The notes: a model not told the origin generated them from the sequence alone. Counted from the first letter of the whole stretch, positions 1 through 63,424 are shown. The stretch is DNA of 63,424 nt, filler included, from Stramenopiles sp. TOSAG23-6 (GCA_900128565.1; 9 parts of 9 records of this genome joined end to end with filler, not necessarily neighbours in it); one strand, 5' to 3'. Translations and numbers: made by a program.

Positions 1-780
1 AACTGCTGCTGAATGGTTTACAAAAGCTGCAAATCAAGGCTTTAGGGACGCACAGAATAGTCTTGGTAAATGTTATTATAATGGTCAAGGTGTGACTAAA
101 TGTAATAAAACTGCTACTGAATGGTTTACAAAAGCTGCAAAACAAGGCGATATGAAGGCACAGTATAATCTTGGTGTATGTTATGAGAATGATTACGGTG
201 TGACTAAATGTTATAAAACTGCTGCTGAATGGTATACAAAAGCTGCAAATCAAGGCGACATGAAAGCACAGTATAATCTTGGTTTATGTTATGAATATGG
301 TCAAGGTGTGACTAAATGTTATAAAACTGCTGTTGAATGGTATGCAAAAGCTGCAAATCAAGGTGGCATGAATGCACAGAATAATCTTGGTGTATGTTAT
401 AATAATGGTCATGGTGTGACTAAATGTTATAAAACTGCTGTTGAATGGTATGCAAAAGCTGCAAATCAAGGCAACATGAATGCACAGTGTAATCTTGGTA
501 AATGTTATTTTGAAGGTTTAGGTGTGACTAAATGTTATAAAACTGCTGTTGAATGGTATACAAAAGCTGCAAATCAAGGCTATATGAATGCACAGAATAA
601 TCTTGGTGCATGTTATTATAATGGTCAAGGTGTGACTAAATGTTATAAAACTGGTGCTGAATGGTTAACAAAAGCTGCAAAACAAGGGCACATGTTAGCA
701 CAGTGTAATCTTAGTAAATGTTATTTTAATGGTATTGGTGTCAATAAATGTTATAAAACAGGAGCAAAGTTGATCAAGAA
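1..780 (+). repeat. 108-bp coding tandem repeat (Sel1 units)
   Basis: GGTGTGACTAAATGTTATAAAACTGCT-like block recurs every 108 nt. Confidence 0.9.
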
Positions 781-1009
781 AGCAAAAAAACAGATAACAG
801 ATACAACACATGAGGAACTAAAAAAAATGGTAATAGAAAACGACAACTCAGAATGTGAAAATTGTGGTAAACTTGACAATCATACTAATTTATTCTTTTG
901 TACTGGGTGTAAATGTGTATGGTATTGTTCAAAGAAGTGTCAAAAATCACATTGGAAGACACATAAAAAAGAGTGTCGCAAAAACAGAAAGTGTAAAGTA
1001 ATAAATTGA
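2..1009 (+). CDS. Sel1-like repeat protein with C-terminal MYND zinc finger (5' truncated at window edge)
   Basis: 36-aa Sel1 repeats (AQYNLGxCYxxGxGVTKCYKTAVEWYxKAA) followed by CENC...CTGCKCVWYCSKKCQKSHWKTHKKEC. Confidence 0.9.
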   Translation, partial: TAAEWFTKAANQGFRDAQNSLGKCYYNGQGVTKCNKTATEWFTKAAKQGDMKAQYNLGVCYENDYGVTKCYKTAAEWYTKAANQGDMKAQYNLGLCYEYGQGVTKCYKTAVEWYAKAANQGGMNAQNNLGVCYNNGHGVTKCYKTAVEWYAKAANQGNMNAQCNLGKCYFEGLGVTKCYKTAVEWYTKAANQGYMNAQNNLGACYYNGQGVTKCYKTGAEWLTKAAKQGHMLAQCNLSKCYFNGIGVNKCYKTGAKLIKKAKKQITDTTHEELKKMVIENDNSECENCGKLDNHTNLFFCTGCKCVWYCSKKCQKSHWKTHKKECRKNRKCKVIN

Positions 1010-1239
1010 ATAAATTTGTTGAATCAAATACAATGAATTAAATTTATATGAAAAATAAAATATTCTCAATTTTCCATTATCTCTTGATCATGAGTGAGTG
1101 CATTTGAACCTCTTTTAACTAAGATGCTTTTATTGACCTATAATAATTTTCTAAATTACTACAGTAATTAGTAAGTATGATTTCAAAGTAGGCTAAAAAA
1201 AAAATGTTTATTTTCATTGAAATCGTCGATGAGTAAAAA

Positions 1240-2422
1240 TCAAACAATATTATCTCTATTACGTCTAGACCTTAAATATATTCTATCTGGCCATGGTCTA
1301 GAAGGTGGTTTTCTATTACTAGGCATAATTGTTTTCCAAAGAGGTATTTTTCCAAATACTAATTGAAAATTTCTCCTATAACCACAATCATAAGGATTAC
1401 TAAATAAAGTACCATTTTTCCTTGCTGCTGTTGAGCGCGTCATATTACCATAAAATTCTATTGTCGTTTGAGCAGAGAGCAAAAGATAAACATGCCAAGA
1501 AGACATAATGAATGTAGCTATTCCTATGCAAACGCATAAAATAAATACGAAATGAATATTTTTGTGTGCAACTCGACCACCTGAAAATTGCGAAGCACGG
1601 ATACTAAATATTTCAAACGAGCATAGAGCACAGAAAAAACAACCAATTGTAACATAAAATAAAAAAAGAAGAAAATAACGATAATTTAACCAACCAATAC
1701 AATTAAACGTCCAAGGACAGTAGTGATCATTTCATGTGTGTAATATATTAACCATTGTAAAAGTGAGTGGGTGAGTAATGCATATAATAAAATGAGTTAT
1801 AAAAAGTATTCTTTGTAATACAACATACCATATTCAATATAAGTTTCTTTGACACGTGACAATAATGCGCTCTAGGGGCTTTTGGAACATTACTTTTATA
1901 ACACCACCCCCATTCATCAGGTCCCTGTTCAAGCCAATTTCTGCTATTGTATTGCTTGGACAACTTTTGTTGCTTAGAACGATTTGTCAGAGAAATTTCG
2001 CTATCTTCTTGAACATATTCATTTTCTTCACTTGAAGACGAAATACTGAATTCGCAATCTGAATCCATTCTTATATCCGTTAATTTCCCATCCTTCTGTG
2101 CTTCGGCTAATAGCTTTTGATACTCAGGACTATCGTGTGTCCCTGGATTTGTTATTGCACACATCAAATAATTGAAAGCAATATTCGCCAATAAAAATAG
2201 TCCAGTTCCAACGTACATCCACCACTGCCATGACAAAAACTCAGCTTTTTGTGGTAAAAGTGAGCCAAAACCAATATAACAAACAAAAGATATTAATCCT
2301 GATGCAAGAGTTATAAGTAGAGGTCCCGATAACAATATTACCCATTCCACAATAATTGCAAAACAATCTAAAACTGGGTCAAAGAGGTCGCTAGCTTTAA
2401 GCAAGTTCGAAAGTATTGACAT
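1240..2422 (-). CDS. DHHC palmitoyltransferase (DHYC variant); exons 2422-1829 and 1728-1240
   Basis: KAPRAHYCHVSKKLILNM joined to DHYCPWTFNCIGWLNYRYF; downstream QTTIE and NPYDCG motifs in frame. Confidence 0.9.
1729..1828 (-). other. Non-canonical GT-AT intron lacking the introner core
   Basis: ATG|GTATGTTG...CACACATGAAAT|GAT CAC TAC TGT; no AG near the 3' end; required to build NM-DHYC. Confidence 0.85.
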
Positions 2423-2869
2423 TGCTTTCGACTTGACTTTACAGACAAATAGCGATTAAATTTTTGGCCTGAAAACTAAAAGCAGCTAAAGCATAGCTAC
2501 TATGTACCAAGAAAGGATTACAATGTATTCTCAATGATATACTTTTCTGTGTTGAAAAGACAATGCAAAAAGACCAACTAAATACAGTACAAGGTAAGCT
2601 AATTTAGTAGTCAATTTTGATAGCATGACGTGCGTTGAGGATGACGTCATCGTCGATTTGATTCTCATCAAAAAAAAATGTTCGCGATGATTCCGAAACT
2701 CAAAAAAAAAACTTTCTGGTTCGTTGTGTCGTCGTGTTTGCAACTTTGCATCATCTCTACAGAATCTGAATTATTGTTATCCCTCGGCCCATTTTGATTC
2801 TTTCAGTCTTCAATTATTTGGAAATAGTATTATCAATCTTTGAATTACATCACATTTAGTATAGTCACA

Positions 2870-3593
2870 ATGGATTCTCTACTTGCAGTAAAAGGGAAGG
2901 ACTTTGTATTGCTTGGAGCCGACTGCAATGCGGCACGGAGCATTTTGGTTTTTAAGGCAGACGAAGACAAGGTACGTTACTACATCTCCGATACATTTTA
3001 TCCACCCTATATCACTTCATGTTCTGTGTTGAACTACTATTTCTTCATATTTCGTATCAATTGTATAAACACTTATCTGAAATAATTGCATCTACACCTT
3101 TCAAACTTTATAGATTCATCGTCTGAACGATAGGACGTGCGTAGCTGCAGGCGGTCCTCAGGGCGAATGCTCTCAGTTTGTTGAATATATCGAGAAAAAT
3201 ATTTCGCTTGACGCTCTGAGATCAGGTGTTGCTGCAACCACCAAATCCATTGCACACTTCACTCGAAGAGAACTTGCTGATGCTCTCCGAAGTCGCGGAG
3301 CTTACCAAGTGAATCTTCTCCTTGCAGGTTACGATGACTCCGCTGGAGCTTCTCTTTATTGGTTGGATAATTATTCATCGATGCAAAAGCTGGATTTTGG
3401 GTGTCATGGTATGTGTGCAAGTTTTGTTCTTTCGATCTTTGATCGCCTTTGGAGAGAAAATTTGAATCTCGAACAGTGTAAGGATATAATGAGAAAATGC
3501 TTAGAGGAACTTCGAGTACGTTTTTTGGTCCATCAACCTAAATTTATCTGGAAAGTTGTCGATGCCAACGGTATCCGTGTGATTGAATTGTAA
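2870..3593 (+). CDS. PSMB2: 20S proteasome subunit beta type-2 (beta4); canonical GT-AG intron 2972-3113
   Basis: MDSLLAVKGKDFV...DEDK|IHRLND...QFVEYIEKNI...FTRRELADALRSRGAYQVNLLLAGYD. Confidence 0.9.
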
Positions 3594-3674
3594 TGTATTA
3601 TTGATCTAGTTAGATAAGGAAGTAGGTTAGTATATAAAAAAATTCAACATTCTTTTAGGAGGAGCACTAATTTA

Positions 3675-4187
3675 TTATTTCTTAACTAATTTTGCTATGA
3701 TGGGTGTCAGAACTACAGTCAGTGATGCACGAATTGGCATCAAAGCTTTGTATAATGCATACGTCATTCCAACTGTAGCGACATTAGACGTATTCACTGT
3801 GTCTCGTCTCGTTTCACTGAATGACTCTGTGTTGTTCGGCTCATCAGTTGTACTAGACACATCAGTTGTACTAGACATTTCAGGGAGAGAGATAGCAGGT
3901 ATATCAAGTCCTATAGCATTTATCATACTGTTGATACTATCCGCAACCACTGGGGATACAATAAAAGCATAAGATCCACCTAACCAGAGTATTGCTGCAC
4001 CGTAATGAGTGAGAAATGCTATTTTCCCATACTTTTTGATTGTGTGTTTCACACGCTTTGAACTATATATACTATCATCTGAACCTTTTCCTGAGCTTGG
4101 AGAATGAACTTGGCGATAATGCCAATATTTAGAACGTGAAAACCGCCGTGGGGTAGAAAACAAAATCGATCGAAGCGACAATGTCAT
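3675..4187 (-). CDS. DUF1279/FAM210-like, probably mitochondrial membrane protein
   Basis: Arg/Ser-rich N-terminus, KKYGKIAFLTHY, TYALYKALMPIRASLTVVLTP. Confidence 0.7.
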   Translation of the reverse strand: MTLSLRSILFSTPRRFSRSKYWHYRQVHSPSSGKGSDDSIYSSKRVKHTIKKYGKIAFLTHYGAAILWLGGSYAFIVSPVVADSINSMINAIGLDIPAISLPEMSSTTDVSSTTDEPNNTESFSETRRDTVNTSNVATVGMTYALYKALMPIRASLTVVLTPIIAKLVKK

Positions 4188-4510
4188 CTATCTATACTGG
4201 AAAAAAATACAAGAATAACTACTACTGTTGTATACCAGTTGTAGTGCAATTTTGCCTGTCAATTTTGACACGTGTCGTTCTTTCTACTATGTCCAGCGCA
4301 AATGGCCAGCGCAATTCTAAATATTAGACAGTCTACTTCATACACTCATCTATTTACCTGCGTCTCATTACAGTAGTATTGTATTTTCTCTATTCTGTTT
4401 GCTATTTTTATTTGAAGACATACGTTATTTGTATCTTTGCAATTGGTAATTACATCTCGGCGTTATCCACACAGTAAAGTTTCTTTCTAAGCGTCTTGCT
4501 TTTTGACAGA

Positions 4511-5461
4511 ATGTCGCTCGAAAAGAAGTTAATCAAGTTACTTCGGAAAAAAACAGATGGTGCAACAAATAAGGACTTGAAAGATGAATTTGGTAAAGAG
4601 TTTGCTCAATTATTGCCTGTTATGCAAACTATGCTTAATGCTGGTAAACTTGAGGCTTTAACAAAAGGGAAAACAGCCCTGTATAGACTTACAAGTGATA
4701 GAGACCTTGAACACTACAATAAACTTAGAGGGTTAGAAGAGGAAGAAGTGATGGTATTTCAGATCATTAAAGCTGCGGGAAATAAGGGTGTATGGACCCG
4801 AGACTTGAAGTACAAGACAGGTCTGCAGCAAAATAAAACAAAGTTTGCTAAAGTCTTGAAAAATCTCGAACGTAAACGATTAATCAAATCATGTAGAACA
4901 GTTGCAGCAAAAAATAAAAAGATTTACATTTTATTCGATCTAGAGCCAGCTCGTGAGCTTCGTGGTGGTGCATGGTATACTGACGGTGAATTTGACCTTG
5001 AATTTATATCTACTGTAAGCCGATATATTATATTCTGGGTTGAAAAAAAATTTCCACCTACAATGGAGATTCCAGAGAGTATACAACAATATTACGGTCA
5101 GGGTCAAATTACACCAATACAAGCGGTGGATGTAGTTACGAAATCAAATTTAATAAAGACAGATGTAGACTTGACAGCAGAAGACATGGCGCAAATTCTT
5201 GATGCGCTTTGTTATGATGGGAAAATGTACAAAGTAAAAAATAATAGTGATGAGTTTGGTCTCTCCTTTAACACATCGAATGCACCTGCTGAAGTGACAC
5301 CACGAGATCAGGTGTATAAAACGCTCAAAAGTCGTTCAAATTTTAATACTAGTACAGATACGCCATGTGGTGTATGTCCAGTGTTTGATCAATGTATACC
5401 AGGTGGTTTGATTTCTCCTTCGAAATGTCCATATCTAAAAAATTGGTTGGATCAGATGTAA
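4511..5461 (+). CDS. POLR3F: RNA polymerase III subunit RPC34/RPC39
   Basis: AGNKGVWTRDLK, GGAWYTDGEFDLEF, C-terminal Fe-S motif PCGVCPVFDQC...ISPSKCPY. Confidence 0.92.
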   Translation: MSLEKKLIKLLRKKTDGATNKDLKDEFGKEFAQLLPVMQTMLNAGKLEALTKGKTALYRLTSDRDLEHYNKLRGLEEEEVMVFQIIKAAGNKGVWTRDLKYKTGLQQNKTKFAKVLKNLERKRLIKSCRTVAAKNKKIYILFDLEPARELRGGAWYTDGEFDLEFISTVSRYIIFWVEKKFPPTMEIPESIQQYYGQGQITPIQAVDVVTKSNLIKTDVDLTAEDMAQILDALCYDGKMYKVKNNSDEFGLSFNTSNAPAEVTPRDQVYKTLKSRSNFNTSTDTPCGVCPVFDQCIPGGLISPSKCPYLKNWLDQM

Positions 5462-5526
5462 AAAATACGTATATATATTTTTAACACATGAATAAATTAA
5501 TAGTGAACATTTTTTTAAAAATACGT

Positions 5527-5552
5527 ATATATATATATATATATATATATAT
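5527..5552. repeat. (TA)n microsatellite
   Basis: Uninterrupted TA run. Confidence 0.8.
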
Positions 5553-5647
5553 TGTAGCATGAATACATTAAAATGAATTGTAAAAATTATTTCAAAACCT
5601 TTCTTACATTTCAATGAATATATATTGTATTAATATTTATGTTCTAC

Positions 5648-5779
5648 AAGTATTTTTTATTTTTTTTCTAAAGGTATAACATCATTATCTTTTCAAAATA
5701 AAACTAAAATTTGTCAGGTACAAAAGTTCGTACGAAAAATAAATTCGTTATTTTTTTTCTAAAAGTATAACATCATTAC
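5648..5779 (-). mobile_element. Degenerate introner copy just downstream of the radial-spoke gene stop codon
   Basis: Core TTTTCGTACGAACTTTTGTACCTGAC at ~5713-5739 on the minus strand; ends uncertain. Confidence 0.5.
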
Positions 5780-5811
5780 CATATTAAGTCTAGTCCATAT
5801 CAAATACTTAA

Positions 5812-7098
5812 TTAGTCTTCACCCCCCTCTCCTTCGCCTTCTTCATTTTCTTCCTCTTCAGGTGGATTAGGATTAATTGTGACGTCACTTGCTTCTTTAA
5901 GATCTGTATCATCAAATTCTGACATTGGTAGTGGTGGTGGAGATGGTGCAAAACTGCCAATGACTTCATTTTGTCCGTACCCACAGTAACACCAAGTAAA
6001 AAACTTTCCACAACCAACTATGGTTGCCCCAGTCCAAGTATTAGATCGCAGACAAGCTTTATTTGTCATAGGACTCCATGCTTTGAATGAACCTGCTTCA
6101 ACATCATGTAAGACTACTGCATTCTCTGCCTCTGGGACATTACCATCTGCGTCCGCGACTGGTACATCTGAACATCTTCCTGACTCTTTTAATTCTGCAT
6201 GATATGATTGCCATGCACCTTCACTGGCAAGCTCTGCTGCAGATGTACCTGTAAATTCTTCATTCATTGATAACTCTCCACTCTCTTCATCTACCGTGAA
6301 AAAGCCTGAAGGTGCCAAAGAACAATCTGCTGTTATTCTTGCAATTTGAGCTCGTAAGTAGTTTCCTTCATTTCCTGAAAATGGTGGATGTCCTGAAACT
6401 GTTGCACTTAAATCACCCGTAAAAAAACGTCGCAGTTGTCGTGCTTCACGAATATGTGATGCTGCAACCAATCCAAGACGAGTCCACGCATTGCCTAGAT
6501 TATTACATACCCAATAAGTATATCTGTTTGGCCCAGAGGGTCCCAACTCATAGTCATCGACATTTTCAGGTGATTCAACATCTCCACCAGAGTATTCTCC
6601 TTGACAAATATAATAATCTTTTTTAGNACCCAATATTTTTCCCCAAAATCGCAATGATGATAAATTTCCTCCCTCTTCTGTTAGTTGGGCTTTTAGACCA
6701 TGCATTGCGCTTTGAATACGAAAATTTTCGGCGTCACCGAACCCCACACCAGACCATTTTAAAGAGGCAAAGTCTGTGTGAAGATCTTGCAAGACCTCAT
6801 CGTTATTGTCCGCAAAATTTGAAAGTAATGTAGTACATGATTCACACCATTCACCAAGAGCTTTATCAGATTCAGTATCATTAGCTGAAGCACCCATCTG
6901 TTTTCCCTCTGAATTTGTATTTACACGAAACTTTGCTTGCTTCACCATGCCTGACAGCTGCTCAAACATTTCTAAGCTCTGCTCTGGTTGTTCGGTGACA
7001 ATCTTAAGAAGCACGTCTGTTAGATGATCATATAGATTGTTTCCACCAACATCCTTCATCAAGTATGCTTTTGCGTCTGCGAAATCATTTTTACTCAT
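5812..7098 (-). CDS. Flagellar radial spoke head protein RSP4/6 family
   Basis: NLYDHLTDVLLKI, LRFWGKILG..KDYYI, RRFFTGDL, GNEGNYLRAQIARI, LRSNTWTGA, acidic tail. Confidence 0.9.
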   Translation of the reverse strand: MSKNDFADAKAYLMKDVGGNNLYDHLTDVLLKIVTEQPEQSLEMFEQLSGMVKQAKFRVNTNSEGKQMGASANDTESDKALGEWCESCTTLLSNFADNNDEVLQDLHTDFASLKWSGVGFGDAENFRIQSAMHGLKAQLTEEGGNLSSLRFWGKILGXKKDYYICQGEYSGGDVESPENVDDYELGPSGPNRYTYWVCNNLGNAWTRLGLVAASHIREARQLRRFFTGDLSATVSGHPPFSGNEGNYLRAQIARITADCSLAPSGFFTVDEESGELSMNEEFTGTSAAELASEGAWQSYHAELKESGRCSDVPVADADGNVPEAENAVVLHDVEAGSFKAWSPMTNKACLRSNTWTGATIVGCGKFFTWCYCGYGQNEVIGSFAPSPPPLPMSEFDDTDLKEASDVTINPNPPEEEENEEGEGEGGED

Positions 7099-7304
7099 TT
7101 TAAATTCACTTACTTTGTGTCTTTTACTATAGATTTTGTTTTGCAAGTGAAAGTATAATAATAGTTCTTTTTTGATATATTTTTTCAAAGTCGTAACGGT
7201 TTCGGATCTCCCGGAAAAAACATGATTTCGTGTTTTGTCCAAAGAGAAGCTCAAAATTTTTAATTTTCAACAAATAAAAAACAAAAAGAATACGATTTAT
7301 ACTT

Positions 7305-7658
7305 TCATTTGTTTATTTTCGAGACTTTTTTCTTTTTTACATTTTTTTTCTTTTTCCGTTTAGATAAAAATGGAAAATTTCTTGTGGGAGAAAGTTCAGA
7401 TTTTTTTACTCCTCCATTTCGAACACACATTCCTAATAAATCATCACTAGACATTGAATAATTCTTCGGTTGGAGAAGACCAAAACGTCCAACAGAAAAT
7501 TCATATTCATTTTGAATTCCAGCAGCAGTCCACCAAAGATTATTTTGATGGAAATCAGAATGCATTGAAGCATTAAACATACTTTCATCACCTAAACATG
7601 CACACCGAAAAGGCCAGCTACTCATTCCCTTTGGTACAGTAGTTGTTCGATCCCAACC
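7305..7658 (-). CDS. Terminal exon of an unidentified protein (upstream part lost in gap)
   Basis: Open frame begins directly after an introner 3' end (AAAATTCAT|GGT TGG GAT). Confidence 0.5.
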   Translation of the reverse strand, partial: GWDRTTTVPKGMSSWPFRCACLGDESMFNASMHSDFHQNNLWWTAAGIQNEYEFSVGRFGLLQPKNYSMSSDDLLGMCVRNGGVKKSELSPTRNFPFLSKRKKKKNVKKKKVSKINK

Positions 7659-7717
7659 ATGAATTTTGGAAAAATATTTCAAAAAAAATTCGTTAGGTAC
7701 AAAATTTCGTACGAAAA
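7659..7717 (-). mobile_element. Introner 3' half (AT end), truncated by gap
   Basis: TTTTCGTACGAAATTTTGTACCTAAC...TTTTTCCAAAATTCAT. Confidence 0.8.
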
Positions 7718-7817
7718 NNNNNNNNNNNNNNNNNNNNNNNNNNNNNNNNNNNNNNNNNNNNTTAATTAATTAANNNNNNNNNNNNNNNNNNNNNNNNNNN
7801 NNNNNNNNNNNNNNNNN
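7718..7817. other. Artificial contig spacer; same spacer at 15533-15632, 23340-23439, 31145-31244, 38932-39031, 46707-46806, 54475-54574, 62243-62342
   Basis: Identical 100-nt N-padded TTAATTAATTAA linker (stops in all six frames). Confidence 0.97.
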
Positions 7818-7872
7818 AGGTACAAAATTTCGTACGAAAATAAATTCGAAATTGAAAAAAAATAAAACATAC
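7818..7872 (-). mobile_element. Introner 5' half, truncated by gap
   Basis: AAT|GTATGTTTT...TTTTCGTACGAAATTTTGTACCT. Confidence 0.8.
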
Positions 7873-8884
7873 ATTATCTACACCACAAATACTTCCCACT
7901 GAAGGGTATCCATATAATTTTGAAAAATATGTTGTACAGTGTACATTTCGTTAGTTACAAAGAATGCATTACAAAAAAAAAATCATTACAAAATGTCATA
8001 TGAAAAAAATAATACATTTAAAATTCATAATGAAAACGTACAACTCCATCTACGATTACAAATTTTCTCTCGGGAGTTTTGGCGTATAAATTCACTTTAT
8101 TGTGAACATCTTGAAGCATCTCAATAGATGATTTCGTTTCACCCGATAAGTATTTCCGAGTAAACCCAGAGTAAAACAAAATCGGTCCAATTGGACAACA
8201 ATCAATTCCATTCGATTGACAAAATTTCGAAATTAGTGTTGGTTTTTGACACTGCGTCGCAGGTTTAATATAAGCTATCTCTGAAGCTTTGAAACCTTTT
8301 CGTAATAAAGATCCAATTATACCAAGACATACAGTGCTTTTTCCAATCTGAGATCTGTTACCCGAAATAAAGAGTACAGTGGCCCTCGGAGATGGATCTA
8401 GATTCTTTAATTTTGTTTTTACACGTAATGAAGAGGCAGTTAACAATGCCTCTTTTGCGATATTGGATCCTTCATGCCATACCTTGCCATTATTATCTAA
8501 AAGAACTAATGATGGTAGTTGCATATTTGGATTCCCGTATTCGTTGTACAAACGCACACTTTCATTTTCTTTTTCAAAAGGAAGGGAAGGCCAAGATAAA
8601 CTGTAACAGAAACTATTCCATCCATCTCTATCATCTGGACAATCTTGCTTATCAAAACAACCTTTACTAGGAACACGGACAGAAACCATTTCAAAAGAAG
8701 TATTTGTGGTCGCTGAACGTAACGCAGCATCCTTCAAACGATTATAAGTGTCTTTGGTACATATCGCAGCTAAGGCACGGGTTTCAGGTGACCAGTGACC
8801 TCCGAACAAGATTCCTACATATCCAAGTTGACCTACGTGAGAGGAAGACGCAGCTTCAAAAACTGCTGCTAGTGATGCCTCCAT
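7873..8884 (-). CDS. Thioredoxin-like domain fused to a dethiobiotin-synthase-like (AAA_26-type) P-loop domain; exons 8884-8042 and 7911-7873; 3' truncated
   Basis: VGILFGGHWSPETR and LPSLVLLD (nucleoredoxin-like); SGNRSQIGKSTVC, YIKPATQC, VIVDGV|GYPSVGSICGVDN. Confidence 0.75.
7912..8041 (-). mobile_element. GT-AT introner, degenerate (130 nt)
   Basis: GTT|GTACGTTTTC...CTAAC...CAAAATTATAT|GGA; restores DGVGYP. Confidence 0.85.
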
Positions 8885-9251
8885 CCTAGAAGTCACGACT
8901 ATAGGGACAAGAAAAAAATATTCTTTATACAGGGAATGAAAAATAAATCTTATTCCTACATACAGGTTTGCCGGTACCGTATATATATATAATACGAATA
9001 AGTTGTTAGGCGGTCAATTAATTCACGATCAGATCAAGAAAAAAAAAGCGATTCGATTCGATTCATTCGAAACTGAAACCGTTATATATTCCTATCATAC
9101 TAGTGTCTCGTCAAGCTACCTGTAGGGTCCTCAAGTATATACAGTACCTACTGTAGTCTTTTGTGTACACGGACTACCGGTAAGGTTGACAGAGAGTATT
9201 ATAAAAGTATGTCTTCTCTTGGAATGAGGAAGCGATAGAGTGCTTATTATA

Positions 9252-11417
9252 ATGTCATCATTTGTTAAAAGACGTGAAAAGCCAGTTGCTTCAAAAGCTA
9301 AAAAGGCTGGAAAAATCGTTGCCAAAAAATTCAGAATAGCTGGACATTTTATGAAAAAAAAATCAAGAAAAGCCGGACACTTTATGAAAAAGAAAACCAA
9401 AAAAGCCGGACACTTCGCAGCCAAAGAATCAAAAATAGCTGGACATTTCATAGCCAAAGAATCAAAAATAGCTGGACATTTCATAGCCAAAGAATCGAGA
9501 ATAGCTGGTAAGGTTGTAGCTAAAGACATGAGAAACATATTCCATAAAACTAGTCACATCTTTGATCATTCGACTAGCCGTGAACACAGCCACGATTTAG
9601 GACAAATTCAGAGAAAGAATAAACTTCGAAATAGTAATCAAAACACTTCTGAGACAAAAACGAAAGAAGAATTAGCAGCCGAGGAAAGTTTACAAAAACG
9701 GCGTCTTAAGGAGGCTTTGGCATACGCATCTGTTAATGAAATTAAGCATCCACAGGTGATAATGACAGAAGAAGAGATTGAAGATATGGCTTATATTAGA
9801 GACAAACGAAATGTTTTTGATACTGCAGTAGTCGATGCACACGGGCAAAACCAAGGTTTGCATCTGTGTGTGAGCAAGATGATTGACTCTAGAGATGAGC
9901 TGAACTCGGAAATACTACAACTTTTGCGAGATAAGGCAATCTTGGAGAAGCAAGTTGCAGACATGAGCCATCGCTTAGACGTTGCAGATAAAAAACTTCT
10001 TCAATCTAAAGCGAGATACAACAGATTGGATGATAAAATTAGATACACAGAAAGAAGTCTTGAAAGTATAATGACTCAGGCGGAAACTTTAACTGAAAAT
10101 GTTTATACATTTAACCACGGCGATGCTGATTTTAGTGGAGACTTAAATCTTGAAGAATTCTTAGCTGCAGGCCTTGGTACCGCCGATGATTTTTTACGTG
10201 CAGATGTTGATGGAACTGGTACGGTAGAAATAACGGAACTGCGTGCTTTCAATGCTGATAAAAACCATGATGGTACATTGTCCCGAAGTGAATTTATACG
10301 AGCTCATTTGGGTTCTACATTAGGATTTGACAAGGCAGATACAGATGGGGATGGAGTGGTATCTCTAAAAGAAAGTAAAGCTTTCCTTGCTGAAATGAAG
10401 GAAAGAAGTTATGATGAAGAAGCCCCCGATGCAGGACGTGTAGAACGTGCTGGATGGGCTAAGCGAGCTGCAGATGCAGGTGGGATTGACTCTGCTGGAA
10501 CAAAGGCACTCGAAGTCCTGGAAGCATCGAAAGCACATATAGTAGAGGTGGAAAAGCAGCATATCAAAGAAACAAAAGAAACACATATTTTAGAAACCAA
10601 ACTGCCACACCCAGAAATTCGTAAGAGAATAAATAATACAGGTTTTTTAGTTGGAATGGAAGTAGAAGTTCAAATCAAAGAACAGGAAGACCATTATCAT
10701 CAAGGTGCAATTTTGTCAAAGCATAAAAATGATGATGATATTATAGTTTATGAAATCCTTTATGAAAATGGTGAACTAGAATCCAATGTTCCAGAATTGC
10801 GTATTCGTCATCCAAAAAGTGATATCATACAAGAACCTAAAATTTCAGAGGGCACAATCATTGAAGCACGTTATAATGGAGAAGATGGATGGTATGCAGG
10901 TACTATCACATCTGTACATAAAACAGGTGAGAACGTGTTTTATGATATAACATATGATGATGGGGATAAAGAGACACATGTGCGTGCAGGTCTAGTTCGA
11001 ATACCTCTAAAACAAGCATTACAACATAAAGCACTTGAAGGTTTTGTCGAGGGCACAGCAATTGAAGCACGTTATAATGGGGAAAATGAATATTTTAAAG
11101 GTACTATCACATCTGTACATAAAACAGGTGAGAACGTGTTTTATGATATAGCTTATGATGATGGCGATAAAGAGACACATGTGAGTGCAGGTCTAGTTCG
11201 ATTACCTCTAAAACAAGCATTACAACATAAAGCATTTGAAGAATTTGTCGAGGGTACAGCAATTGAAGCACGTTATAATGGGGAAAATGAATATTTTAAA
11301 GGTACTATTACATCTGTACATAAAACAGGTGAGAATTTGTTATATGATATAGCTTATGATGATGGGGATAAAGAGACACATGTCAGTGCTGAACTTGTCC
11401 GATTAGCAAATACATAA
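9252..11417 (+). CDS. Protein with basic 11-aa repeats, coiled coil, EF-hands and four Tudor/Agenet-like domains
   Basis: DADFSGDLNLEE, DVDGTGTVEITE, DKNHDGTLSRSE, DTDGDGVVSLKE; repeated EGTAIEARYNGE..YFKGTI...YDIAYDDGDKE. Confidence 0.8.
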   Translation: MSSFVKRREKPVASKAKKAGKIVAKKFRIAGHFMKKKSRKAGHFMKKKTKKAGHFAAKESKIAGHFIAKESKIAGHFIAKESRIAGKVVAKDMRNIFHKTSHIFDHSTSREHSHDLGQIQRKNKLRNSNQNTSETKTKEELAAEESLQKRRLKEALAYASVNEIKHPQVIMTEEEIEDMAYIRDKRNVFDTAVVDAHGQNQGLHLCVSKMIDSRDELNSEILQLLRDKAILEKQVADMSHRLDVADKKLLQSKARYNRLDDKIRYTERSLESIMTQAETLTENVYTFNHGDADFSGDLNLEEFLAAGLGTADDFLRADVDGTGTVEITELRAFNADKNHDGTLSRSEFIRAHLGSTLGFDKADTDGDGVVSLKESKAFLAEMKERSYDEEAPDAGRVERAGWAKRAADAGGIDSAGTKALEVLEASKAHIVEVEKQHIKETKETHILETKLPHPEIRKRINNTGFLVGMEVEVQIKEQEDHYHQGAILSKHKNDDDIIVYEILYENGELESNVPELRIRHPKSDIIQEPKISEGTIIEARYNGEDGWYAGTITSVHKTGENVFYDITYDDGDKETHVRAGLVRIPLKQALQHKALEGFVEGTAIEARYNGENEYFKGTITSVHKTGENVFYDIAYDDGDKETHVSAGLVRLPLKQALQHKAFEEFVEGTAIEARYNGENEYFKGTITSVHKTGENLLYDIAYDDGDKETHVSAELVRLANT
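10848..11403 (+). repeat. Three near-identical ~200-bp Tudor-encoding repeats
   Basis: TTGAAGCACGTTATAATGG and ACATCTGTACATAAAACAGGTGAGAA each occur three times. Confidence 0.85.
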
Positions 11418-11504
11418 ATTTATGATACTTTTATTTTATTAGATTTCGAGTTTCGCTATAAAAAAAAATTAGACACAACGTTAATTTAATACATTCATTG
11501 AACT

Positions 11505-13599
11505 TTAAACATTTGACCTGGGTGGAAGTGGCAAAAAATTTGGATTGTCTTTTGCTGCACCATTTTCAAGTTGTTCAGCTTTCCATGTTTCAATCTTAGA
11601 TGTTGGTGACATTGGCATGGTTTTCAATTGAACTGAGTTCCATTTATCAATCATCATTTTTGCACTTTTTGTTCCAATTCCCTTTAGTTTTGTCCTATTT
11701 GATTTGACACGGTTTTTATCTACACTATTGTTTTTCTTATGCTTTTTCTTATTAGAAAATTGACTTTGATTGTCAAGATGAAAACGTCTTAAGCGTGGTG
11801 ACGTCTGTGAGCCATCAAGACCACCTAAAAATATTTCAGGCTCAAAATCAAACAATGCTGAAGAGTCAGAAGCAATAATTGGCCTAATGGAAACTTTACC
11901 AACAAACGGAATGTATTGTGAATTTTTTTTTTTGAGTTTTTATTGTTAGGTACGAAATTTCGTACTAAAAAAATATTGGAAATGAATGATAAAAAAACGT
12001 ACATCATTTTTTCTTCTGATGAACTAAAAAGTTTAGCGGCTGGTGAAATTATCGAAGGAACCCAATCTTTCGAAAATCGTGGCATCATTCTCCCACCTGT
12101 TAGTGCAGAGTATGCAGCTCCAGTCAGAAGTTCACTTTCTAAGGTGAGTATAAAGTAAGCGTCTTTTGTATGAGAGTTACCACCGACAAATCGAATCCAT
12201 CTCTTACCACATAGTGCTGTTGCTAATGCAATATTATCAATACTCACAACACAATTATTATTTTCATCATCTTGAATATCTGATTTTTCTATATTTTGGG
12301 GGAGGTTAGGAGTAGACATAGCTTCTCTGTATAGAAGAATGGAACGCGAACGTATATCATCGACTGTTTTTCGTACTATATAATGTGAAAAAATATTTCA
12401 AAAAAAATTTCAAAATTTGTTAGGTACAAAATTTCGTATGAAAAAAAAATGTAGATAAAAATTGAAATGAAAACGTTCATTGGTTCAGACGAATATATAT
12501 TTCGATTTTTATCAAAACTTTGCGGTTTTTCAATTGATTCACTAGGATTAGTATTATTTGTTTGATCACTACATTTTTTACGTTTTCGTGTCAAGTTTTC
12601 ATTATTTGTTGGAGATGTGGGATTAGGGTTAGGGTTACAATTAGACCTTGAACCTTTCTTACCTGTAGTGCCTTTTGAATTTTGAATTTGCTGAGTATTT
12701 TTATCTCCTTTATTATCTGTCGGAGTATTTATTAAATGATCATTAATTTCAGATTTAATTCTTGTAGCTAATTCTTCTTTGATTAGGGAAGTAATTTCTA
12801 CAGGTGGCATTGTCAAAAGTTTTCGTAATACATCGCTTGGAATTTCAGATAAACACGAGGCTTTTTTTGATTCTTTTTTGTGTTTTTTGTCAATGTCTTC
12901 TTCTACAATAGTACTATTATTATCACTATCGGTGAAATTATTATCTTTCTTCCTTATATTGTTAATTTTGTTTTTCAATGCTAACATACGAGATTTATGT
13001 ATATCATATACTGAAGACTTTTTACTACGCTCGTCGGTTGATGTCTGTGAAGTCATCATTGGTTTGATTGTGTTTTTATCAAAAGAATTCAAAGATTTCC
13101 CTTTTTCTTTTATACTTGATGAATTTTTGATATTCATTATACCTTGTGACGAAATGCCTTTGTTACTTGAAGAACAAAAATCTGAGGGTTTTGCTGTTTC
13201 TTTAACTTGAACTATAGTGCTATTACTCGTGTCTCTACTAGTATGAGTTGTATTTGAAGTAGAACCAGGTCTAACCCAAGAAGTAACGCCTGTACTTTGA
13301 TTCCAAAAGTATTCTTTGCCAGAAACAGTATCTATCACTGAAGTCCATTCATCAGGAAGATCTAAAGTTTTGTTTTCATTTTTGAGTGAACCTGACGGTT
13401 GTCCATCTTCCACCTTTTTACTGTAGGCTTCCAGGCCTAATGAACTTAGTGATGTAGTTTTTGTCACCGAAGAAGCAGGAATTCCCGGATTTCTACCACC
13501 TGATTTATCTACAGTATTTGTATATCTACTCCTACTAAGTTGAGGTTTCACGGAAGTTGGACGTGAGCTAGGTCCAGAGCCTTTCTTGCGTCGACCCAT
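11505..13599 (-). CDS. WW-domain protein; exons 13599-12479, 12377-12003, 11910-11505
   Basis: LPDEWTSVID..SGKEYFWNQSTGVTSWVRP; removing two introner copies fuses three ORFs in frame. Confidence 0.75.
11911..12002 (-). mobile_element. GT-AT introner (92 nt)
   Basis: AT|GTACGTTTT...GTACGAAATTTCGTACCTAAC...CACAATACAT|T CCG; joins ORFs in frame. Confidence 0.85.
12378..12478 (-). mobile_element. Introner with GA donor (GA-AT, 101 nt)
   Basis: CCA AT|GAACGTTTTC...GTACCTAAC...CACATTATAT|A GTA CGA. Confidence 0.75.
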
Positions 13600-13874
13600 C
13601 TTTTATCATTTATTTTCTGCAAATTTCTCTACAATAATTTCGATTTTTTTCGATTTCTCGAGCGAGTCGATCTGTCACGCGACGCGCGTAAAATTCCTTT
13701 TTTTCGTGTGTTTTTTGCCGTTAAATTCTTGTTTCACATTGGTCGGTTAACTAATAATTTCCTCGTTTCCTCCAGTACCAGTGTACAACTGTCTTCGATC
13801 TGCCTTCTCTCGTTGAAAATTCTCACAACTCAATTGAAAACCACACTTTACGTACGCTAAAACAATCGATAACA

Positions 13875-14663
13875 ATGGGAAATACTTTGATGAAACTTTT
13901 TACTGGAGCAACTCTTCTTTCATATGCTGCTGGAGCCGCTGGAGCAGATAGGTCATGGGCGGACACATACCTTGCTCGTGGGGATGACCTGAAAGGCCTG
14001 CTTGACAGATATGCCGACGACCTCGAGACCCTAAAGGGCTTGGAGGCATACGAGGATTCTTCTCTGCGAAGAAAACTTCGAGAATTTCTTGAACTTGAGA
14101 AAGACGCGGATCTTACCGATTCACTCGATGACATCACCTTTGATATTTTGGAGAGCATTGCTGAAGCAGGTACAGAAAAAAATCGAATAAAGAGACAGAG
14201 ACAAAATTATGAAGGCAAAAAACGTTTATTCAAGCACCATGCACAGAACCATCCTGAAGGATTTGTAAGACGAAGCGTTCGAAATAAAGTTGCAAGATCA
14301 GACCACGCAGAACTTTATGATGAGGCACAGGAAGCTCGCAGAGAATACAAAGAAAACGAGGGCCAACCTATTTCATTAGGTAGGATTCATCAGGTTATGG
14401 GGGAAAATCAAAGACGATATGACTATGAAAAAGCGTATGATGAGGCCGAAAGTAACGAACAGATTCCTCAACAATTCAGAACTGCAGTGAATGCAGGAAC
14501 TATGAAGAAAATCGAGGTGATTGAGTTGTTACACCAACAGCAGATTGATCAACTCTATGATCAATTTGTGCGTCAAGGCAAGATAGATGATTTCTACGTG
14601 GACATGGTTAACAGAGGATTAGTATCTAAGATCGATGTGATGCGAGAAGAAAAGCTTCTTTAA
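13875..14663 (+). CDS. Intronless helical protein of unknown function
   Basis: 262-aa ORF, MGNT start, no family recognised. Confidence 0.6.
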   Translation: MGNTLMKLFTGATLLSYAAGAAGADRSWADTYLARGDDLKGLLDRYADDLETLKGLEAYEDSSLRRKLREFLELEKDADLTDSLDDITFDILESIAEAGTEKNRIKRQRQNYEGKKRLFKHHAQNHPEGFVRRSVRNKVARSDHAELYDEAQEARREYKENEGQPISLGRIHQVMGENQRRYDYEKAYDEAESNEQIPQQFRTAVNAGTMKKIEVIELLHQQQIDQLYDQFVRQGKIDDFYVDMVNRGLVSKIDVMREEKLL

Positions 14664-14768
14664 CTTTGAACTTGAAATTGTTTGGAATTTTGAAATCTGT
14701 CAAAAATCATCAAAACAAACAATTTACTATATCTTTTTGATTTCATGTCCAGCTAGGGATTTATATCC

Positions 14769-15467
14769 TCAAGGTTTTGACATATTATAAAAATCTATAA
14801 TACCAGTAATATTTTTTTTATAAATTTCAAAGAAATGAAAGATATATAATTCCCTACGTACATTATTTACTGTAACTGTAAACCATAATCTGCAATAATA
14901 GGTAAATGGTCACTGGCAGTGGTGTACACTGGCCATGTATTTTGGAAAAATATTTCAAAAAAAAATTCTAAAACATTTGTTAGGTACAAAATTTCGTACG
15001 AAAAAAAAATCGAATTTAAAAAAATTAAAACATACATGCATCACAACAACGCATGCCCTTACTCCACATATGATCAGTACATGTTCCATTCCAAACGCTC
15101 AACGGAATGCTTCCATAAAAATGTATTGTGAAAAAAACAATTTTACTAAAAAAAATTGTTAGGTACAAAATTTCATACGAAATTGTTTTTTTAAAATTTC
15201 ATAATAAAAACGTACGCGATTTCTAGACCGTTTCCATCCGCTGTGTTCTAATAACTCATTCACACCATGTATTTTGGAAAAATATTTGAAAAAAATCTAA
15301 AAAAAATGTTAGGTACAAAATTTCGTACGAAAAAAAAAATTAAATTTGAAATTGTGAAAACGTACATCATATAGTGGAATGTTAGCTTCTTGAAAATCTT
15401 TTGAAATTGCAGCCCACTGAGATTTATTATAATCTTGGGAGATGGCTTGGTTGAAATCTCCACCAAT
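14769..15467 (-). CDS. Endonuclease/exonuclease/phosphatase (EEP) family protein, 3' part; exons 15467-15366, 15266-15216, 15120-15036, 14934-(stop uncertain)
   Basis: Spliced reading IGGDFNQ...YD|GVNE...RNR|FYGSIPLSVWNGTCTDHMW...DA|WPVYTTASDHLPIIADY. Confidence 0.85.
14935..15035 (-). mobile_element. GT-AT introner (101 nt)
   Basis: GCAT|GTATGTTTT...TTTCGTACGAAATTTTGTACCTAAC...CCAAAATACAT|GG. Confidence 0.8.
15121..15215 (-). mobile_element. GT-AT introner (95 nt)
   Basis: CGC|GTACGTTTTT...GTACCTAAC...CACAATACAT|TTT TAT GGA. Confidence 0.85.
15267..15365 (-). mobile_element. GT-AT introner (99 nt)
   Basis: GAT|GTACGTTTTC...GTACCTAAC...CCAAAATACAT|GGT. Confidence 0.8.
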
Positions 15468-15532
15468 AAGTATTGTAAAAAAATATTTCAAAAAAAAAAT
15501 CGTTAGGTACGAAATTTCATACCAAAAAAAAA
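15468..15532 (-). mobile_element. Introner 3' half (apparent TT end), truncated by gap
   Basis: GTACCTAAC...TTACAATACTT|ATT GGT GGA GAT. Confidence 0.7.
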
Positions 15533-15632
15533 NNNNNNNNNNNNNNNNNNNNNNNNNNNNNNNNNNNNNNNNNNNNTTAATTAATTAANNNNNNNNNNNN
15601 NNNNNNNNNNNNNNNNNNNNNNNNNNNNNNNN

Positions 15633-15686
15633 AAATTTCGTACCTAACGATTTTTTTTACTAAAAAAATATTTTTCCAAAATACAT
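15633..15686 (+). mobile_element. Introner 3' half, truncated by gap (duplicated at 46807-46860 and 54575-54628)
   Basis: AAATTTCGTACCTAAC...CCAAAATACAT|A GAT GCA ACA GAA (EF-hand loop end DATEL). Confidence 0.75.
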
Positions 15687-18105
15687 AGATGCAACAGAAT
15701 TAGAAAATGTTATGGTGACTGCAGGTTGGTGCCTCACAGCCCCACAAATTCGAAATTTATTGAATGAATTCGATGATAATGGAGATGGTGTATTAGATTT
15801 TGGGGAATTTTTGAAAATAATTGATTATTTAAGAGTCCAAGAAGAAGATTCTATCATATCTGGTGAGGATACTGATAGCAGCGATGAAGACGAAGATAGT
15901 GAACAAGTTCATGAAGAAAAAAAGGATAAAGCAAAGAATCGTTTTGGAAGATTCAATTTTGGTAAGAAAGCGAATAATCTCCGAACCAAAAATTCGCGCC
16001 GAAATACTTTATTTAATAAGTTAACGGGTGTGATTAACAGGCCGAAACAAGTGGTGAAACTTCCAGAGAAAACAACAAAAGATTTTCCTGAGGTTGATAC
16101 CATTGGAATATCTTTGGCTATTTTGCAAAGGTTAGCTAGTATTGTCCCTGAAGGAATGACAAGTGGAGAACTAATTTTGTATATAATTCAGCCAGAAACT
16201 AAAGAAAAGCAGAGAAGTTTTCTTCGTGAAATTTGGAATTTACAGCAAAATAAGATTAAGGTAAATAATAATACGAAGAAAACAAGATTGTCAACGCAGT
16301 CTAAAACCAACGAAGATGAGAGGAAGAATAATATTGCAGATGCTCGTCGCTCTTTCAAATGGTCAATGTGTATAGATGAAACTAGATCATTAATTGGAAC
16401 TTCAACACATTATGTGTGTCACTCCTTGAGTTCATCATTTAGTGAAATGGTCGACGCCCTCACAAACTTTGAAAAACAATGGAAATCTGGGGAGATCGAA
16501 GGTGGGGGTCGAAAAAATGATCCTCGAACTGGAAAGAATATTGAAGCACCACCGATATATTACTGGATTGATATATTTTCTGTGGATCAAAATTTTTACA
16601 AAACTGAAGGGAAAGTAGGCAACCAGCTTCCAGATGACTTTTTTTCCAGTAAGAAACTTTCCAATTCTATGGGAGTCGATGAAGCTAAAAAAACTGATAA
16701 TAGAGCAAATATTGTGATGATACCAGGTGAATGGAATGATATTAAACCTTTAAATTCCCTCTTTTGTTTATGGTCAATATATGTTGCCATGACAAGAGAT
16801 ATTCCCAAAAGTGGAAAATGCCATAATACGAAAGAAAATCCATTGACGATTCAAGATAAATATTCTCAAGATACATCTAGTGGAAAGATATATTTAGCGT
16901 TTACGAAACAACAACACTTCAACTTAAGAGAAGCAATGCTTAGCGATTTTGATAGTGTTTTGTCATCATTTTCATCAATTGACTGCGAGAATGCAATTTC
17001 CTCGAGTACTAAGGAACGTCAAGATATACTTCTTAATGTAGAACTTGATGGAGTCGGGAATCTCAACAAAGTTACCGAAAATGCTATGCTTCACTGGCTT
17101 GCGGAACATGGGCTTCGGGAATCGGAGATACTGGAGGAACACCGAGGAAGCAAAAATGACGGTCTACAGTTGCTTCGACTGGGACTTTCAACATTACTGT
17201 GTCAGATTGGTCGACATGAAGATGCATCGCCCCTTCTTCGCAGTGTTGCACAGGCAAGAGAAAAAGTTATTGGACTGACAAATGCGAAGACTTTAGATGT
17301 TATGGATGCTTTTGCAAAAAATCTTAAAGATCTTGGAGAATTCGAAGAATCCGAAGCTGTTTATTGGCGTCTACTGAACGCTAGAGAATTTTCAAATGGA
17401 AGCGATGCAGTTTCTACCTTGATGTGTACCATTCATCTTGCCGATCTTCTACGTATGAGACAGAAATTAGCTCCTGCGCATAAACTCTACAGTAAAGCTC
17501 TTCAAGGCTACGAAAACATCGCAGGAAAAAATGCTAGATCAACACAAGAATGTCGCGAACGTTTGAAGTTACTTGAGCGGCACGCCAGTGCTGAAAAAGT
17601 GATATCACTTCATCGTCATGAACTTGCTAAATTTGAAAGAACATGCGGGCCAAATCACCAAGATACACTGGGGAAAGTCGCGCAACTCGTACATTCTTTA
17701 ATAGCAACTGAACGTCTTGACGAAGCCGAGAAGCTAATCATTGAACGAATTTTGCCTGGGTGGATTCCAAAGTGGAGTATTTCACATCCTAAATGTCGTC
17801 GAATAATAAGGCAGCTTGCAAAAATATGTCATATACGTGGCGAAATTAAACGTGCAAAAGCGTTATACGCTTCCCTCGGATGCGAAGATATTATTTGCGA
17901 GCAAAACGTTACATTTGCAAAAGAAATACTTTCAGGCCTTTCACGTTACAAGCAAGGAGATTCACTCTTAGAAATACGGAATCATGGCTCAAACAAGCAG
18001 CTGAAAATTTACCTGGCTAACAGAGGAGTTTCATGCGACGAGATAGACGAAGCCGAGCGTAGAATTAAAGTTGAAGACGACGAGCTACATATAGAAGGTA
18101 AATAA
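15687..18105 (+). CDS. EF-hand + HET-like domain + kinesin-light-chain-type TPR protein (5' truncated)
   Basis: DDNGDGVLDFGEF; HYVCHS, YYWIDIFSVDQ, LNSLFCLWSIY; TPR-like REKVIGLTNAKTL, CGPNHQDTL. Confidence 0.7.
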
Positions 18106-18142
18106 ATTATAAGTAAATACATTAATTTATTATCTACACATA

Positions 18143-21100
18143 TTACCCAAATAATATATCACCATTTGGAAGAGTTTTTGTTCCTGTTAAACGCAGTTGT
18201 GTTTGTTGAATAGTTTTATCTTTTAAATCATTAATTTTTTTGAATATGTTGTCGTGGTGATCAAATGTGATTCCCACAAGTGACTGTTTATTGGGTGCAA
18301 TATTTTTTCTATATTTTACAGTGTAAGACGGGTTTTCAGAATTATGTGATAGATCGATAGTTTGTAATTTTTTAGTAGATACATTAGCTTGTACTGGAAC
18401 TTCTTTGATGTCAATATCATCATTTTTTATTGACGCTTTGACAAGATGATGTCGAAGTATCGCTTCATGATGATCCTTTGATTCTTTGACCGCATTCAAT
18501 ATATGGGTTTTGTGGGCACTGCGCTCACGTTCCAATGTCAGTTCCAACTCAGCTGTTTTTTTTTTCACGAACTCATTTTTCATTTTACTTGCGTGTTCCT
18601 GAATCACAGCAAGTTCTTCCTCGTGTTTTTGTGCGAGTTTGCTGACTGCATCTTCCGCTGTCTCTGTAAGTCGAGCTAATTGGGATGCGAATGCGTCTTG
18701 ATCTTTCTGTCGCATCTCGGTAAATTTCTTCTGCTCTATTTCACAAAATTTGACTGCTTCTTCTTTGACGCGAACAATTTCAGCATTGTGTTTCACTTCC
18801 ATTGCCTTCACAGCAAATGAGACCTCACATAATTCAGCTTCATGTTTCGCTGACAACTTCTGTGCCATTGCGGTGATAAACTCTTCTTTTTTTTCTTTCA
18901 ATGTTTTCACTGCAATAGCTACTTCGGCTAACTCTGTATCATGTTTTGTCTTCAACTCTTTTATACGAAGCGCTACATATTCATTCTTTTTCGATTCCAT
19001 ATCAAGTTTCGCCTTAGAAAGCTCAGTTTCGTGTTTCGCAATTAATTCTGCAGTCGCCGCTAAAATAGCACTTTCGACATATTCTTCTTTGACTTTGTTT
19101 AATTTCTTTACTAGCTTTGTTTGATTTGAATAATTCAGCTCTCTGTCGGATGCATTTTTCTGCTTCAATGATGAAGTTACTTGGTTATAATGTATTTGGA
19201 ATTCTACAATCTTTTCATCTATTTTAAGTGCGTTCTTTGATGCGAGACTTGCAAGCTCATGTTCGTGTCTAAGCTTCAATGTTGAAATTTCTTGATGATG
19301 AACTTCATCTTTTTGCTTTTTTTCACACAAAATCAAGTCTTGAATTGCTTTCAATTGGTGTTCACTAGATTCACTATACTGTATTTTTTGTTTTTCAAGT
19401 TCTCCTTCCAGGAGTAAAACTTGATTTTGTGCGACCTCTACGGAACGTTTCGTCGTAGCAAGTTTTCCAGCTGAAATATCTCGTGCTTCCTGTAGCACCA
19501 ATAAATGATGCTCTGCGCATTCATCATATTGTGACTCCATCGCTTTCATTTTTTTTTCAAGGGCTGCAGTACGGGATTGAGATATTTCGTACCTTTTTTG
19601 TACTACATCAGCATTGTTCTGAACCGTTTCAAGTTTTTGTGTCAATTTGACACGCGCTTCTTCAAGCTCTCCTAAGTGATGCTCTGTAGATTCGCTATAC
19701 TGTAACTCCATTACCCTAATCTTTTGTTCAAGATCAGTGGCATTAGATTGTGCTGCATCTGCATTATGCTGAACTGTAACAGATGCCGTCTGTGCTTCTT
19801 GAAGAGCGATGAATTGTTGCTCCTCATGTTGGAAATATTGTGACTCTAATTTGTGTATGCTCTCCCTGAGAGAACATAACTCGCCCTCGTGCTGTTTTCT
19901 TAAATTCTCCACGAAATCAATATGTATTTTTTCCAAGGAGGCAATTTGTGCATCATAATTTTCTTTGGGATACATACGATGTTGAGAGACTGAAATACGA
20001 AGCTGCTCAAGATCTTTTTTCTTTAAAACAAGAGATGCTTCAAGCTCTTTACATTTCACCTCGTTGTTTTTGTATTGATCTGTCAGACGTTTATATTCTG
20101 ACTGCCAATGTTTCGCATCTTTCACAGCACGATCTAACTCAATTCTAAGTGTTTTATTATGTGAAGCTGCAGATTTTTCCTCAAAATCTTGCATCGCTTT
20201 TGCTAGAGCATTCTTTTGGACAGATGCAAGCTCATTCAAAGCGGATTCACGCTGTTTAGATGCATCTTGGAGCATACGTTTTACTTCAGATTCATGGCTT
20301 TCCTTTAGATGTTCAATTTCTTGGACATGTACATGACACAACTCGGACTCTCGGCGTTCAGCTCGTGTTTTAATGCAAGTACTATAGTTTTCCAACTCTG
20401 TAATTTTTTTGTGCAAACTCTCTATGCGATCTTCAAATTTTGTGTCATTCTCGACACATAAATTTTGCTTTATCTTTGATATTTCCTCATTAAGACGCGA
20501 TATCTCCGATTTATGCGAAGATTCGATTTCTTGCCGTTCTTTATTAAAATCTTTTAACTTTTTATTTAATGTAGCAATGGTAGATTGGAGATGACGAACT
20601 TCAGTTTCCTCAGATTCTTTCTCTGTAATTGTTATTGCAAGTCGACTTTGTGCTGTGCGAGCAAGATTGCGTAGCTCTTCTAATCGAGATTTAGCCAATG
20701 TTTGTTCATGGTCGGCAATTTGGAGTTTATTTTGTAACTCTTTAATACGATCAACATGCAGCCTTATACTTTCTTTATCTTTTAATTGACATTCCGATAA
20801 TTCAACATTTACTGATTTTTGTAATTCAAATTCACGACGTAAACGATCAACATCAGCATTATGCACAGCCAAATCTTTCATTTCACCTTGAAGTTGCATT
20901 TTAACAAATTTGCTATCTTTTCTCAGATCGTTTGCTATTTTTAGCTGTTGTTGTTCATGACGAACTCTTAAACGATTAATATCTTGCTGTAAAACATTTA
21001 TTTTACTTTCTTTCTCTGTCAATACAACTTTAGTATCATCTACAACATCTTGTAACTCACGAAGTTTCATTTCATTAGAATGACACTCACTCTTATAACT

Positions 21101-23338
21101 TCCTATTTGTGTCAAAAATACATCAATACGCTTACGCTGCCGGGCTAATTCGGCCACAAGTGAAGTACATTTCCCCTCAGATACCACACGAGAGGCTTCT
21201 GCCTCAGTTACACTATCTTGAAGTATGATATTTTTTGACCGAAACATTGCAATTTCAGCCTGATGACTTTTAATTATAGCTTCCAATTTTTTCTTCTGAT
21301 TACTTGCTCGAGCACGACGTATTTCCAATTCTTTCTCAAATTCCAATGTGTTGGTTGCTGATAAATCTGATGCGTTTTGTATTTCTCGTTTCAATTCTTC
21401 ACACTCATTTTTTCTCTGATCACACTCGATTGTCTTTGTTCGCAGATGAACCCTTATTTCTTCAATTCTATGCCGCTGTCGTTGAAGTTCATGAAAATTT
21501 GATGAATAAAGGTTTTGTGTACCATCCAAGGAAGATACAGGTAATGTATTTTCCAAATTCGATTGTGGTTTGTGGTTAGTATTTTTTTGTATTTCACTCA
21601 ACTTTGATTCCAACTCTACATTTTTAATTTTCATCAAACGAAGCTCTTCCATTTTTTCAGAGAATAATAACTTTTGTTCCATATTCCTATTTTCATATTT
21701 CAATGATGAAGATTCCAAACTTTCCTTCAGTTTTGAACTTAGTTTAAGGTCCATATCCTGCAAACTCTTCGCCAGCGCAGCTTCAGCTCTTATTTTCTCC
21801 TCTTTCAATGCTAGCCTATGTGTTTCCAATAATTGTTTTGTTTTATGTTTCAATGTATTTTTAGCTATTATTTCGTTGTTTTTCAATAATTGTGAAGATT
21901 CTGAAAGACGATCTTCAAACTCAATTGTAGATAAAGAATACTTTTCAGTAAATGCCTCACTAATACTCGAAATTTCTTCTTTGTTTGAATTAACAACTCT
22001 CGATAGTTCTTCTTCATAGGATGAGTGCACTTTAGAAAACTTTTCTTTTTCTTCCGTTAATTGCTTCAGAATTTCAATTCGACATTTATTTTCACATTTT
22101 TGAAGGCTTTCCTCAGATGATCTCTGTGCAAACTCCATACGAGATTTTATGTTTGCAACAGCTTCATTTTTTTCATTATCTTTTTTACTCATCATTTTAT
22201 GCTCCTTATTTATAGCGTTTACTTCATATAATTCGTATGCCTCCTCCACATTGTGCAATTTTTGTGTTATGAGAGAAACTTCAGTCTGTGAGAATTTAGC
22301 TTCATCTGTCACATGGGCAACTGCCGATTCAAGTTTTTTACGAGATAATAGAATAGAAGTATCATATTTTTGCTGCAGACTTTTGATATTACTGTTTAAA
22401 CGTTCCATGACATCATCGTTTTCATTACATTTACGTTGTAGAGACCGTAAACGTGATTTTGTTGAACTAACCTCGCGATGAGCAGCAGTGACATCGTTTT
22501 TCATCTTTTTATTCCGCATATTTAGTTCTTGTGTCTCTTTTCGATAAATTCCAGATAGTTCGCACATATCAACCTCTTTTGCCTTTGAAATCGATGCATT
22601 TTCTTCAATGAGTTTCATTTCTCGCTCTTTCGATTCAGCTAAAGCTTGTTCTACGCTTTGAAAAGACATCTCAAGCTTGGCATTTTCAGCTGCCACACGA
22701 GCTCTTTCGCGCTCGATAGGCTCCATAAGGAAAACTTTCTCGGCCGAAGCTCGTTGTTTCTGAGCACGAAGTAACGAGTGTAATAATTTGATTTCATCAT
22801 TAGCTTGTTTCAATTCTTCTACAGTACTCTGAATTATACTCGCACTTTGGCGCCTTTCTTCCACCAACATTGAGTTTTTTGCTGCTAAAGCCAAATTCGA
22901 CAAATGCAATTTTTGCTTCAAACTTGAAATAAGAGCACCAACACCAGCACGATGTACATAAGAATTATTCGTAATAGTTTGTGTAGATGCAGTACAAGCG
23001 ATAGACCTCGTGGACTTCCTGTAGTCTTGCATTTCATTCCTCTGAAGTTCTCTCTGAACGTGTGATTCATTAGAAGATGAGCTTATATTTTTATGTATGG
23101 CATTTGAATCATTAATACAGTTATTATGGGTATTTGTACATGACTGCTCTATTACTTCTTGATCAAACATCTGCATTGTGATACTTTGCCTTAGAGCTCT
23201 CTCGGCAGCTATGCGTTGCTCTCTCGCTTGTCTCAATGACAATATTTGTGGAGATATGTCATCGACAAAGTTAGCTATATCCTCTTGTGGAGATATGTCA
23301 TCGACAAAGTTAGCTATATCCTCTTGTGGAGATATGTC
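18143..23338 (-). CDS. Very long coiled-coil protein (5' truncated; frame stays open to the contig end)
   Basis: >1699 aa E/K/L/S-rich heptad pattern; upstream frame reads DISPQEDIANFVD repeats. Confidence 0.75.
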   Translation of the reverse strand, partial: DISPQEDIANFVDDISPQEDIANFVDDISPQILSLRQAREQRIAAERALRQSITMQMFDQEVIEQSCTNTHNNCINDSNAIHKNISSSSNESHVQRELQRNEMQDYRKSTRSIACTASTQTITNNSYVHRAGVGALISSLKQKLHLSNLALAAKNSMLVEERRQSASIIQSTVEELKQANDEIKLLHSLLRAQKQRASAEKVFLMEPIERERARVAAENAKLEMSFQSVEQALAESKEREMKLIEENASISKAKEVDMCELSGIYRKETQELNMRNKKMKNDVTAAHREVSSTKSRLRSLQRKCNENDDVMERLNSNIKSLQQKYDTSILLSRKKLESAVAHVTDEAKFSQTEVSLITQKLHNVEEAYELYEVNAINKEHKMMSKKDNEKNEAVANIKSRMEFAQRSSEESLQKCENKCRIEILKQLTEEKEKFSKVHSSYEEELSRVVNSNKEEISSISEAFTEKYSLSTIEFEDRLSESSQLLKNNEIIAKNTLKHKTKQLLETHRLALKEEKIRAEAALAKSLQDMDLKLSSKLKESLESSSLKYENRNMEQKLLFSEKMEELRLMKIKNVELESKLSEIQKNTNHKPQSNLENTLPVSSLDGTQNLYSSNFHELQRQRHRIEEIRVHLRTKTIECDQRKNECEELKREIQNASDLSATNTLEFEKELEIRRARASNQKKKLEAIIKSHQAEIAMFRSKNIILQDSVTEAEASRVVSEGKCTSLVAELARQRKRIDVFLTQIGSYKSECHSNEMKLRELQDVVDDTKVVLTEKESKINVLQQDINRLRVRHEQQQLKIANDLRKDSKFVKMQLQGEMKDLAVHNADVDRLRREFELQKSVNVELSECQLKDKESIRLHVDRIKELQNKLQIADHEQTLAKSRLEELRNLARTAQSRLAITITEKESEETEVRHLQSTIATLNKKLKDFNKERQEIESSHKSEISRLNEEISKIKQNLCVENDTKFEDRIESLHKKITELENYSTCIKTRAERRESELCHVHVQEIEHLKESHESEVKRMLQDASKQRESALNELASVQKNALAKAMQDFEEKSAASHNKTLRIELDRAVKDAKHWQSEYKRLTDQYKNNEVKCKELEASLVLKKKDLEQLRISVSQHRMYPKENYDAQIASLEKIHIDFVENLRKQHEGELCSLRESIHKLESQYFQHEEQQFIALQEAQTASVTVQHNADAAQSNATDLEQKIRVMELQYSESTEHHLGELEEARVKLTQKLETVQNNADVVQKRYEISQSRTAALEKKMKAMESQYDECAEHHLLVLQEARDISAGKLATTKRSVEVAQNQVLLLEGELEKQKIQYSESSEHQLKAIQDLILCEKKQKDEVHHQEISTLKLRHEHELASLASKNALKIDEKIVEFQIHYNQVTSSLKQKNASDRELNYSNQTKLVKKLNKVKEEYVESAILAATAELIAKHETELSKAKLDMESKKNEYVALRIKELKTKHDTELAEVAIAVKTLKEKKEEFITAMAQKLSAKHEAELCEVSFAVKAMEVKHNAEIVRVKEEAVKFCEIEQKKFTEMRQKDQDAFASQLARLTETAEDAVSKLAQKHEEELAVIQEHASKMKNEFVKKKTAELELTLERERSAHKTHILNAVKESKDHHEAILRHHLVKASIKNDDIDIKEVPVQANVSTKKLQTIDLSHNSENPSYTVKYRKNIAPNKQSLVGITFDHHDNIFKKINDLKDKTIQQTQLRLTGTKTLPNGDILFG

Positions 23339-23339
23339 A
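23248..23339 (-). repeat. 39-bp coding tandem repeat at contig end
   Basis: TGTGGAGATATGTCATCGACAAAGTTAGCTATATCCTCT; one more unit here than in the duplicate contigs. Confidence 0.85.
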
Positions 23340-23439
23340 NNNNNNNNNNNNNNNNNNNNNNNNNNNNNNNNNNNNNNNNNNNNTTAATTAATTAANNNNN
23401 NNNNNNNNNNNNNNNNNNNNNNNNNNNNNNNNNNNNNNN

Positions 23440-23494
23440 CGTACGAAATTTTGTACCTAACGAATTTTTTTTGAAATATTTTTCCAAAATACAT
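23440..23494 (+). mobile_element. Introner 3' half (AT end), truncated by gap
   Basis: CGTACGAAATTTTGTACCTAAC...TTTTTCCAAAATACAT. Confidence 0.8.
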
Positions 23495-24558
23495 GTATGA
23501 TTTATCAGGGAGGTGTACGTGTGGAAATAAATGCTCCACTAAAAGGAGGTAAAATGTCTATAAAAACTGTTGAAAGAAAACAAAAGAAGGAATGTATTAC
23601 ATTTAAAACATCCGTATCTGGACCTGGAATGTATGATCTTCGATTCTCGACGGCTACAGAAAATCCTATAAAGAATCAAAATGAGTATAGACGTTGGGCA
23701 GAGCTTGCTCTTCAAGCGTCTCAAGTTTCGACACTTTCTAATGTACACGCGATTCTTGCTGGTTGTCGACTAGACTTGCGATTAAATCCATCATATCCTG
23801 CTCCTGTGACACTTTATATTGATGAAATATCATCAGGAACAGGTGCAATTCATGAATCTGATCCGGTTGTAGAGATTGCAAAGAACAACGAAAATATACT
23901 ACCTCAATATATAGCTAAACAAATTGAATGGTTTGCTCACCATGGAGATAAAGGTGTAGGAATAGGCGGTAGTATTGTTCAAGTTAAAGGTAGTTCACAA
24001 GATTTACAAACTCTACAAACAGCAAAACTTCCTATTTGTTGTGCTGCTGGATCAATTAAAATTGAAGACAAAGATGGAAAAGATATGACGTGGCATTTTC
24101 CTGCTTGTAGATATTTCGGTTTTGTAGATAGAGATAAGGTAATCCCACATGCAAAATTTCCACTACGTGTGTCGCTTGCTAAAAATGCTAAAGAGTTACC
24201 CATTACTGTGCGCGAAAAGTGCCGAACAAGTTTTAACCATGAAAACAAATGGCAGTTTGATTTAACTCGCACACGTCAAGCTGATACTGTGACTTCGCTT
24301 GCTACTGCAGACTGGGTGTACGAAGTTGAATTTGAATATACGAAAATACCAAGTACAAATGATAAATCAGGTTTGTTGAAAGAAGCGACATATCGTGTAA
24401 TCAAAGAAGTTATAAACACATTTTTTCATGCTTTTTATCGCCCTCCACCTGCTACGAGTAAGTTTGCCAGACCAACACCTTTAGCACCACCACCATCACG
24501 AACAAAACAAATAAATGATAAAAATGGAAAAAGAAAGAAACGACAAAAGCTTTCTTAA
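23495..24558 (+). CDS. Cet1-like triphosphate tunnel metalloenzyme (mRNA 5'-triphosphatase), 5' truncated
   Basis: YDLRFSTATE, REKCRTSF, WQFDLT, YEVEFE motifs. Confidence 0.7.
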
Positions 24559-24675
24559 AGTACATCGAAATACACCAAAAAAAGTAAAAAATAAAGTAAA
24601 CTCTGATTATTTCCACATTTAAATGATATTATAACGTATTTTTTAGTTAAGATATATTTTTCTCTTTTCAATTAT

Positions 24676-25195
24676 CTACTTCTCGTCTATATTTGGGTTT
24701 TGAATGACAATAAGTGTGTATTCTTTATCTGGTGCAATCAACATTTCGTATTTTTTTGAACGGACGCGAAGAAATGATAAATCATTTGTTGGGTCGAGAG
24801 TGCGAACCATACTACGTGCCTTAATTGATAACTATTATTTTATGGATATATATATAAATATACATTGTGAGATATAGTTCTAAATAGAGTTTTAAATATA
24901 CAGTTCTACAAAATCAGGATTCAAATGAAATAGCGCAAATAGTAGAAGAAAAAAAGTGAATGGAGAAACGAATTTTTACTGGAAAAATTAAAAAAATATT
25001 GATAAAGGGAAGCTATAAAGGATAAAAAACTGAAAAAGAACAACCTACCTGAGATATTAACGCGGCGTGTTGTTCTGTTTCTTGAGGACCAAGTGTTGAC
25101 TTTAGTGTTGTTCCATCATTGCTGATAATGAGTACACCTTCAACGCCACGATGCGACTGAATTCGTTTCAAAGTTTCTTCGACTTCGGATGACAT
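24676..25195 (-). CDS. DYNLRB: Dynein light chain roadblock; canonical GT-AG intron 25048-24832
   Basis: [17 protein letters not shown]...[41 protein letters not shown]. Confidence 0.93.
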
Positions 25196-25313
25196 AGTAC
25201 AATTTATCAGCTCTTTCTATCCTTGAGAAGTTATTATGAGTATAGGTATTCTTCGTGAATCAGTGACAGATATATTATTATCTATGTGAGAGCTTTCGTT
25301 TCCAGGGTGAGAT

Positions 25314-25352
25314 TGAGAGAGAGAGAGAGAGAGACTCTCTTGGAGAGAGAGA
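25314..25352. repeat. (GA)n tract in a divergent intergenic region
   Basis: GAGAGA runs between roadblock and kinase 5' ends. Confidence 0.7.
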
Positions 25353-25592
25353 AAAAACAATCAATCGGTTACATTTTTATGCCCGAAAGCAGGTTTGTCA
25401 ATTTTTTCTAAAAAACTCGCGCCATTTTGACGTTTTAAAAAAACAGCGGATGCAAGTTGGAACTCGCTACTCGCATCTCTCTCTGTCGCCTTTGAAATTC
25501 AAAAAGTTTAATATTGTCGCTCTTTGTAATCCTGGTACTTTCCTTATTACTTGCCCCGCATTTTCAAGGGAAAGTATTACCGCATCTACGTC

Positions 25593-27219
25593 ATGTTTTC
25601 AAGAAGCGCAAGCTTAATACGAGAGAAGGAAGTTTCTACATTTTTCGAAATTCCTTTGAGAAAGCATGTAGTGGCCACACTCAACTCATGGTTAGGTCAA
25701 GTTTCTGTTCCAAAAGGTAAAGAAAAAAGATGGAAGTATGCTCCTCACTTATCTCACAAGGATACACAACTAACCAAATCTTTAACTAAAGTCTCCAATG
25801 TAGACGACATCATCGCTTTAAGAGAAGCGAATCGTCCATATTCTACGTTTTTGAATAGTGTCTCAAACAGGAATTCGGTAAGAGCGTTACCATGGTTTCT
25901 AAAAGAAAGCAAAAATACAGACGCACGGAAGAGGTCTGCTCAAAATCGACAAAGTTCTTCTGCGTCAGTTAGTAAAGTTCCCCGAAGTTCTGGTAATTTA
26001 GAAGAGATTTCTGGGTTGTTCAAAAAAATGGCGGATCAATCGAATGCTAGCGTAGTACCAGAGTTATATGGAATAAATATCGATGTGCGCGATCATTTTG
26101 AAATTTTAGAAGAAGTAGGTCGCGGTTCATTTGGTGTTGTACGTGCTGCAGTCGTGCGAAACTGTAACACTGAGTATGCGATAAAAACTGTTTCTAATGG
26201 TTCCATAGAGAAACAAGAAGTTAACATGATGTCTCTTGTAATGGACGGTGGACTCTGTCCGCATGTATGTTTTTTTTTTTTATTTTATTTTGTTTTCATA
26301 CGAAATTTCGTACCTAACGATTTTTTTAGTACATTTTTTTTTACAATACATGTTAGTAAAGTAATAGCGGTATATGAGGAATCTGATAGATTACACATTG
26401 TAACAGATCTTCATAAAGGTGGTGATTTATTTGATCATATTTTGAAGCATGATGAGGAATCTTCAATGGGAATTAATGAAGAATGTGCAAAATCCTTAAT
26501 TTTGCAGATACTGAAAGCTGTGCAACATTGTCATCGTTCTGGAGTTGCCCATTTAGACTTAAAACCAGAAAATTTTATGCTAAGTCAGAAATCGTCACTC
26601 AACTATTTACCTAAAATTTCACTCATAGACTTTGGAATGGCTCATGGCTTTCCCTATACAAATGAAGGAAGTGAACAACGTTTAGCGATAAATAGGAGAT
26701 TGTACGTTTTCCACTTTAATTTTGAATTGTTTTTTAATAGTAAATTTCGTACCTAACGATTTTTTTTCTGTGGCATATTTTTCTACAATACTGATATAAA
26801 CTGAATAGACCAACAGGATCGGTTGCATATTGCGCACCCGAAGCATTAGATGGATATTTTTCTCCCTCCTCAGATATGTGGAGCCTAGGAGTAATGTACG
26901 TTTTCCTGATAACTTTAAAATTTATAATTTTTTTCATACGATATTTTGTACCTGACAAATGTTTTTACTAAAAAAAAATATATTTTCACAATACATGGCA
27001 TATGTCATAATGACTGGACATTCACCATGGTCACACGCTAGTGAAGTGTGTCAGATGAAGGATATATTCCGAGGTAGAATAAACCGTGATAGTTATGCAT
27101 GGAAATCACTGAGCCGCGAGGCAAAGCATTTTATAGATTCTTTGGTTGTCACTGACATTTCAAAACGACTCACTATCAGTGAAGCATTACAACACGATTA
27201 CATCAAGGAAGCATTATAA
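25593..27219 (+). CDS. CAMK-group Ser/Thr kinase with three introner introns (start uncertain)
   Basis: VGRGSFGVV, YAIK, HLDLKPENF, DFG, GSVAYCAPE, SDMWSLGVM|AYVIMTG, KRLTISEALQH. Confidence 0.88.
26265..26351 (+). mobile_element. GT-AT introner (87 nt, in frame, no stop)
   Basis: CAT|GTATGTTTT...CATACGAAATTTCGTACCTAAC...TACAATACAT|GTT; restores CPHVSKV. Confidence 0.85.
26702..26793 (+). mobile_element. Introner; acceptor either TG (26793) or an in-frame AG (26808)
   Basis: TT|GTACGTTTTC...TTCGTACCTAAC...TACAATACTG|A TAT AAA. Confidence 0.7.
26896..26996 (+). mobile_element. GT-AT introner (101 nt)
   Basis: GTA AT|GTACGTTTTC...GTACCTGAC...CACAATACAT|G GCA; the next AG lies beyond the conserved alphaF segment. 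Confidence 0.9.
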
Positions 27220-27344
27220 CACGATTACATCAAGGGTTTCTGAAGAGAGACCATAACTTCAATATGTTTAATTCATGTTAAATTTTGATTATATAATAAA
27301 AGTGTTGGAGTTTACTGTTTATTGTCATACTAATACAAGTCGTT

Positions 27345-27710
27345 TTAACTTTTTAAACTATTCATAAATTTCGCCAACTTGATGTCTTTTTCAGAGACAC
27401 CACCTGACTCTCCAGCATCATGAGTAGTGAGAACGACATCAACGCGATTGTATACATTAAACCACTCTGGATGGTGATCCATCTCTTCTGCTTTTAAAGC
27501 AACATCAGACATAAAAGACCATGCTTTAGCAAAGTCATCAAAATTAAAAGTTTTACTAATAGCATCACGTGACTCGACTTCCTTCCATCCAATCAACTCA
27601 GCAACTGCTGTTGTTCTATCATTTCCGCAAAGAAGAGCAGGCTTTGAATAGGATCGATGCAAAATATTTCTAATCAATCTCAATGATGTGGTACGTTGTA
27701 TGAAATTCAT
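27345..27710 (-). CDS. PCBD: Pterin-4-alpha-carbinolamine dehydratase with likely mitochondrial presequence
   Basis: [36 protein letters not shown]. Confidence 0.93.
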
Positions 27711-28068
27711 CGCACAAAATCAAAGAAAGAATCAAAGAAATTTCAAATTCTCTTTCTTTGTTTTTCAGAAACTTTCTGTTTGGTTTTCTTTTTGTTTGAT
27801 ATCGTCATCGATCTAGAATTTTGACCCTCGAATTTATGGGAACCGGGTATTTATTGTAGAGGAGCGGTCGTGGTATTTTTCAAATTCAATTCCAATTTGA
27901 AATTCTTCTTCTTCAATATAGTAACTCTGATTTGATTTTATTTAACACAAGCAAAGCGGTACCAGTAGTGTGTGGCGCATGAATTTGAGATTTGAGTCAG
28001 TTCGATAGATAAATTTGGCTACTTTTCACTTGAAGTAGAACAACTGAAAGAAATCAAAATTGACTCTA

Positions 28069-28730
28069 ATGAGACCCTTAATTTTGATCATTACATTTCT
28101 TTTCCTTTCTCGTGTAGAAGATTCAAACGGTATGCTATATTTTTTGAAAATCTTACTTTCATTTTCCCATCTAAAAGTTGATATCAATCATTTATATTCA
28201 GCCATAACTCATTCTTACATTAGTTCATTATACAATAAAATACAGGTTTGGAAAAGCGTGTAAATATGAAACAAACTAGCGGAAATGCTCCAGAAGGAAA
28301 GGCACTTCAACCCTCAAACGACGGATCACCATCATTTTTTCAAAAGATAAAGTCTGTGTTTGCTGGAAAGCCCTCCAAAAGTCCTGCCAGTGAAAAAAAA
28401 GAAGAAAGAAAAAAAGAAGCAGAAAATATAGAAAAGGGAAAAGAGAAGGTCGTTGGACTTGAAGTTTCAGCCAAAAAAGCTGCGGCTGGAGTTGCCGTAG
28501 ATGCAGAAGCTAAAAGTAAAAAAGAAGATGAGTTATATTTTGCTAAACAAATGAAAATTATTAGACAGGAAAAAGATACTTGTACGTCAACGTGTAGCCA
28601 AAAATGCGATGATCCGAAAGGATTTTTAAAAACATCAAGCAAAAAAAGCAATACAACATCGAATTTCAGTAACATTTTTTTGAGTCTGTTTTTCGTTTCA
28701 GGGATACATATATACCATTACAACGACTAA
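28069..28730 (+). CDS. Putative secreted/anchored protein; canonical GT-AG intron 28130-28245
   Basis: Signal-like MRPLILIITFLFL; AAC G|GTATG...AATACAG|GT TTG joins two ORFs; hydrophobic C-terminus. Confidence 0.6.
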
Positions 28731-28865
28731 ATATCACAGAATATACATCAAAAGTTAATAACACAATAAATGCATAATGTAGAATCCGACAACAATTGTT
28801 TATCACTTTTTTTTTACCATGATAAAATTCTCAACGTGACTCACAACTGCAGCACAACTATCTAT

Positions 28866-30068
28866 TTATGTCAATGCTATAACATTGTGATTAAGGCTAG
28901 GCTGTATCAAAAAAACAATACATACACTAAAAAATACAAAAAACATGATATTTTGTAACCACACAGAAGAATAAAAATTACGAGTTGTAGATCTTAGCTG
29001 TGTAGGTGACCCAGGTGTACCAAAAGATTTCAAAGGTGTTTTTCGTTCTAATAAGTAACGAAAAGCTTTAATTTCAGATTCAATGCGTTCTGCAGAAAGA
29101 TCTTTTTTTCTCATTTTTTCACGTTCTGACGCTTCAAATGTTTTCCCATCTAGGATTGGTGAGAGTGACTCCCGAAAACGGCGCTTTTCTCGTTGAATAT
29201 GTGTGACTTCCGCATTTGTAAGTTCCCGTTCAGCTTGAAGAATTTGATGAATATTTTCTCGTTCAGATTGTTTTTTGTCTTCTTCGGTCTTGAAATGAAG
29301 CGACACAGGGTTTCCTTCTAAACTTACTTGTTTGATCCATGCCGCTGGTAACTCAAAGCGTAAGATACAAACTGGAATGGAGACTGAAAATTTTCTTTGA
29401 ATTTCTTTAGCAAAAATTCTCAGGGACTCTTCACTCGTCTTTTCTTCAGTGGATACGCTACTATCTGGGATTACAACAATCGCATATGCATCCAATTTTC
29501 CCGCCATTTGTACCTTCAATGAAAAGTCGTTGTAGTCTGTCACATTAATAAGGACAATCATATCTTTTAAGTCTGGAAGTCCACTATCACGATATTGATT
29601 TGCAAAAACTTCAGCACTGACCTTTTCGTCGGCATAAATCTCAGAAAGGTCGACAACATAGTGGAAATTATGTTCGGCCAAAGAAAGATCTAATGAAGGT
29701 TTGTCCCAAATAGGAATATCTTTTTCAGTAGGAACTACAAAGCATGGATATTGACCCTCGTAATGAAATTCGGGCTCGGGTGGTGAAATTACCCCTCGGA
29801 AAATAGTGAGAAAAGCATGCCCAAAATCATCATTTTTCTTCCATGTTGTTGAGGGTTGTGATATTGCCTTCTGCACTTCTTCTTGTGATGTTGGTCGTGG
29901 TTGTGTACCCGCGGCACCCGCATTGCCTGAAGGAAGAGTTAACGAAGTAGAATTCACTGGCGGAGGCGCGGTGGACGACGACAGAGTGGACGACCCAGAC
30001 CCTCCCACTGTCTCGCTAACGTAGAGTAGGAATATAAAAATTGAATAACCATTGCTTAATCCAAACAT
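28866..30068 (-). CDS. Signal-peptide protein with a PA-like domain
   Basis: Hydrophobic N-terminus; LKDMIVLI...FSLKVQMAGKLDAYAIVV...VSIPVCIL. Confidence 0.55.
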   Translation of the reverse strand: MFGLSNGYSIFIFLLYVSETVGGSGSSTLSSSTAPPPVNSTSLTLPSGNAGAAGTQPRPTSQEEVQKAISQPSTTWKKNDDFGHAFLTIFRGVISPPEPEFHYEGQYPCFVVPTEKDIPIWDKPSLDLSLAEHNFHYVVDLSEIYADEKVSAEVFANQYRDSGLPDLKDMIVLINVTDYNDFSLKVQMAGKLDAYAIVVIPDSSVSTEEKTSEESLRIFAKEIQRKFSVSIPVCILRFELPAAWIKQVSLEGNPVSLHFKTEEDKKQSERENIHQILQAERELTNAEVTHIQREKRRFRESLSPILDGKTFEASEREKMRKKDLSAERIESEIKAFRYLLERKTPLKSFGTPGSPTQLRSTTRNFYSSVWLQNIMFFVFFSVCIVFLIQPSLNHNVIALT

Positions 30069-30352
30069 TTTCTGGGCTCTAATGAAATACTTAAGGTATT
30101 GGTACAGTATACAGCTTTTCGCTATTACCCTTGTTGCGACTCAAATGCGGCCAGACACGCGGCGGCTAATGGTTATATGACCAATCCTTTATGACCGTTA
30201 TAAATCAACGTTGTTTATTGACAACGACACGAAATCAATCCGAAAATTGGAAGACAAATTTCAAAACTTTCAACCTCACGTTTTTCCGGTTTGCTGTTTG
30301 TTTTTGAAATTTAACTTTCGAAATCTCAAGTCTCAACAATCTATCGGATAAA

Positions 30353-31144
30353 ATGATGATGCGATACATAGCATTTATGGCATATCTTTCTTTGGCATCG
30401 ACAGAGACACCAAATCAAGCGACAACCCCAGTACAATTAAATGTCACGAAAACATCGTCAAATGTAGGAGCTAAAAAAGACAAAAATAAACAAGGAAATG
30501 AAAAACAAGTAGGGGCACCAAGTAAACCAGAAAAGAAAAGCAAAGATGGATCTTTGCCACAGGTATCAACAGGAGTAGTTGCAGCAGTAGAATCGCCAAC
30601 GAAACAAGGAGTGAATGATCCATATGCTGATGCAAGTAATCAAAGTATCCAAGCTATAACTAAACAACAACAAGCAGCACAAACAGAAATGGAAAAAAGA
30701 GAAGGGCAAATTACGATAAAACAGCAGCAGAGTATAGATCAGAAGGTCAAAGAAAAATCAGATCATGACAAATTATGTATGAGTTGTATGGCAGACTGTG
30801 AGGATAACTACCAGATTCAATTAAAAGAGATTGAACTTCATATAGCAGACCACCAAAAAAAGACAAAAGTTCAAATGTTACAAAATTTGGAAGAGGATAA
30901 GAAAAAAGCTGAAACAGATCTTACGAGTCAAATTGCAACCCAAACTGCGTCGATAATAAATAGTGCAACTCAAGAAGCATTGGATGCAGTAGAAGCGAAA
31001 GAAGCTAAAAAAGATGATGAAGAAAATGATAGTACCCCTGACGCAGAAGAAATGAAAACGAAGAGCCCTGTTAAAATAAAGAAGGCTGCCGAAGTTGCAA
31101 GCAAAAAAATCGGGCAGGGTGTCGACAAAATGATAACTAATGTT
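30353..31144 (+). CDS. Secreted coiled-coil protein, 3' truncated
   Basis: Signal-like start, CMSCMADC, frame open to gap. Confidence 0.55.
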
Positions 31145-31244
31145 NNNNNNNNNNNNNNNNNNNNNNNNNNNNNNNNNNNNNNNNNNNNTTAATTAATTAA
31201 NNNNNNNNNNNNNNNNNNNNNNNNNNNNNNNNNNNNNNNNNNNN

Positions 31245-31342
31245 AAATATTTTTTGGGAAAAAATATTTCAAAAAAAAAATCGTTAGGTATAAAATTTCG
31301 TATGAAAAATAATCAAATTCGAAAATCATGATGAAAACGAAC
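31245..31342 (-). mobile_element. Introner, 3' end at gap
   Basis: CAT AT|GTTCGTTTTC...CATACGAAATTTTATACCTAAC. Confidence 0.75.
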
Positions 31343-31893
31343 ATATGGCAAAGAAGTACACAAGAAGCTACCCAGACTCCAGAAACAACTGCATTGAACA
31401 TTGAATAGTAACAAATAGTTTTGCTTGGATTGAATAAGGCTGATATGTATGGATCGCAATTATTCGGAGAAATTATATCTTCTCCTCTGTTAATTAAAAT
31501 AAGAGCAACTAAAAATATAGAAAATATCGTTGACGTATTAAAAATATATTCTGTTAACAGTTTGCGTATACTCTGAGATGAATGTCCCCGTAGATAAATT
31601 TCACGTCTATTTGGTTGAGCCATGATAGTAATACTAGTAAACATTAGCCAAGTGATAGATATAATCAATGTCCAAATTAGTACGAGGACAACCATCGTCA
31701 AGAACAAAAAGTTGAACAAAGTATAGTAGCAGCCATGTCCTTTGAAAAGAGCCGAAACACTTTCTGTACACAGTTCAGGCGCGTTATCAGCGTATGAAGG
31801 TGCTAAGGCGTACATCGCAATTCCAATACAGACACATAGGATTAATGTAATCAGCGCTTGTGTGCGTATAATAGACCATGATAAAGAGCACAT
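31343..31893 (-). CDS. Multi-pass membrane protein, first exon
   Basis: Four hydrophobic segments in two similar halves; ends at an introner donor. Confidence 0.6.
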
Positions 31894-32145
31894 AATATGT
31901 TTTGTGTTTGTGAATTATTGAGAATTTTGATTGGTTTGAGATCAATGGCCAGTGCGCGCGAGTGGCCTTTTTTTTCTCTCGCGCAACATCAAAAGGAAAA
32001 CGAATAATTCCCGATTTTTGCGACGTTAAATCTTCGTTAAATCTCCGGTAAACGAGGTAGATCTTTTCGATCTTGTCGCTCTACACCGTACAAGTTTATC
32101 TACAGGTAAAATTTGAACTGAGATCACGGAAGTGGCAGTATAGAG

Positions 32146-35126
32146 ATGAATGAACACAGAGCAAATCGTGTAACTAGCGTCTTGGAAGAAAGGCTGCGTT
32201 TGAATAATGCTGTTGAAAAGAATATAGATTTGGGTAAACACGAAACTTTGTTATGTGGAGACATCAGCAAGTCTGTTGATATGAAGATTTCAGACGAAAA
32301 ATTCTTTGCTGAAGGAATTTATGAAGAGGAAATCAAAAGAACTAAACTGAATCAACCTGATGAAGATTTTGAGTTAAATGATATTGTATCACTTACTTCA
32401 GATCTATTTTTAGGCAACGATAATAACATAGACACAAAAGAATCTGGTTGTGCTAATGTTAAACAAAAACCATCAAAACCTTCAAAATCTTCCAAGGCAA
32501 TATCGACTACTGCAATAATAAATAGTTGCCTCAAGAAAAATGCTGCTATTGTAAGCTCTCAATTTATAGAAAATAATGAAAAAGATAATTGTGAAGTTCC
32601 CGATGAGGTTGTTCTTGACAACATTTTTTGATATTGATCACGTAAAGGTTTCAGAAAAATCTGAACAACTATCTGAAGAACAATCACACAAAATTCTCAT
32701 GAAAGCTTATAAAAAAGATATACATAATGAACATGTCACAACGGATGAAAATAAAAAACTCGTTGGTAAAACTAACGAAATCGAAGCGAAAAGCAATACA
32801 TATTTATCAAAAGTCACTCCAAAATTTATCCAAAGTGATTTTGAGGATGAACATAAATCACCTACTAGTGATTTTGAAGATGGCTATAAATCACTTACTC
32901 TTGATTTTGAGGATGAATATAAACCACTTACTAATGATTTTGAGGATGAATATAAATCACCTACTAATGATTTTGAAGATGACTATAAAGATAAACGGTT
33001 ATACGCATCAAGTGAATCTGATGATGAGATAACAATTCCTAGTAACAACACTTCTAGAAATCTAGACACAAGTAGTAATAAAGAAGACGATCTCAATGAT
33101 TCAAAAGATGTATGTTTTCATCAATAATTTTAAATTTATTTTTTTTGTATTAAATTTCGTACCTAACGAGTTTTCAATTTGACATGCTTTTTCACAATAA
33201 ATGAAGATACGATTACAAATGACACACACCTCAGAGATGAAGTGGAAAGTTTAAAAGAGCATGTCATTTTATTACAAGAAAGTGTTCACAAAGAAAGAAT
33301 GAAAAGAAAAGTTCAGCACGAATTGAGGGAAAAACAACTAAAAAGGCAAAGAATGGAATCAGCGATGAATTTAAGAAGACAACGGGAAGCATTGAATGAA
33401 TTATGGAGTACAAAGTCAAAACTAATTGTACGCGAATTACTCGATAAAGAAATCAAAAATCAGGAAGAAAAGAAACAAGCGGCGATACTTAAAACCAAAG
33501 CGGAAACTATAGCAGCATTCACTATGCAAATCATCTCACAAAAAGAACAATTTAAAAGTAGACAAAAAAGTATGTACGGACGAATGAAATTGCAACTTGA
33601 CCATTCAAATAAAAAATGTACTTTGCTCGAAACAAAAGTCGAAAAATTAGAAGATAGATTAATGAAACAACAAAAGACATACAAGGCTTATTTGGTAAAT
33701 TTGGTTAGTAGGATGAACCAAGACACAACATCGAAATATTTGAAGTCTAAGAAGAAAGCCTCTCATACTTGCGAAGTCAATGTGGACAATAAATATGCAC
33801 TATACGATAGTTGGTTTACGGACGCCATGGATGCTGCCATTCGAGAAGAAATACTCAAATGTAAAAATGTGAAATTTGATGAAGCACCAAAAAATATGGT
33901 AGAGTTCAAGACATCTTTTGATGTTTCTCATCCAAAAATAACAATACGTAGTACTAATACTGATGTGGACAAACAATGTACTGCAAGTAATAATAATAAT
34001 AATGTGGACAAACAATGTACTGCAAGTAATAATAATAATAATGATAATAATGATAAGAATGATAATAGTAATAATGATAATAATGATAATAATGATAATA
34101 GTAATAATGATAATAATGATAAGAATGATAATAGTAATAATGATAACAGTAATAATGATAATAGTAATAATGATAATAGCAATAATAATGATAATAATAG
34201 TGATAATAATATGGACAAAAATTGTGATGTGACTACTGGTAATACTGTATCTAGTATACGTAAGGACATATTTCGAGAAGAATCATCCGAGCGGAGGCGC
34301 CAGCAACATGAGAATTTATGTCAGTTTCTGAAAAAAAAGATGTCACAAAAACAAAATAAAAGTTCAGCTCCATTTTCACAAAATTTTGGGTTTAATGTCA
34401 ATGTAGCAAGACTTGTGATTCCTGAAGTAACTCCACCAAATGATTGGAAAGAGTTTGTTCAAAATAAAGACATTACACAAAATAAATCCAGTATTGTGCA
34501 AAACGAGCAACAAGGAAAATCTTTACATTTAGCTGTAAAAGAACGTCTTGCAAGAGATAAACTTAATTTAGAACAACGCCAACACTATCGCTTGGCAGAG
34601 TTGAGACGAATTGAACAAAAAGAACAACAGGAAAAAGAAATTGCGTTACGCACTGAAGGATATATGACCGACCGTATAGCAAAGTGGTCGAAAAACAAAT
34701 CCTTATCAAAAATGTTATCGACATTATACACTATATTGCCAAATATTGTCAGCAAAGGCAAACATGTCAGTGATAACTCCAGAGAAGAAATAAATCATGC
34801 GTATAAAGCTGCTTTAAGACGTATTCATCCTGATAAACTAAAAGCAAAAACAATGAGCATTCATGGAAAGCCTCTTTCTCACACAGACAAACTTCTAGCT
34901 GCTCGAGTTTTTGCAGTATTAATTGAAAAAAACAAATTCTATAAGTACGTTTTCATCATGAATTTCAAATTAATTTTTTTTTTTTTTTCGTGCGAAATTT
35001 TGTACCTAACAAGTTTCGAATTTAAAATATTTTTCACAATATAAACTTCGTTTACAGAGACGTGCTGAAAAAGGTCAATTTAGGTTCTCTTATAAACGTA
35101 AAAACAAGGTAAAAGCAAGAATTTGA
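32146..35126 (+). CDS. Large low-complexity/coiled-coil protein with C-terminal auxilin-type J domain; one frameshift near 32625 and two introner introns
   Basis: KMLSTLYTIL...AYKAALRRIHPDKL...AARVFAVL; ORFs join via introns 33110-33202 and 34945-35044. Confidence 0.65.
32835..32990 (+). repeat. 33-bp coding tandem repeat (DFEDEYKSPTN) x~5
   Basis: TGATTTTGARGATG recurs every 33 nt. Confidence 0.8.
33110..33202 (+). mobile_element. GT-AT introner (93 nt)
   Basis: GAT|GTATGTTTTC...TTCGTACCTAAC...CACAATAAAT|GAA; the next AG is out of frame. Confidence 0.85.
33988..34210 (+). repeat. AAT/GAT trinucleotide low-complexity tract (poly-Asn/Asp)
   Basis: Direct inspection. Confidence 0.9.
34945..35044 (+). 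mobile_element. Introner; acceptor AA (35044) or AT (35042)
   Basis: TATAA|GTACGTTTTC...GTGCGAAATTTTGTACCTAAC...CACAATATAA. Confidence 0.7.
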
Positions 35127-35349
35127 AAAAATAAAATTTATTCATTCAGAATTTTTTCAAAATTTTATTTTTCAAGTTATGATAAATGAATTCTCTGTTC
35201 TGCTACTTCTAGGGTTAGGGTTATCAAAAATGATATCCAAAATCAAAACTTTTATTCCTTTGTCACCAGAGCACCAGAGAATCCAGCAGAGCGAGAAGAG
35301 AATCTCTCTTTCATTACACAACAAAAGTGTGAGCTTAAAACCGGCTGCA

Positions 35350-38300
35350 ATGCCAAATAACACCGATGATGAGGAAAAAGAATCTTCAATTCCCGTCACA
35401 GATGTAGTTAAACCAGAGGCCAGCGTCTCTGTAGAGGATTCCTCGTCGGTGAAACAACAGCGTAGTCGTAATTATGGAGATCCTCCGTTACCTCCAGTAG
35501 TTGCTATTCCAACTCCTCCTGTTACCCGTCGTCGTCATTCATCCGATAATTTCCGGCTTCATAGTGGTTCTGATGAGCGATCTCCAAGAGAATCTGCTGG
35601 CATGAGTCCATCTTGGAGTCCTATGGGAGTGTCGCGTTCTCCTGACGCTGTTTCGAGCTCTTTACCCGAGCGTGGTTTATCACTTCGCTATGTGCTTGAT
35701 CGTGAACAAGACGAGGAGTCTCCATTTCAAGCTTTCAAAAAACATTGCTGGGGTTTTATTGCATTCATGCGTATGGACTTTAATGTACACTATGAATTAG
35801 GATCTTGGGGCATATTTATGGAAACACAGCGTTTCCTTGTGCACGTATTCATGCTGTTATCCATCCCATCTTTGATAGTATCAATATTTAACATTGTTAA
35901 ATTCGGTGAGCTTACAGCACCACAAGTAAGCGACAGTATGTCACCAGAGGAAATAGCTGATAATCAGCTACCAATGTGGTNNNNNNNNNNNNNNNNNNNN
36001 NNNNNNNNNTTCTTTGGAATCACTAATTTTTTTTTGGACATTTGCTTTCACATGGGCTGTACTATTTATTTCTTGGTGGCTTTCTCAGAGACAGAAGGAG
36101 CATCTGGCCGTTCCATCTCCACAACATTATACTGTAAAAGTAACACTTGAATGCTGTCAACGAAAGCCATTTCAAAAGAATGCTTTCTCTATGGATTCAC
36201 ACGAAATTCACGCAAAACTTTTACGTCTTTTTGGTCGTTTCGGGAAAGTTCTTGAAATAATCGTTGCTCATAAAACAACGGCATTTGTCGTATTCGATAA
36301 TGTTCAGGCTCCCGCAATTGCCATCCAACATTATAAACGTACTCGACGGTTTTCGTGTTTGATGGATATAATATGGCCTGTCGTAGAAAAAGGAGAAGCC
36401 CTTGAAATGTATGTTTTCATCCATACATTACAATTTTTTTCTTTGTACCAAATTTTGTACCTAACGATGTTTTTATCCAAAAAAAAAATAATATATATTT
36501 TTTCACACTGCATACCAGGTGCATTATCTACTGATTTAACAAATGAGGATTCTACTGTCCAATCTGTAGAAGTTGCAAAATGGGAGCAAGGAACTTGTCC
36601 ACGCACTGGGCGTTTTTATTGGTATAATCCTGAAACAGATGAAAGTATGTGGACCTGCCCAACTCCGAATAATGGAAATGCCACTAACCCTAACCCTAAG
36701 GGACATGCAACTTTAAATAATAGAAACTCTAAATCGAATTCTTCATCGGATTTATTAGGCAACGTAAATGTACAAGGTAGAAGTAATGACATACATAGTT
36801 TTGATTTGGGTTTACCAGGTCCTACTGATATGAGACCATTGGCTATCAATAGTTTACCATTACGGCTATCAAAACCTCCACATGTACGTTTTCATTTTTT
36901 ACGTAATTGTTTTTTTTTTCATACGAAATTTCGTACCTAACAATTTTTTTACAAACAAAATATTTTTTTACAATACATCCGTCAGATGTCCTTTGGGACA
37001 ACTTGCGCTCTTCGCTGTGTGTTCGTCATAGTAGACGTACCCTAGCTCATATAGTTGGCATTTGTTTATTAATTGGAAATGCTTTATTTGTATTAGAACT
37101 TCGAAGTTCTAAAGATCCAAACCGTGTTGGAATACTGAAAATTAAAATTGACCAGACAACTCTTCCTTGGTTTAAATCTTTGATGATTGTTACAGTCAAT
37201 GCATGTTTTCGTATTTTGTATTCAATGATGACACCATGCACACTTCCACATTCAGTAACTGGTTTGGAAAGATTTATTTTTCTTGCTGTCTATTTCATGT
37301 CATGTTTAAATACATTTGTACCAGCAGCGATTTATTTTCCGATAACACTCTACATTTTTAACTTTATGGTTCCGACTTTATTAAGAGTTATTGAAGTAAC
37401 ATTCCGTTCAATGTGTCAAGATCGAACTTGGTTACCAAAACTCGGGACACCTTTAATTGCAGGTTTTTTTGGGGAAAGCATGTCCTATACATGTTTTACT
37501 GTAACATTGTGCTTCACGCCTTGCTTTCGATATCCAATTGGAATTTTATTTGGGCTTATCACTCTTATTTTAGAAACTGCGTGTAGTTATTATTTACTTC
37601 GTGTTGCAGCCGTTGCCCAACCAACCTTTGTGATCGTTCTATATATTTGGCACTTTGATGTCACATCTTCATTAGCGACGTTGGTACCTACTGTGATTGG
37701 ATTTGCAATGGCTCTTTTATTGCATTATATGTTTACTGCAAGATTGTGTGCATGTTGCTTCACTATAGGATTTGGCGATGTCACTGATTTAGAAGCTCAT
37801 TTAGATACGGAATCTGTCCATCAACAAGGGAGTTTTAGAAGGAGAAAGAGTCACGGTGATACTATTTTGTCAAATCAAAATGATAATAATATTTCAACGA
37901 TGAATAGAGAAATATCTTCAGAATGTGAAAGAAAAACTTCACGTGCACCTTCGATGTTTTTAGGAAGGCAAGCATCATTAGCAAGTTTGGAGTTTTATCC
38001 AGGTAAAAACAAAAATTGGTGTAGTGATTTTTTATGTTTTTGTAGAGTGGGTGCGTGGATACAAGCTGTATATGACAAAGCAATTTCGAGTCCTCATCTT
38101 TTAAATATTTCGCAGTTGAGAGATTCTGAACTATCTACCGCATATGTTCCAAATTTTTCGAATAAAGCTAGGCAAGCTAGAGCGCTTCAATTGCAATTGA
38201 TGCAGTTACATAGTAGAAGTGTTTTGAACTCTTTTCCCGACCGTGGAACTTCAATGAGTTTCATTCATTCTCAACAGCAGCGACACTTAGAGCAAGAATT

Positions 38301-38924
38301 AAAGCATAGACTTTCACTAGCATCTAATCAAGATGTACGTTTTCATCATTCATTTTTTACCTATTTTTTTTCATAGAAAATTTTGCATCTAACGATTTTT
38401 TTACTAAAAAAACTGAAAAAAAAAAATCTGTTTTACATTACATGGGAAACATTCAAATAGATCATCTGCACATAGTAAAATTTCTGAAACTGCTGGAAAT
38501 GGTCCCTCTAATCGCATGGATTTGATGGCCTCTAGACATTCAGGAATCCAATCTAATAGTAGACCTCCATGTACGTTTTCAAAAGTGAATTTCAAATTTA
38601 TCTTTTTTTCGTACGAAATTTTGTACCTAACGATTTTGGAAAAATATTTTTTTTTTGCACAATACATCATTCATTGTAAAAGAAGTAAACCAATCCCCAA
38701 CTCTGACAAATGTGTCTAAACGTCGATCTTCATTTGGTGCTACTATATGGCAAGGTTCGAAACATGCTAAGAAAACAACACAAAGAGTTAGAAATGAAAC
38801 TGTCAAGGAGTTACATAGATGTATGGACTCATTATGAATTTCAATTTTTTTTTGTTTTTTCTCGTTTTAAATTAAATTGTACCTAACAAATTTTGAATTT
38901 GACATATTTTTTCACGATACATGA
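35350..38924 (+). CDS. OSCA/TMEM63(CSC1)-like membrane protein with inserted WW domain; five introner introns; small internal N gap
   Basis: HYTVKV, LFGRFGKV, AFVVFD, KPPH|PSDVLWDNL followed by multiple TM segments; WEQG...GRFYWYNPETDESMWTCP. Confidence 0.7.
36409..36513 (+). mobile_element. GT-AT introner (105 nt, in frame, no stop)
   Basis: GAA AT|GTATGTTTTC...GTACCAAATTTTGTACCTAAC...CACACTGCAT|A CCA. Confidence 0.8.
36884..36978 (+). mobile_element. GT-AT introner (95 nt)
   Basis: CAT|GTACGTTTTC...CATACGAAATTTCGTACCTAAC...TACAATACAT|CCG TCA GAT; the next AG is out of frame. Confidence 0.9.
38335..38443 (+). mobile_element. GT-AT introner (109 nt)
   Basis: GAT|GTACGTTTTC...TCTAAC...TACATTACAT|GGG; joins the next ORF in frame. 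Confidence 0.8.
38571..38667 (+). mobile_element. GT-AT introner (97 nt)
   Basis: CCAT|GTACGTTTTC...TTTCGTACGAAATTTTGTACCTAAC...CACAATACAT|CA. Confidence 0.85.
38821..38922 (+). mobile_element. GT-AT introner (102 nt) apparently splitting the stop codon T|GA
   Basis: AGA T|GTATGG...TGTACCTAAC...CACGATACAT|GA. Confidence 0.65.
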
Positions 38925-39032
38925 TGACGGANNNNNNNNNNNNNNNNNNNNNNNNNNNNNNNNNNNNNNNNNNNNTTAATTAATTAANNNNNNNNNNNNN
39001 NNNNNNNNNNNNNNNNNNNNNNNNNNNNNNNT

Positions 39033-39545
39033 GGTCACTTGGAAGTATTGAAATGGTTAAGAAGTCAAAATCCACCTTGTCCATGGAGTGTGTATACGTG
39101 TCGTTATGCAGCTGACGAAGGTCAAATAAAAGTATTGAAATGGTTAAGAAGTCAAAATCCACCTTGTCCATGGGATGAATTTACGTGTGCTTGGTCAGCT
39201 GAAAATGGTCACTTTGAAGTATTGAAATGGTTACGAAGTCAAAATCCACCTTGTCCATGGGATGAAGAAACGTGTGAAAGAGCAGCTGAATTTGGTTGCT
39301 TGGAAGTATTGAAATGGTTAAGAAGTCAAAATCCACCTTGTCCATGGAATGAAGATACGTGTGCTAAAGCAGCTAAATATGGTCACTTGGAAGTATTGAA
39401 ATGGTTAAAAAGTCAAAATCCACCTTGTCCGTGGGATGGAGGTACGTGTGAAAATGCACAAGAAGCTGGTGTATTAGAGGTATTACAATGGTTAAAAGAG
39501 GTAGAAGCACCAGCTTTTGACTATTATGCATATTGCCATTGGTAG
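39033..39545 (+). CDS. Ankyrin-like 29-aa repeat protein (5' truncated)
   Basis: GHLEVLKWLRSQNPPCPW..TC..AA repeated with 87-nt periodicity. Confidence 0.85.
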   Translation, partial: GHLEVLKWLRSQNPPCPWSVYTCRYAADEGQIKVLKWLRSQNPPCPWDEFTCAWSAENGHFEVLKWLRSQNPPCPWDEETCERAAEFGCLEVLKWLRSQNPPCPWNEDTCAKAAKYGHLEVLKWLKSQNPPCPWDGGTCENAQEAGVLEVLQWLKEVEAPAFDYYAYCHW

Positions 39546-39802
39546 CATTATTAGAAAAAATAAAAAATAGTGATGAATGCAGAATGAAAGTGTCTTTTTT
39601 TCTTAGTTTTAACAAAAGTTTAATGATTTTCTGTTTGTTTTTTCAGAATAAAATTCAATATAATAAAAAAATTTAATTCAATTTTCCCGAATTTCAAATT
39701 TAAAAAAAATTCTCATCGCGCGAAATGAAAAATACCAGCCTGTTTTTCATCTCTCTTATTTTACAATCAATTCAAATCAGATAATATTACGTTGATATAA
39801 CC

Positions 39803-42800
39803 ATGCGAACCTATGGAAAGCAGCGTCCTCGTGTTTCTAGTTATGATCACGAGGATCGTGGTTCATTGAAAGAGCTTAGACATTCTCCTGACAACTTTTG
39901 TTCTGATAGTTTGGATGACGGACAACAAGTTCGCAGAGTGAGGAAGAAGAAAAAGAAGAAGAAAAGAGCACGACAAAAACAAAACCAAAAGTTCGTGGAT
40001 AGTAATAGTGATAACAGTGATCTTGAAAATTTGTTTGGGGGTATGAGTACGTGTTTCGCTTCTTTAGATCTTTCTTGTTCGGACGCGACTGATCATTCTA
40101 TTTCTGATTACGAAGTCAAACCAAAACGTCAAGTGGGTAAAAAAACAACCAAAGTTTTTGGAAAAAGAGGACTCAAAACTAAATCAAAGGCTAAAAAACA
40201 AAGTAGTAGTACGTTATCTATCAGTAATAGGGAATCAAATGCTGTATCAACACGTAATAACAAGTCTAATGGGAGTGTTTTAAGAAAAACTGTCCCAGGT
40301 AAAAATGTAGGTACAAAAAATAATACCAAAATGTCTATAAAAAAAGACTCTTCCTTTGATCCAAATACTTTACGTACAGCTTCATCTGATGATATGCGAT
40401 TTATTTTAGCAGCTCTTGGATCGTGTGAAACTACACTTCCTGTACAGCCTATAAAAAATGAAATTGGAAATGAGTCTACATTAGTAAAGAATTGCAATAT
40501 TCCACAAAAAGATGAAGAATTAGTACAAGGTAAACCTTGTTTAACTAGTCTTTACGAGAGAGCTTTTGAATTATATCTTCCTAGTATTTGGACAACCCAA
40601 CGACAATTTCGTGTTTTATCATTTTGGGAGAGAATTGGATTACAACGAAGAATGTCAACATCATCTAGTTCTCATTCGAATAGTCATTCGATTATGCTTG
40701 AGATTAAGAAAGAACAAGTCGATAATTTACGTGAAGGTTTGAATGTCATTTTAAGTGAACGTGCTAGTGAAGCAAAAGCAGTTGCACAAAGTAAGAGAGT
40801 TGCAAGGTTAATATCAAAAAACACGAAAAATATCAAAACTACACAACAATTTGATGAATTGAAACAAACTCAGTCCATGCAACAATCGAGAGCAATAATG
40901 AGTCTTCGTCGTGCGTCCTTTGGAATTCCTCTTTTAGGATTAACTTTAAATGTAAATGGTCGGAGAGATTCTACAATTCAAAATAGAAACTCTCTACTTC
41001 CAAATAGAAAATCTCTACTTCCAAATAGAAAATCTCTACTTCAAAATCGAAAATCTATGGTACATAACCAAATCGATAGTGAAGTACAAGTATCTTCCCG
41101 CAGAAGTAGTTTATTGTCGTTAGGTGCTTTTCAACGTCGTTGTAGTTCTATTGGAATTTTAAGGCAGTCTATTTTACCAAAACAAATGCCAAACATTGTT
41201 GAAGAATCAATTTCAACTGATGAATTAGATGAATTTGATGAATGTTTAGAAGATAGCGAATCATTAGATGATAGTTTTGATGATAAAATATTACATGATC
41301 AAATGAATAAGGACGACATTCTCTCAAAAGAAACATCCAAAAATGAAAATATGAATATCAGTTTGAATGCATTCTGTATTTCTATTATTTTAGAATATTT
41401 AAATACAAATGAACTATTACATATTGCTCCTCAAGTCTCTCAGCTTTGGTCCCAATTATCGTCACAAGTATGGTCATGGAAATCTGCACAATGTCTAAGT
41501 ATAGAAAATACTGAAAATTCTGAAAATACTCTTTCATCTTCCATTGTTCTTCGATGTTGGTCACAAATGTTACAACAATTTCCGTGGGGTCGATTTCTCG
41601 CAGAAGGAGGTTTCAAAAAAGTATTTGAAGTTTGGGCAAATAAAGAATGTCGATTTGAAGCAATTGCTGTAATGGACTTACAACATATATGTCAAAATGG
41701 TAGTGCTTCTGTAGTACGTCAAGAAATTCATGCAGGTTTGTTATTATCTGAATTAGTCGATAATGAGATTTGTCCTCATTTTGTTGAATTATATCAAATT
41801 TTTCAGTTTGCATATGATGCCCCAAAACATTGTTGGGGATCACGTAAATGTCGTACACCTCTAGGTATGGAATGTCCATATTCCAGTGATTCTATTGATC
41901 AAAATAATACAATGATTCATGAAATGAAAATTCCTGAACCTCCCTCGAGTGATTCTCATCGAGCATGGCAATTTCTTCGGATGGAGTTGTGTGATGGTCA
42001 AGATCTTGAAGAATATCTCCGACAAGATCCATCACATCAAATTCAAGCAAGTCAATTACCTGGTATATTTTTACAAATGGTATCATCATTATATGTCTCT
42101 CGTATTCGTTTTGGTATGTGTCATTATGATATTAAACTTTTAAATTTTTTATTAAAATCAGAAGCCGCAGTTCAAAGAGATCGAAGAAATCCTACCCCTA
42201 ACCCTAATAATCAAAACAAAACATCTGTGATTTCGTATTGTGTTGAAGGTATACTTGAGCCAATCATGGAAGTACCCATTTCATCTTTATCATGCGGATA
42301 TGTAGTAAAACTAGCTGATTATGGTACAGTTGATATGAGTGAAGAAAATTCTGGAAAGCCAATTACTCATGTACGTTTTCATCATTTTTTTTCAATTTTT
42401 TTTTTCATACGAAATTTTGTACCTAACAAAAAACATTTTAAAAAAATTTTGAAATATTTTCATCCAATACATGAACATTTTACAACTTTAGAAAATACAC
42501 CACCTGATTTTCTTATTATTGGCGATTATGCAGCACAAGGTTTTGCTGCAGATACTTGGGGGTTAGGTTTGTGTTTAGTACATTTATTAACAGGTCATGT
42601 TCGTTTTCAACATTGAATATTTTTACATATATTTTTTTACTATGAAATTTCATACCTAACAAATTTTTCAAAATCCAAAAAAAAAAAAAATATTTTTTCA
42701 CAATATATGCTCCATATGAAGAAATACTCTCTCAGATTCATTGTCCTGAAGGGCCTTTTAAACGTGGATTATTGACAGCATGGTGTGATGGACATTTTGA

Positions 42801-43670
42801 AGGTCAAGAAGATTTTGGTACGTTTTTTATTACAAATTTCATTTTTTTTTTTTTTTTTTTTAATCAATTTTAAATTTTACATGTAAAATATTTGAAATAT
42901 TTTTTCACAATGATGAAGAAAGTCAATATAATGTAATTTATGATGGTGTTGAAGGTGATGATGATCAATTAGATACACTTTGTGATACATTATGGAGATT
43001 ATTAGTTCTACTTTCTCCTTCAACTTCTGATTTTGATAAAAAAATATGGTCAAAATCTTTGGCATCACCAAATAGAAAAATTCAAGAAAAGGGTGATGAT
43101 CATTCAGTATTAAAAATGATCAAAACATTGGTACAAAAAAAATCAAAATCTTCTGCATCTAAAAAATTACGAAAAGAACAAAAGATTTGGTCTTTATTTA
43201 AAGGATCTCATGTTTGTTTTCATCATTCATTTTTATTGTTTGTTTTTTTTGTTTTTTTTTTTGTTTAGTACAAAATTCTATACCTAACAAAAAAAAATCA
43301 AAATGTTTTCATCATTCATTTTTTACATTTATTTTTATAAAGAAAAAAAATTTCTTAACAAATTTCAAACTATAAAACATATTTTTTTACAATACATGAT
43401 ATAATGGTCACTGCACGCGAAAAAATGAAAGAACTTCCAGGAGGTGTAAAAAATACAGAAAATATAATACGTGGTTTACTTCATTTCTGTCCATCTAAAA
43501 GATGGACAATTAGAAATGTTTTACAAAGTGAAATGTTTTCTCATTTTCGAGGTTGTTATCAAAAAGAAAATAATGAAATGATTGAAAAAATTAATTGTGT
43601 TATTGGTGTAATCACTGAAGAGTCAAATGAAAAATGTAATGATGTATTGGATCTATTACCAAATATTTGA
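39803..43670 (+). CDS. Protein kinase with long basic N-terminus and F-box-like segment; four introner introns
   Basis: LAEGGFKKVF, HYDIKLLNF, KLADYG, ITH|EHFTTLENTPPD, DTWGLGLC..LLTGH|APYEE, LLHFCPSKRWT. Confidence 0.8.
42371..42472 (+). mobile_element. GT-AT introner (102 nt, in frame, no stop)
   Basis: CAT|GTACGTTTTC...CATACGAAATTTTGTACCTAAC...CCAATACAT|GAA. Confidence 0.85.
42599..42708 (+). mobile_element. GT-AT introner (110 nt)
   Basis: CAT|GTTCGTTTTC...CATACCTAAC...CACAATATAT|GCT CCA TAT; the next AG is out of frame. Confidence 0.88.
42818..42915 (+). mobile_element. Degenerate introner lacking the core; acceptor TG (42912 or 42915) or AG (42918)
   Basis: TTT G|GTACGTTTT...TTGAAATATTTTTTCACAATGATG|AA GAA. 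Confidence 0.6.
43212..43397 (+). mobile_element. Double-length GT-AT introner (186 nt)
   Basis: CAT|GTTTGTTTTCATCATTCAT...TACCTAAC...TGTTTTCATCATTCAT...TACAATACAT|GAT. Confidence 0.8.
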
Positions 43671-43727
43671 AAATAGTTTTATTCATTTCATAAATGAAAA
43701 TTATAAAAATTGTATTTCAAATGTTTC

Positions 43728-44645
43728 TTAATAATATTCATATCCTGGTGCTTTTACCTCTTTTAACCATTGTAATACTTCCAAGTGACCACTGTAAGCT
43801 GCATTTGCACACGTTTGTCCATCCCATGGACAAGGTGGATTTTGACTTCTCAACCATTTCAATACTTTTAAGTGACCATTTTCAGTTGCATAACTACACG
43901 TACTTTCATCCCATGGACAAGGTGGATTTTGATTTCTTAACCATTTTAATATTTCCAAGTGACCTTTACGAGCTGCTTCACTACATGTCCATTCATCCCA
44001 TGGACAAGGTGGATTTTGATTTCTTACCAATTGTAATACTTTTAAGTTACCTGAACTAGCTGCCCTCGGACACATACGTTCATCCCAAGGACAAGGTGGA
44101 TTTTGACTTCTTACCCATTTTAATACTTCTACATGACCATATTCAGCTGCTATAGAACACGTATCTTTATCCCATGGACAAGGTGGATTCTGGTGTCTTA
44201 ACCATTGTAATACTTTTAAGTTGCCTGACCTAGCTGCCTCCCAACACGTACGTTCATCCCAAGGACAAGGTGGTTTTTGACTTCTAACCCATTTCAATAC
44301 TTCTAAGTGACCATTTTCGGCTGCAGCTGCAGAAGTACACGTATTTTGTTCCCACCGCGAAGTTCTACCCCACGGACAAGGCGGTTTTCTACTTCTTAAC
44401 CATTGTAAAAAAATCATGTCACCATGCTTTGCTGTTTTAGCACAAGTCACTTTACCCCAATCAACACCAACCATCCAAGGTCGATTTTCGTCATTTGACG
44501 CAAGTCTCCCGGAAAGTCTATCTTTCAGAGTTAAAAAGCTGGTAATTATAAGACCAGGACCTAAGCCGCTAAAGACTCGTTGAAAAAGTTGGAAAACTTC
44601 TTCTTCATGTTTTGTTCGTTTGTATGGACGGACGAGAATACTCAT
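43728..44645 (-). CDS. Ankyrin-like 29-aa repeat protein, paralog of 39033-39545
   Basis: Same LKWLRSQNPPCPWD repeats and shared C-terminus LEVLQWLKEVxAP. Confidence 0.85.
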   Translation of the reverse strand: MSILVRPYKRTKHEEEVFQLFQRVFSGLGPGLIITSFLTLKDRLSGRLASNDENRPWMVGVDWGKVTCAKTAKHGDMIFLQWLRSRKPPCPWGRTSRWEQNTCTSAAAAENGHLEVLKWVRSQKPPCPWDERTCWEAARSGNLKVLQWLRHQNPPCPWDKDTCSIAAEYGHVEVLKWVRSQNPPCPWDERMCPRAASSGNLKVLQLVRNQNPPCPWDEWTCSEAARKGHLEILKWLRNQNPPCPWDESTCSYATENGHLKVLKWLRSQNPPCPWDGQTCANAAYSGHLEVLQWLKEVKAPGYEYY

Positions 44646-44849
44646 TGTAAGTAATTGTAGAGAGACACTAAAAATGATACTAACAATATGTACAGTATGC
44701 TAAAAATGACAGTTACTTTTTTGTCCTTTTGTTTTTTTTTCTTCTTTTCTTCTTTTTTCTTTTACTAGGACCTACTACTACGCTACTACAACACACATTC
44801 AATAAATCCAAAATAAATCTACTCATCATCATCATCGTATACACAAAGT

Positions 44850-46619
44850 ATGAGATATAGCTGTCTTATCCATGTATTATTTTTATCAACACAATTATTT
44901 CTTTCGTGGCGTTGTATTTATTGTCAAATAGATGAAAGAAAAGAAACTACAAATGAGAGCGTAATTAAGGATATTCGAAATACTTGGAAGACAGAACTTG
45001 CTGGTACTGAAGATGCTGATAGCATAGGCTTAATGCAATGGTTAGAAGATGGTGGTGCCGATTTGTCCAGTGGCATACGCCTTGTACAATTTGATGGTAT
45101 GGGAAGGGGTATACTTGCTACACGGGATATCGCCAAAGACTCTTTGTTACTATCCGTCACCATGAAGCAGATTATTTGTCACCATACAATTGCAGCGTTT
45201 GTTAAGCAAGCAAAGTCAAGTAAATTACGGAAAGCTTTCAGGAATCTAAAATCTGATAATGAAACAGAACTAGTTCTTTTTTTGATGCTTCAAATAGCCA
45301 TCGGGCATGACTCTTATTATCATCCGTATATAAAAACATTACCGAAAAAAGTGTCATTACCAATTAATTTCTCTTCTGCTGAACTTGCCGCAGTTCAGGA
45401 TCAAGAAATCACGATGGCAACCAATGATCAAAAGAAACAACTACAAAACCATCATAAATCATTGTTAAAACGATTAATGCATTTATTTGGTCCTGATGGT
45501 TTTGTATCAATATTAAAAAATTCAAATCCAAAAGAAAAAAATGAAAAAAACGAAAAAAACGAAAAAAATAATTTTTCATATTGGTTAACATTTGATGCAT
45601 ATTTTTATGTATATGCACTAATAGGATCTCGTGCACTAACAATAGAGGGAGACAAGTATCTTGTCCCCCTGGCTGATATGACTAATTATGAACCTAATAT
45701 GGATGAATCATCACATTCTTCTGGATCTTCATTTTTGAAATATCACAAATTGGTGAATAATAACCCTAACCCTAATGATGCAAAAAATACAAAAAATACA
45801 AAAAATACAAAAGGAAAAGATTTTGGTTTTGTATTCAAAGTATTTGCAGATCGTACAACTTTAGCAGGACATCAAGTGTTTGAAGATTATGGAGAAAATC
45901 CAAATCGAATTTATTTGTTATATCATGGATTTGTTCCTACATTTCAAAATCCTTTTGATTGCGTTCCCGTTGAGCTTCCACCAATGTCAGTGGATGATTC
46001 ACCATTACTCATTAGAAAACGAATGTATGTTTTNTTTTTTTTNAANTTTTTTNGTCTAAANTTTTTTTTNCGTACGAANTTTTGTACCTAACAATTTTTT
46101 TTAAATTTTCAAATATTTTTCCAAAATACATGTTACTTTTATCATTCGTAGTTGATGTAAGTAGTATGATGAGTAATCCTACGCATCCAAGACAACTTCC
46201 TAAATTTTGTTTTACACCTAGTGAAGGACTTTTAGATCCTGCGTTATTTTATCTAAGAGTGCATTCGTTGAGTTTTGACGCAATTGATTCATGTTTACAG
46301 AAAGTTGAGGATCAAGCCAAGTCAGCTACAACTGTGGCAAAACAAGCATTAGAGATTTGGCATGGTTCATTTGATATAAAGACAAAACGAAAAAGAACAA
46401 ATGATGAATCTCAACATGTAATACGACGGGCTAAAAAATATGCAGCAGTAGAATGTGTTAGTGAAATTGCGACAGCATCGGGAACTCAAATGCAAAAAGA
46501 AGATGATGATATCTTGAATTTTTTCAGTAGGGCTGCTGAAGGGAAATTTTCAATGACAAAAGAAGATTTAGATTCAGATAAATTTGTTGACCAGCGAGTC
46601 TATGCAACCATTCACGATG
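44850..46619 (+). CDS. SET-domain lysine methyltransferase (SETD3/Rubisco-LSMT-like), 3' truncated
   Basis: GMGRGILATRDI, YHPYIKTLP, LVPLADMTNY, GHQVFEDYG..PN..YLLYHGFV. Confidence 0.85.
46025..46131 (+). mobile_element. GT-AT introner (107 nt, contains Ns)
   Basis: CGA AT|GTATGTTTT...CGTACGAANTTTTGTACCTAAC...CCAAAATACAT|G TTA. Confidence 0.8.
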
Positions 46620-46706
46620 GTATGTTTTATTTTTTTTTTACAGAAAAATCGAATTTTTTTTTTCGTACGAAATGTTGTACCTAACAAAAATATTACAAAA
46701 AAAAAA
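46620..46706 (+). mobile_element. Introner 5' part, truncated by gap
   Basis: GAT G|GTATGTTTT...TTTCGTACGAAATGTTGTACCTAAC. Confidence 0.8.
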
Positions 46707-46806
46707 NNNNNNNNNNNNNNNNNNNNNNNNNNNNNNNNNNNNNNNNNNNNTTAATTAATTAANNNNNNNNNNNNNNNNNNNNNNNNNNNNNNNNNNNNNN
46801 NNNNNN

Positions 46807-49800
46807 AAATTTCGTACCTAACGATTTTTTTTACTAAAAAAATATTTTTCCAAAATACATAGATGCAACAGAATTAGAAAATGTTATGGTGACTGCAGGT
46901 TGGTGCCTCACAGCCCCACAAATTCGAAATTTATTGAATGAATTCGATGATAATGGAGATGGTGTATTAGATTTTGGGGAATTTTTGAAAATAATTGATT
47001 ATTTAAGAGTCCAAGAAGAAGATTCTATCATATCTGGTGAGGATACTGATAGCAGCGATGAAGACGAAGATAGTGAACAAGTTCATGAAGAAAAAAAGGA
47101 TAAAGCAAAGAATCGTTTTGGAAGATTCAATTTTGGTAAGAAAGCGAATAATCTCCGAACCAAAAATTCGCGCCGAAATACTTTATTTAATAAGTTAACG
47201 GGTGTGATTAACAGGCCGAAACAAGTGGTGAAACTTCCAGAGAAAACAACAAAAGATTTTCCTGAGGTTGATACCATTGGAATATCTTTGGCTATTTTGC
47301 AAAGGTTAGCTAGTATTGTCCCTGAAGGAATGACAAGTGGAGAACTAATTTTGTATATAATTCAGCCAGAAACTAAAGAAAAGCAGAGAAGTTTTCTTCG
47401 TGAAATTTGGAATTTACAGCAAAATAAGATTAAGGTAAATAATAATACGAAGAAAACAAGATTGTCAACGCAGTCTAAAACCAACGAAGATGAGAGGAAG
47501 AATAATATTGCAGATGCTCGTCGCTCTTTCAAATGGTCAATGTGTATAGATGAAACTAGATCATTAATTGGAACTTCAACACATTATGTGTGTCACTCCT
47601 TGAGTTCATCATTTAGTGAAATGGTCGACGCCCTCACAAACTTTGAAAAACAATGGAAATCTGGGGAGATCGAAGGTGGGGGTCGAAAAAATGATCCTCG
47701 AACTGGAAAGAATATTGAAGCACCACCGATATATTACTGGATTGATATATTTTCTGTGGATCAAAATTTTTACAAAACTGAAGGGAAAGTAGGCAACCAG
47801 CTTCCAGATGACTTTTTTTCCAGTAAGAAACTTTCCAATTCTATGGGAGTCGATGAAGCTAAAAAAACTGATAATAGAGCAAATATTGTGATGATACCAG
47901 GTGAATGGAATGATATTAAACCTTTAAATTCCCTCTTTTGTTTATGGTCAATATATGTTGCCATGACAAGAGATATTCCCAAAAGTGGAAAATGCCATAA
48001 TACGAAAGAAAATCCATTGACGATTCAAGATAAATATTCTCAAGATACATCTAGTGGAAAGATATATTTAGCGTTTACGAAACAACAACACTTCAACTTA
48101 AGAGAAGCAATGCTTAGCGATTTTGATAGTGTTTTGTCATCATTTTCATCAATTGACTGCGAGAATGCAATTTCCTCGAGTACTAAGGAACGTCAAGATA
48201 TACTTCTTAATGTAGAACTTGATGGAGTCGGGAATCTCAACAAAGTTACCGAAAATGCTATGCTTCACTGGCTTGCGGAACATGGGCTTCGGGAATCGGA
48301 GATACTGGAGGAACACCGAGGAAGCAAAAATGACGGTCTACAGTTGCTTCGACTGGGACTTTCAACATTACTGTGTCAGATTGGTCGACATGAAGATGCA
48401 TCGCCCCTTCTTCGCAGTGTTGCACAGGCAAGAGAAAAAGTTATTGGACTGACAAATGCGAAGACTTTAGATGTTATGGATGCTTTTGCAAAAAATCTTA
48501 AAGATCTTGGAGAATTCGAAGAATCCGAAGCTGTTTATTGGCGTCTACTGAACGCTAGAGAATTTTCAAATGGAAGCGATGCAGTTTCTACCTTGATGTG
48601 TACCATTCATCTTGCCGATCTTCTACGTATGAGACAGAAATTAGCTCCTGCGCATAAACTCTACAGTAAAGCTCTTCAAGGCTACGAAAACATCGCAGGA
48701 AAAAATGCTAGATCAACACAAGAATGTCGCGAACGTTTGAAGTTACTTGAGCGGCACGCCAGTGCTGAAAAAGTGATATCACTTCATCGTCATGAACTTG
48801 CTAAATTTGAAAGAACATGCGGGCCAAATCACCAAGATACACTGGGGAAAGTCGCGCAACTCGTACATTCTTTAATAGCAACTGAACGTCTTGACGAAGC
48901 CGAGAAGCTAATCATTGAACGAATTTTGCCTGGGTGGATTCCAAAGTGGAGTATTTCACATCCTAAATGTCGTCGAATAATAAGGCAGCTTGCAAAAATA
49001 TGTCATATACGTGGCGAAATTAAACGTGCAAAAGCGTTATACGCTTCCCTCGGATGCGAAGATATTATTTGCGAGCAAAACGTTACATTTGCAAAAGAAA
49101 TACTTTCAGGCCTTTCACGTTACAAGCAAGGAGATTCACTCTTAGAAATACGGAATCATGGCTCAAACAAGCAGCTGAAAATTTACCTGGCTAACAGAGG
49201 AGTTTCATGCGACGAGATAGACGAAGCCGAGCGTAGAATTAAAGTTGAAGACGACGAGCTACATATAGAAGGTAAATAAATTATAAGTAAATACATTAAT
49301 TTATTATCTACACATATTACCCAAATAATATATCACCATTTGGAAGAGTTTTTGTTCCTGTTAAACGCAGTTGTGTTTGTTGAATAGTTTTATCTTTTAA
49401 ATCATTAATTTTTTTGAATATGTTGTCGTGGTGATCAAATGTGATTCCCACAAGTGACTGTTTATTGGGTGCAATATTTTTTCTATATTTTACAGTGTAA
49501 GACGGGTTTTCAGAATTATGTGATAGATCGATAGTTTGTAATTTTTTAGTAGATACATTAGCTTGTACTGGAACTTCTTTGATGTCAATATCATCATTTT
49601 TTATTGACGCTTTGACAAGATGATGTCGAAGTATCGCTTCATGATGATCCTTTGATTCTTTGACCGCATTCAATATATGGGTTTTGTGGGCACTGCGCTC
49701 ACGTTCCAATGTCAGTTCCAACTCAGCTGTTTTTTTTTTCACGAACTCATTTTTCATTTTACTTGCGTGTTCCTGAATCACAGCAAGTTCTTCCTCGTGT

Positions 49801-52800
49801 TTTTGTGCGAGTTTGCTGACTGCATCTTCCGCTGTCTCTGTAAGTCGAGCTAATTGGGATGCGAATGCGTCTTGATCTTTCTGTCGCATCTCGGTAAATT
49901 TCTTCTGCTCTATTTCACAAAATTTGACTGCTTCTTCTTTGACGCGAACAATTTCAGCATTGTGTTTCACTTCCATTGCCTTCACAGCAAATGAGACCTC
50001 ACATAATTCAGCTTCATGTTTCGCTGACAACTTCTGTGCCATTGCGGTGATAAACTCTTCTTTTTTTTCTTTCAATGTTTTCACTGCAATAGCTACTTCG
50101 GCTAACTCTGTATCATGTTTTGTCTTCAACTCTTTTATACGAAGCGCTACATATTCATTCTTTTTCGATTCCATATCAAGTTTCGCCTTAGAAAGCTCAG
50201 TTTCGTGTTTCGCAATTAATTCTGCAGTCGCCGCTAAAATAGCACTTTCGACATATTCTTCTTTGACTTTGTTTAATTTCTTTACTAGCTTTGTTTGATT
50301 TGAATAATTCAGCTCTCTGTCGGATGCATTTTTCTGCTTCAATGATGAAGTTACTTGGTTATAATGTATTTGGAATTCTACAATCTTTTCATCTATTTTA
50401 AGTGCGTTCTTTGATGCGAGACTTGCAAGCTCATGTTCGTGTCTAAGCTTCAATGTTGAAATTTCTTGATGATGAACTTCATCTTTTTGCTTTTTTTCAC
50501 ACAAAATCAAGTCTTGAATTGCTTTCAATTGGTGTTCACTAGATTCACTATACTGTATTTTTTGTTTTTCAAGTTCTCCTTCCAGGAGTAAAACTTGATT
50601 TTGTGCGACCTCTACGGAACGTTTCGTCGTAGCAAGTTTTCCAGCTGAAATATCTCGTGCTTCCTGTAGCACCAATAAATGATGCTCTGCGCATTCATCA
50701 TATTGTGACTCCATCGCTTTCATTTTTTTTTCAAGGGCTGCAGTACGGGATTGAGATATTTCGTACCTTTTTTGTACTACATCAGCATTGTTCTGAACCG
50801 TTTCAAGTTTTTGTGTCAATTTGACACGCGCTTCTTCAAGCTCTCCTAAGTGATGCTCTGTAGATTCGCTATACTGTAACTCCATTACCCTAATCTTTTG
50901 TTCAAGATCAGTGGCATTAGATTGTGCTGCATCTGCATTATGCTGAACTGTAACAGATGCCGTCTGTGCTTCTTGAAGAGCGATGAATTGTTGCTCCTCA
51001 TGTTGGAAATATTGTGACTCTAATTTGTGTATGCTCTCCCTGAGAGAACATAACTCGCCCTCGTGCTGTTTTCTTAAATTCTCCACGAAATCAATATGTA
51101 TTTTTTCCAAGGAGGCAATTTGTGCATCATAATTTTCTTTGGGATACATACGATGTTGAGAGACTGAAATACGAAGCTGCTCAAGATCTTTTTTCTTTAA
51201 AACAAGAGATGCTTCAAGCTCTTTACATTTCACCTCGTTGTTTTTGTATTGATCTGTCAGACGTTTATATTCTGACTGCCAATGTTTCGCATCTTTCACA
51301 GCACGATCTAACTCAATTCTAAGTGTTTTATTATGTGAAGCTGCAGATTTTTCCTCAAAATCTTGCATCGCTTTTGCTAGAGCATTCTTTTGGACAGATG
51401 CAAGCTCATTCAAAGCGGATTCACGCTGTTTAGATGCATCTTGGAGCATACGTTTTACTTCAGATTCATGGCTTTCCTTTAGATGTTCAATTTCTTGGAC
51501 ATGTACATGACACAACTCGGACTCTCGGCGTTCAGCTCGTGTTTTAATGCAAGTACTATAGTTTTCCAACTCTGTAATTTTTTTGTGCAAACTCTCTATG
51601 CGATCTTCAAATTTTGTGTCATTCTCGACACATAAATTTTGCTTTATCTTTGATATTTCCTCATTAAGACGCGATATCTCCGATTTATGCGAAGATTCGA
51701 TTTCTTGCCGTTCTTTATTAAAATCTTTTAACTTTTTATTTAATGTAGCAATGGTAGATTGGAGATGACGAACTTCAGTTTCCTCAGATTCTTTCTCTGT
51801 AATTGTTATTGCAAGTCGACTTTGTGCTGTGCGAGCAAGATTGCGTAGCTCTTCTAATCGAGATTTAGCCAATGTTTGTTCATGGTCGGCAATTTGGAGT
51901 TTATTTTGTAACTCTTTAATACGATCAACATGCAGCCTTATACTTTCTTTATCTTTTAATTGACATTCCGATAATTCAACATTTACTGATTTTTGTAATT
52001 CAAATTCACGACGTAAACGATCAACATCAGCATTATGCACAGCCAAATCTTTCATTTCACCTTGAAGTTGCATTTTAACAAATTTGCTATCTTTTCTCAG
52101 ATCGTTTGCTATTTTTAGCTGTTGTTGTTCATGACGAACTCTTAAACGATTAATATCTTGCTGTAAAACATTTATTTTACTTTCTTTCTCTGTCAATACA
52201 ACTTTAGTATCATCTACAACATCTTGTAACTCACGAAGTTTCATTTCATTAGAATGACACTCACTCTTATAACTTCCTATTTGTGTCAAAAATACATCAA
52301 TACGCTTACGCTGCCGGGCTAATTCGGCCACAAGTGAAGTACATTTCCCCTCAGATACCACACGAGAGGCTTCTGCCTCAGTTACACTATCTTGAAGTAT
52401 GATATTTTTTGACCGAAACATTGCAATTTCAGCCTGATGACTTTTAATTATAGCTTCCAATTTTTTCTTCTGATTACTTGCTCGAGCACGACGTATTTCC
52501 AATTCTTTCTCAAATTCCAATGTGTTGGTTGCTGATAAATCTGATGCGTTTTGTATTTCTCGTTTCAATTCTTCACACTCATTTTTTCTCTGATCACACT
52601 CGATTGTCTTTGTTCGCAGATGAACCCTTATTTCTTCAATTCTATGCCGCTGTCGTTGAAGTTCATGAAAATTTGATGAATAAAGGTTTTGTGTACCATC
52701 CAAGGAAGATACAGGTAATGTATTTTCCAAATTCGATTGTGGTTTGTGGTTAGTATTTTTTTGTATTTCACTCAACTTTGATTCCAACTCTACATTTTTA

Positions 52801-54474
52801 ATTTTCATCAAACGAAGCTCTTCCATTTTTTCAGAGAATAATAACTTTTGTTCCATATTCCTATTTTCATATTTCAATGATGAAGATTCCAAACTTTCCT
52901 TCAGTTTTGAACTTAGTTTAAGGTCCATATCCTGCAAACTCTTCGCCAGCGCAGCTTCAGCTCTTATTTTCTCCTCTTTCAATGCTAGCCTATGTGTTTC
53001 CAATAATTGTTTTGTTTTATGTTTCAATGTATTTTTAGCTATTATTTCGTTGTTTTTCAATAATTGTGAAGATTCTGAAAGACGATCTTCAAACTCAATT
53101 GTAGATAAAGAATACTTTTCAGTAAATGCCTCACTAATACTCGAAATTTCTTCTTTGTTTGAATTAACAACTCTCGATAGTTCTTCTTCATAGGATGAGT
53201 GCACTTTAGAAAACTTTTCTTTTTCTTCCGTTAATTGCTTCAGAATTTCAATTCGACATTTATTTTCACATTTTTGAAGGCTTTCCTCAGATGATCTCTG
53301 TGCAAACTCCATACGAGATTTTATGTTTGCAACAGCTTCATTTTTTTCATTATCTTTTTTACTCATCATTTTATGCTCCTTATTTATAGCGTTTACTTCA
53401 TATAATTCGTATGCCTCCTCCACATTGTGCAATTTTTGTGTTATGAGAGAAACTTCAGTCTGTGAGAATTTAGCTTCATCTGTCACATGGGCAACTGCCG
53501 ATTCAAGTTTTTTACGAGATAATAGAATAGAAGTATCATATTTTTGCTGCAGACTTTTGATATTACTGTTTAAACGTTCCATGACATCATCGTTTTCATT
53601 ACATTTACGTTGTAGAGACCGTAAACGTGATTTTGTTGAACTAACCTCGCGATGAGCAGCAGTGACATCGTTTTTCATCTTTTTATTCCGCATATTTAGT
53701 TCTTGTGTCTCTTTTCGATAAATTCCAGATAGTTCGCACATATCAACCTCTTTTGCCTTTGAAATCGATGCATTTTCTTCAATGAGTTTCATTTCTCGCT
53801 CTTTCGATTCAGCTAAAGCTTGTTCTACGCTTTGAAAAGACATCTCAAGCTTGGCATTTTCAGCTGCCACACGAGCTCTTTCGCGCTCGATAGGCTCCAT
53901 AAGGAAAACTTTCTCGGCCGAAGCTCGTTGTTTCTGAGCACGAAGTAACGAGTGTAATAATTTGATTTCATCATTAGCTTGTTTCAATTCTTCTACAGTA
54001 CTCTGAATTATACTCGCACTTTGGCGCCTTTCTTCCACCAACATTGAGTTTTTTGCTGCTAAAGCCAAATTCGACAAATGCAATTTTTGCTTCAAACTTG
54101 AAATAAGAGCACCAACACCAGCACGATGTACATAAGAATTATTCGTAATAGTTTGTGTAGATGCAGTACAAGCGATAGACCTCGTGGACTTCCTGTAGTC
54201 TTGCATTTCATTCCTCTGAAGTTCTCTCTGAACGTGTGATTCATTAGAAGATGAGCTTATATTTTTATGTATGGCATTTGAATCATTAATACAGTTATTA
54301 TGGGTATTTGTACATGACTGCTCTATTACTTCTTGATCAAACATCTGCATTGTGATACTTTGCCTTAGAGCTCTCTCGGCAGCTATGCGTTGCTCTCTCG
54401 CTTGTCTCAATGACAATATTTGTGGAGATATGTCATCGACAAAGTTAGCTATATCCTCTTGTGGAGATATGTCA
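46807..54474 (+). repeat. Duplicate of contig 15633-23300 (CDS 46861-49279 + and 49317-54473 -)
   Basis: Same start base and same translated ORFs as the first copy. Confidence 0.95.
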
Positions 54475-54574
54475 NNNNNNNNNNNNNNNNNNNNNNNNNN
54501 NNNNNNNNNNNNNNNNNNTTAATTAATTAANNNNNNNNNNNNNNNNNNNNNNNNNNNNNNNNNNNNNNNNNNNN

Positions 54575-57500
54575 AAATTTCGTACCTAACGATTTTTTTT
54601 ACTAAAAAAATATTTTTCCAAAATACATAGATGCAACAGAATTAGAAAATGTTATGGTGACTGCAGGTTGGTGCCTCACAGCCCCACAAATTCGAAATTT
54701 ATTGAATGAATTCGATGATAATGGAGATGGTGTATTAGATTTTGGGGAATTTTTGAAAATAATTGATTATTTAAGAGTCCAAGAAGAAGATTCTATCATA
54801 TCTGGTGAGGATACTGATAGCAGCGATGAAGACGAAGATAGTGAACAAGTTCATGAAGAAAAAAAGGATAAAGCAAAGAATCGTTTTGGAAGATTCAATT
54901 TTGGTAAGAAAGCGAATAATCTCCGAACCAAAAATTCGCGCCGAAATACTTTATTTAATAAGTTAACGGGTGTGATTAACAGGCCGAAACAAGTGGTGAA
55001 ACTTCCAGAGAAAACAACAAAAGATTTTCCTGAGGTTGATACCATTGGAATATCTTTGGCTATTTTGCAAAGGTTAGCTAGTATTGTCCCTGAAGGAATG
55101 ACAAGTGGAGAACTAATTTTGTATATAATTCAGCCAGAAACTAAAGAAAAGCAGAGAAGTTTTCTTCGTGAAATTTGGAATTTACAGCAAAATAAGATTA
55201 AGGTAAATAATAATACGAAGAAAACAAGATTGTCAACGCAGTCTAAAACCAACGAAGATGAGAGGAAGAATAATATTGCAGATGCTCGTCGCTCTTTCAA
55301 ATGGTCAATGTGTATAGATGAAACTAGATCATTAATTGGAACTTCAACACATTATGTGTGTCACTCCTTGAGTTCATCATTTAGTGAAATGGTCGACGCC
55401 CTCACAAACTTTGAAAAACAATGGAAATCTGGGGAGATCGAAGGTGGGGGTCGAAAAAATGATCCTCGAACTGGAAAGAATATTGAAGCACCACCGATAT
55501 ATTACTGGATTGATATATTTTCTGTGGATCAAAATTTTTACAAAACTGAAGGGAAAGTAGGCAACCAGCTTCCAGATGACTTTTTTTCCAGTAAGAAACT
55601 TTCCAATTCTATGGGAGTCGATGAAGCTAAAAAAACTGATAATAGAGCAAATATTGTGATGATACCAGGTGAATGGAATGATATTAAACCTTTAAATTCC
55701 CTCTTTTGTTTATGGTCAATATATGTTGCCATGACAAGAGATATTCCCAAAAGTGGAAAATGCCATAATACGAAAGAAAATCCATTGACGATTCAAGATA
55801 AATATTCTCAAGATACATCTAGTGGAAAGATATATTTAGCGTTTACGAAACAACAACACTTCAACTTAAGAGAAGCAATGCTTAGCGATTTTGATAGTGT
55901 TTTGTCATCATTTTCATCAATTGACTGCGAGAATGCAATTTCCTCGAGTACTAAGGAACGTCAAGATATACTTCTTAATGTAGAACTTGATGGAGTCGGG
56001 AATCTCAACAAAGTTACCGAAAATGCTATGCTTCACTGGCTTGCGGAACATGGGCTTCGGGAATCGGAGATACTGGAGGAACACCGAGGAAGCAAAAATG
56101 ACGGTCTACAGTTGCTTCGACTGGGACTTTCAACATTACTGTGTCAGATTGGTCGACATGAAGATGCATCGCCCCTTCTTCGCAGTGTTGCACAGGCAAG
56201 AGAAAAAGTTATTGGACTGACAAATGCGAAGACTTTAGATGTTATGGATGCTTTTGCAAAAAATCTTAAAGATCTTGGAGAATTCGAAGAATCCGAAGCT
56301 GTTTATTGGCGTCTACTGAACGCTAGAGAATTTTCAAATGGAAGCGATGCAGTTTCTACCTTGATGTGTACCATTCATCTTGCCGATCTTCTACGTATGA
56401 GACAGAAATTAGCTCCTGCGCATAAACTCTACAGTAAAGCTCTTCAAGGCTACGAAAACATCGCAGGAAAAAATGCTAGATCAACACAAGAATGTCGCGA
56501 ACGTTTGAAGTTACTTGAGCGGCACGCCAGTGCTGAAAAAGTGATATCACTTCATCGTCATGAACTTGCTAAATTTGAAAGAACATGCGGGCCAAATCAC
56601 CAAGATACACTGGGGAAAGTCGCGCAACTCGTACATTCTTTAATAGCAACTGAACGTCTTGACGAAGCCGAGAAGCTAATCATTGAACGAATTTTGCCTG
56701 GGTGGATTCCAAAGTGGAGTATTTCACATCCTAAATGTCGTCGAATAATAAGGCAGCTTGCAAAAATATGTCATATACGTGGCGAAATTAAACGTGCAAA
56801 AGCGTTATACGCTTCCCTCGGATGCGAAGATATTATTTGCGAGCAAAACGTTACATTTGCAAAAGAAATACTTTCAGGCCTTTCACGTTACAAGCAAGGA
56901 GATTCACTCTTAGAAATACGGAATCATGGCTCAAACAAGCAGCTGAAAATTTACCTGGCTAACAGAGGAGTTTCATGCGACGAGATAGACGAAGCCGAGC
57001 GTAGAATTAAAGTTGAAGACGACGAGCTACATATAGAAGGTAAATAAATTATAAGTAAATACATTAATTTATTATCTACACATATTACCCAAATAATATA
57101 TCACCATTTGGAAGAGTTTTTGTTCCTGTTAAACGCAGTTGTGTTTGTTGAATAGTTTTATCTTTTAAATCATTAATTTTTTTGAATATGTTGTCGTGGT
57201 GATCAAATGTGATTCCCACAAGTGACTGTTTATTGGGTGCAATATTTTTTCTATATTTTACAGTGTAAGACGGGTTTTCAGAATTATGTGATAGATCGAT
57301 AGTTTGTAATTTTTTAGTAGATACATTAGCTTGTACTGGAACTTCTTTGATGTCAATATCATCATTTTTTATTGACGCTTTGACAAGATGATGTCGAAGT
57401 ATCGCTTCATGATGATCCTTTGATTCTTTGACCGCATTCAATATATGGGTTTTGTGGGCACTGCGCTCACGTTCCAATGTCAGTTCCAACTCAGCTGTTT

Positions 57501-60500
57501 TTTTTTTCACGAACTCATTTTTCATTTTACTTGCGTGTTCCTGAATCACAGCAAGTTCTTCCTCGTGTTTTTGTGCGAGTTTGCTGACTGCATCTTCCGC
57601 TGTCTCTGTAAGTCGAGCTAATTGGGATGCGAATGCGTCTTGATCTTTCTGTCGCATCTCGGTAAATTTCTTCTGCTCTATTTCACAAAATTTGACTGCT
57701 TCTTCTTTGACGCGAACAATTTCAGCATTGTGTTTCACTTCCATTGCCTTCACAGCAAATGAGACCTCACATAATTCAGCTTCATGTTTCGCTGACAACT
57801 TCTGTGCCATTGCGGTGATAAACTCTTCTTTTTTTTCTTTCAATGTTTTCACTGCAATAGCTACTTCGGCTAACTCTGTATCATGTTTTGTCTTCAACTC
57901 TTTTATACGAAGCGCTACATATTCATTCTTTTTCGATTCCATATCAAGTTTCGCCTTAGAAAGCTCAGTTTCGTGTTTCGCAATTAATTCTGCAGTCGCC
58001 GCTAAAATAGCACTTTCGACATATTCTTCTTTGACTTTGTTTAATTTCTTTACTAGCTTTGTTTGATTTGAATAATTCAGCTCTCTGTCGGATGCATTTT
58101 TCTGCTTCAATGATGAAGTTACTTGGTTATAATGTATTTGGAATTCTACAATCTTTTCATCTATTTTAAGTGCGTTCTTTGATGCGAGACTTGCAAGCTC
58201 ATGTTCGTGTCTAAGCTTCAATGTTGAAATTTCTTGATGATGAACTTCATCTTTTTGCTTTTTTTCACACAAAATCAAGTCTTGAATTGCTTTCAATTGG
58301 TGTTCACTAGATTCACTATACTGTATTTTTTGTTTTTCAAGTTCTCCTTCCAGGAGTAAAACTTGATTTTGTGCGACCTCTACGGAACGTTTCGTCGTAG
58401 CAAGTTTTCCAGCTGAAATATCTCGTGCTTCCTGTAGCACCAATAAATGATGCTCTGCGCATTCATCATATTGTGACTCCATCGCTTTCATTTTTTTTTC
58501 AAGGGCTGCAGTACGGGATTGAGATATTTCGTACCTTTTTTGTACTACATCAGCATTGTTCTGAACCGTTTCAAGTTTTTGTGTCAATTTGACACGCGCT
58601 TCTTCAAGCTCTCCTAAGTGATGCTCTGTAGATTCGCTATACTGTAACTCCATTACCCTAATCTTTTGTTCAAGATCAGTGGCATTAGATTGTGCTGCAT
58701 CTGCATTATGCTGAACTGTAACAGATGCCGTCTGTGCTTCTTGAAGAGCGATGAATTGTTGCTCCTCATGTTGGAAATATTGTGACTCTAATTTGTGTAT
58801 GCTCTCCCTGAGAGAACATAACTCGCCCTCGTGCTGTTTTCTTAAATTCTCCACGAAATCAATATGTATTTTTTCCAAGGAGGCAATTTGTGCATCATAA
58901 TTTTCTTTGGGATACATACGATGTTGAGAGACTGAAATACGAAGCTGCTCAAGATCTTTTTTCTTTAAAACAAGAGATGCTTCAAGCTCTTTACATTTCA
59001 CCTCGTTGTTTTTGTATTGATCTGTCAGACGTTTATATTCTGACTGCCAATGTTTCGCATCTTTCACAGCACGATCTAACTCAATTCTAAGTGTTTTATT
59101 ATGTGAAGCTGCAGATTTTTCCTCAAAATCTTGCATCGCTTTTGCTAGAGCATTCTTTTGGACAGATGCAAGCTCATTCAAAGCGGATTCACGCTGTTTA
59201 GATGCATCTTGGAGCATACGTTTTACTTCAGATTCATGGCTTTCCTTTAGATGTTCAATTTCTTGGACATGTACATGACACAACTCGGACTCTCGGCGTT
59301 CAGCTCGTGTTTTAATGCAAGTACTATAGTTTTCCAACTCTGTAATTTTTTTGTGCAAACTCTCTATGCGATCTTCAAATTTTGTGTCATTCTCGACACA
59401 TAAATTTTGCTTTATCTTTGATATTTCCTCATTAAGACGCGATATCTCCGATTTATGCGAAGATTCGATTTCTTGCCGTTCTTTATTAAAATCTTTTAAC
59501 TTTTTATTTAATGTAGCAATGGTAGATTGGAGATGACGAACTTCAGTTTCCTCAGATTCTTTCTCTGTAATTGTTATTGCAAGTCGACTTTGTGCTGTGC
59601 GAGCAAGATTGCGTAGCTCTTCTAATCGAGATTTAGCCAATGTTTGTTCATGGTCGGCAATTTGGAGTTTATTTTGTAACTCTTTAATACGATCAACATG
59701 CAGCCTTATACTTTCTTTATCTTTTAATTGACATTCCGATAATTCAACATTTACTGATTTTTGTAATTCAAATTCACGACGTAAACGATCAACATCAGCA
59801 TTATGCACAGCCAAATCTTTCATTTCACCTTGAAGTTGCATTTTAACAAATTTGCTATCTTTTCTCAGATCGTTTGCTATTTTTAGCTGTTGTTGTTCAT
59901 GACGAACTCTTAAACGATTAATATCTTGCTGTAAAACATTTATTTTACTTTCTTTCTCTGTCAATACAACTTTAGTATCATCTACAACATCTTGTAACTC
60001 ACGAAGTTTCATTTCATTAGAATGACACTCACTCTTATAACTTCCTATTTGTGTCAAAAATACATCAATACGCTTACGCTGCCGGGCTAATTCGGCCACA
60101 AGTGAAGTACATTTCCCCTCAGATACCACACGAGAGGCTTCTGCCTCAGTTACACTATCTTGAAGTATGATATTTTTTGACCGAAACATTGCAATTTCAG
60201 CCTGATGACTTTTAATTATAGCTTCCAATTTTTTCTTCTGATTACTTGCTCGAGCACGACGTATTTCCAATTCTTTCTCAAATTCCAATGTGTTGGTTGC
60301 TGATAAATCTGATGCGTTTTGTATTTCTCGTTTCAATTCTTCACACTCATTTTTTCTCTGATCACACTCGATTGTCTTTGTTCGCAGATGAACCCTTATT
60401 TCTTCAATTCTATGCCGCTGTCGTTGAAGTTCATGAAAATTTGATGAATAAAGGTTTTGTGTACCATCCAAGGAAGATACAGGTAATGTATTTTCCAAAT

Positions 60501-62242
60501 TCGATTGTGGTTTGTGGTTAGTATTTTTTTGTATTTCACTCAACTTTGATTCCAACTCTACATTTTTAATTTTCATCAAACGAAGCTCTTCCATTTTTTC
60601 AGAGAATAATAACTTTTGTTCCATATTCCTATTTTCATATTTCAATGATGAAGATTCCAAACTTTCCTTCAGTTTTGAACTTAGTTTAAGGTCCATATCC
60701 TGCAAACTCTTCGCCAGCGCAGCTTCAGCTCTTATTTTCTCCTCTTTCAATGCTAGCCTATGTGTTTCCAATAATTGTTTTGTTTTATGTTTCAATGTAT
60801 TTTTAGCTATTATTTCGTTGTTTTTCAATAATTGTGAAGATTCTGAAAGACGATCTTCAAACTCAATTGTAGATAAAGAATACTTTTCAGTAAATGCCTC
60901 ACTAATACTCGAAATTTCTTCTTTGTTTGAATTAACAACTCTCGATAGTTCTTCTTCATAGGATGAGTGCACTTTAGAAAACTTTTCTTTTTCTTCCGTT
61001 AATTGCTTCAGAATTTCAATTCGACATTTATTTTCACATTTTTGAAGGCTTTCCTCAGATGATCTCTGTGCAAACTCCATACGAGATTTTATGTTTGCAA
61101 CAGCTTCATTTTTTTCATTATCTTTTTTACTCATCATTTTATGCTCCTTATTTATAGCGTTTACTTCATATAATTCGTATGCCTCCTCCACATTGTGCAA
61201 TTTTTGTGTTATGAGAGAAACTTCAGTCTGTGAGAATTTAGCTTCATCTGTCACATGGGCAACTGCCGATTCAAGTTTTTTACGAGATAATAGAATAGAA
61301 GTATCATATTTTTGCTGCAGACTTTTGATATTACTGTTTAAACGTTCCATGACATCATCGTTTTCATTACATTTACGTTGTAGAGACCGTAAACGTGATT
61401 TTGTTGAACTAACCTCGCGATGAGCAGCAGTGACATCGTTTTTCATCTTTTTATTCCGCATATTTAGTTCTTGTGTCTCTTTTCGATAAATTCCAGATAG
61501 TTCGCACATATCAACCTCTTTTGCCTTTGAAATCGATGCATTTTCTTCAATGAGTTTCATTTCTCGCTCTTTCGATTCAGCTAAAGCTTGTTCTACGCTT
61601 TGAAAAGACATCTCAAGCTTGGCATTTTCAGCTGCCACACGAGCTCTTTCGCGCTCGATAGGCTCCATAAGGAAAACTTTCTCGGCCGAAGCTCGTTGTT
61701 TCTGAGCACGAAGTAACGAGTGTAATAATTTGATTTCATCATTAGCTTGTTTCAATTCTTCTACAGTACTCTGAATTATACTCGCACTTTGGCGCCTTTC
61801 TTCCACCAACATTGAGTTTTTTGCTGCTAAAGCCAAATTCGACAAATGCAATTTTTGCTTCAAACTTGAAATAAGAGCACCAACACCAGCACGATGTACA
61901 TAAGAATTATTCGTAATAGTTTGTGTAGATGCAGTACAAGCGATAGACCTCGTGGACTTCCTGTAGTCTTGCATTTCATTCCTCTGAAGTTCTCTCTGAA
62001 CGTGTGATTCATTAGAAGATGAGCTTATATTTTTATGTATGGCATTTGAATCATTAATACAGTTATTATGGGTATTTGTACATGACTGCTCTATTACTTC
62101 TTGATCAAACATCTGCATTGTGATACTTTGCCTTAGAGCTCTCTCGGCAGCTATGCGTTGCTCTCTCGCTTGTCTCAATGACAATATTTGTGGAGATATG
62201 TCATCGACAAAGTTAGCTATATCCTCTTGTGGAGATATGTCA
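54575..62242 (+). repeat. Third copy of the same contig (CDS 54629-57047 + and 57085-62241 -)
   Basis: Same length (7668 bp), boundaries and ORFs as 46807-54474. Confidence 0.95.
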
Positions 62243-62342
62243 NNNNNNNNNNNNNNNNNNNNNNNNNNNNNNNNNNNNNNNNNNNNTTAATTAATTAANN
62301 NNNNNNNNNNNNNNNNNNNNNNNNNNNNNNNNNNNNNNNNNN

Positions 62343-62398
62343 TTTTGTACCTAACAATTTTTTTTGAATTTTTTTTGAAATATTTTTCCAAAATACAC
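62343..62398 (+). mobile_element. Introner 3' half (apparent AC end), truncated by gap
   Basis: TTTTGTACCTAAC...TTTTTCCAAAATACAC|GTC CAA. Confidence 0.7.
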
Positions 62399-63424
62399 GT
62401 CCAAGCATCTAAATATAATAATATGTATATAAGGACTGAAGATAAAGAACACTGTTTATTATGTATCTTTAAAACAGTTATTATTCTGCTGAAAGTTCCA
62501 TCTAACTGGTATTTGTGGGATATGTATGTTGTTATACTTTATTTTAATTTTTTTTAATTTTTTTTTTTTTTTTTGAATGTTTTGTGAATTTTTTTATACT
62601 TTATTTTAATTTTTTTTTTTTTTTTTTTTTGATTGTTTTTTGAATTTTTTTTATACTTCATTTCGTATCTAATATATTTCAAATGTACTTGTATTATTGT
62701 ACAATACATTTCAAGTGAACCTGAGTTTACATTATTTTCAGCATTTGGTAGCAATGGTAGGTTTTATTTTCTTTCAATTTCGAATTTTTTTTTTTTTTTT
62801 TCATAGTAAATTTCATACCTAACAAAAAAACCATATTTTGAAATATGTTAAACTATATATGGATTCTGAAAATAGATAATGTTGAGTATACATCTACTCA
62901 TTATTCGTCAAAAAAACTACATATTGTATATAATAAAAAACATAAAAAAGGAATGGAATTTTTTGGTGTAGAATCAAATTATTCAAACCCTAACCCTAGT
63001 TCAATGATGACGTCAACAAAAGTAAATGAAAATACATTTTGTAATTTTTCAAATATTTGTACTAGAACAAAAAATGGAACAAAACTGTCAGAAACAATGC
63101 CTGTTCGTTCCAATACTAAAAATACTAAAAATACTAAAAATACTAATAATAATTCAGTACAAGAGATAGTGCCTCATGTAGCAGATGAAAGTTGGTCTTT
63201 TTTTTTTATGTATGAAGATAGAGCAGGTTTATTCCAAGATTTAATTCTTGAACAAAAAAATATTGTACAACAAAAAACACGAAATAATTTTAAACCAAAT
63301 TTTTATTTTGTAGATTATTTTATAGAAAATACATTTGAAGAATTTGTAGCAAATGATTCAAACAATACAGAGGATGATAAAGTATTAGGTGGATTAGGGT
63401 TTGAAAAAACTGAAGAAAATTTAT
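62399..63424 (+). CDS. Internal fragment of an unidentified protein; exons 62399-62523, 62710-62756, 62861-63424
   Basis: Splicing two introners gives ...WYLWD-I-SSEPEFTLFSAFGSN-G-ILKIDNVEY... with the frame continuing. Confidence 0.6.
62524..62709 (+). mobile_element. Expanded GT-AT introner (186 nt)
   Basis: GAT AT|GTATGTTG...TTCGTATCTAAT...TACAATACAT|T TCA; internal tandem duplication. Confidence 0.7.
62757..62860 (+). mobile_element. GT-AT introner (104 nt)
   Basis: AAT G|GTAGGTTTT...CATACCTAAC...CTATATAT|GG ATT CTG. Confidence 0.7.

Follow-up and report, generated by a model that had tools for sequence, protein, structure and literature searches.

A short repeat of about 95 nt interrupts 13 genes in the 63,424-nt stretch of DNA analysed here (the window), and we put at about 0.8 the probability that its copies are spliceosomal introns arisen from an introner-like repeat, with a GT...AT unit removed and AU as the 3' splice site. 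As in introners, near-identical introns lie in unrelated genes, in sense orientation, with splice signals and with precise excision. The window consists of nine contigs of about 7.7 kb concatenated through N linkers; contigs 3, 7 and 8 are 100% identical, and their copies were tallied once. The host is an uncultured, low-GC, flagellated, stramenopile-like marine protist. Such a family had been reported in the initial annotation, made from the sequence alone; that observation was confirmed, its interpretation is supported, and we regard the family as real, as introner-like and as using a 3' splice site other than AG.

An independent census returned the counts given earlier, 23 copies being complete and a further 8 distinct ones truncated where contigs end (Table 1), and 20 of the 23 complete copies ended in AT, the other three being 26702-26808, 34945-35044/35057 and 42818-~42911. 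The claim of sense insertion in 13 genes and in three phases also held, since all 31 copies followed the sense of the host ORF (31/31, p = 5e-10) and phases 0, 1 and 2 were all represented. The range 7659-62860 runs from the final base of a cut copy to that of the last intron, as annotated. The core motif gave 21 matches at three mismatches or fewer, against 0 in 100 shuffles, and the HMM check that had been proposed was run: an nhmmer profile from 12 copies recovered the family on both strands of the window. An extra copy on the unrelated metagenome contig L001 (ACAT^GT...ACAT^GG) keeps a 215-codon ORF. An internal fragment of the element sits within a 3' UTR.

Table 1 Copies of the element and two introns outside the family (positions in the window; a caret marks an exon–intron or intron–exon junction)
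Position	Strand	Feature	Details
1729..1828	-	GT..AT intron, 100 nt, DHHC palmitoyltransferase gene	not detected by the family profile
2972..3113	+	GT..AG intron, 142 nt, proteasome beta-subunit gene	outside the family
7659..7717	-	3' part, cut by contig end	ends TTCAT
7818..7872	-	5' part, cut by contig end	AT^GTATGT
7912..8041	-	diverged copy, 130 nt	GTACGT...TATAT; exon before ends GTT; weak nhmmer hits
11911..12002	-	copy, 92 nt, phase 2	AT^GTACGT...ACAT; links 131- and 134-codon ORFs
12378..12478	-	copy, 101 nt, phase 2	donor GAACGT (GA..AT); links 374- and 183-codon ORFs
14935..15035	-	copy, 101 nt, phase 1	final intron of EEP-like gene
15121..15215	-	copy, 95 nt	exon before ends GC; in frame within three-intron chain
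15267..15365	-	copy, 99 nt, phase 0	in three-intron chain model
15468..15532	-	3' part, cut by contig end	TT at AT column
15633..15686	+	3' part at contig start	identical duplicates 46807-46860, 54575-54628
23440..23494	+	3' part at contig start	
26265..26351	+	copy, 87 nt, phase 0, protein kinase gene	links 245- and 134-codon ORFs
26702..26808	+	copy using AG at 26807-26808	TG at AT column (26792-26793); AG lies 15 nt downstream
26896..26996	+	copy, 101 nt, phase 2	ATG codon split AT^G
31245..31342	-	copy cut just short of 3' end	AT^GTTCGT
33110..33202	+	copy, 93 nt	ends AAAT; links 180- and 613-codon ORFs
34945..35057	+	copy with AA at AT column (35043-35044)	exon before also ends TATAA
36409..36513	+	copy, 105 nt, RNA-supported intron	ends GCAT
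36884..36978	+	copy, 95 nt	ACAT^GT...ACAT; links 291- and 465-codon ORFs
38335..38443	+	copy, 109 nt	links 476- and 91-codon ORFs
38571..38667	+	copy, 97 nt, phase 1	in frame
38821..38922	+	copy with donor GTATGG	splicing would give T^GA stop; 9 nt of contig after
42371..42472	+	copy, 102 nt	can be read through in frame, without stops
42599..42708	+	copy, donor GTTCGT	ends ATAT; in frame
42818..42911	+	copy without core	frame requires GT..TG, GT..CA or GG..AT; exception
43212..43397	+	copy, 186 nt, internal duplication	GTTTGT...ACAT; links 116- and 90-codon ORFs
46025..46131	+	copy, 107 nt, single Ns, SET-domain gene	links 402- and 183-codon ORFs
46620..46706	+	5' part, cut by contig end	exon before ends TG
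62343..62398	+	3' part at contig start	AC at AT column
62524..62709	+	T-rich diverged copy, 186 nt	AT^GTATGT...ACAT; weak nhmmer hit, E 0.16
62757..62860	+	copy, donor GTAGGT	ends TATAT; exon before ends TG

The donor, branch motif and pyrimidine tract of the element are conventional U2-type signals, in agreement with the normal donor and branch point described before. GTAYGT was present in 21/26 copies (+1 G in 25/26, +2 T in 24/26, +5 G in 25/26), a CTRAC branch motif was found in 19 of 20 introns at a median of 40 nt from the 3' end (34-51 nt in 18/19), and a T-rich pyrimidine tract preceded the 3' end. The family lacks the 3' AG of canonical GT-AG introns: among all copies with a 3' end, positions -2/-1 were AT in 24/28, and positions -4/-3 varied (AC, GC, AA, AT, TT) with AC in most copies. 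Between the branch motif and the 3' site there were 3 to 14 other AT dinucleotides, so AT alone is insufficient to define the site.

Removal of the GT..AT unit joined the longest flanking ORFs in 16 of the 18 AT-ending copies; the 17th fits through a chain model and the 18th has 9 nt downstream (binomial for 16/17, 2.7e-7). Open frames ran across four junctions over about 830 codons, including that of 38335..38443, across three in the kinase gene, and across the three introns of the EEP-like gene, whose chain model is a single open frame ending in ...SDHLPIIADY. Past the copy at 62757..62860 the frame continues into an ORF that extends to the window end over at least 187 codons. The nearest AGs were out of frame or would remove residues, which is what had been stated; the AG 2 nt downstream of 12378..12478 and those at +11 and +23 of 15121..15215 are out of frame.

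Some junctions could be placed exactly. Excision of 7912..8041 gives VIVDGV^GYPSVGSICGVDN, which is colinear with DGVGYPAVGSICGVSN in 13/13 aligned DRTGG/AAA_26 homologues; in protein comparison the homologues read straight through this site, and the annotated motif DGV^GYP is thus restored. In the kinase gene, the exons around 26265..26351 align with Pkinase positions 1-41 and 62-151 and exon 3 with 158-185, and at 26896..26996 exon 3 finishes at profile position 185, the split codon corresponds to 186 and the next residues to 187 and 188, which bears out SLGVM^AYVIMTG. The two other motifs were not verified in this way: LLTGH^APYEE (42599..42708) is in frame but its exon before matched Pkinase 160-194 below threshold (E 0.055), and PPH^PSDVLWDNL (36884..36978) is supported only by continuity between ORFs of 291 and 465 codons, its gene having no Pfam family and a search of 1.84 billion representatives having returned no homologue. 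These data establish that the family exists, how its copies are oriented and where they begin and end with respect to the ancestral coding sequence. Because a restored frame is expected from any clean insertion with duplication, restoration by removing the element plus one repeat delimits the insertion but does not locate the splice sites.

The RNA evidence was thin: a single polyA metatranscriptome (run X9) yielded three contigs, of depth 2-3. Contigs halted at both boundaries of one intron, 36409-36513: they cover 36265-36408, followed by 7 unmatched letters, and 36512-36654, preceded by 8 unmatched letters. A start at 36512 and not at 36514 is to be expected of a spliced ...AT^ACC junction. 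Another contig ends at 38820, followed by 26 unmatched letters, where copy 38821..38922 begins. A contig of the independent seawater DNA run X3 spans 36366-36936 unbroken, through the intron. No junction-spanning joint was found among the RNA joints listed. The GT...AT unit that had been named as the excised one agrees with the 16/18 frames, with three exact junctions and with the RNA contigs at 36408/36512.

The exon upstream ended in AT in 19/26 copies (p = 2e-14). This 2-nt direct repeat, which together with the continued use of AG (2972-3113, 26702-26808) goes beyond the initial annotation, looks like a target-site duplication but could also be a target preference. With AT upstream, GT-AT and AT-AC registers give identical mRNA, so boundaries lying 2 nt further left (AT^ATGTAYGT...CAATAC^AT) had to be considered; AT-AC is a known non-canonical pair processed by either spliceosome, the -4/-3 positions are mostly AC, and the RNA contig start at 36512 is compatible with either register. 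We nevertheless consider this improbable. Five GT..AT introns have no upstream AT, ending at or located at 8041 (TT), 15215 (GC), 62757 (TG), 1828 (TG) and 42818 (TG, with AT at the 3' consensus column), and the copy at 46620 also follows TG, its 3' end being lost to the contig end. Frame or homology is regained as GT..AT at 8041 (verified by homologues), 15215, 62757 and the DHHC intron; the GC before 15215 leaves GT..AT as the sole possible register. Copies ending in GCAT, AAAT, ATAT or TTAT would become AT-GC, AT-AA or AT-AT introns, and the conserved hexamer GTAYGT would fall at +3 to +8. In the U12-type consensus the donor is ATATCC and the branch site, TCCTTAAC, is placed 10-15 nt before the 3' end. 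A U12-type AT-AC identity was rejected, as the donor here is GTAYGTTTT with no ATATCC and the distance of the CTAAC branch motif from the end is about 40 nt (34-51 nt in 18/19). The element thus resembles AT-AC introns in its non-GT-AG termini, AT and AC appearing after a 2-nt slide, but the copies without the repeat and the variation at -4/-3 (GC, AA, AT) favour GT-AT.

Slightly less probable still is that no mobile element is involved and that these are ordinary, old introns whose similarity reflects constraint, their lineage having the long and rigid splicing signals that occur in some intron-poor protists. The best-conserved blocks are indeed those expected in splicing (donor, branch region and 3' tract), pairwise identity between copies is just 0.62-0.85 over aligned columns, no autonomous element or transposase was seen in the window, and the copy ends have no clear terminal inverted repeat, only a 5-6-nt palindrome (ATGTA/TACAT). 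But in the 25-nt core, which shows 0-3 mismatches, the branch motif is preceded by 12 nt (TTTCGTACGAAA) for which we know of no role in splicing, and the preference for AT targets is strong. At least ten contig ends lie inside element copies, and in X3 the element words were 100- to 1000-fold deeper than their flanks, with element-core bins at a depth of 340-21,649 versus 2.5-10.8 in element-free bins, a depth that is not a copy number. The fragment in the 3' UTR and the proteasome intron of the same window, which has none of the family's conserved blocks, also speak against old introns.

Least probable are MITE-like insertions that are imprecisely removed from RNA, with genes disrupted or cryptic AGs used, or that are excised as TA-bounded DNA as in ciliates, whose eliminated sequences characteristically leave behind one copy of a 2-nt direct repeat: a clean insertion with 2-nt duplication would also restore the frame and element words are abundant in RNA libraries, but all 31 copies are sense with donor and branch motif, the insertions would have broken 13 genes, some of them conserved, use of the nearest AGs would shift the frame or cost conserved residues, RNA contigs halt at the predicted boundaries with unmatched letters beyond, and X3 carries the interrupted form with no intron-removing joint among the joints listed, so that neither the orientation-independent insertion nor the joined DNA form of ciliate IES-like sequences was found. 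The ratio of element to exon depth in RNA runs was of the same order as in DNA, which points to unspliced RNA or contaminating DNA in the RNA libraries.

AG acceptors are still used in this genome. In the proteasome gene, exon 1 corresponds to profile positions 6-34 and exon 2 starts from 39, and an AT 2 nt beyond the AG would break the frame. Among family copies the AG acceptor is used by one, possibly two: 26702..26808 joins in frame as GT..AG (...RR^LPTGSVAYCAPE), and 34945 may use AA (35044) or AG (35057), both keeping the frame open to a stop for 27 or 18 codons. AT also appears, from its sequence, to be used by at least one non-family intron, 1729..1828, where the DHHC profile passes from residue 32 at the end of exon 1 to residue 33 at the start of exon 2 (DHYCPW) and no AG is nearby. 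This intron falls outside the range 7659-62860 given earlier. The copies that fit GT..AT removal awkwardly are 42818 (out of frame), 12478 (GA donor) and 34945 (AA or AG).

Introners of Micromonas pusilla and Aureococcus anophagefferens have 3-nt duplications, terminal inverted repeats and an AG 3' site (PMC11282704); the present repeats are likewise short, non-autonomous and introns in many unrelated genes, and would share the logic of one splice site from the element and the other in the duplicated target, with the element and one duplication removed, whereas here the repeat is a 2-nt AT, the 3' site is AT and the 5-6-nt palindrome ATGTA/TACAT is all that the ends share. The tunicate Fritillaria borealis has AG-AC and AG-AT introns, a 5' AG and many dinucleotide pairs (PMC11282704, PMC7789003); in our reading the present family would share with it a derivation from transposons, a non-AG 3' site mirroring the exon just upstream, a U2-type spliceosome as the machinery of removal and the persistence of a few GT-AG introns, but unlike in this animal the pair here is uniformly GT-AT, and donor and branch motif are conventional. 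Amoebophrya, also a marine protist, has repeated introns with boundary-overlapping direct repeats and non-GT-AG ends; its introners carry 8-20-nt inverted repeats (hairpins) and 3-5-nt direct repeats, terminal dinucleotides are not fixed and U1 was not detected (PMC7789003). In contrast, the donor here looks U1-compatible, and RNAalifold on 16 copies gave no end-to-end pairing, only a 5-pair internal stem of -1.38 kcal/mol, so the intron ends are not complementary as in hairpin types. Euglenid nonconventional introns share duplication-like junction repeats, non-canonical ends and a suspected MITE origin, but have no pyrimidine tract and rely on pairing between intron ends (PMC11282704), whereas here a pyrimidine tract is present with no conserved pairing.

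In the GT-AT reading, an introner-like repeat, non-autonomous and only about 95 nt long, would create spliceosomal introns. It would consist of a donor GTAYGTTTT, a core TTTCGTACGAAATTTYGTACCTAAC with the branch motif, and a pyrimidine tract followed by YCACAATAC-AT. The unit cut from the mRNA would run from GT through the terminal AT, with AU in place of the near-universal AG, and would correspond to the element together with one of the two copies of a duplicated 2-nt target, most copies lying directly after an exonic AT. We infer that the repeat spread by transposition and that the terminal AT belongs to the target duplication and not to the element; against the latter, the diverged copy at 8041 follows GTT in a conserved V codon, so its AT cannot duplicate an upstream AT. 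The spliceosome may also have changed. A single spliceosome would use AG where AG is the site, and AT also outside the family, the 3' site probably being recognised through the extended ACAAUACAU context or the distance from the branch point. We found no published description of a GT-AT introner-like family, and this one is a natural test case for how intron ends are recognised.

A search of the window with the element core TTTCGTACGAAATTTYGTACCTAAC gave 21 occurrences at no more than 3 mismatches against 0 in 100 shuffles, and a profile built from 12 copies recovered the family throughout the window. Our own census bore out the initial annotation, which had described repeated introns beginning with GT and ending with AT: 23 copies were complete and another 8 distinct ones were truncated at contig ends, terminal AT was present in 20 of the 23 complete copies, all 31 had the orientation of the ORF that hosts them (p = 5e-10), and all three phases were represented. 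At least 10 contig ends fell within a copy, as expected of a repeat that breaks the assembly. The median length of a copy was 101 nt and pairwise identity among copies was 0.62-0.85. Alignment of 16 copies indicated three conserved blocks, GTAYGTTTTCAT, TTTTTTCRTACGAAATTTYGTACCTAAC and AAATATTTTTYCACAATACAT, with variable T-rich spacers between them, and the distance from the CTRAC motif to the 3′ end had a median of 40 nt (34-110). RNAalifold found no conserved structure joining the intron ends, and the 12-nt palindrome TTTCGTACGAAA within the element showed one-sided changes without compensation. Copies that depart from the common form are listed in the table.

Departures from the common form among copies of the element
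Copy	Length	Feature
43212-43397	~186 nt	Internal duplication
62524-62709	~186 nt	Internal duplication
12478		GA donor
38821-38922		Splicing would create a T|GA stop; 9 nt downstream
34945		End AA or AG; exon end also TATAA
42818		Without core; flanking frames need GT..TG, GT..CA or GG..AT

Two further loci deserve description. A core fragment without donor and 3′ block, at 5650-5790 on the minus strand, lies in the radial-spoke gene's 3′ UTR and has a direct repeat of 31-33 nt on either side; the two repeats begin with GGTAATGATGTTATAC and GATAATGATGTTATAC. The copy at 42371-42472 (102 nt) is stop-free in the host frame and a 943-codon ORF (39785-42616) reads through it, so its retention would add 34 residues and not truncate the protein.

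The nine contigs of about 7.7 kb follow one another with the longest first and are joined by N44-TTAATTAATTAA-N44 linkers (7718-7817, 15533-15632, 23340-23439 and so on), which means that there is no linkage between genes of different contigs. Contigs 3, 7 and 8 (15633-23339, 46807-54474 and 54575-62242) were 100% identical across 7,668 bases; this is assembly redundancy, and the unique sequence is therefore about 48 kb. Each of these three contigs encodes an 813-aa TPR/EF-hand ORF and, on the opposite strand, an ORF of about 1,733 aa without a Pfam family. GC content was 28-39%, and Rfam gave 0 families in the window. Gene content is eukaryotic and includes radial spoke head, RNA polymerase III Rpc34, proteasome beta subunit, DHHC palmitoyltransferase, protein kinases and proteins of the SET, WW, Tudor and EF-hand types. 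Among named relatives, the best for the radial-spoke protein were oomycetes and a bicosoecid (35-37% identity), and the best for the DRTGG/AAA_26 protein were oomycetes (53-65% identity). Judged by sequence, the host is read as a flagellated, stramenopile-like protist, and the window's sequence is contained in seawater metagenomes and metatranscriptomes.

Removal of the element from GT to AT joined the longest ORFs of both sides in 16 of the 18 AT-ending copies. A chain model of the host gene kept the seventeenth, 15035-14935, in frame: one frame there runs through three introns and ends at an SDHLPI motif. The eighteenth (38821-38922) had only 9 nt of downstream sequence. With 16 of 17 in frame against 1/3 by chance, the binomial probability was 2.7e-7. 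A single frame stayed open for about 830 codons across four junctions in contig 5 (31245-38931), and likewise across three junctions in the kinase gene. Two of the four junctions that had been proposed from conserved motifs also held to the residue. At SLGVM|AYVIMTG in the kinase, exon 3 ends at position 185 of the Pkinase profile, the codon split as AT|G is position 186, and 187 and 188 follow; at DGV|GYP the join reads DGV|GYPSVGSICGVDN, and DGVGYPAVGSICGVSN was ungapped in all 13 aligned homologues (13 aligned of 51 matches). The nearest AGs around the family copies were, as claimed, out of frame or residue-deleting. The DHHC gene of contig 1 has a 100-nt intron (1828-1729, minus strand) undetected by the family profile: exon 1 ends at profile position 32, the D of DHYCPW is position 33, and the intron ends in GAAAT with no AG nearby.

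Pfam searches with the EEP-like exons (21-34 aa) and with exon 42709-42816 returned nothing, so for junctions 15365, 15215 and 15035, which adjoin the short EEP-like exons, the evidence is the reading frame. Exon 36979-38334 (452 residues) had no Pfam family and belongs to a multi-pass membrane-like protein; phmmer against 1.84 billion representative proteins gave 0 matches at E <= 0.001. The gene looks like an orphan, and for its PPH|PSD junction the evidence is ORF continuity. Frame and homology tests place the insert relative to the ancestral gene, but whether RNA is cut there is a separate matter, because any clean insertion restores the frame once the insert plus one repeat is removed.

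For RNA evidence, one contig, contig 5, was compared with three metatranscriptomes and one metagenome. Exon coverage for this organism in the metatranscriptomes was low (depth 1-3). In the polyA metatranscriptome X9, a 151-nt contig spanned 36265-36408 and then carried 7 letters not matching the intron, and another contig had 8 unmatched letters followed by 36512-36654. These ends are exactly what a spliced ...GAAAT|ACCAGG junction predicts; the match starts at 36512 and not at 36514 because exon and intron share the same final AT, and the exon has A where 36511 is C. Had a contig come from unspliced RNA or from DNA, it would have continued into the intron, up to a word length; the DNA contig of metagenome X3 spanned 36366-36936 uninterrupted. 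A third X9 contig (38675-38820 plus 26 unmatched letters) ended at the donor of the last intron in the contig-5 gene. It stops one base before the G common to the intron and the predicted spliced product, and the 26 letters may be something other than spliced exon, such as a poly(A) tail. No splice junction was among the joints listed for contig 5 in the RNA runs. Element words were very deep in those runs too, so the RNA data support splicing of one intron, 36409-36513, and no more. With exon 36515-36883 as query, a search for short protein products of spliced RNA contigs returned nothing. At the terminal AT of the introns it covers, X3, an independent DNA source, agreed with the window, which means that the AT is not an assembly error.

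The same comparison touched two other places in contig 5. A run of 29 Ns within coding sequence (35981-36009) gives two overlapping ORFs, 35113-36150 and 35957-36940, which are probably one ORF, and X3 DNA bridges this gap with 21 fewer letters. At 37589-37592 one contig of the metatranscriptome X7 had 56 extra letters relative to the window, for which strain differences or a tandem duplication may account.

A feature that had gone unnoticed in the initial annotation is that the upstream exon ended in AT in 19 of the 26 copies with a 5′ end (AT frequency in the window 0.097, p = 2e-14), so that the boundary structure is AT|GT...AT|, commonly with CAT or ACAT at both sides. For these 19 copies, a shift of both boundaries by two bases gives AT...AC and leaves the mRNA unchanged. 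Against the shifted boundaries stand GT..AT introns without an upstream AT, namely copy 8041 (after GTT, a conserved V codon verified by homologues), copy 15215 (after GC), copy 62757 and the DHHC intron (both after TG); copy 42818, with AT at the consensus column, also follows TG, as does copy 46620, whose 3′ end is cut off by a contig end. Positions -4/-3 were variable (AC, GC, AA, AT, TT) while -2/-1 was AT in 24 of 28 3′ ends, the conserved hexamer GTAYGT sits where a U2-type donor belongs, and the branch motif is distant from the 3′ end, unlike in U12 introns. On these sequence grounds we favour GT-AT over AT-AC.

The AG acceptor is not abolished in this genome. The proteasome gene contains an ordinary 142-nt GT...AG intron (2972-3113) whose exons match profile positions 6-34 and 39 onward, and use of the AT two bases beyond the AG would break the frame. 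In family copy 26702 the AT column reads TG, and the acceptor in use is an AG that lies 15 nt farther downstream, giving RR|LPTGSVAYCAPE. Between the branch motif and the 3′ end there were 3-14 other AT dinucleotides per copy, so AT alone cannot define the site, and the extended YCACAATACAT context or the distance from the branch point must contribute to site choice. Five of 19 copies had an AG 4-13 nt past the branch A, and one further copy, 43212, had an AG 55 nt past it; the scarcity of AG in this stretch may be inherited from the family consensus, and we give it no weight.

No further introns emerged when the remaining GTAYG[TG] sites of the window were all scanned; four candidates were rejected as promoter region (13855), C-terminus (28925), N-gap frame break (35936) and plain coding sequence (3516). 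Outside the window, the core had 0 matches in viral contigs and 0 in GTDB genome contigs. Its exact sequence was found at one locus in metagenome contigs (L001:2475-2578, minus strand), as one complete copy in a 215-codon ORF; L001 and the window share no similarity besides the element, so the family occurs at at least one further locus outside the assembly.

The terminal AG of introns ranks with the most invariant signals of eukaryotic genes, and the lineage-wide departures known so far are few and accompanied by a changed donor, hairpins or great heterogeneity. Introners, and lineages with transposon-derived introns having non-canonical ends, are already known, but the family described here differs from them in a single uniform GT-AT pair, a conventional donor and branch motif, intron ends that do not pair (RNAalifold) and a stramenopile-like host. 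A full-text literature search (introners, GT-AT/GU-AU, and non-canonical stramenopile, protist and MAST-4 splice sites) found no such family, and survey supplements could list the lineage. The large introner surveys start from annotated genomes, and families whose splice sites were unfamiliar were filtered out unless RNA-supported (PMC12130899). The Pelagomonas introners all end in AG (10.1101/2021.10.25.465678).

What is established is an insert that is repeated, sense-only and precisely bounded, whose donor and branch motif are conventional and whose terminus is AT, with one RNA-supported case. The copies would have arisen by transposition of a non-autonomous element, the AT being a 2-nt target duplication, and the spliceosome would remove the element plus one duplicate. 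Such removal is described for Micromonas introners, and for Fritillaria, whose introns ending in AC have an exonic TAC ahead (PMC11282704). Copy 8041, which follows a conserved GTT, counts against a pure duplication model. The element may instead carry its own AT and prefer to land after AT, or may enter AT|G sites by reverse splicing; the first exon base past the intron was G in 16 of 28 copies.

In the second catalytic step, the last two intron bases contact separate partners: the branch adenosine for the A at -2, and the donor G for the G at -1. With AU as the acceptor, the A would be kept and only the partner of G+1 altered; -2 was A in at least 26 of 28 3′ ends, and a retained A might explain AT, AG and perhaps AA or AC (34945, 62398) at the AT column. 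Returning to the target duplication, we give a probability of roughly 40% to the reading that in this uncultured stramenopile-like lineage the acceptor rule is no longer AG but A with a context, with AU as the majority acceptor genome-wide, in thousands of introner copies and in unrelated introns such as that of the DHHC gene, and that the invading element imposed the AU through its 2-nt AT target duplication.

Because the donor and branch motif are textbook and GT-AG introns occur in the same genome, the 3′ site is the sole altered variable. This makes the organism a clean natural system for second-step site choice, and for asking whether the G that faces the donor G can give way to U at -1 and whether the acceptor can be set by a target sequence that has been duplicated. 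Gene finders that accept only GT/GC-AG will break the majority of genes in single-cell and metagenome assemblies of this organism and its relatives. If the reading is true, the target-site preference of a transposon would have rewritten the splice-site code of its host, with donor and branch recognition remaining conventional.
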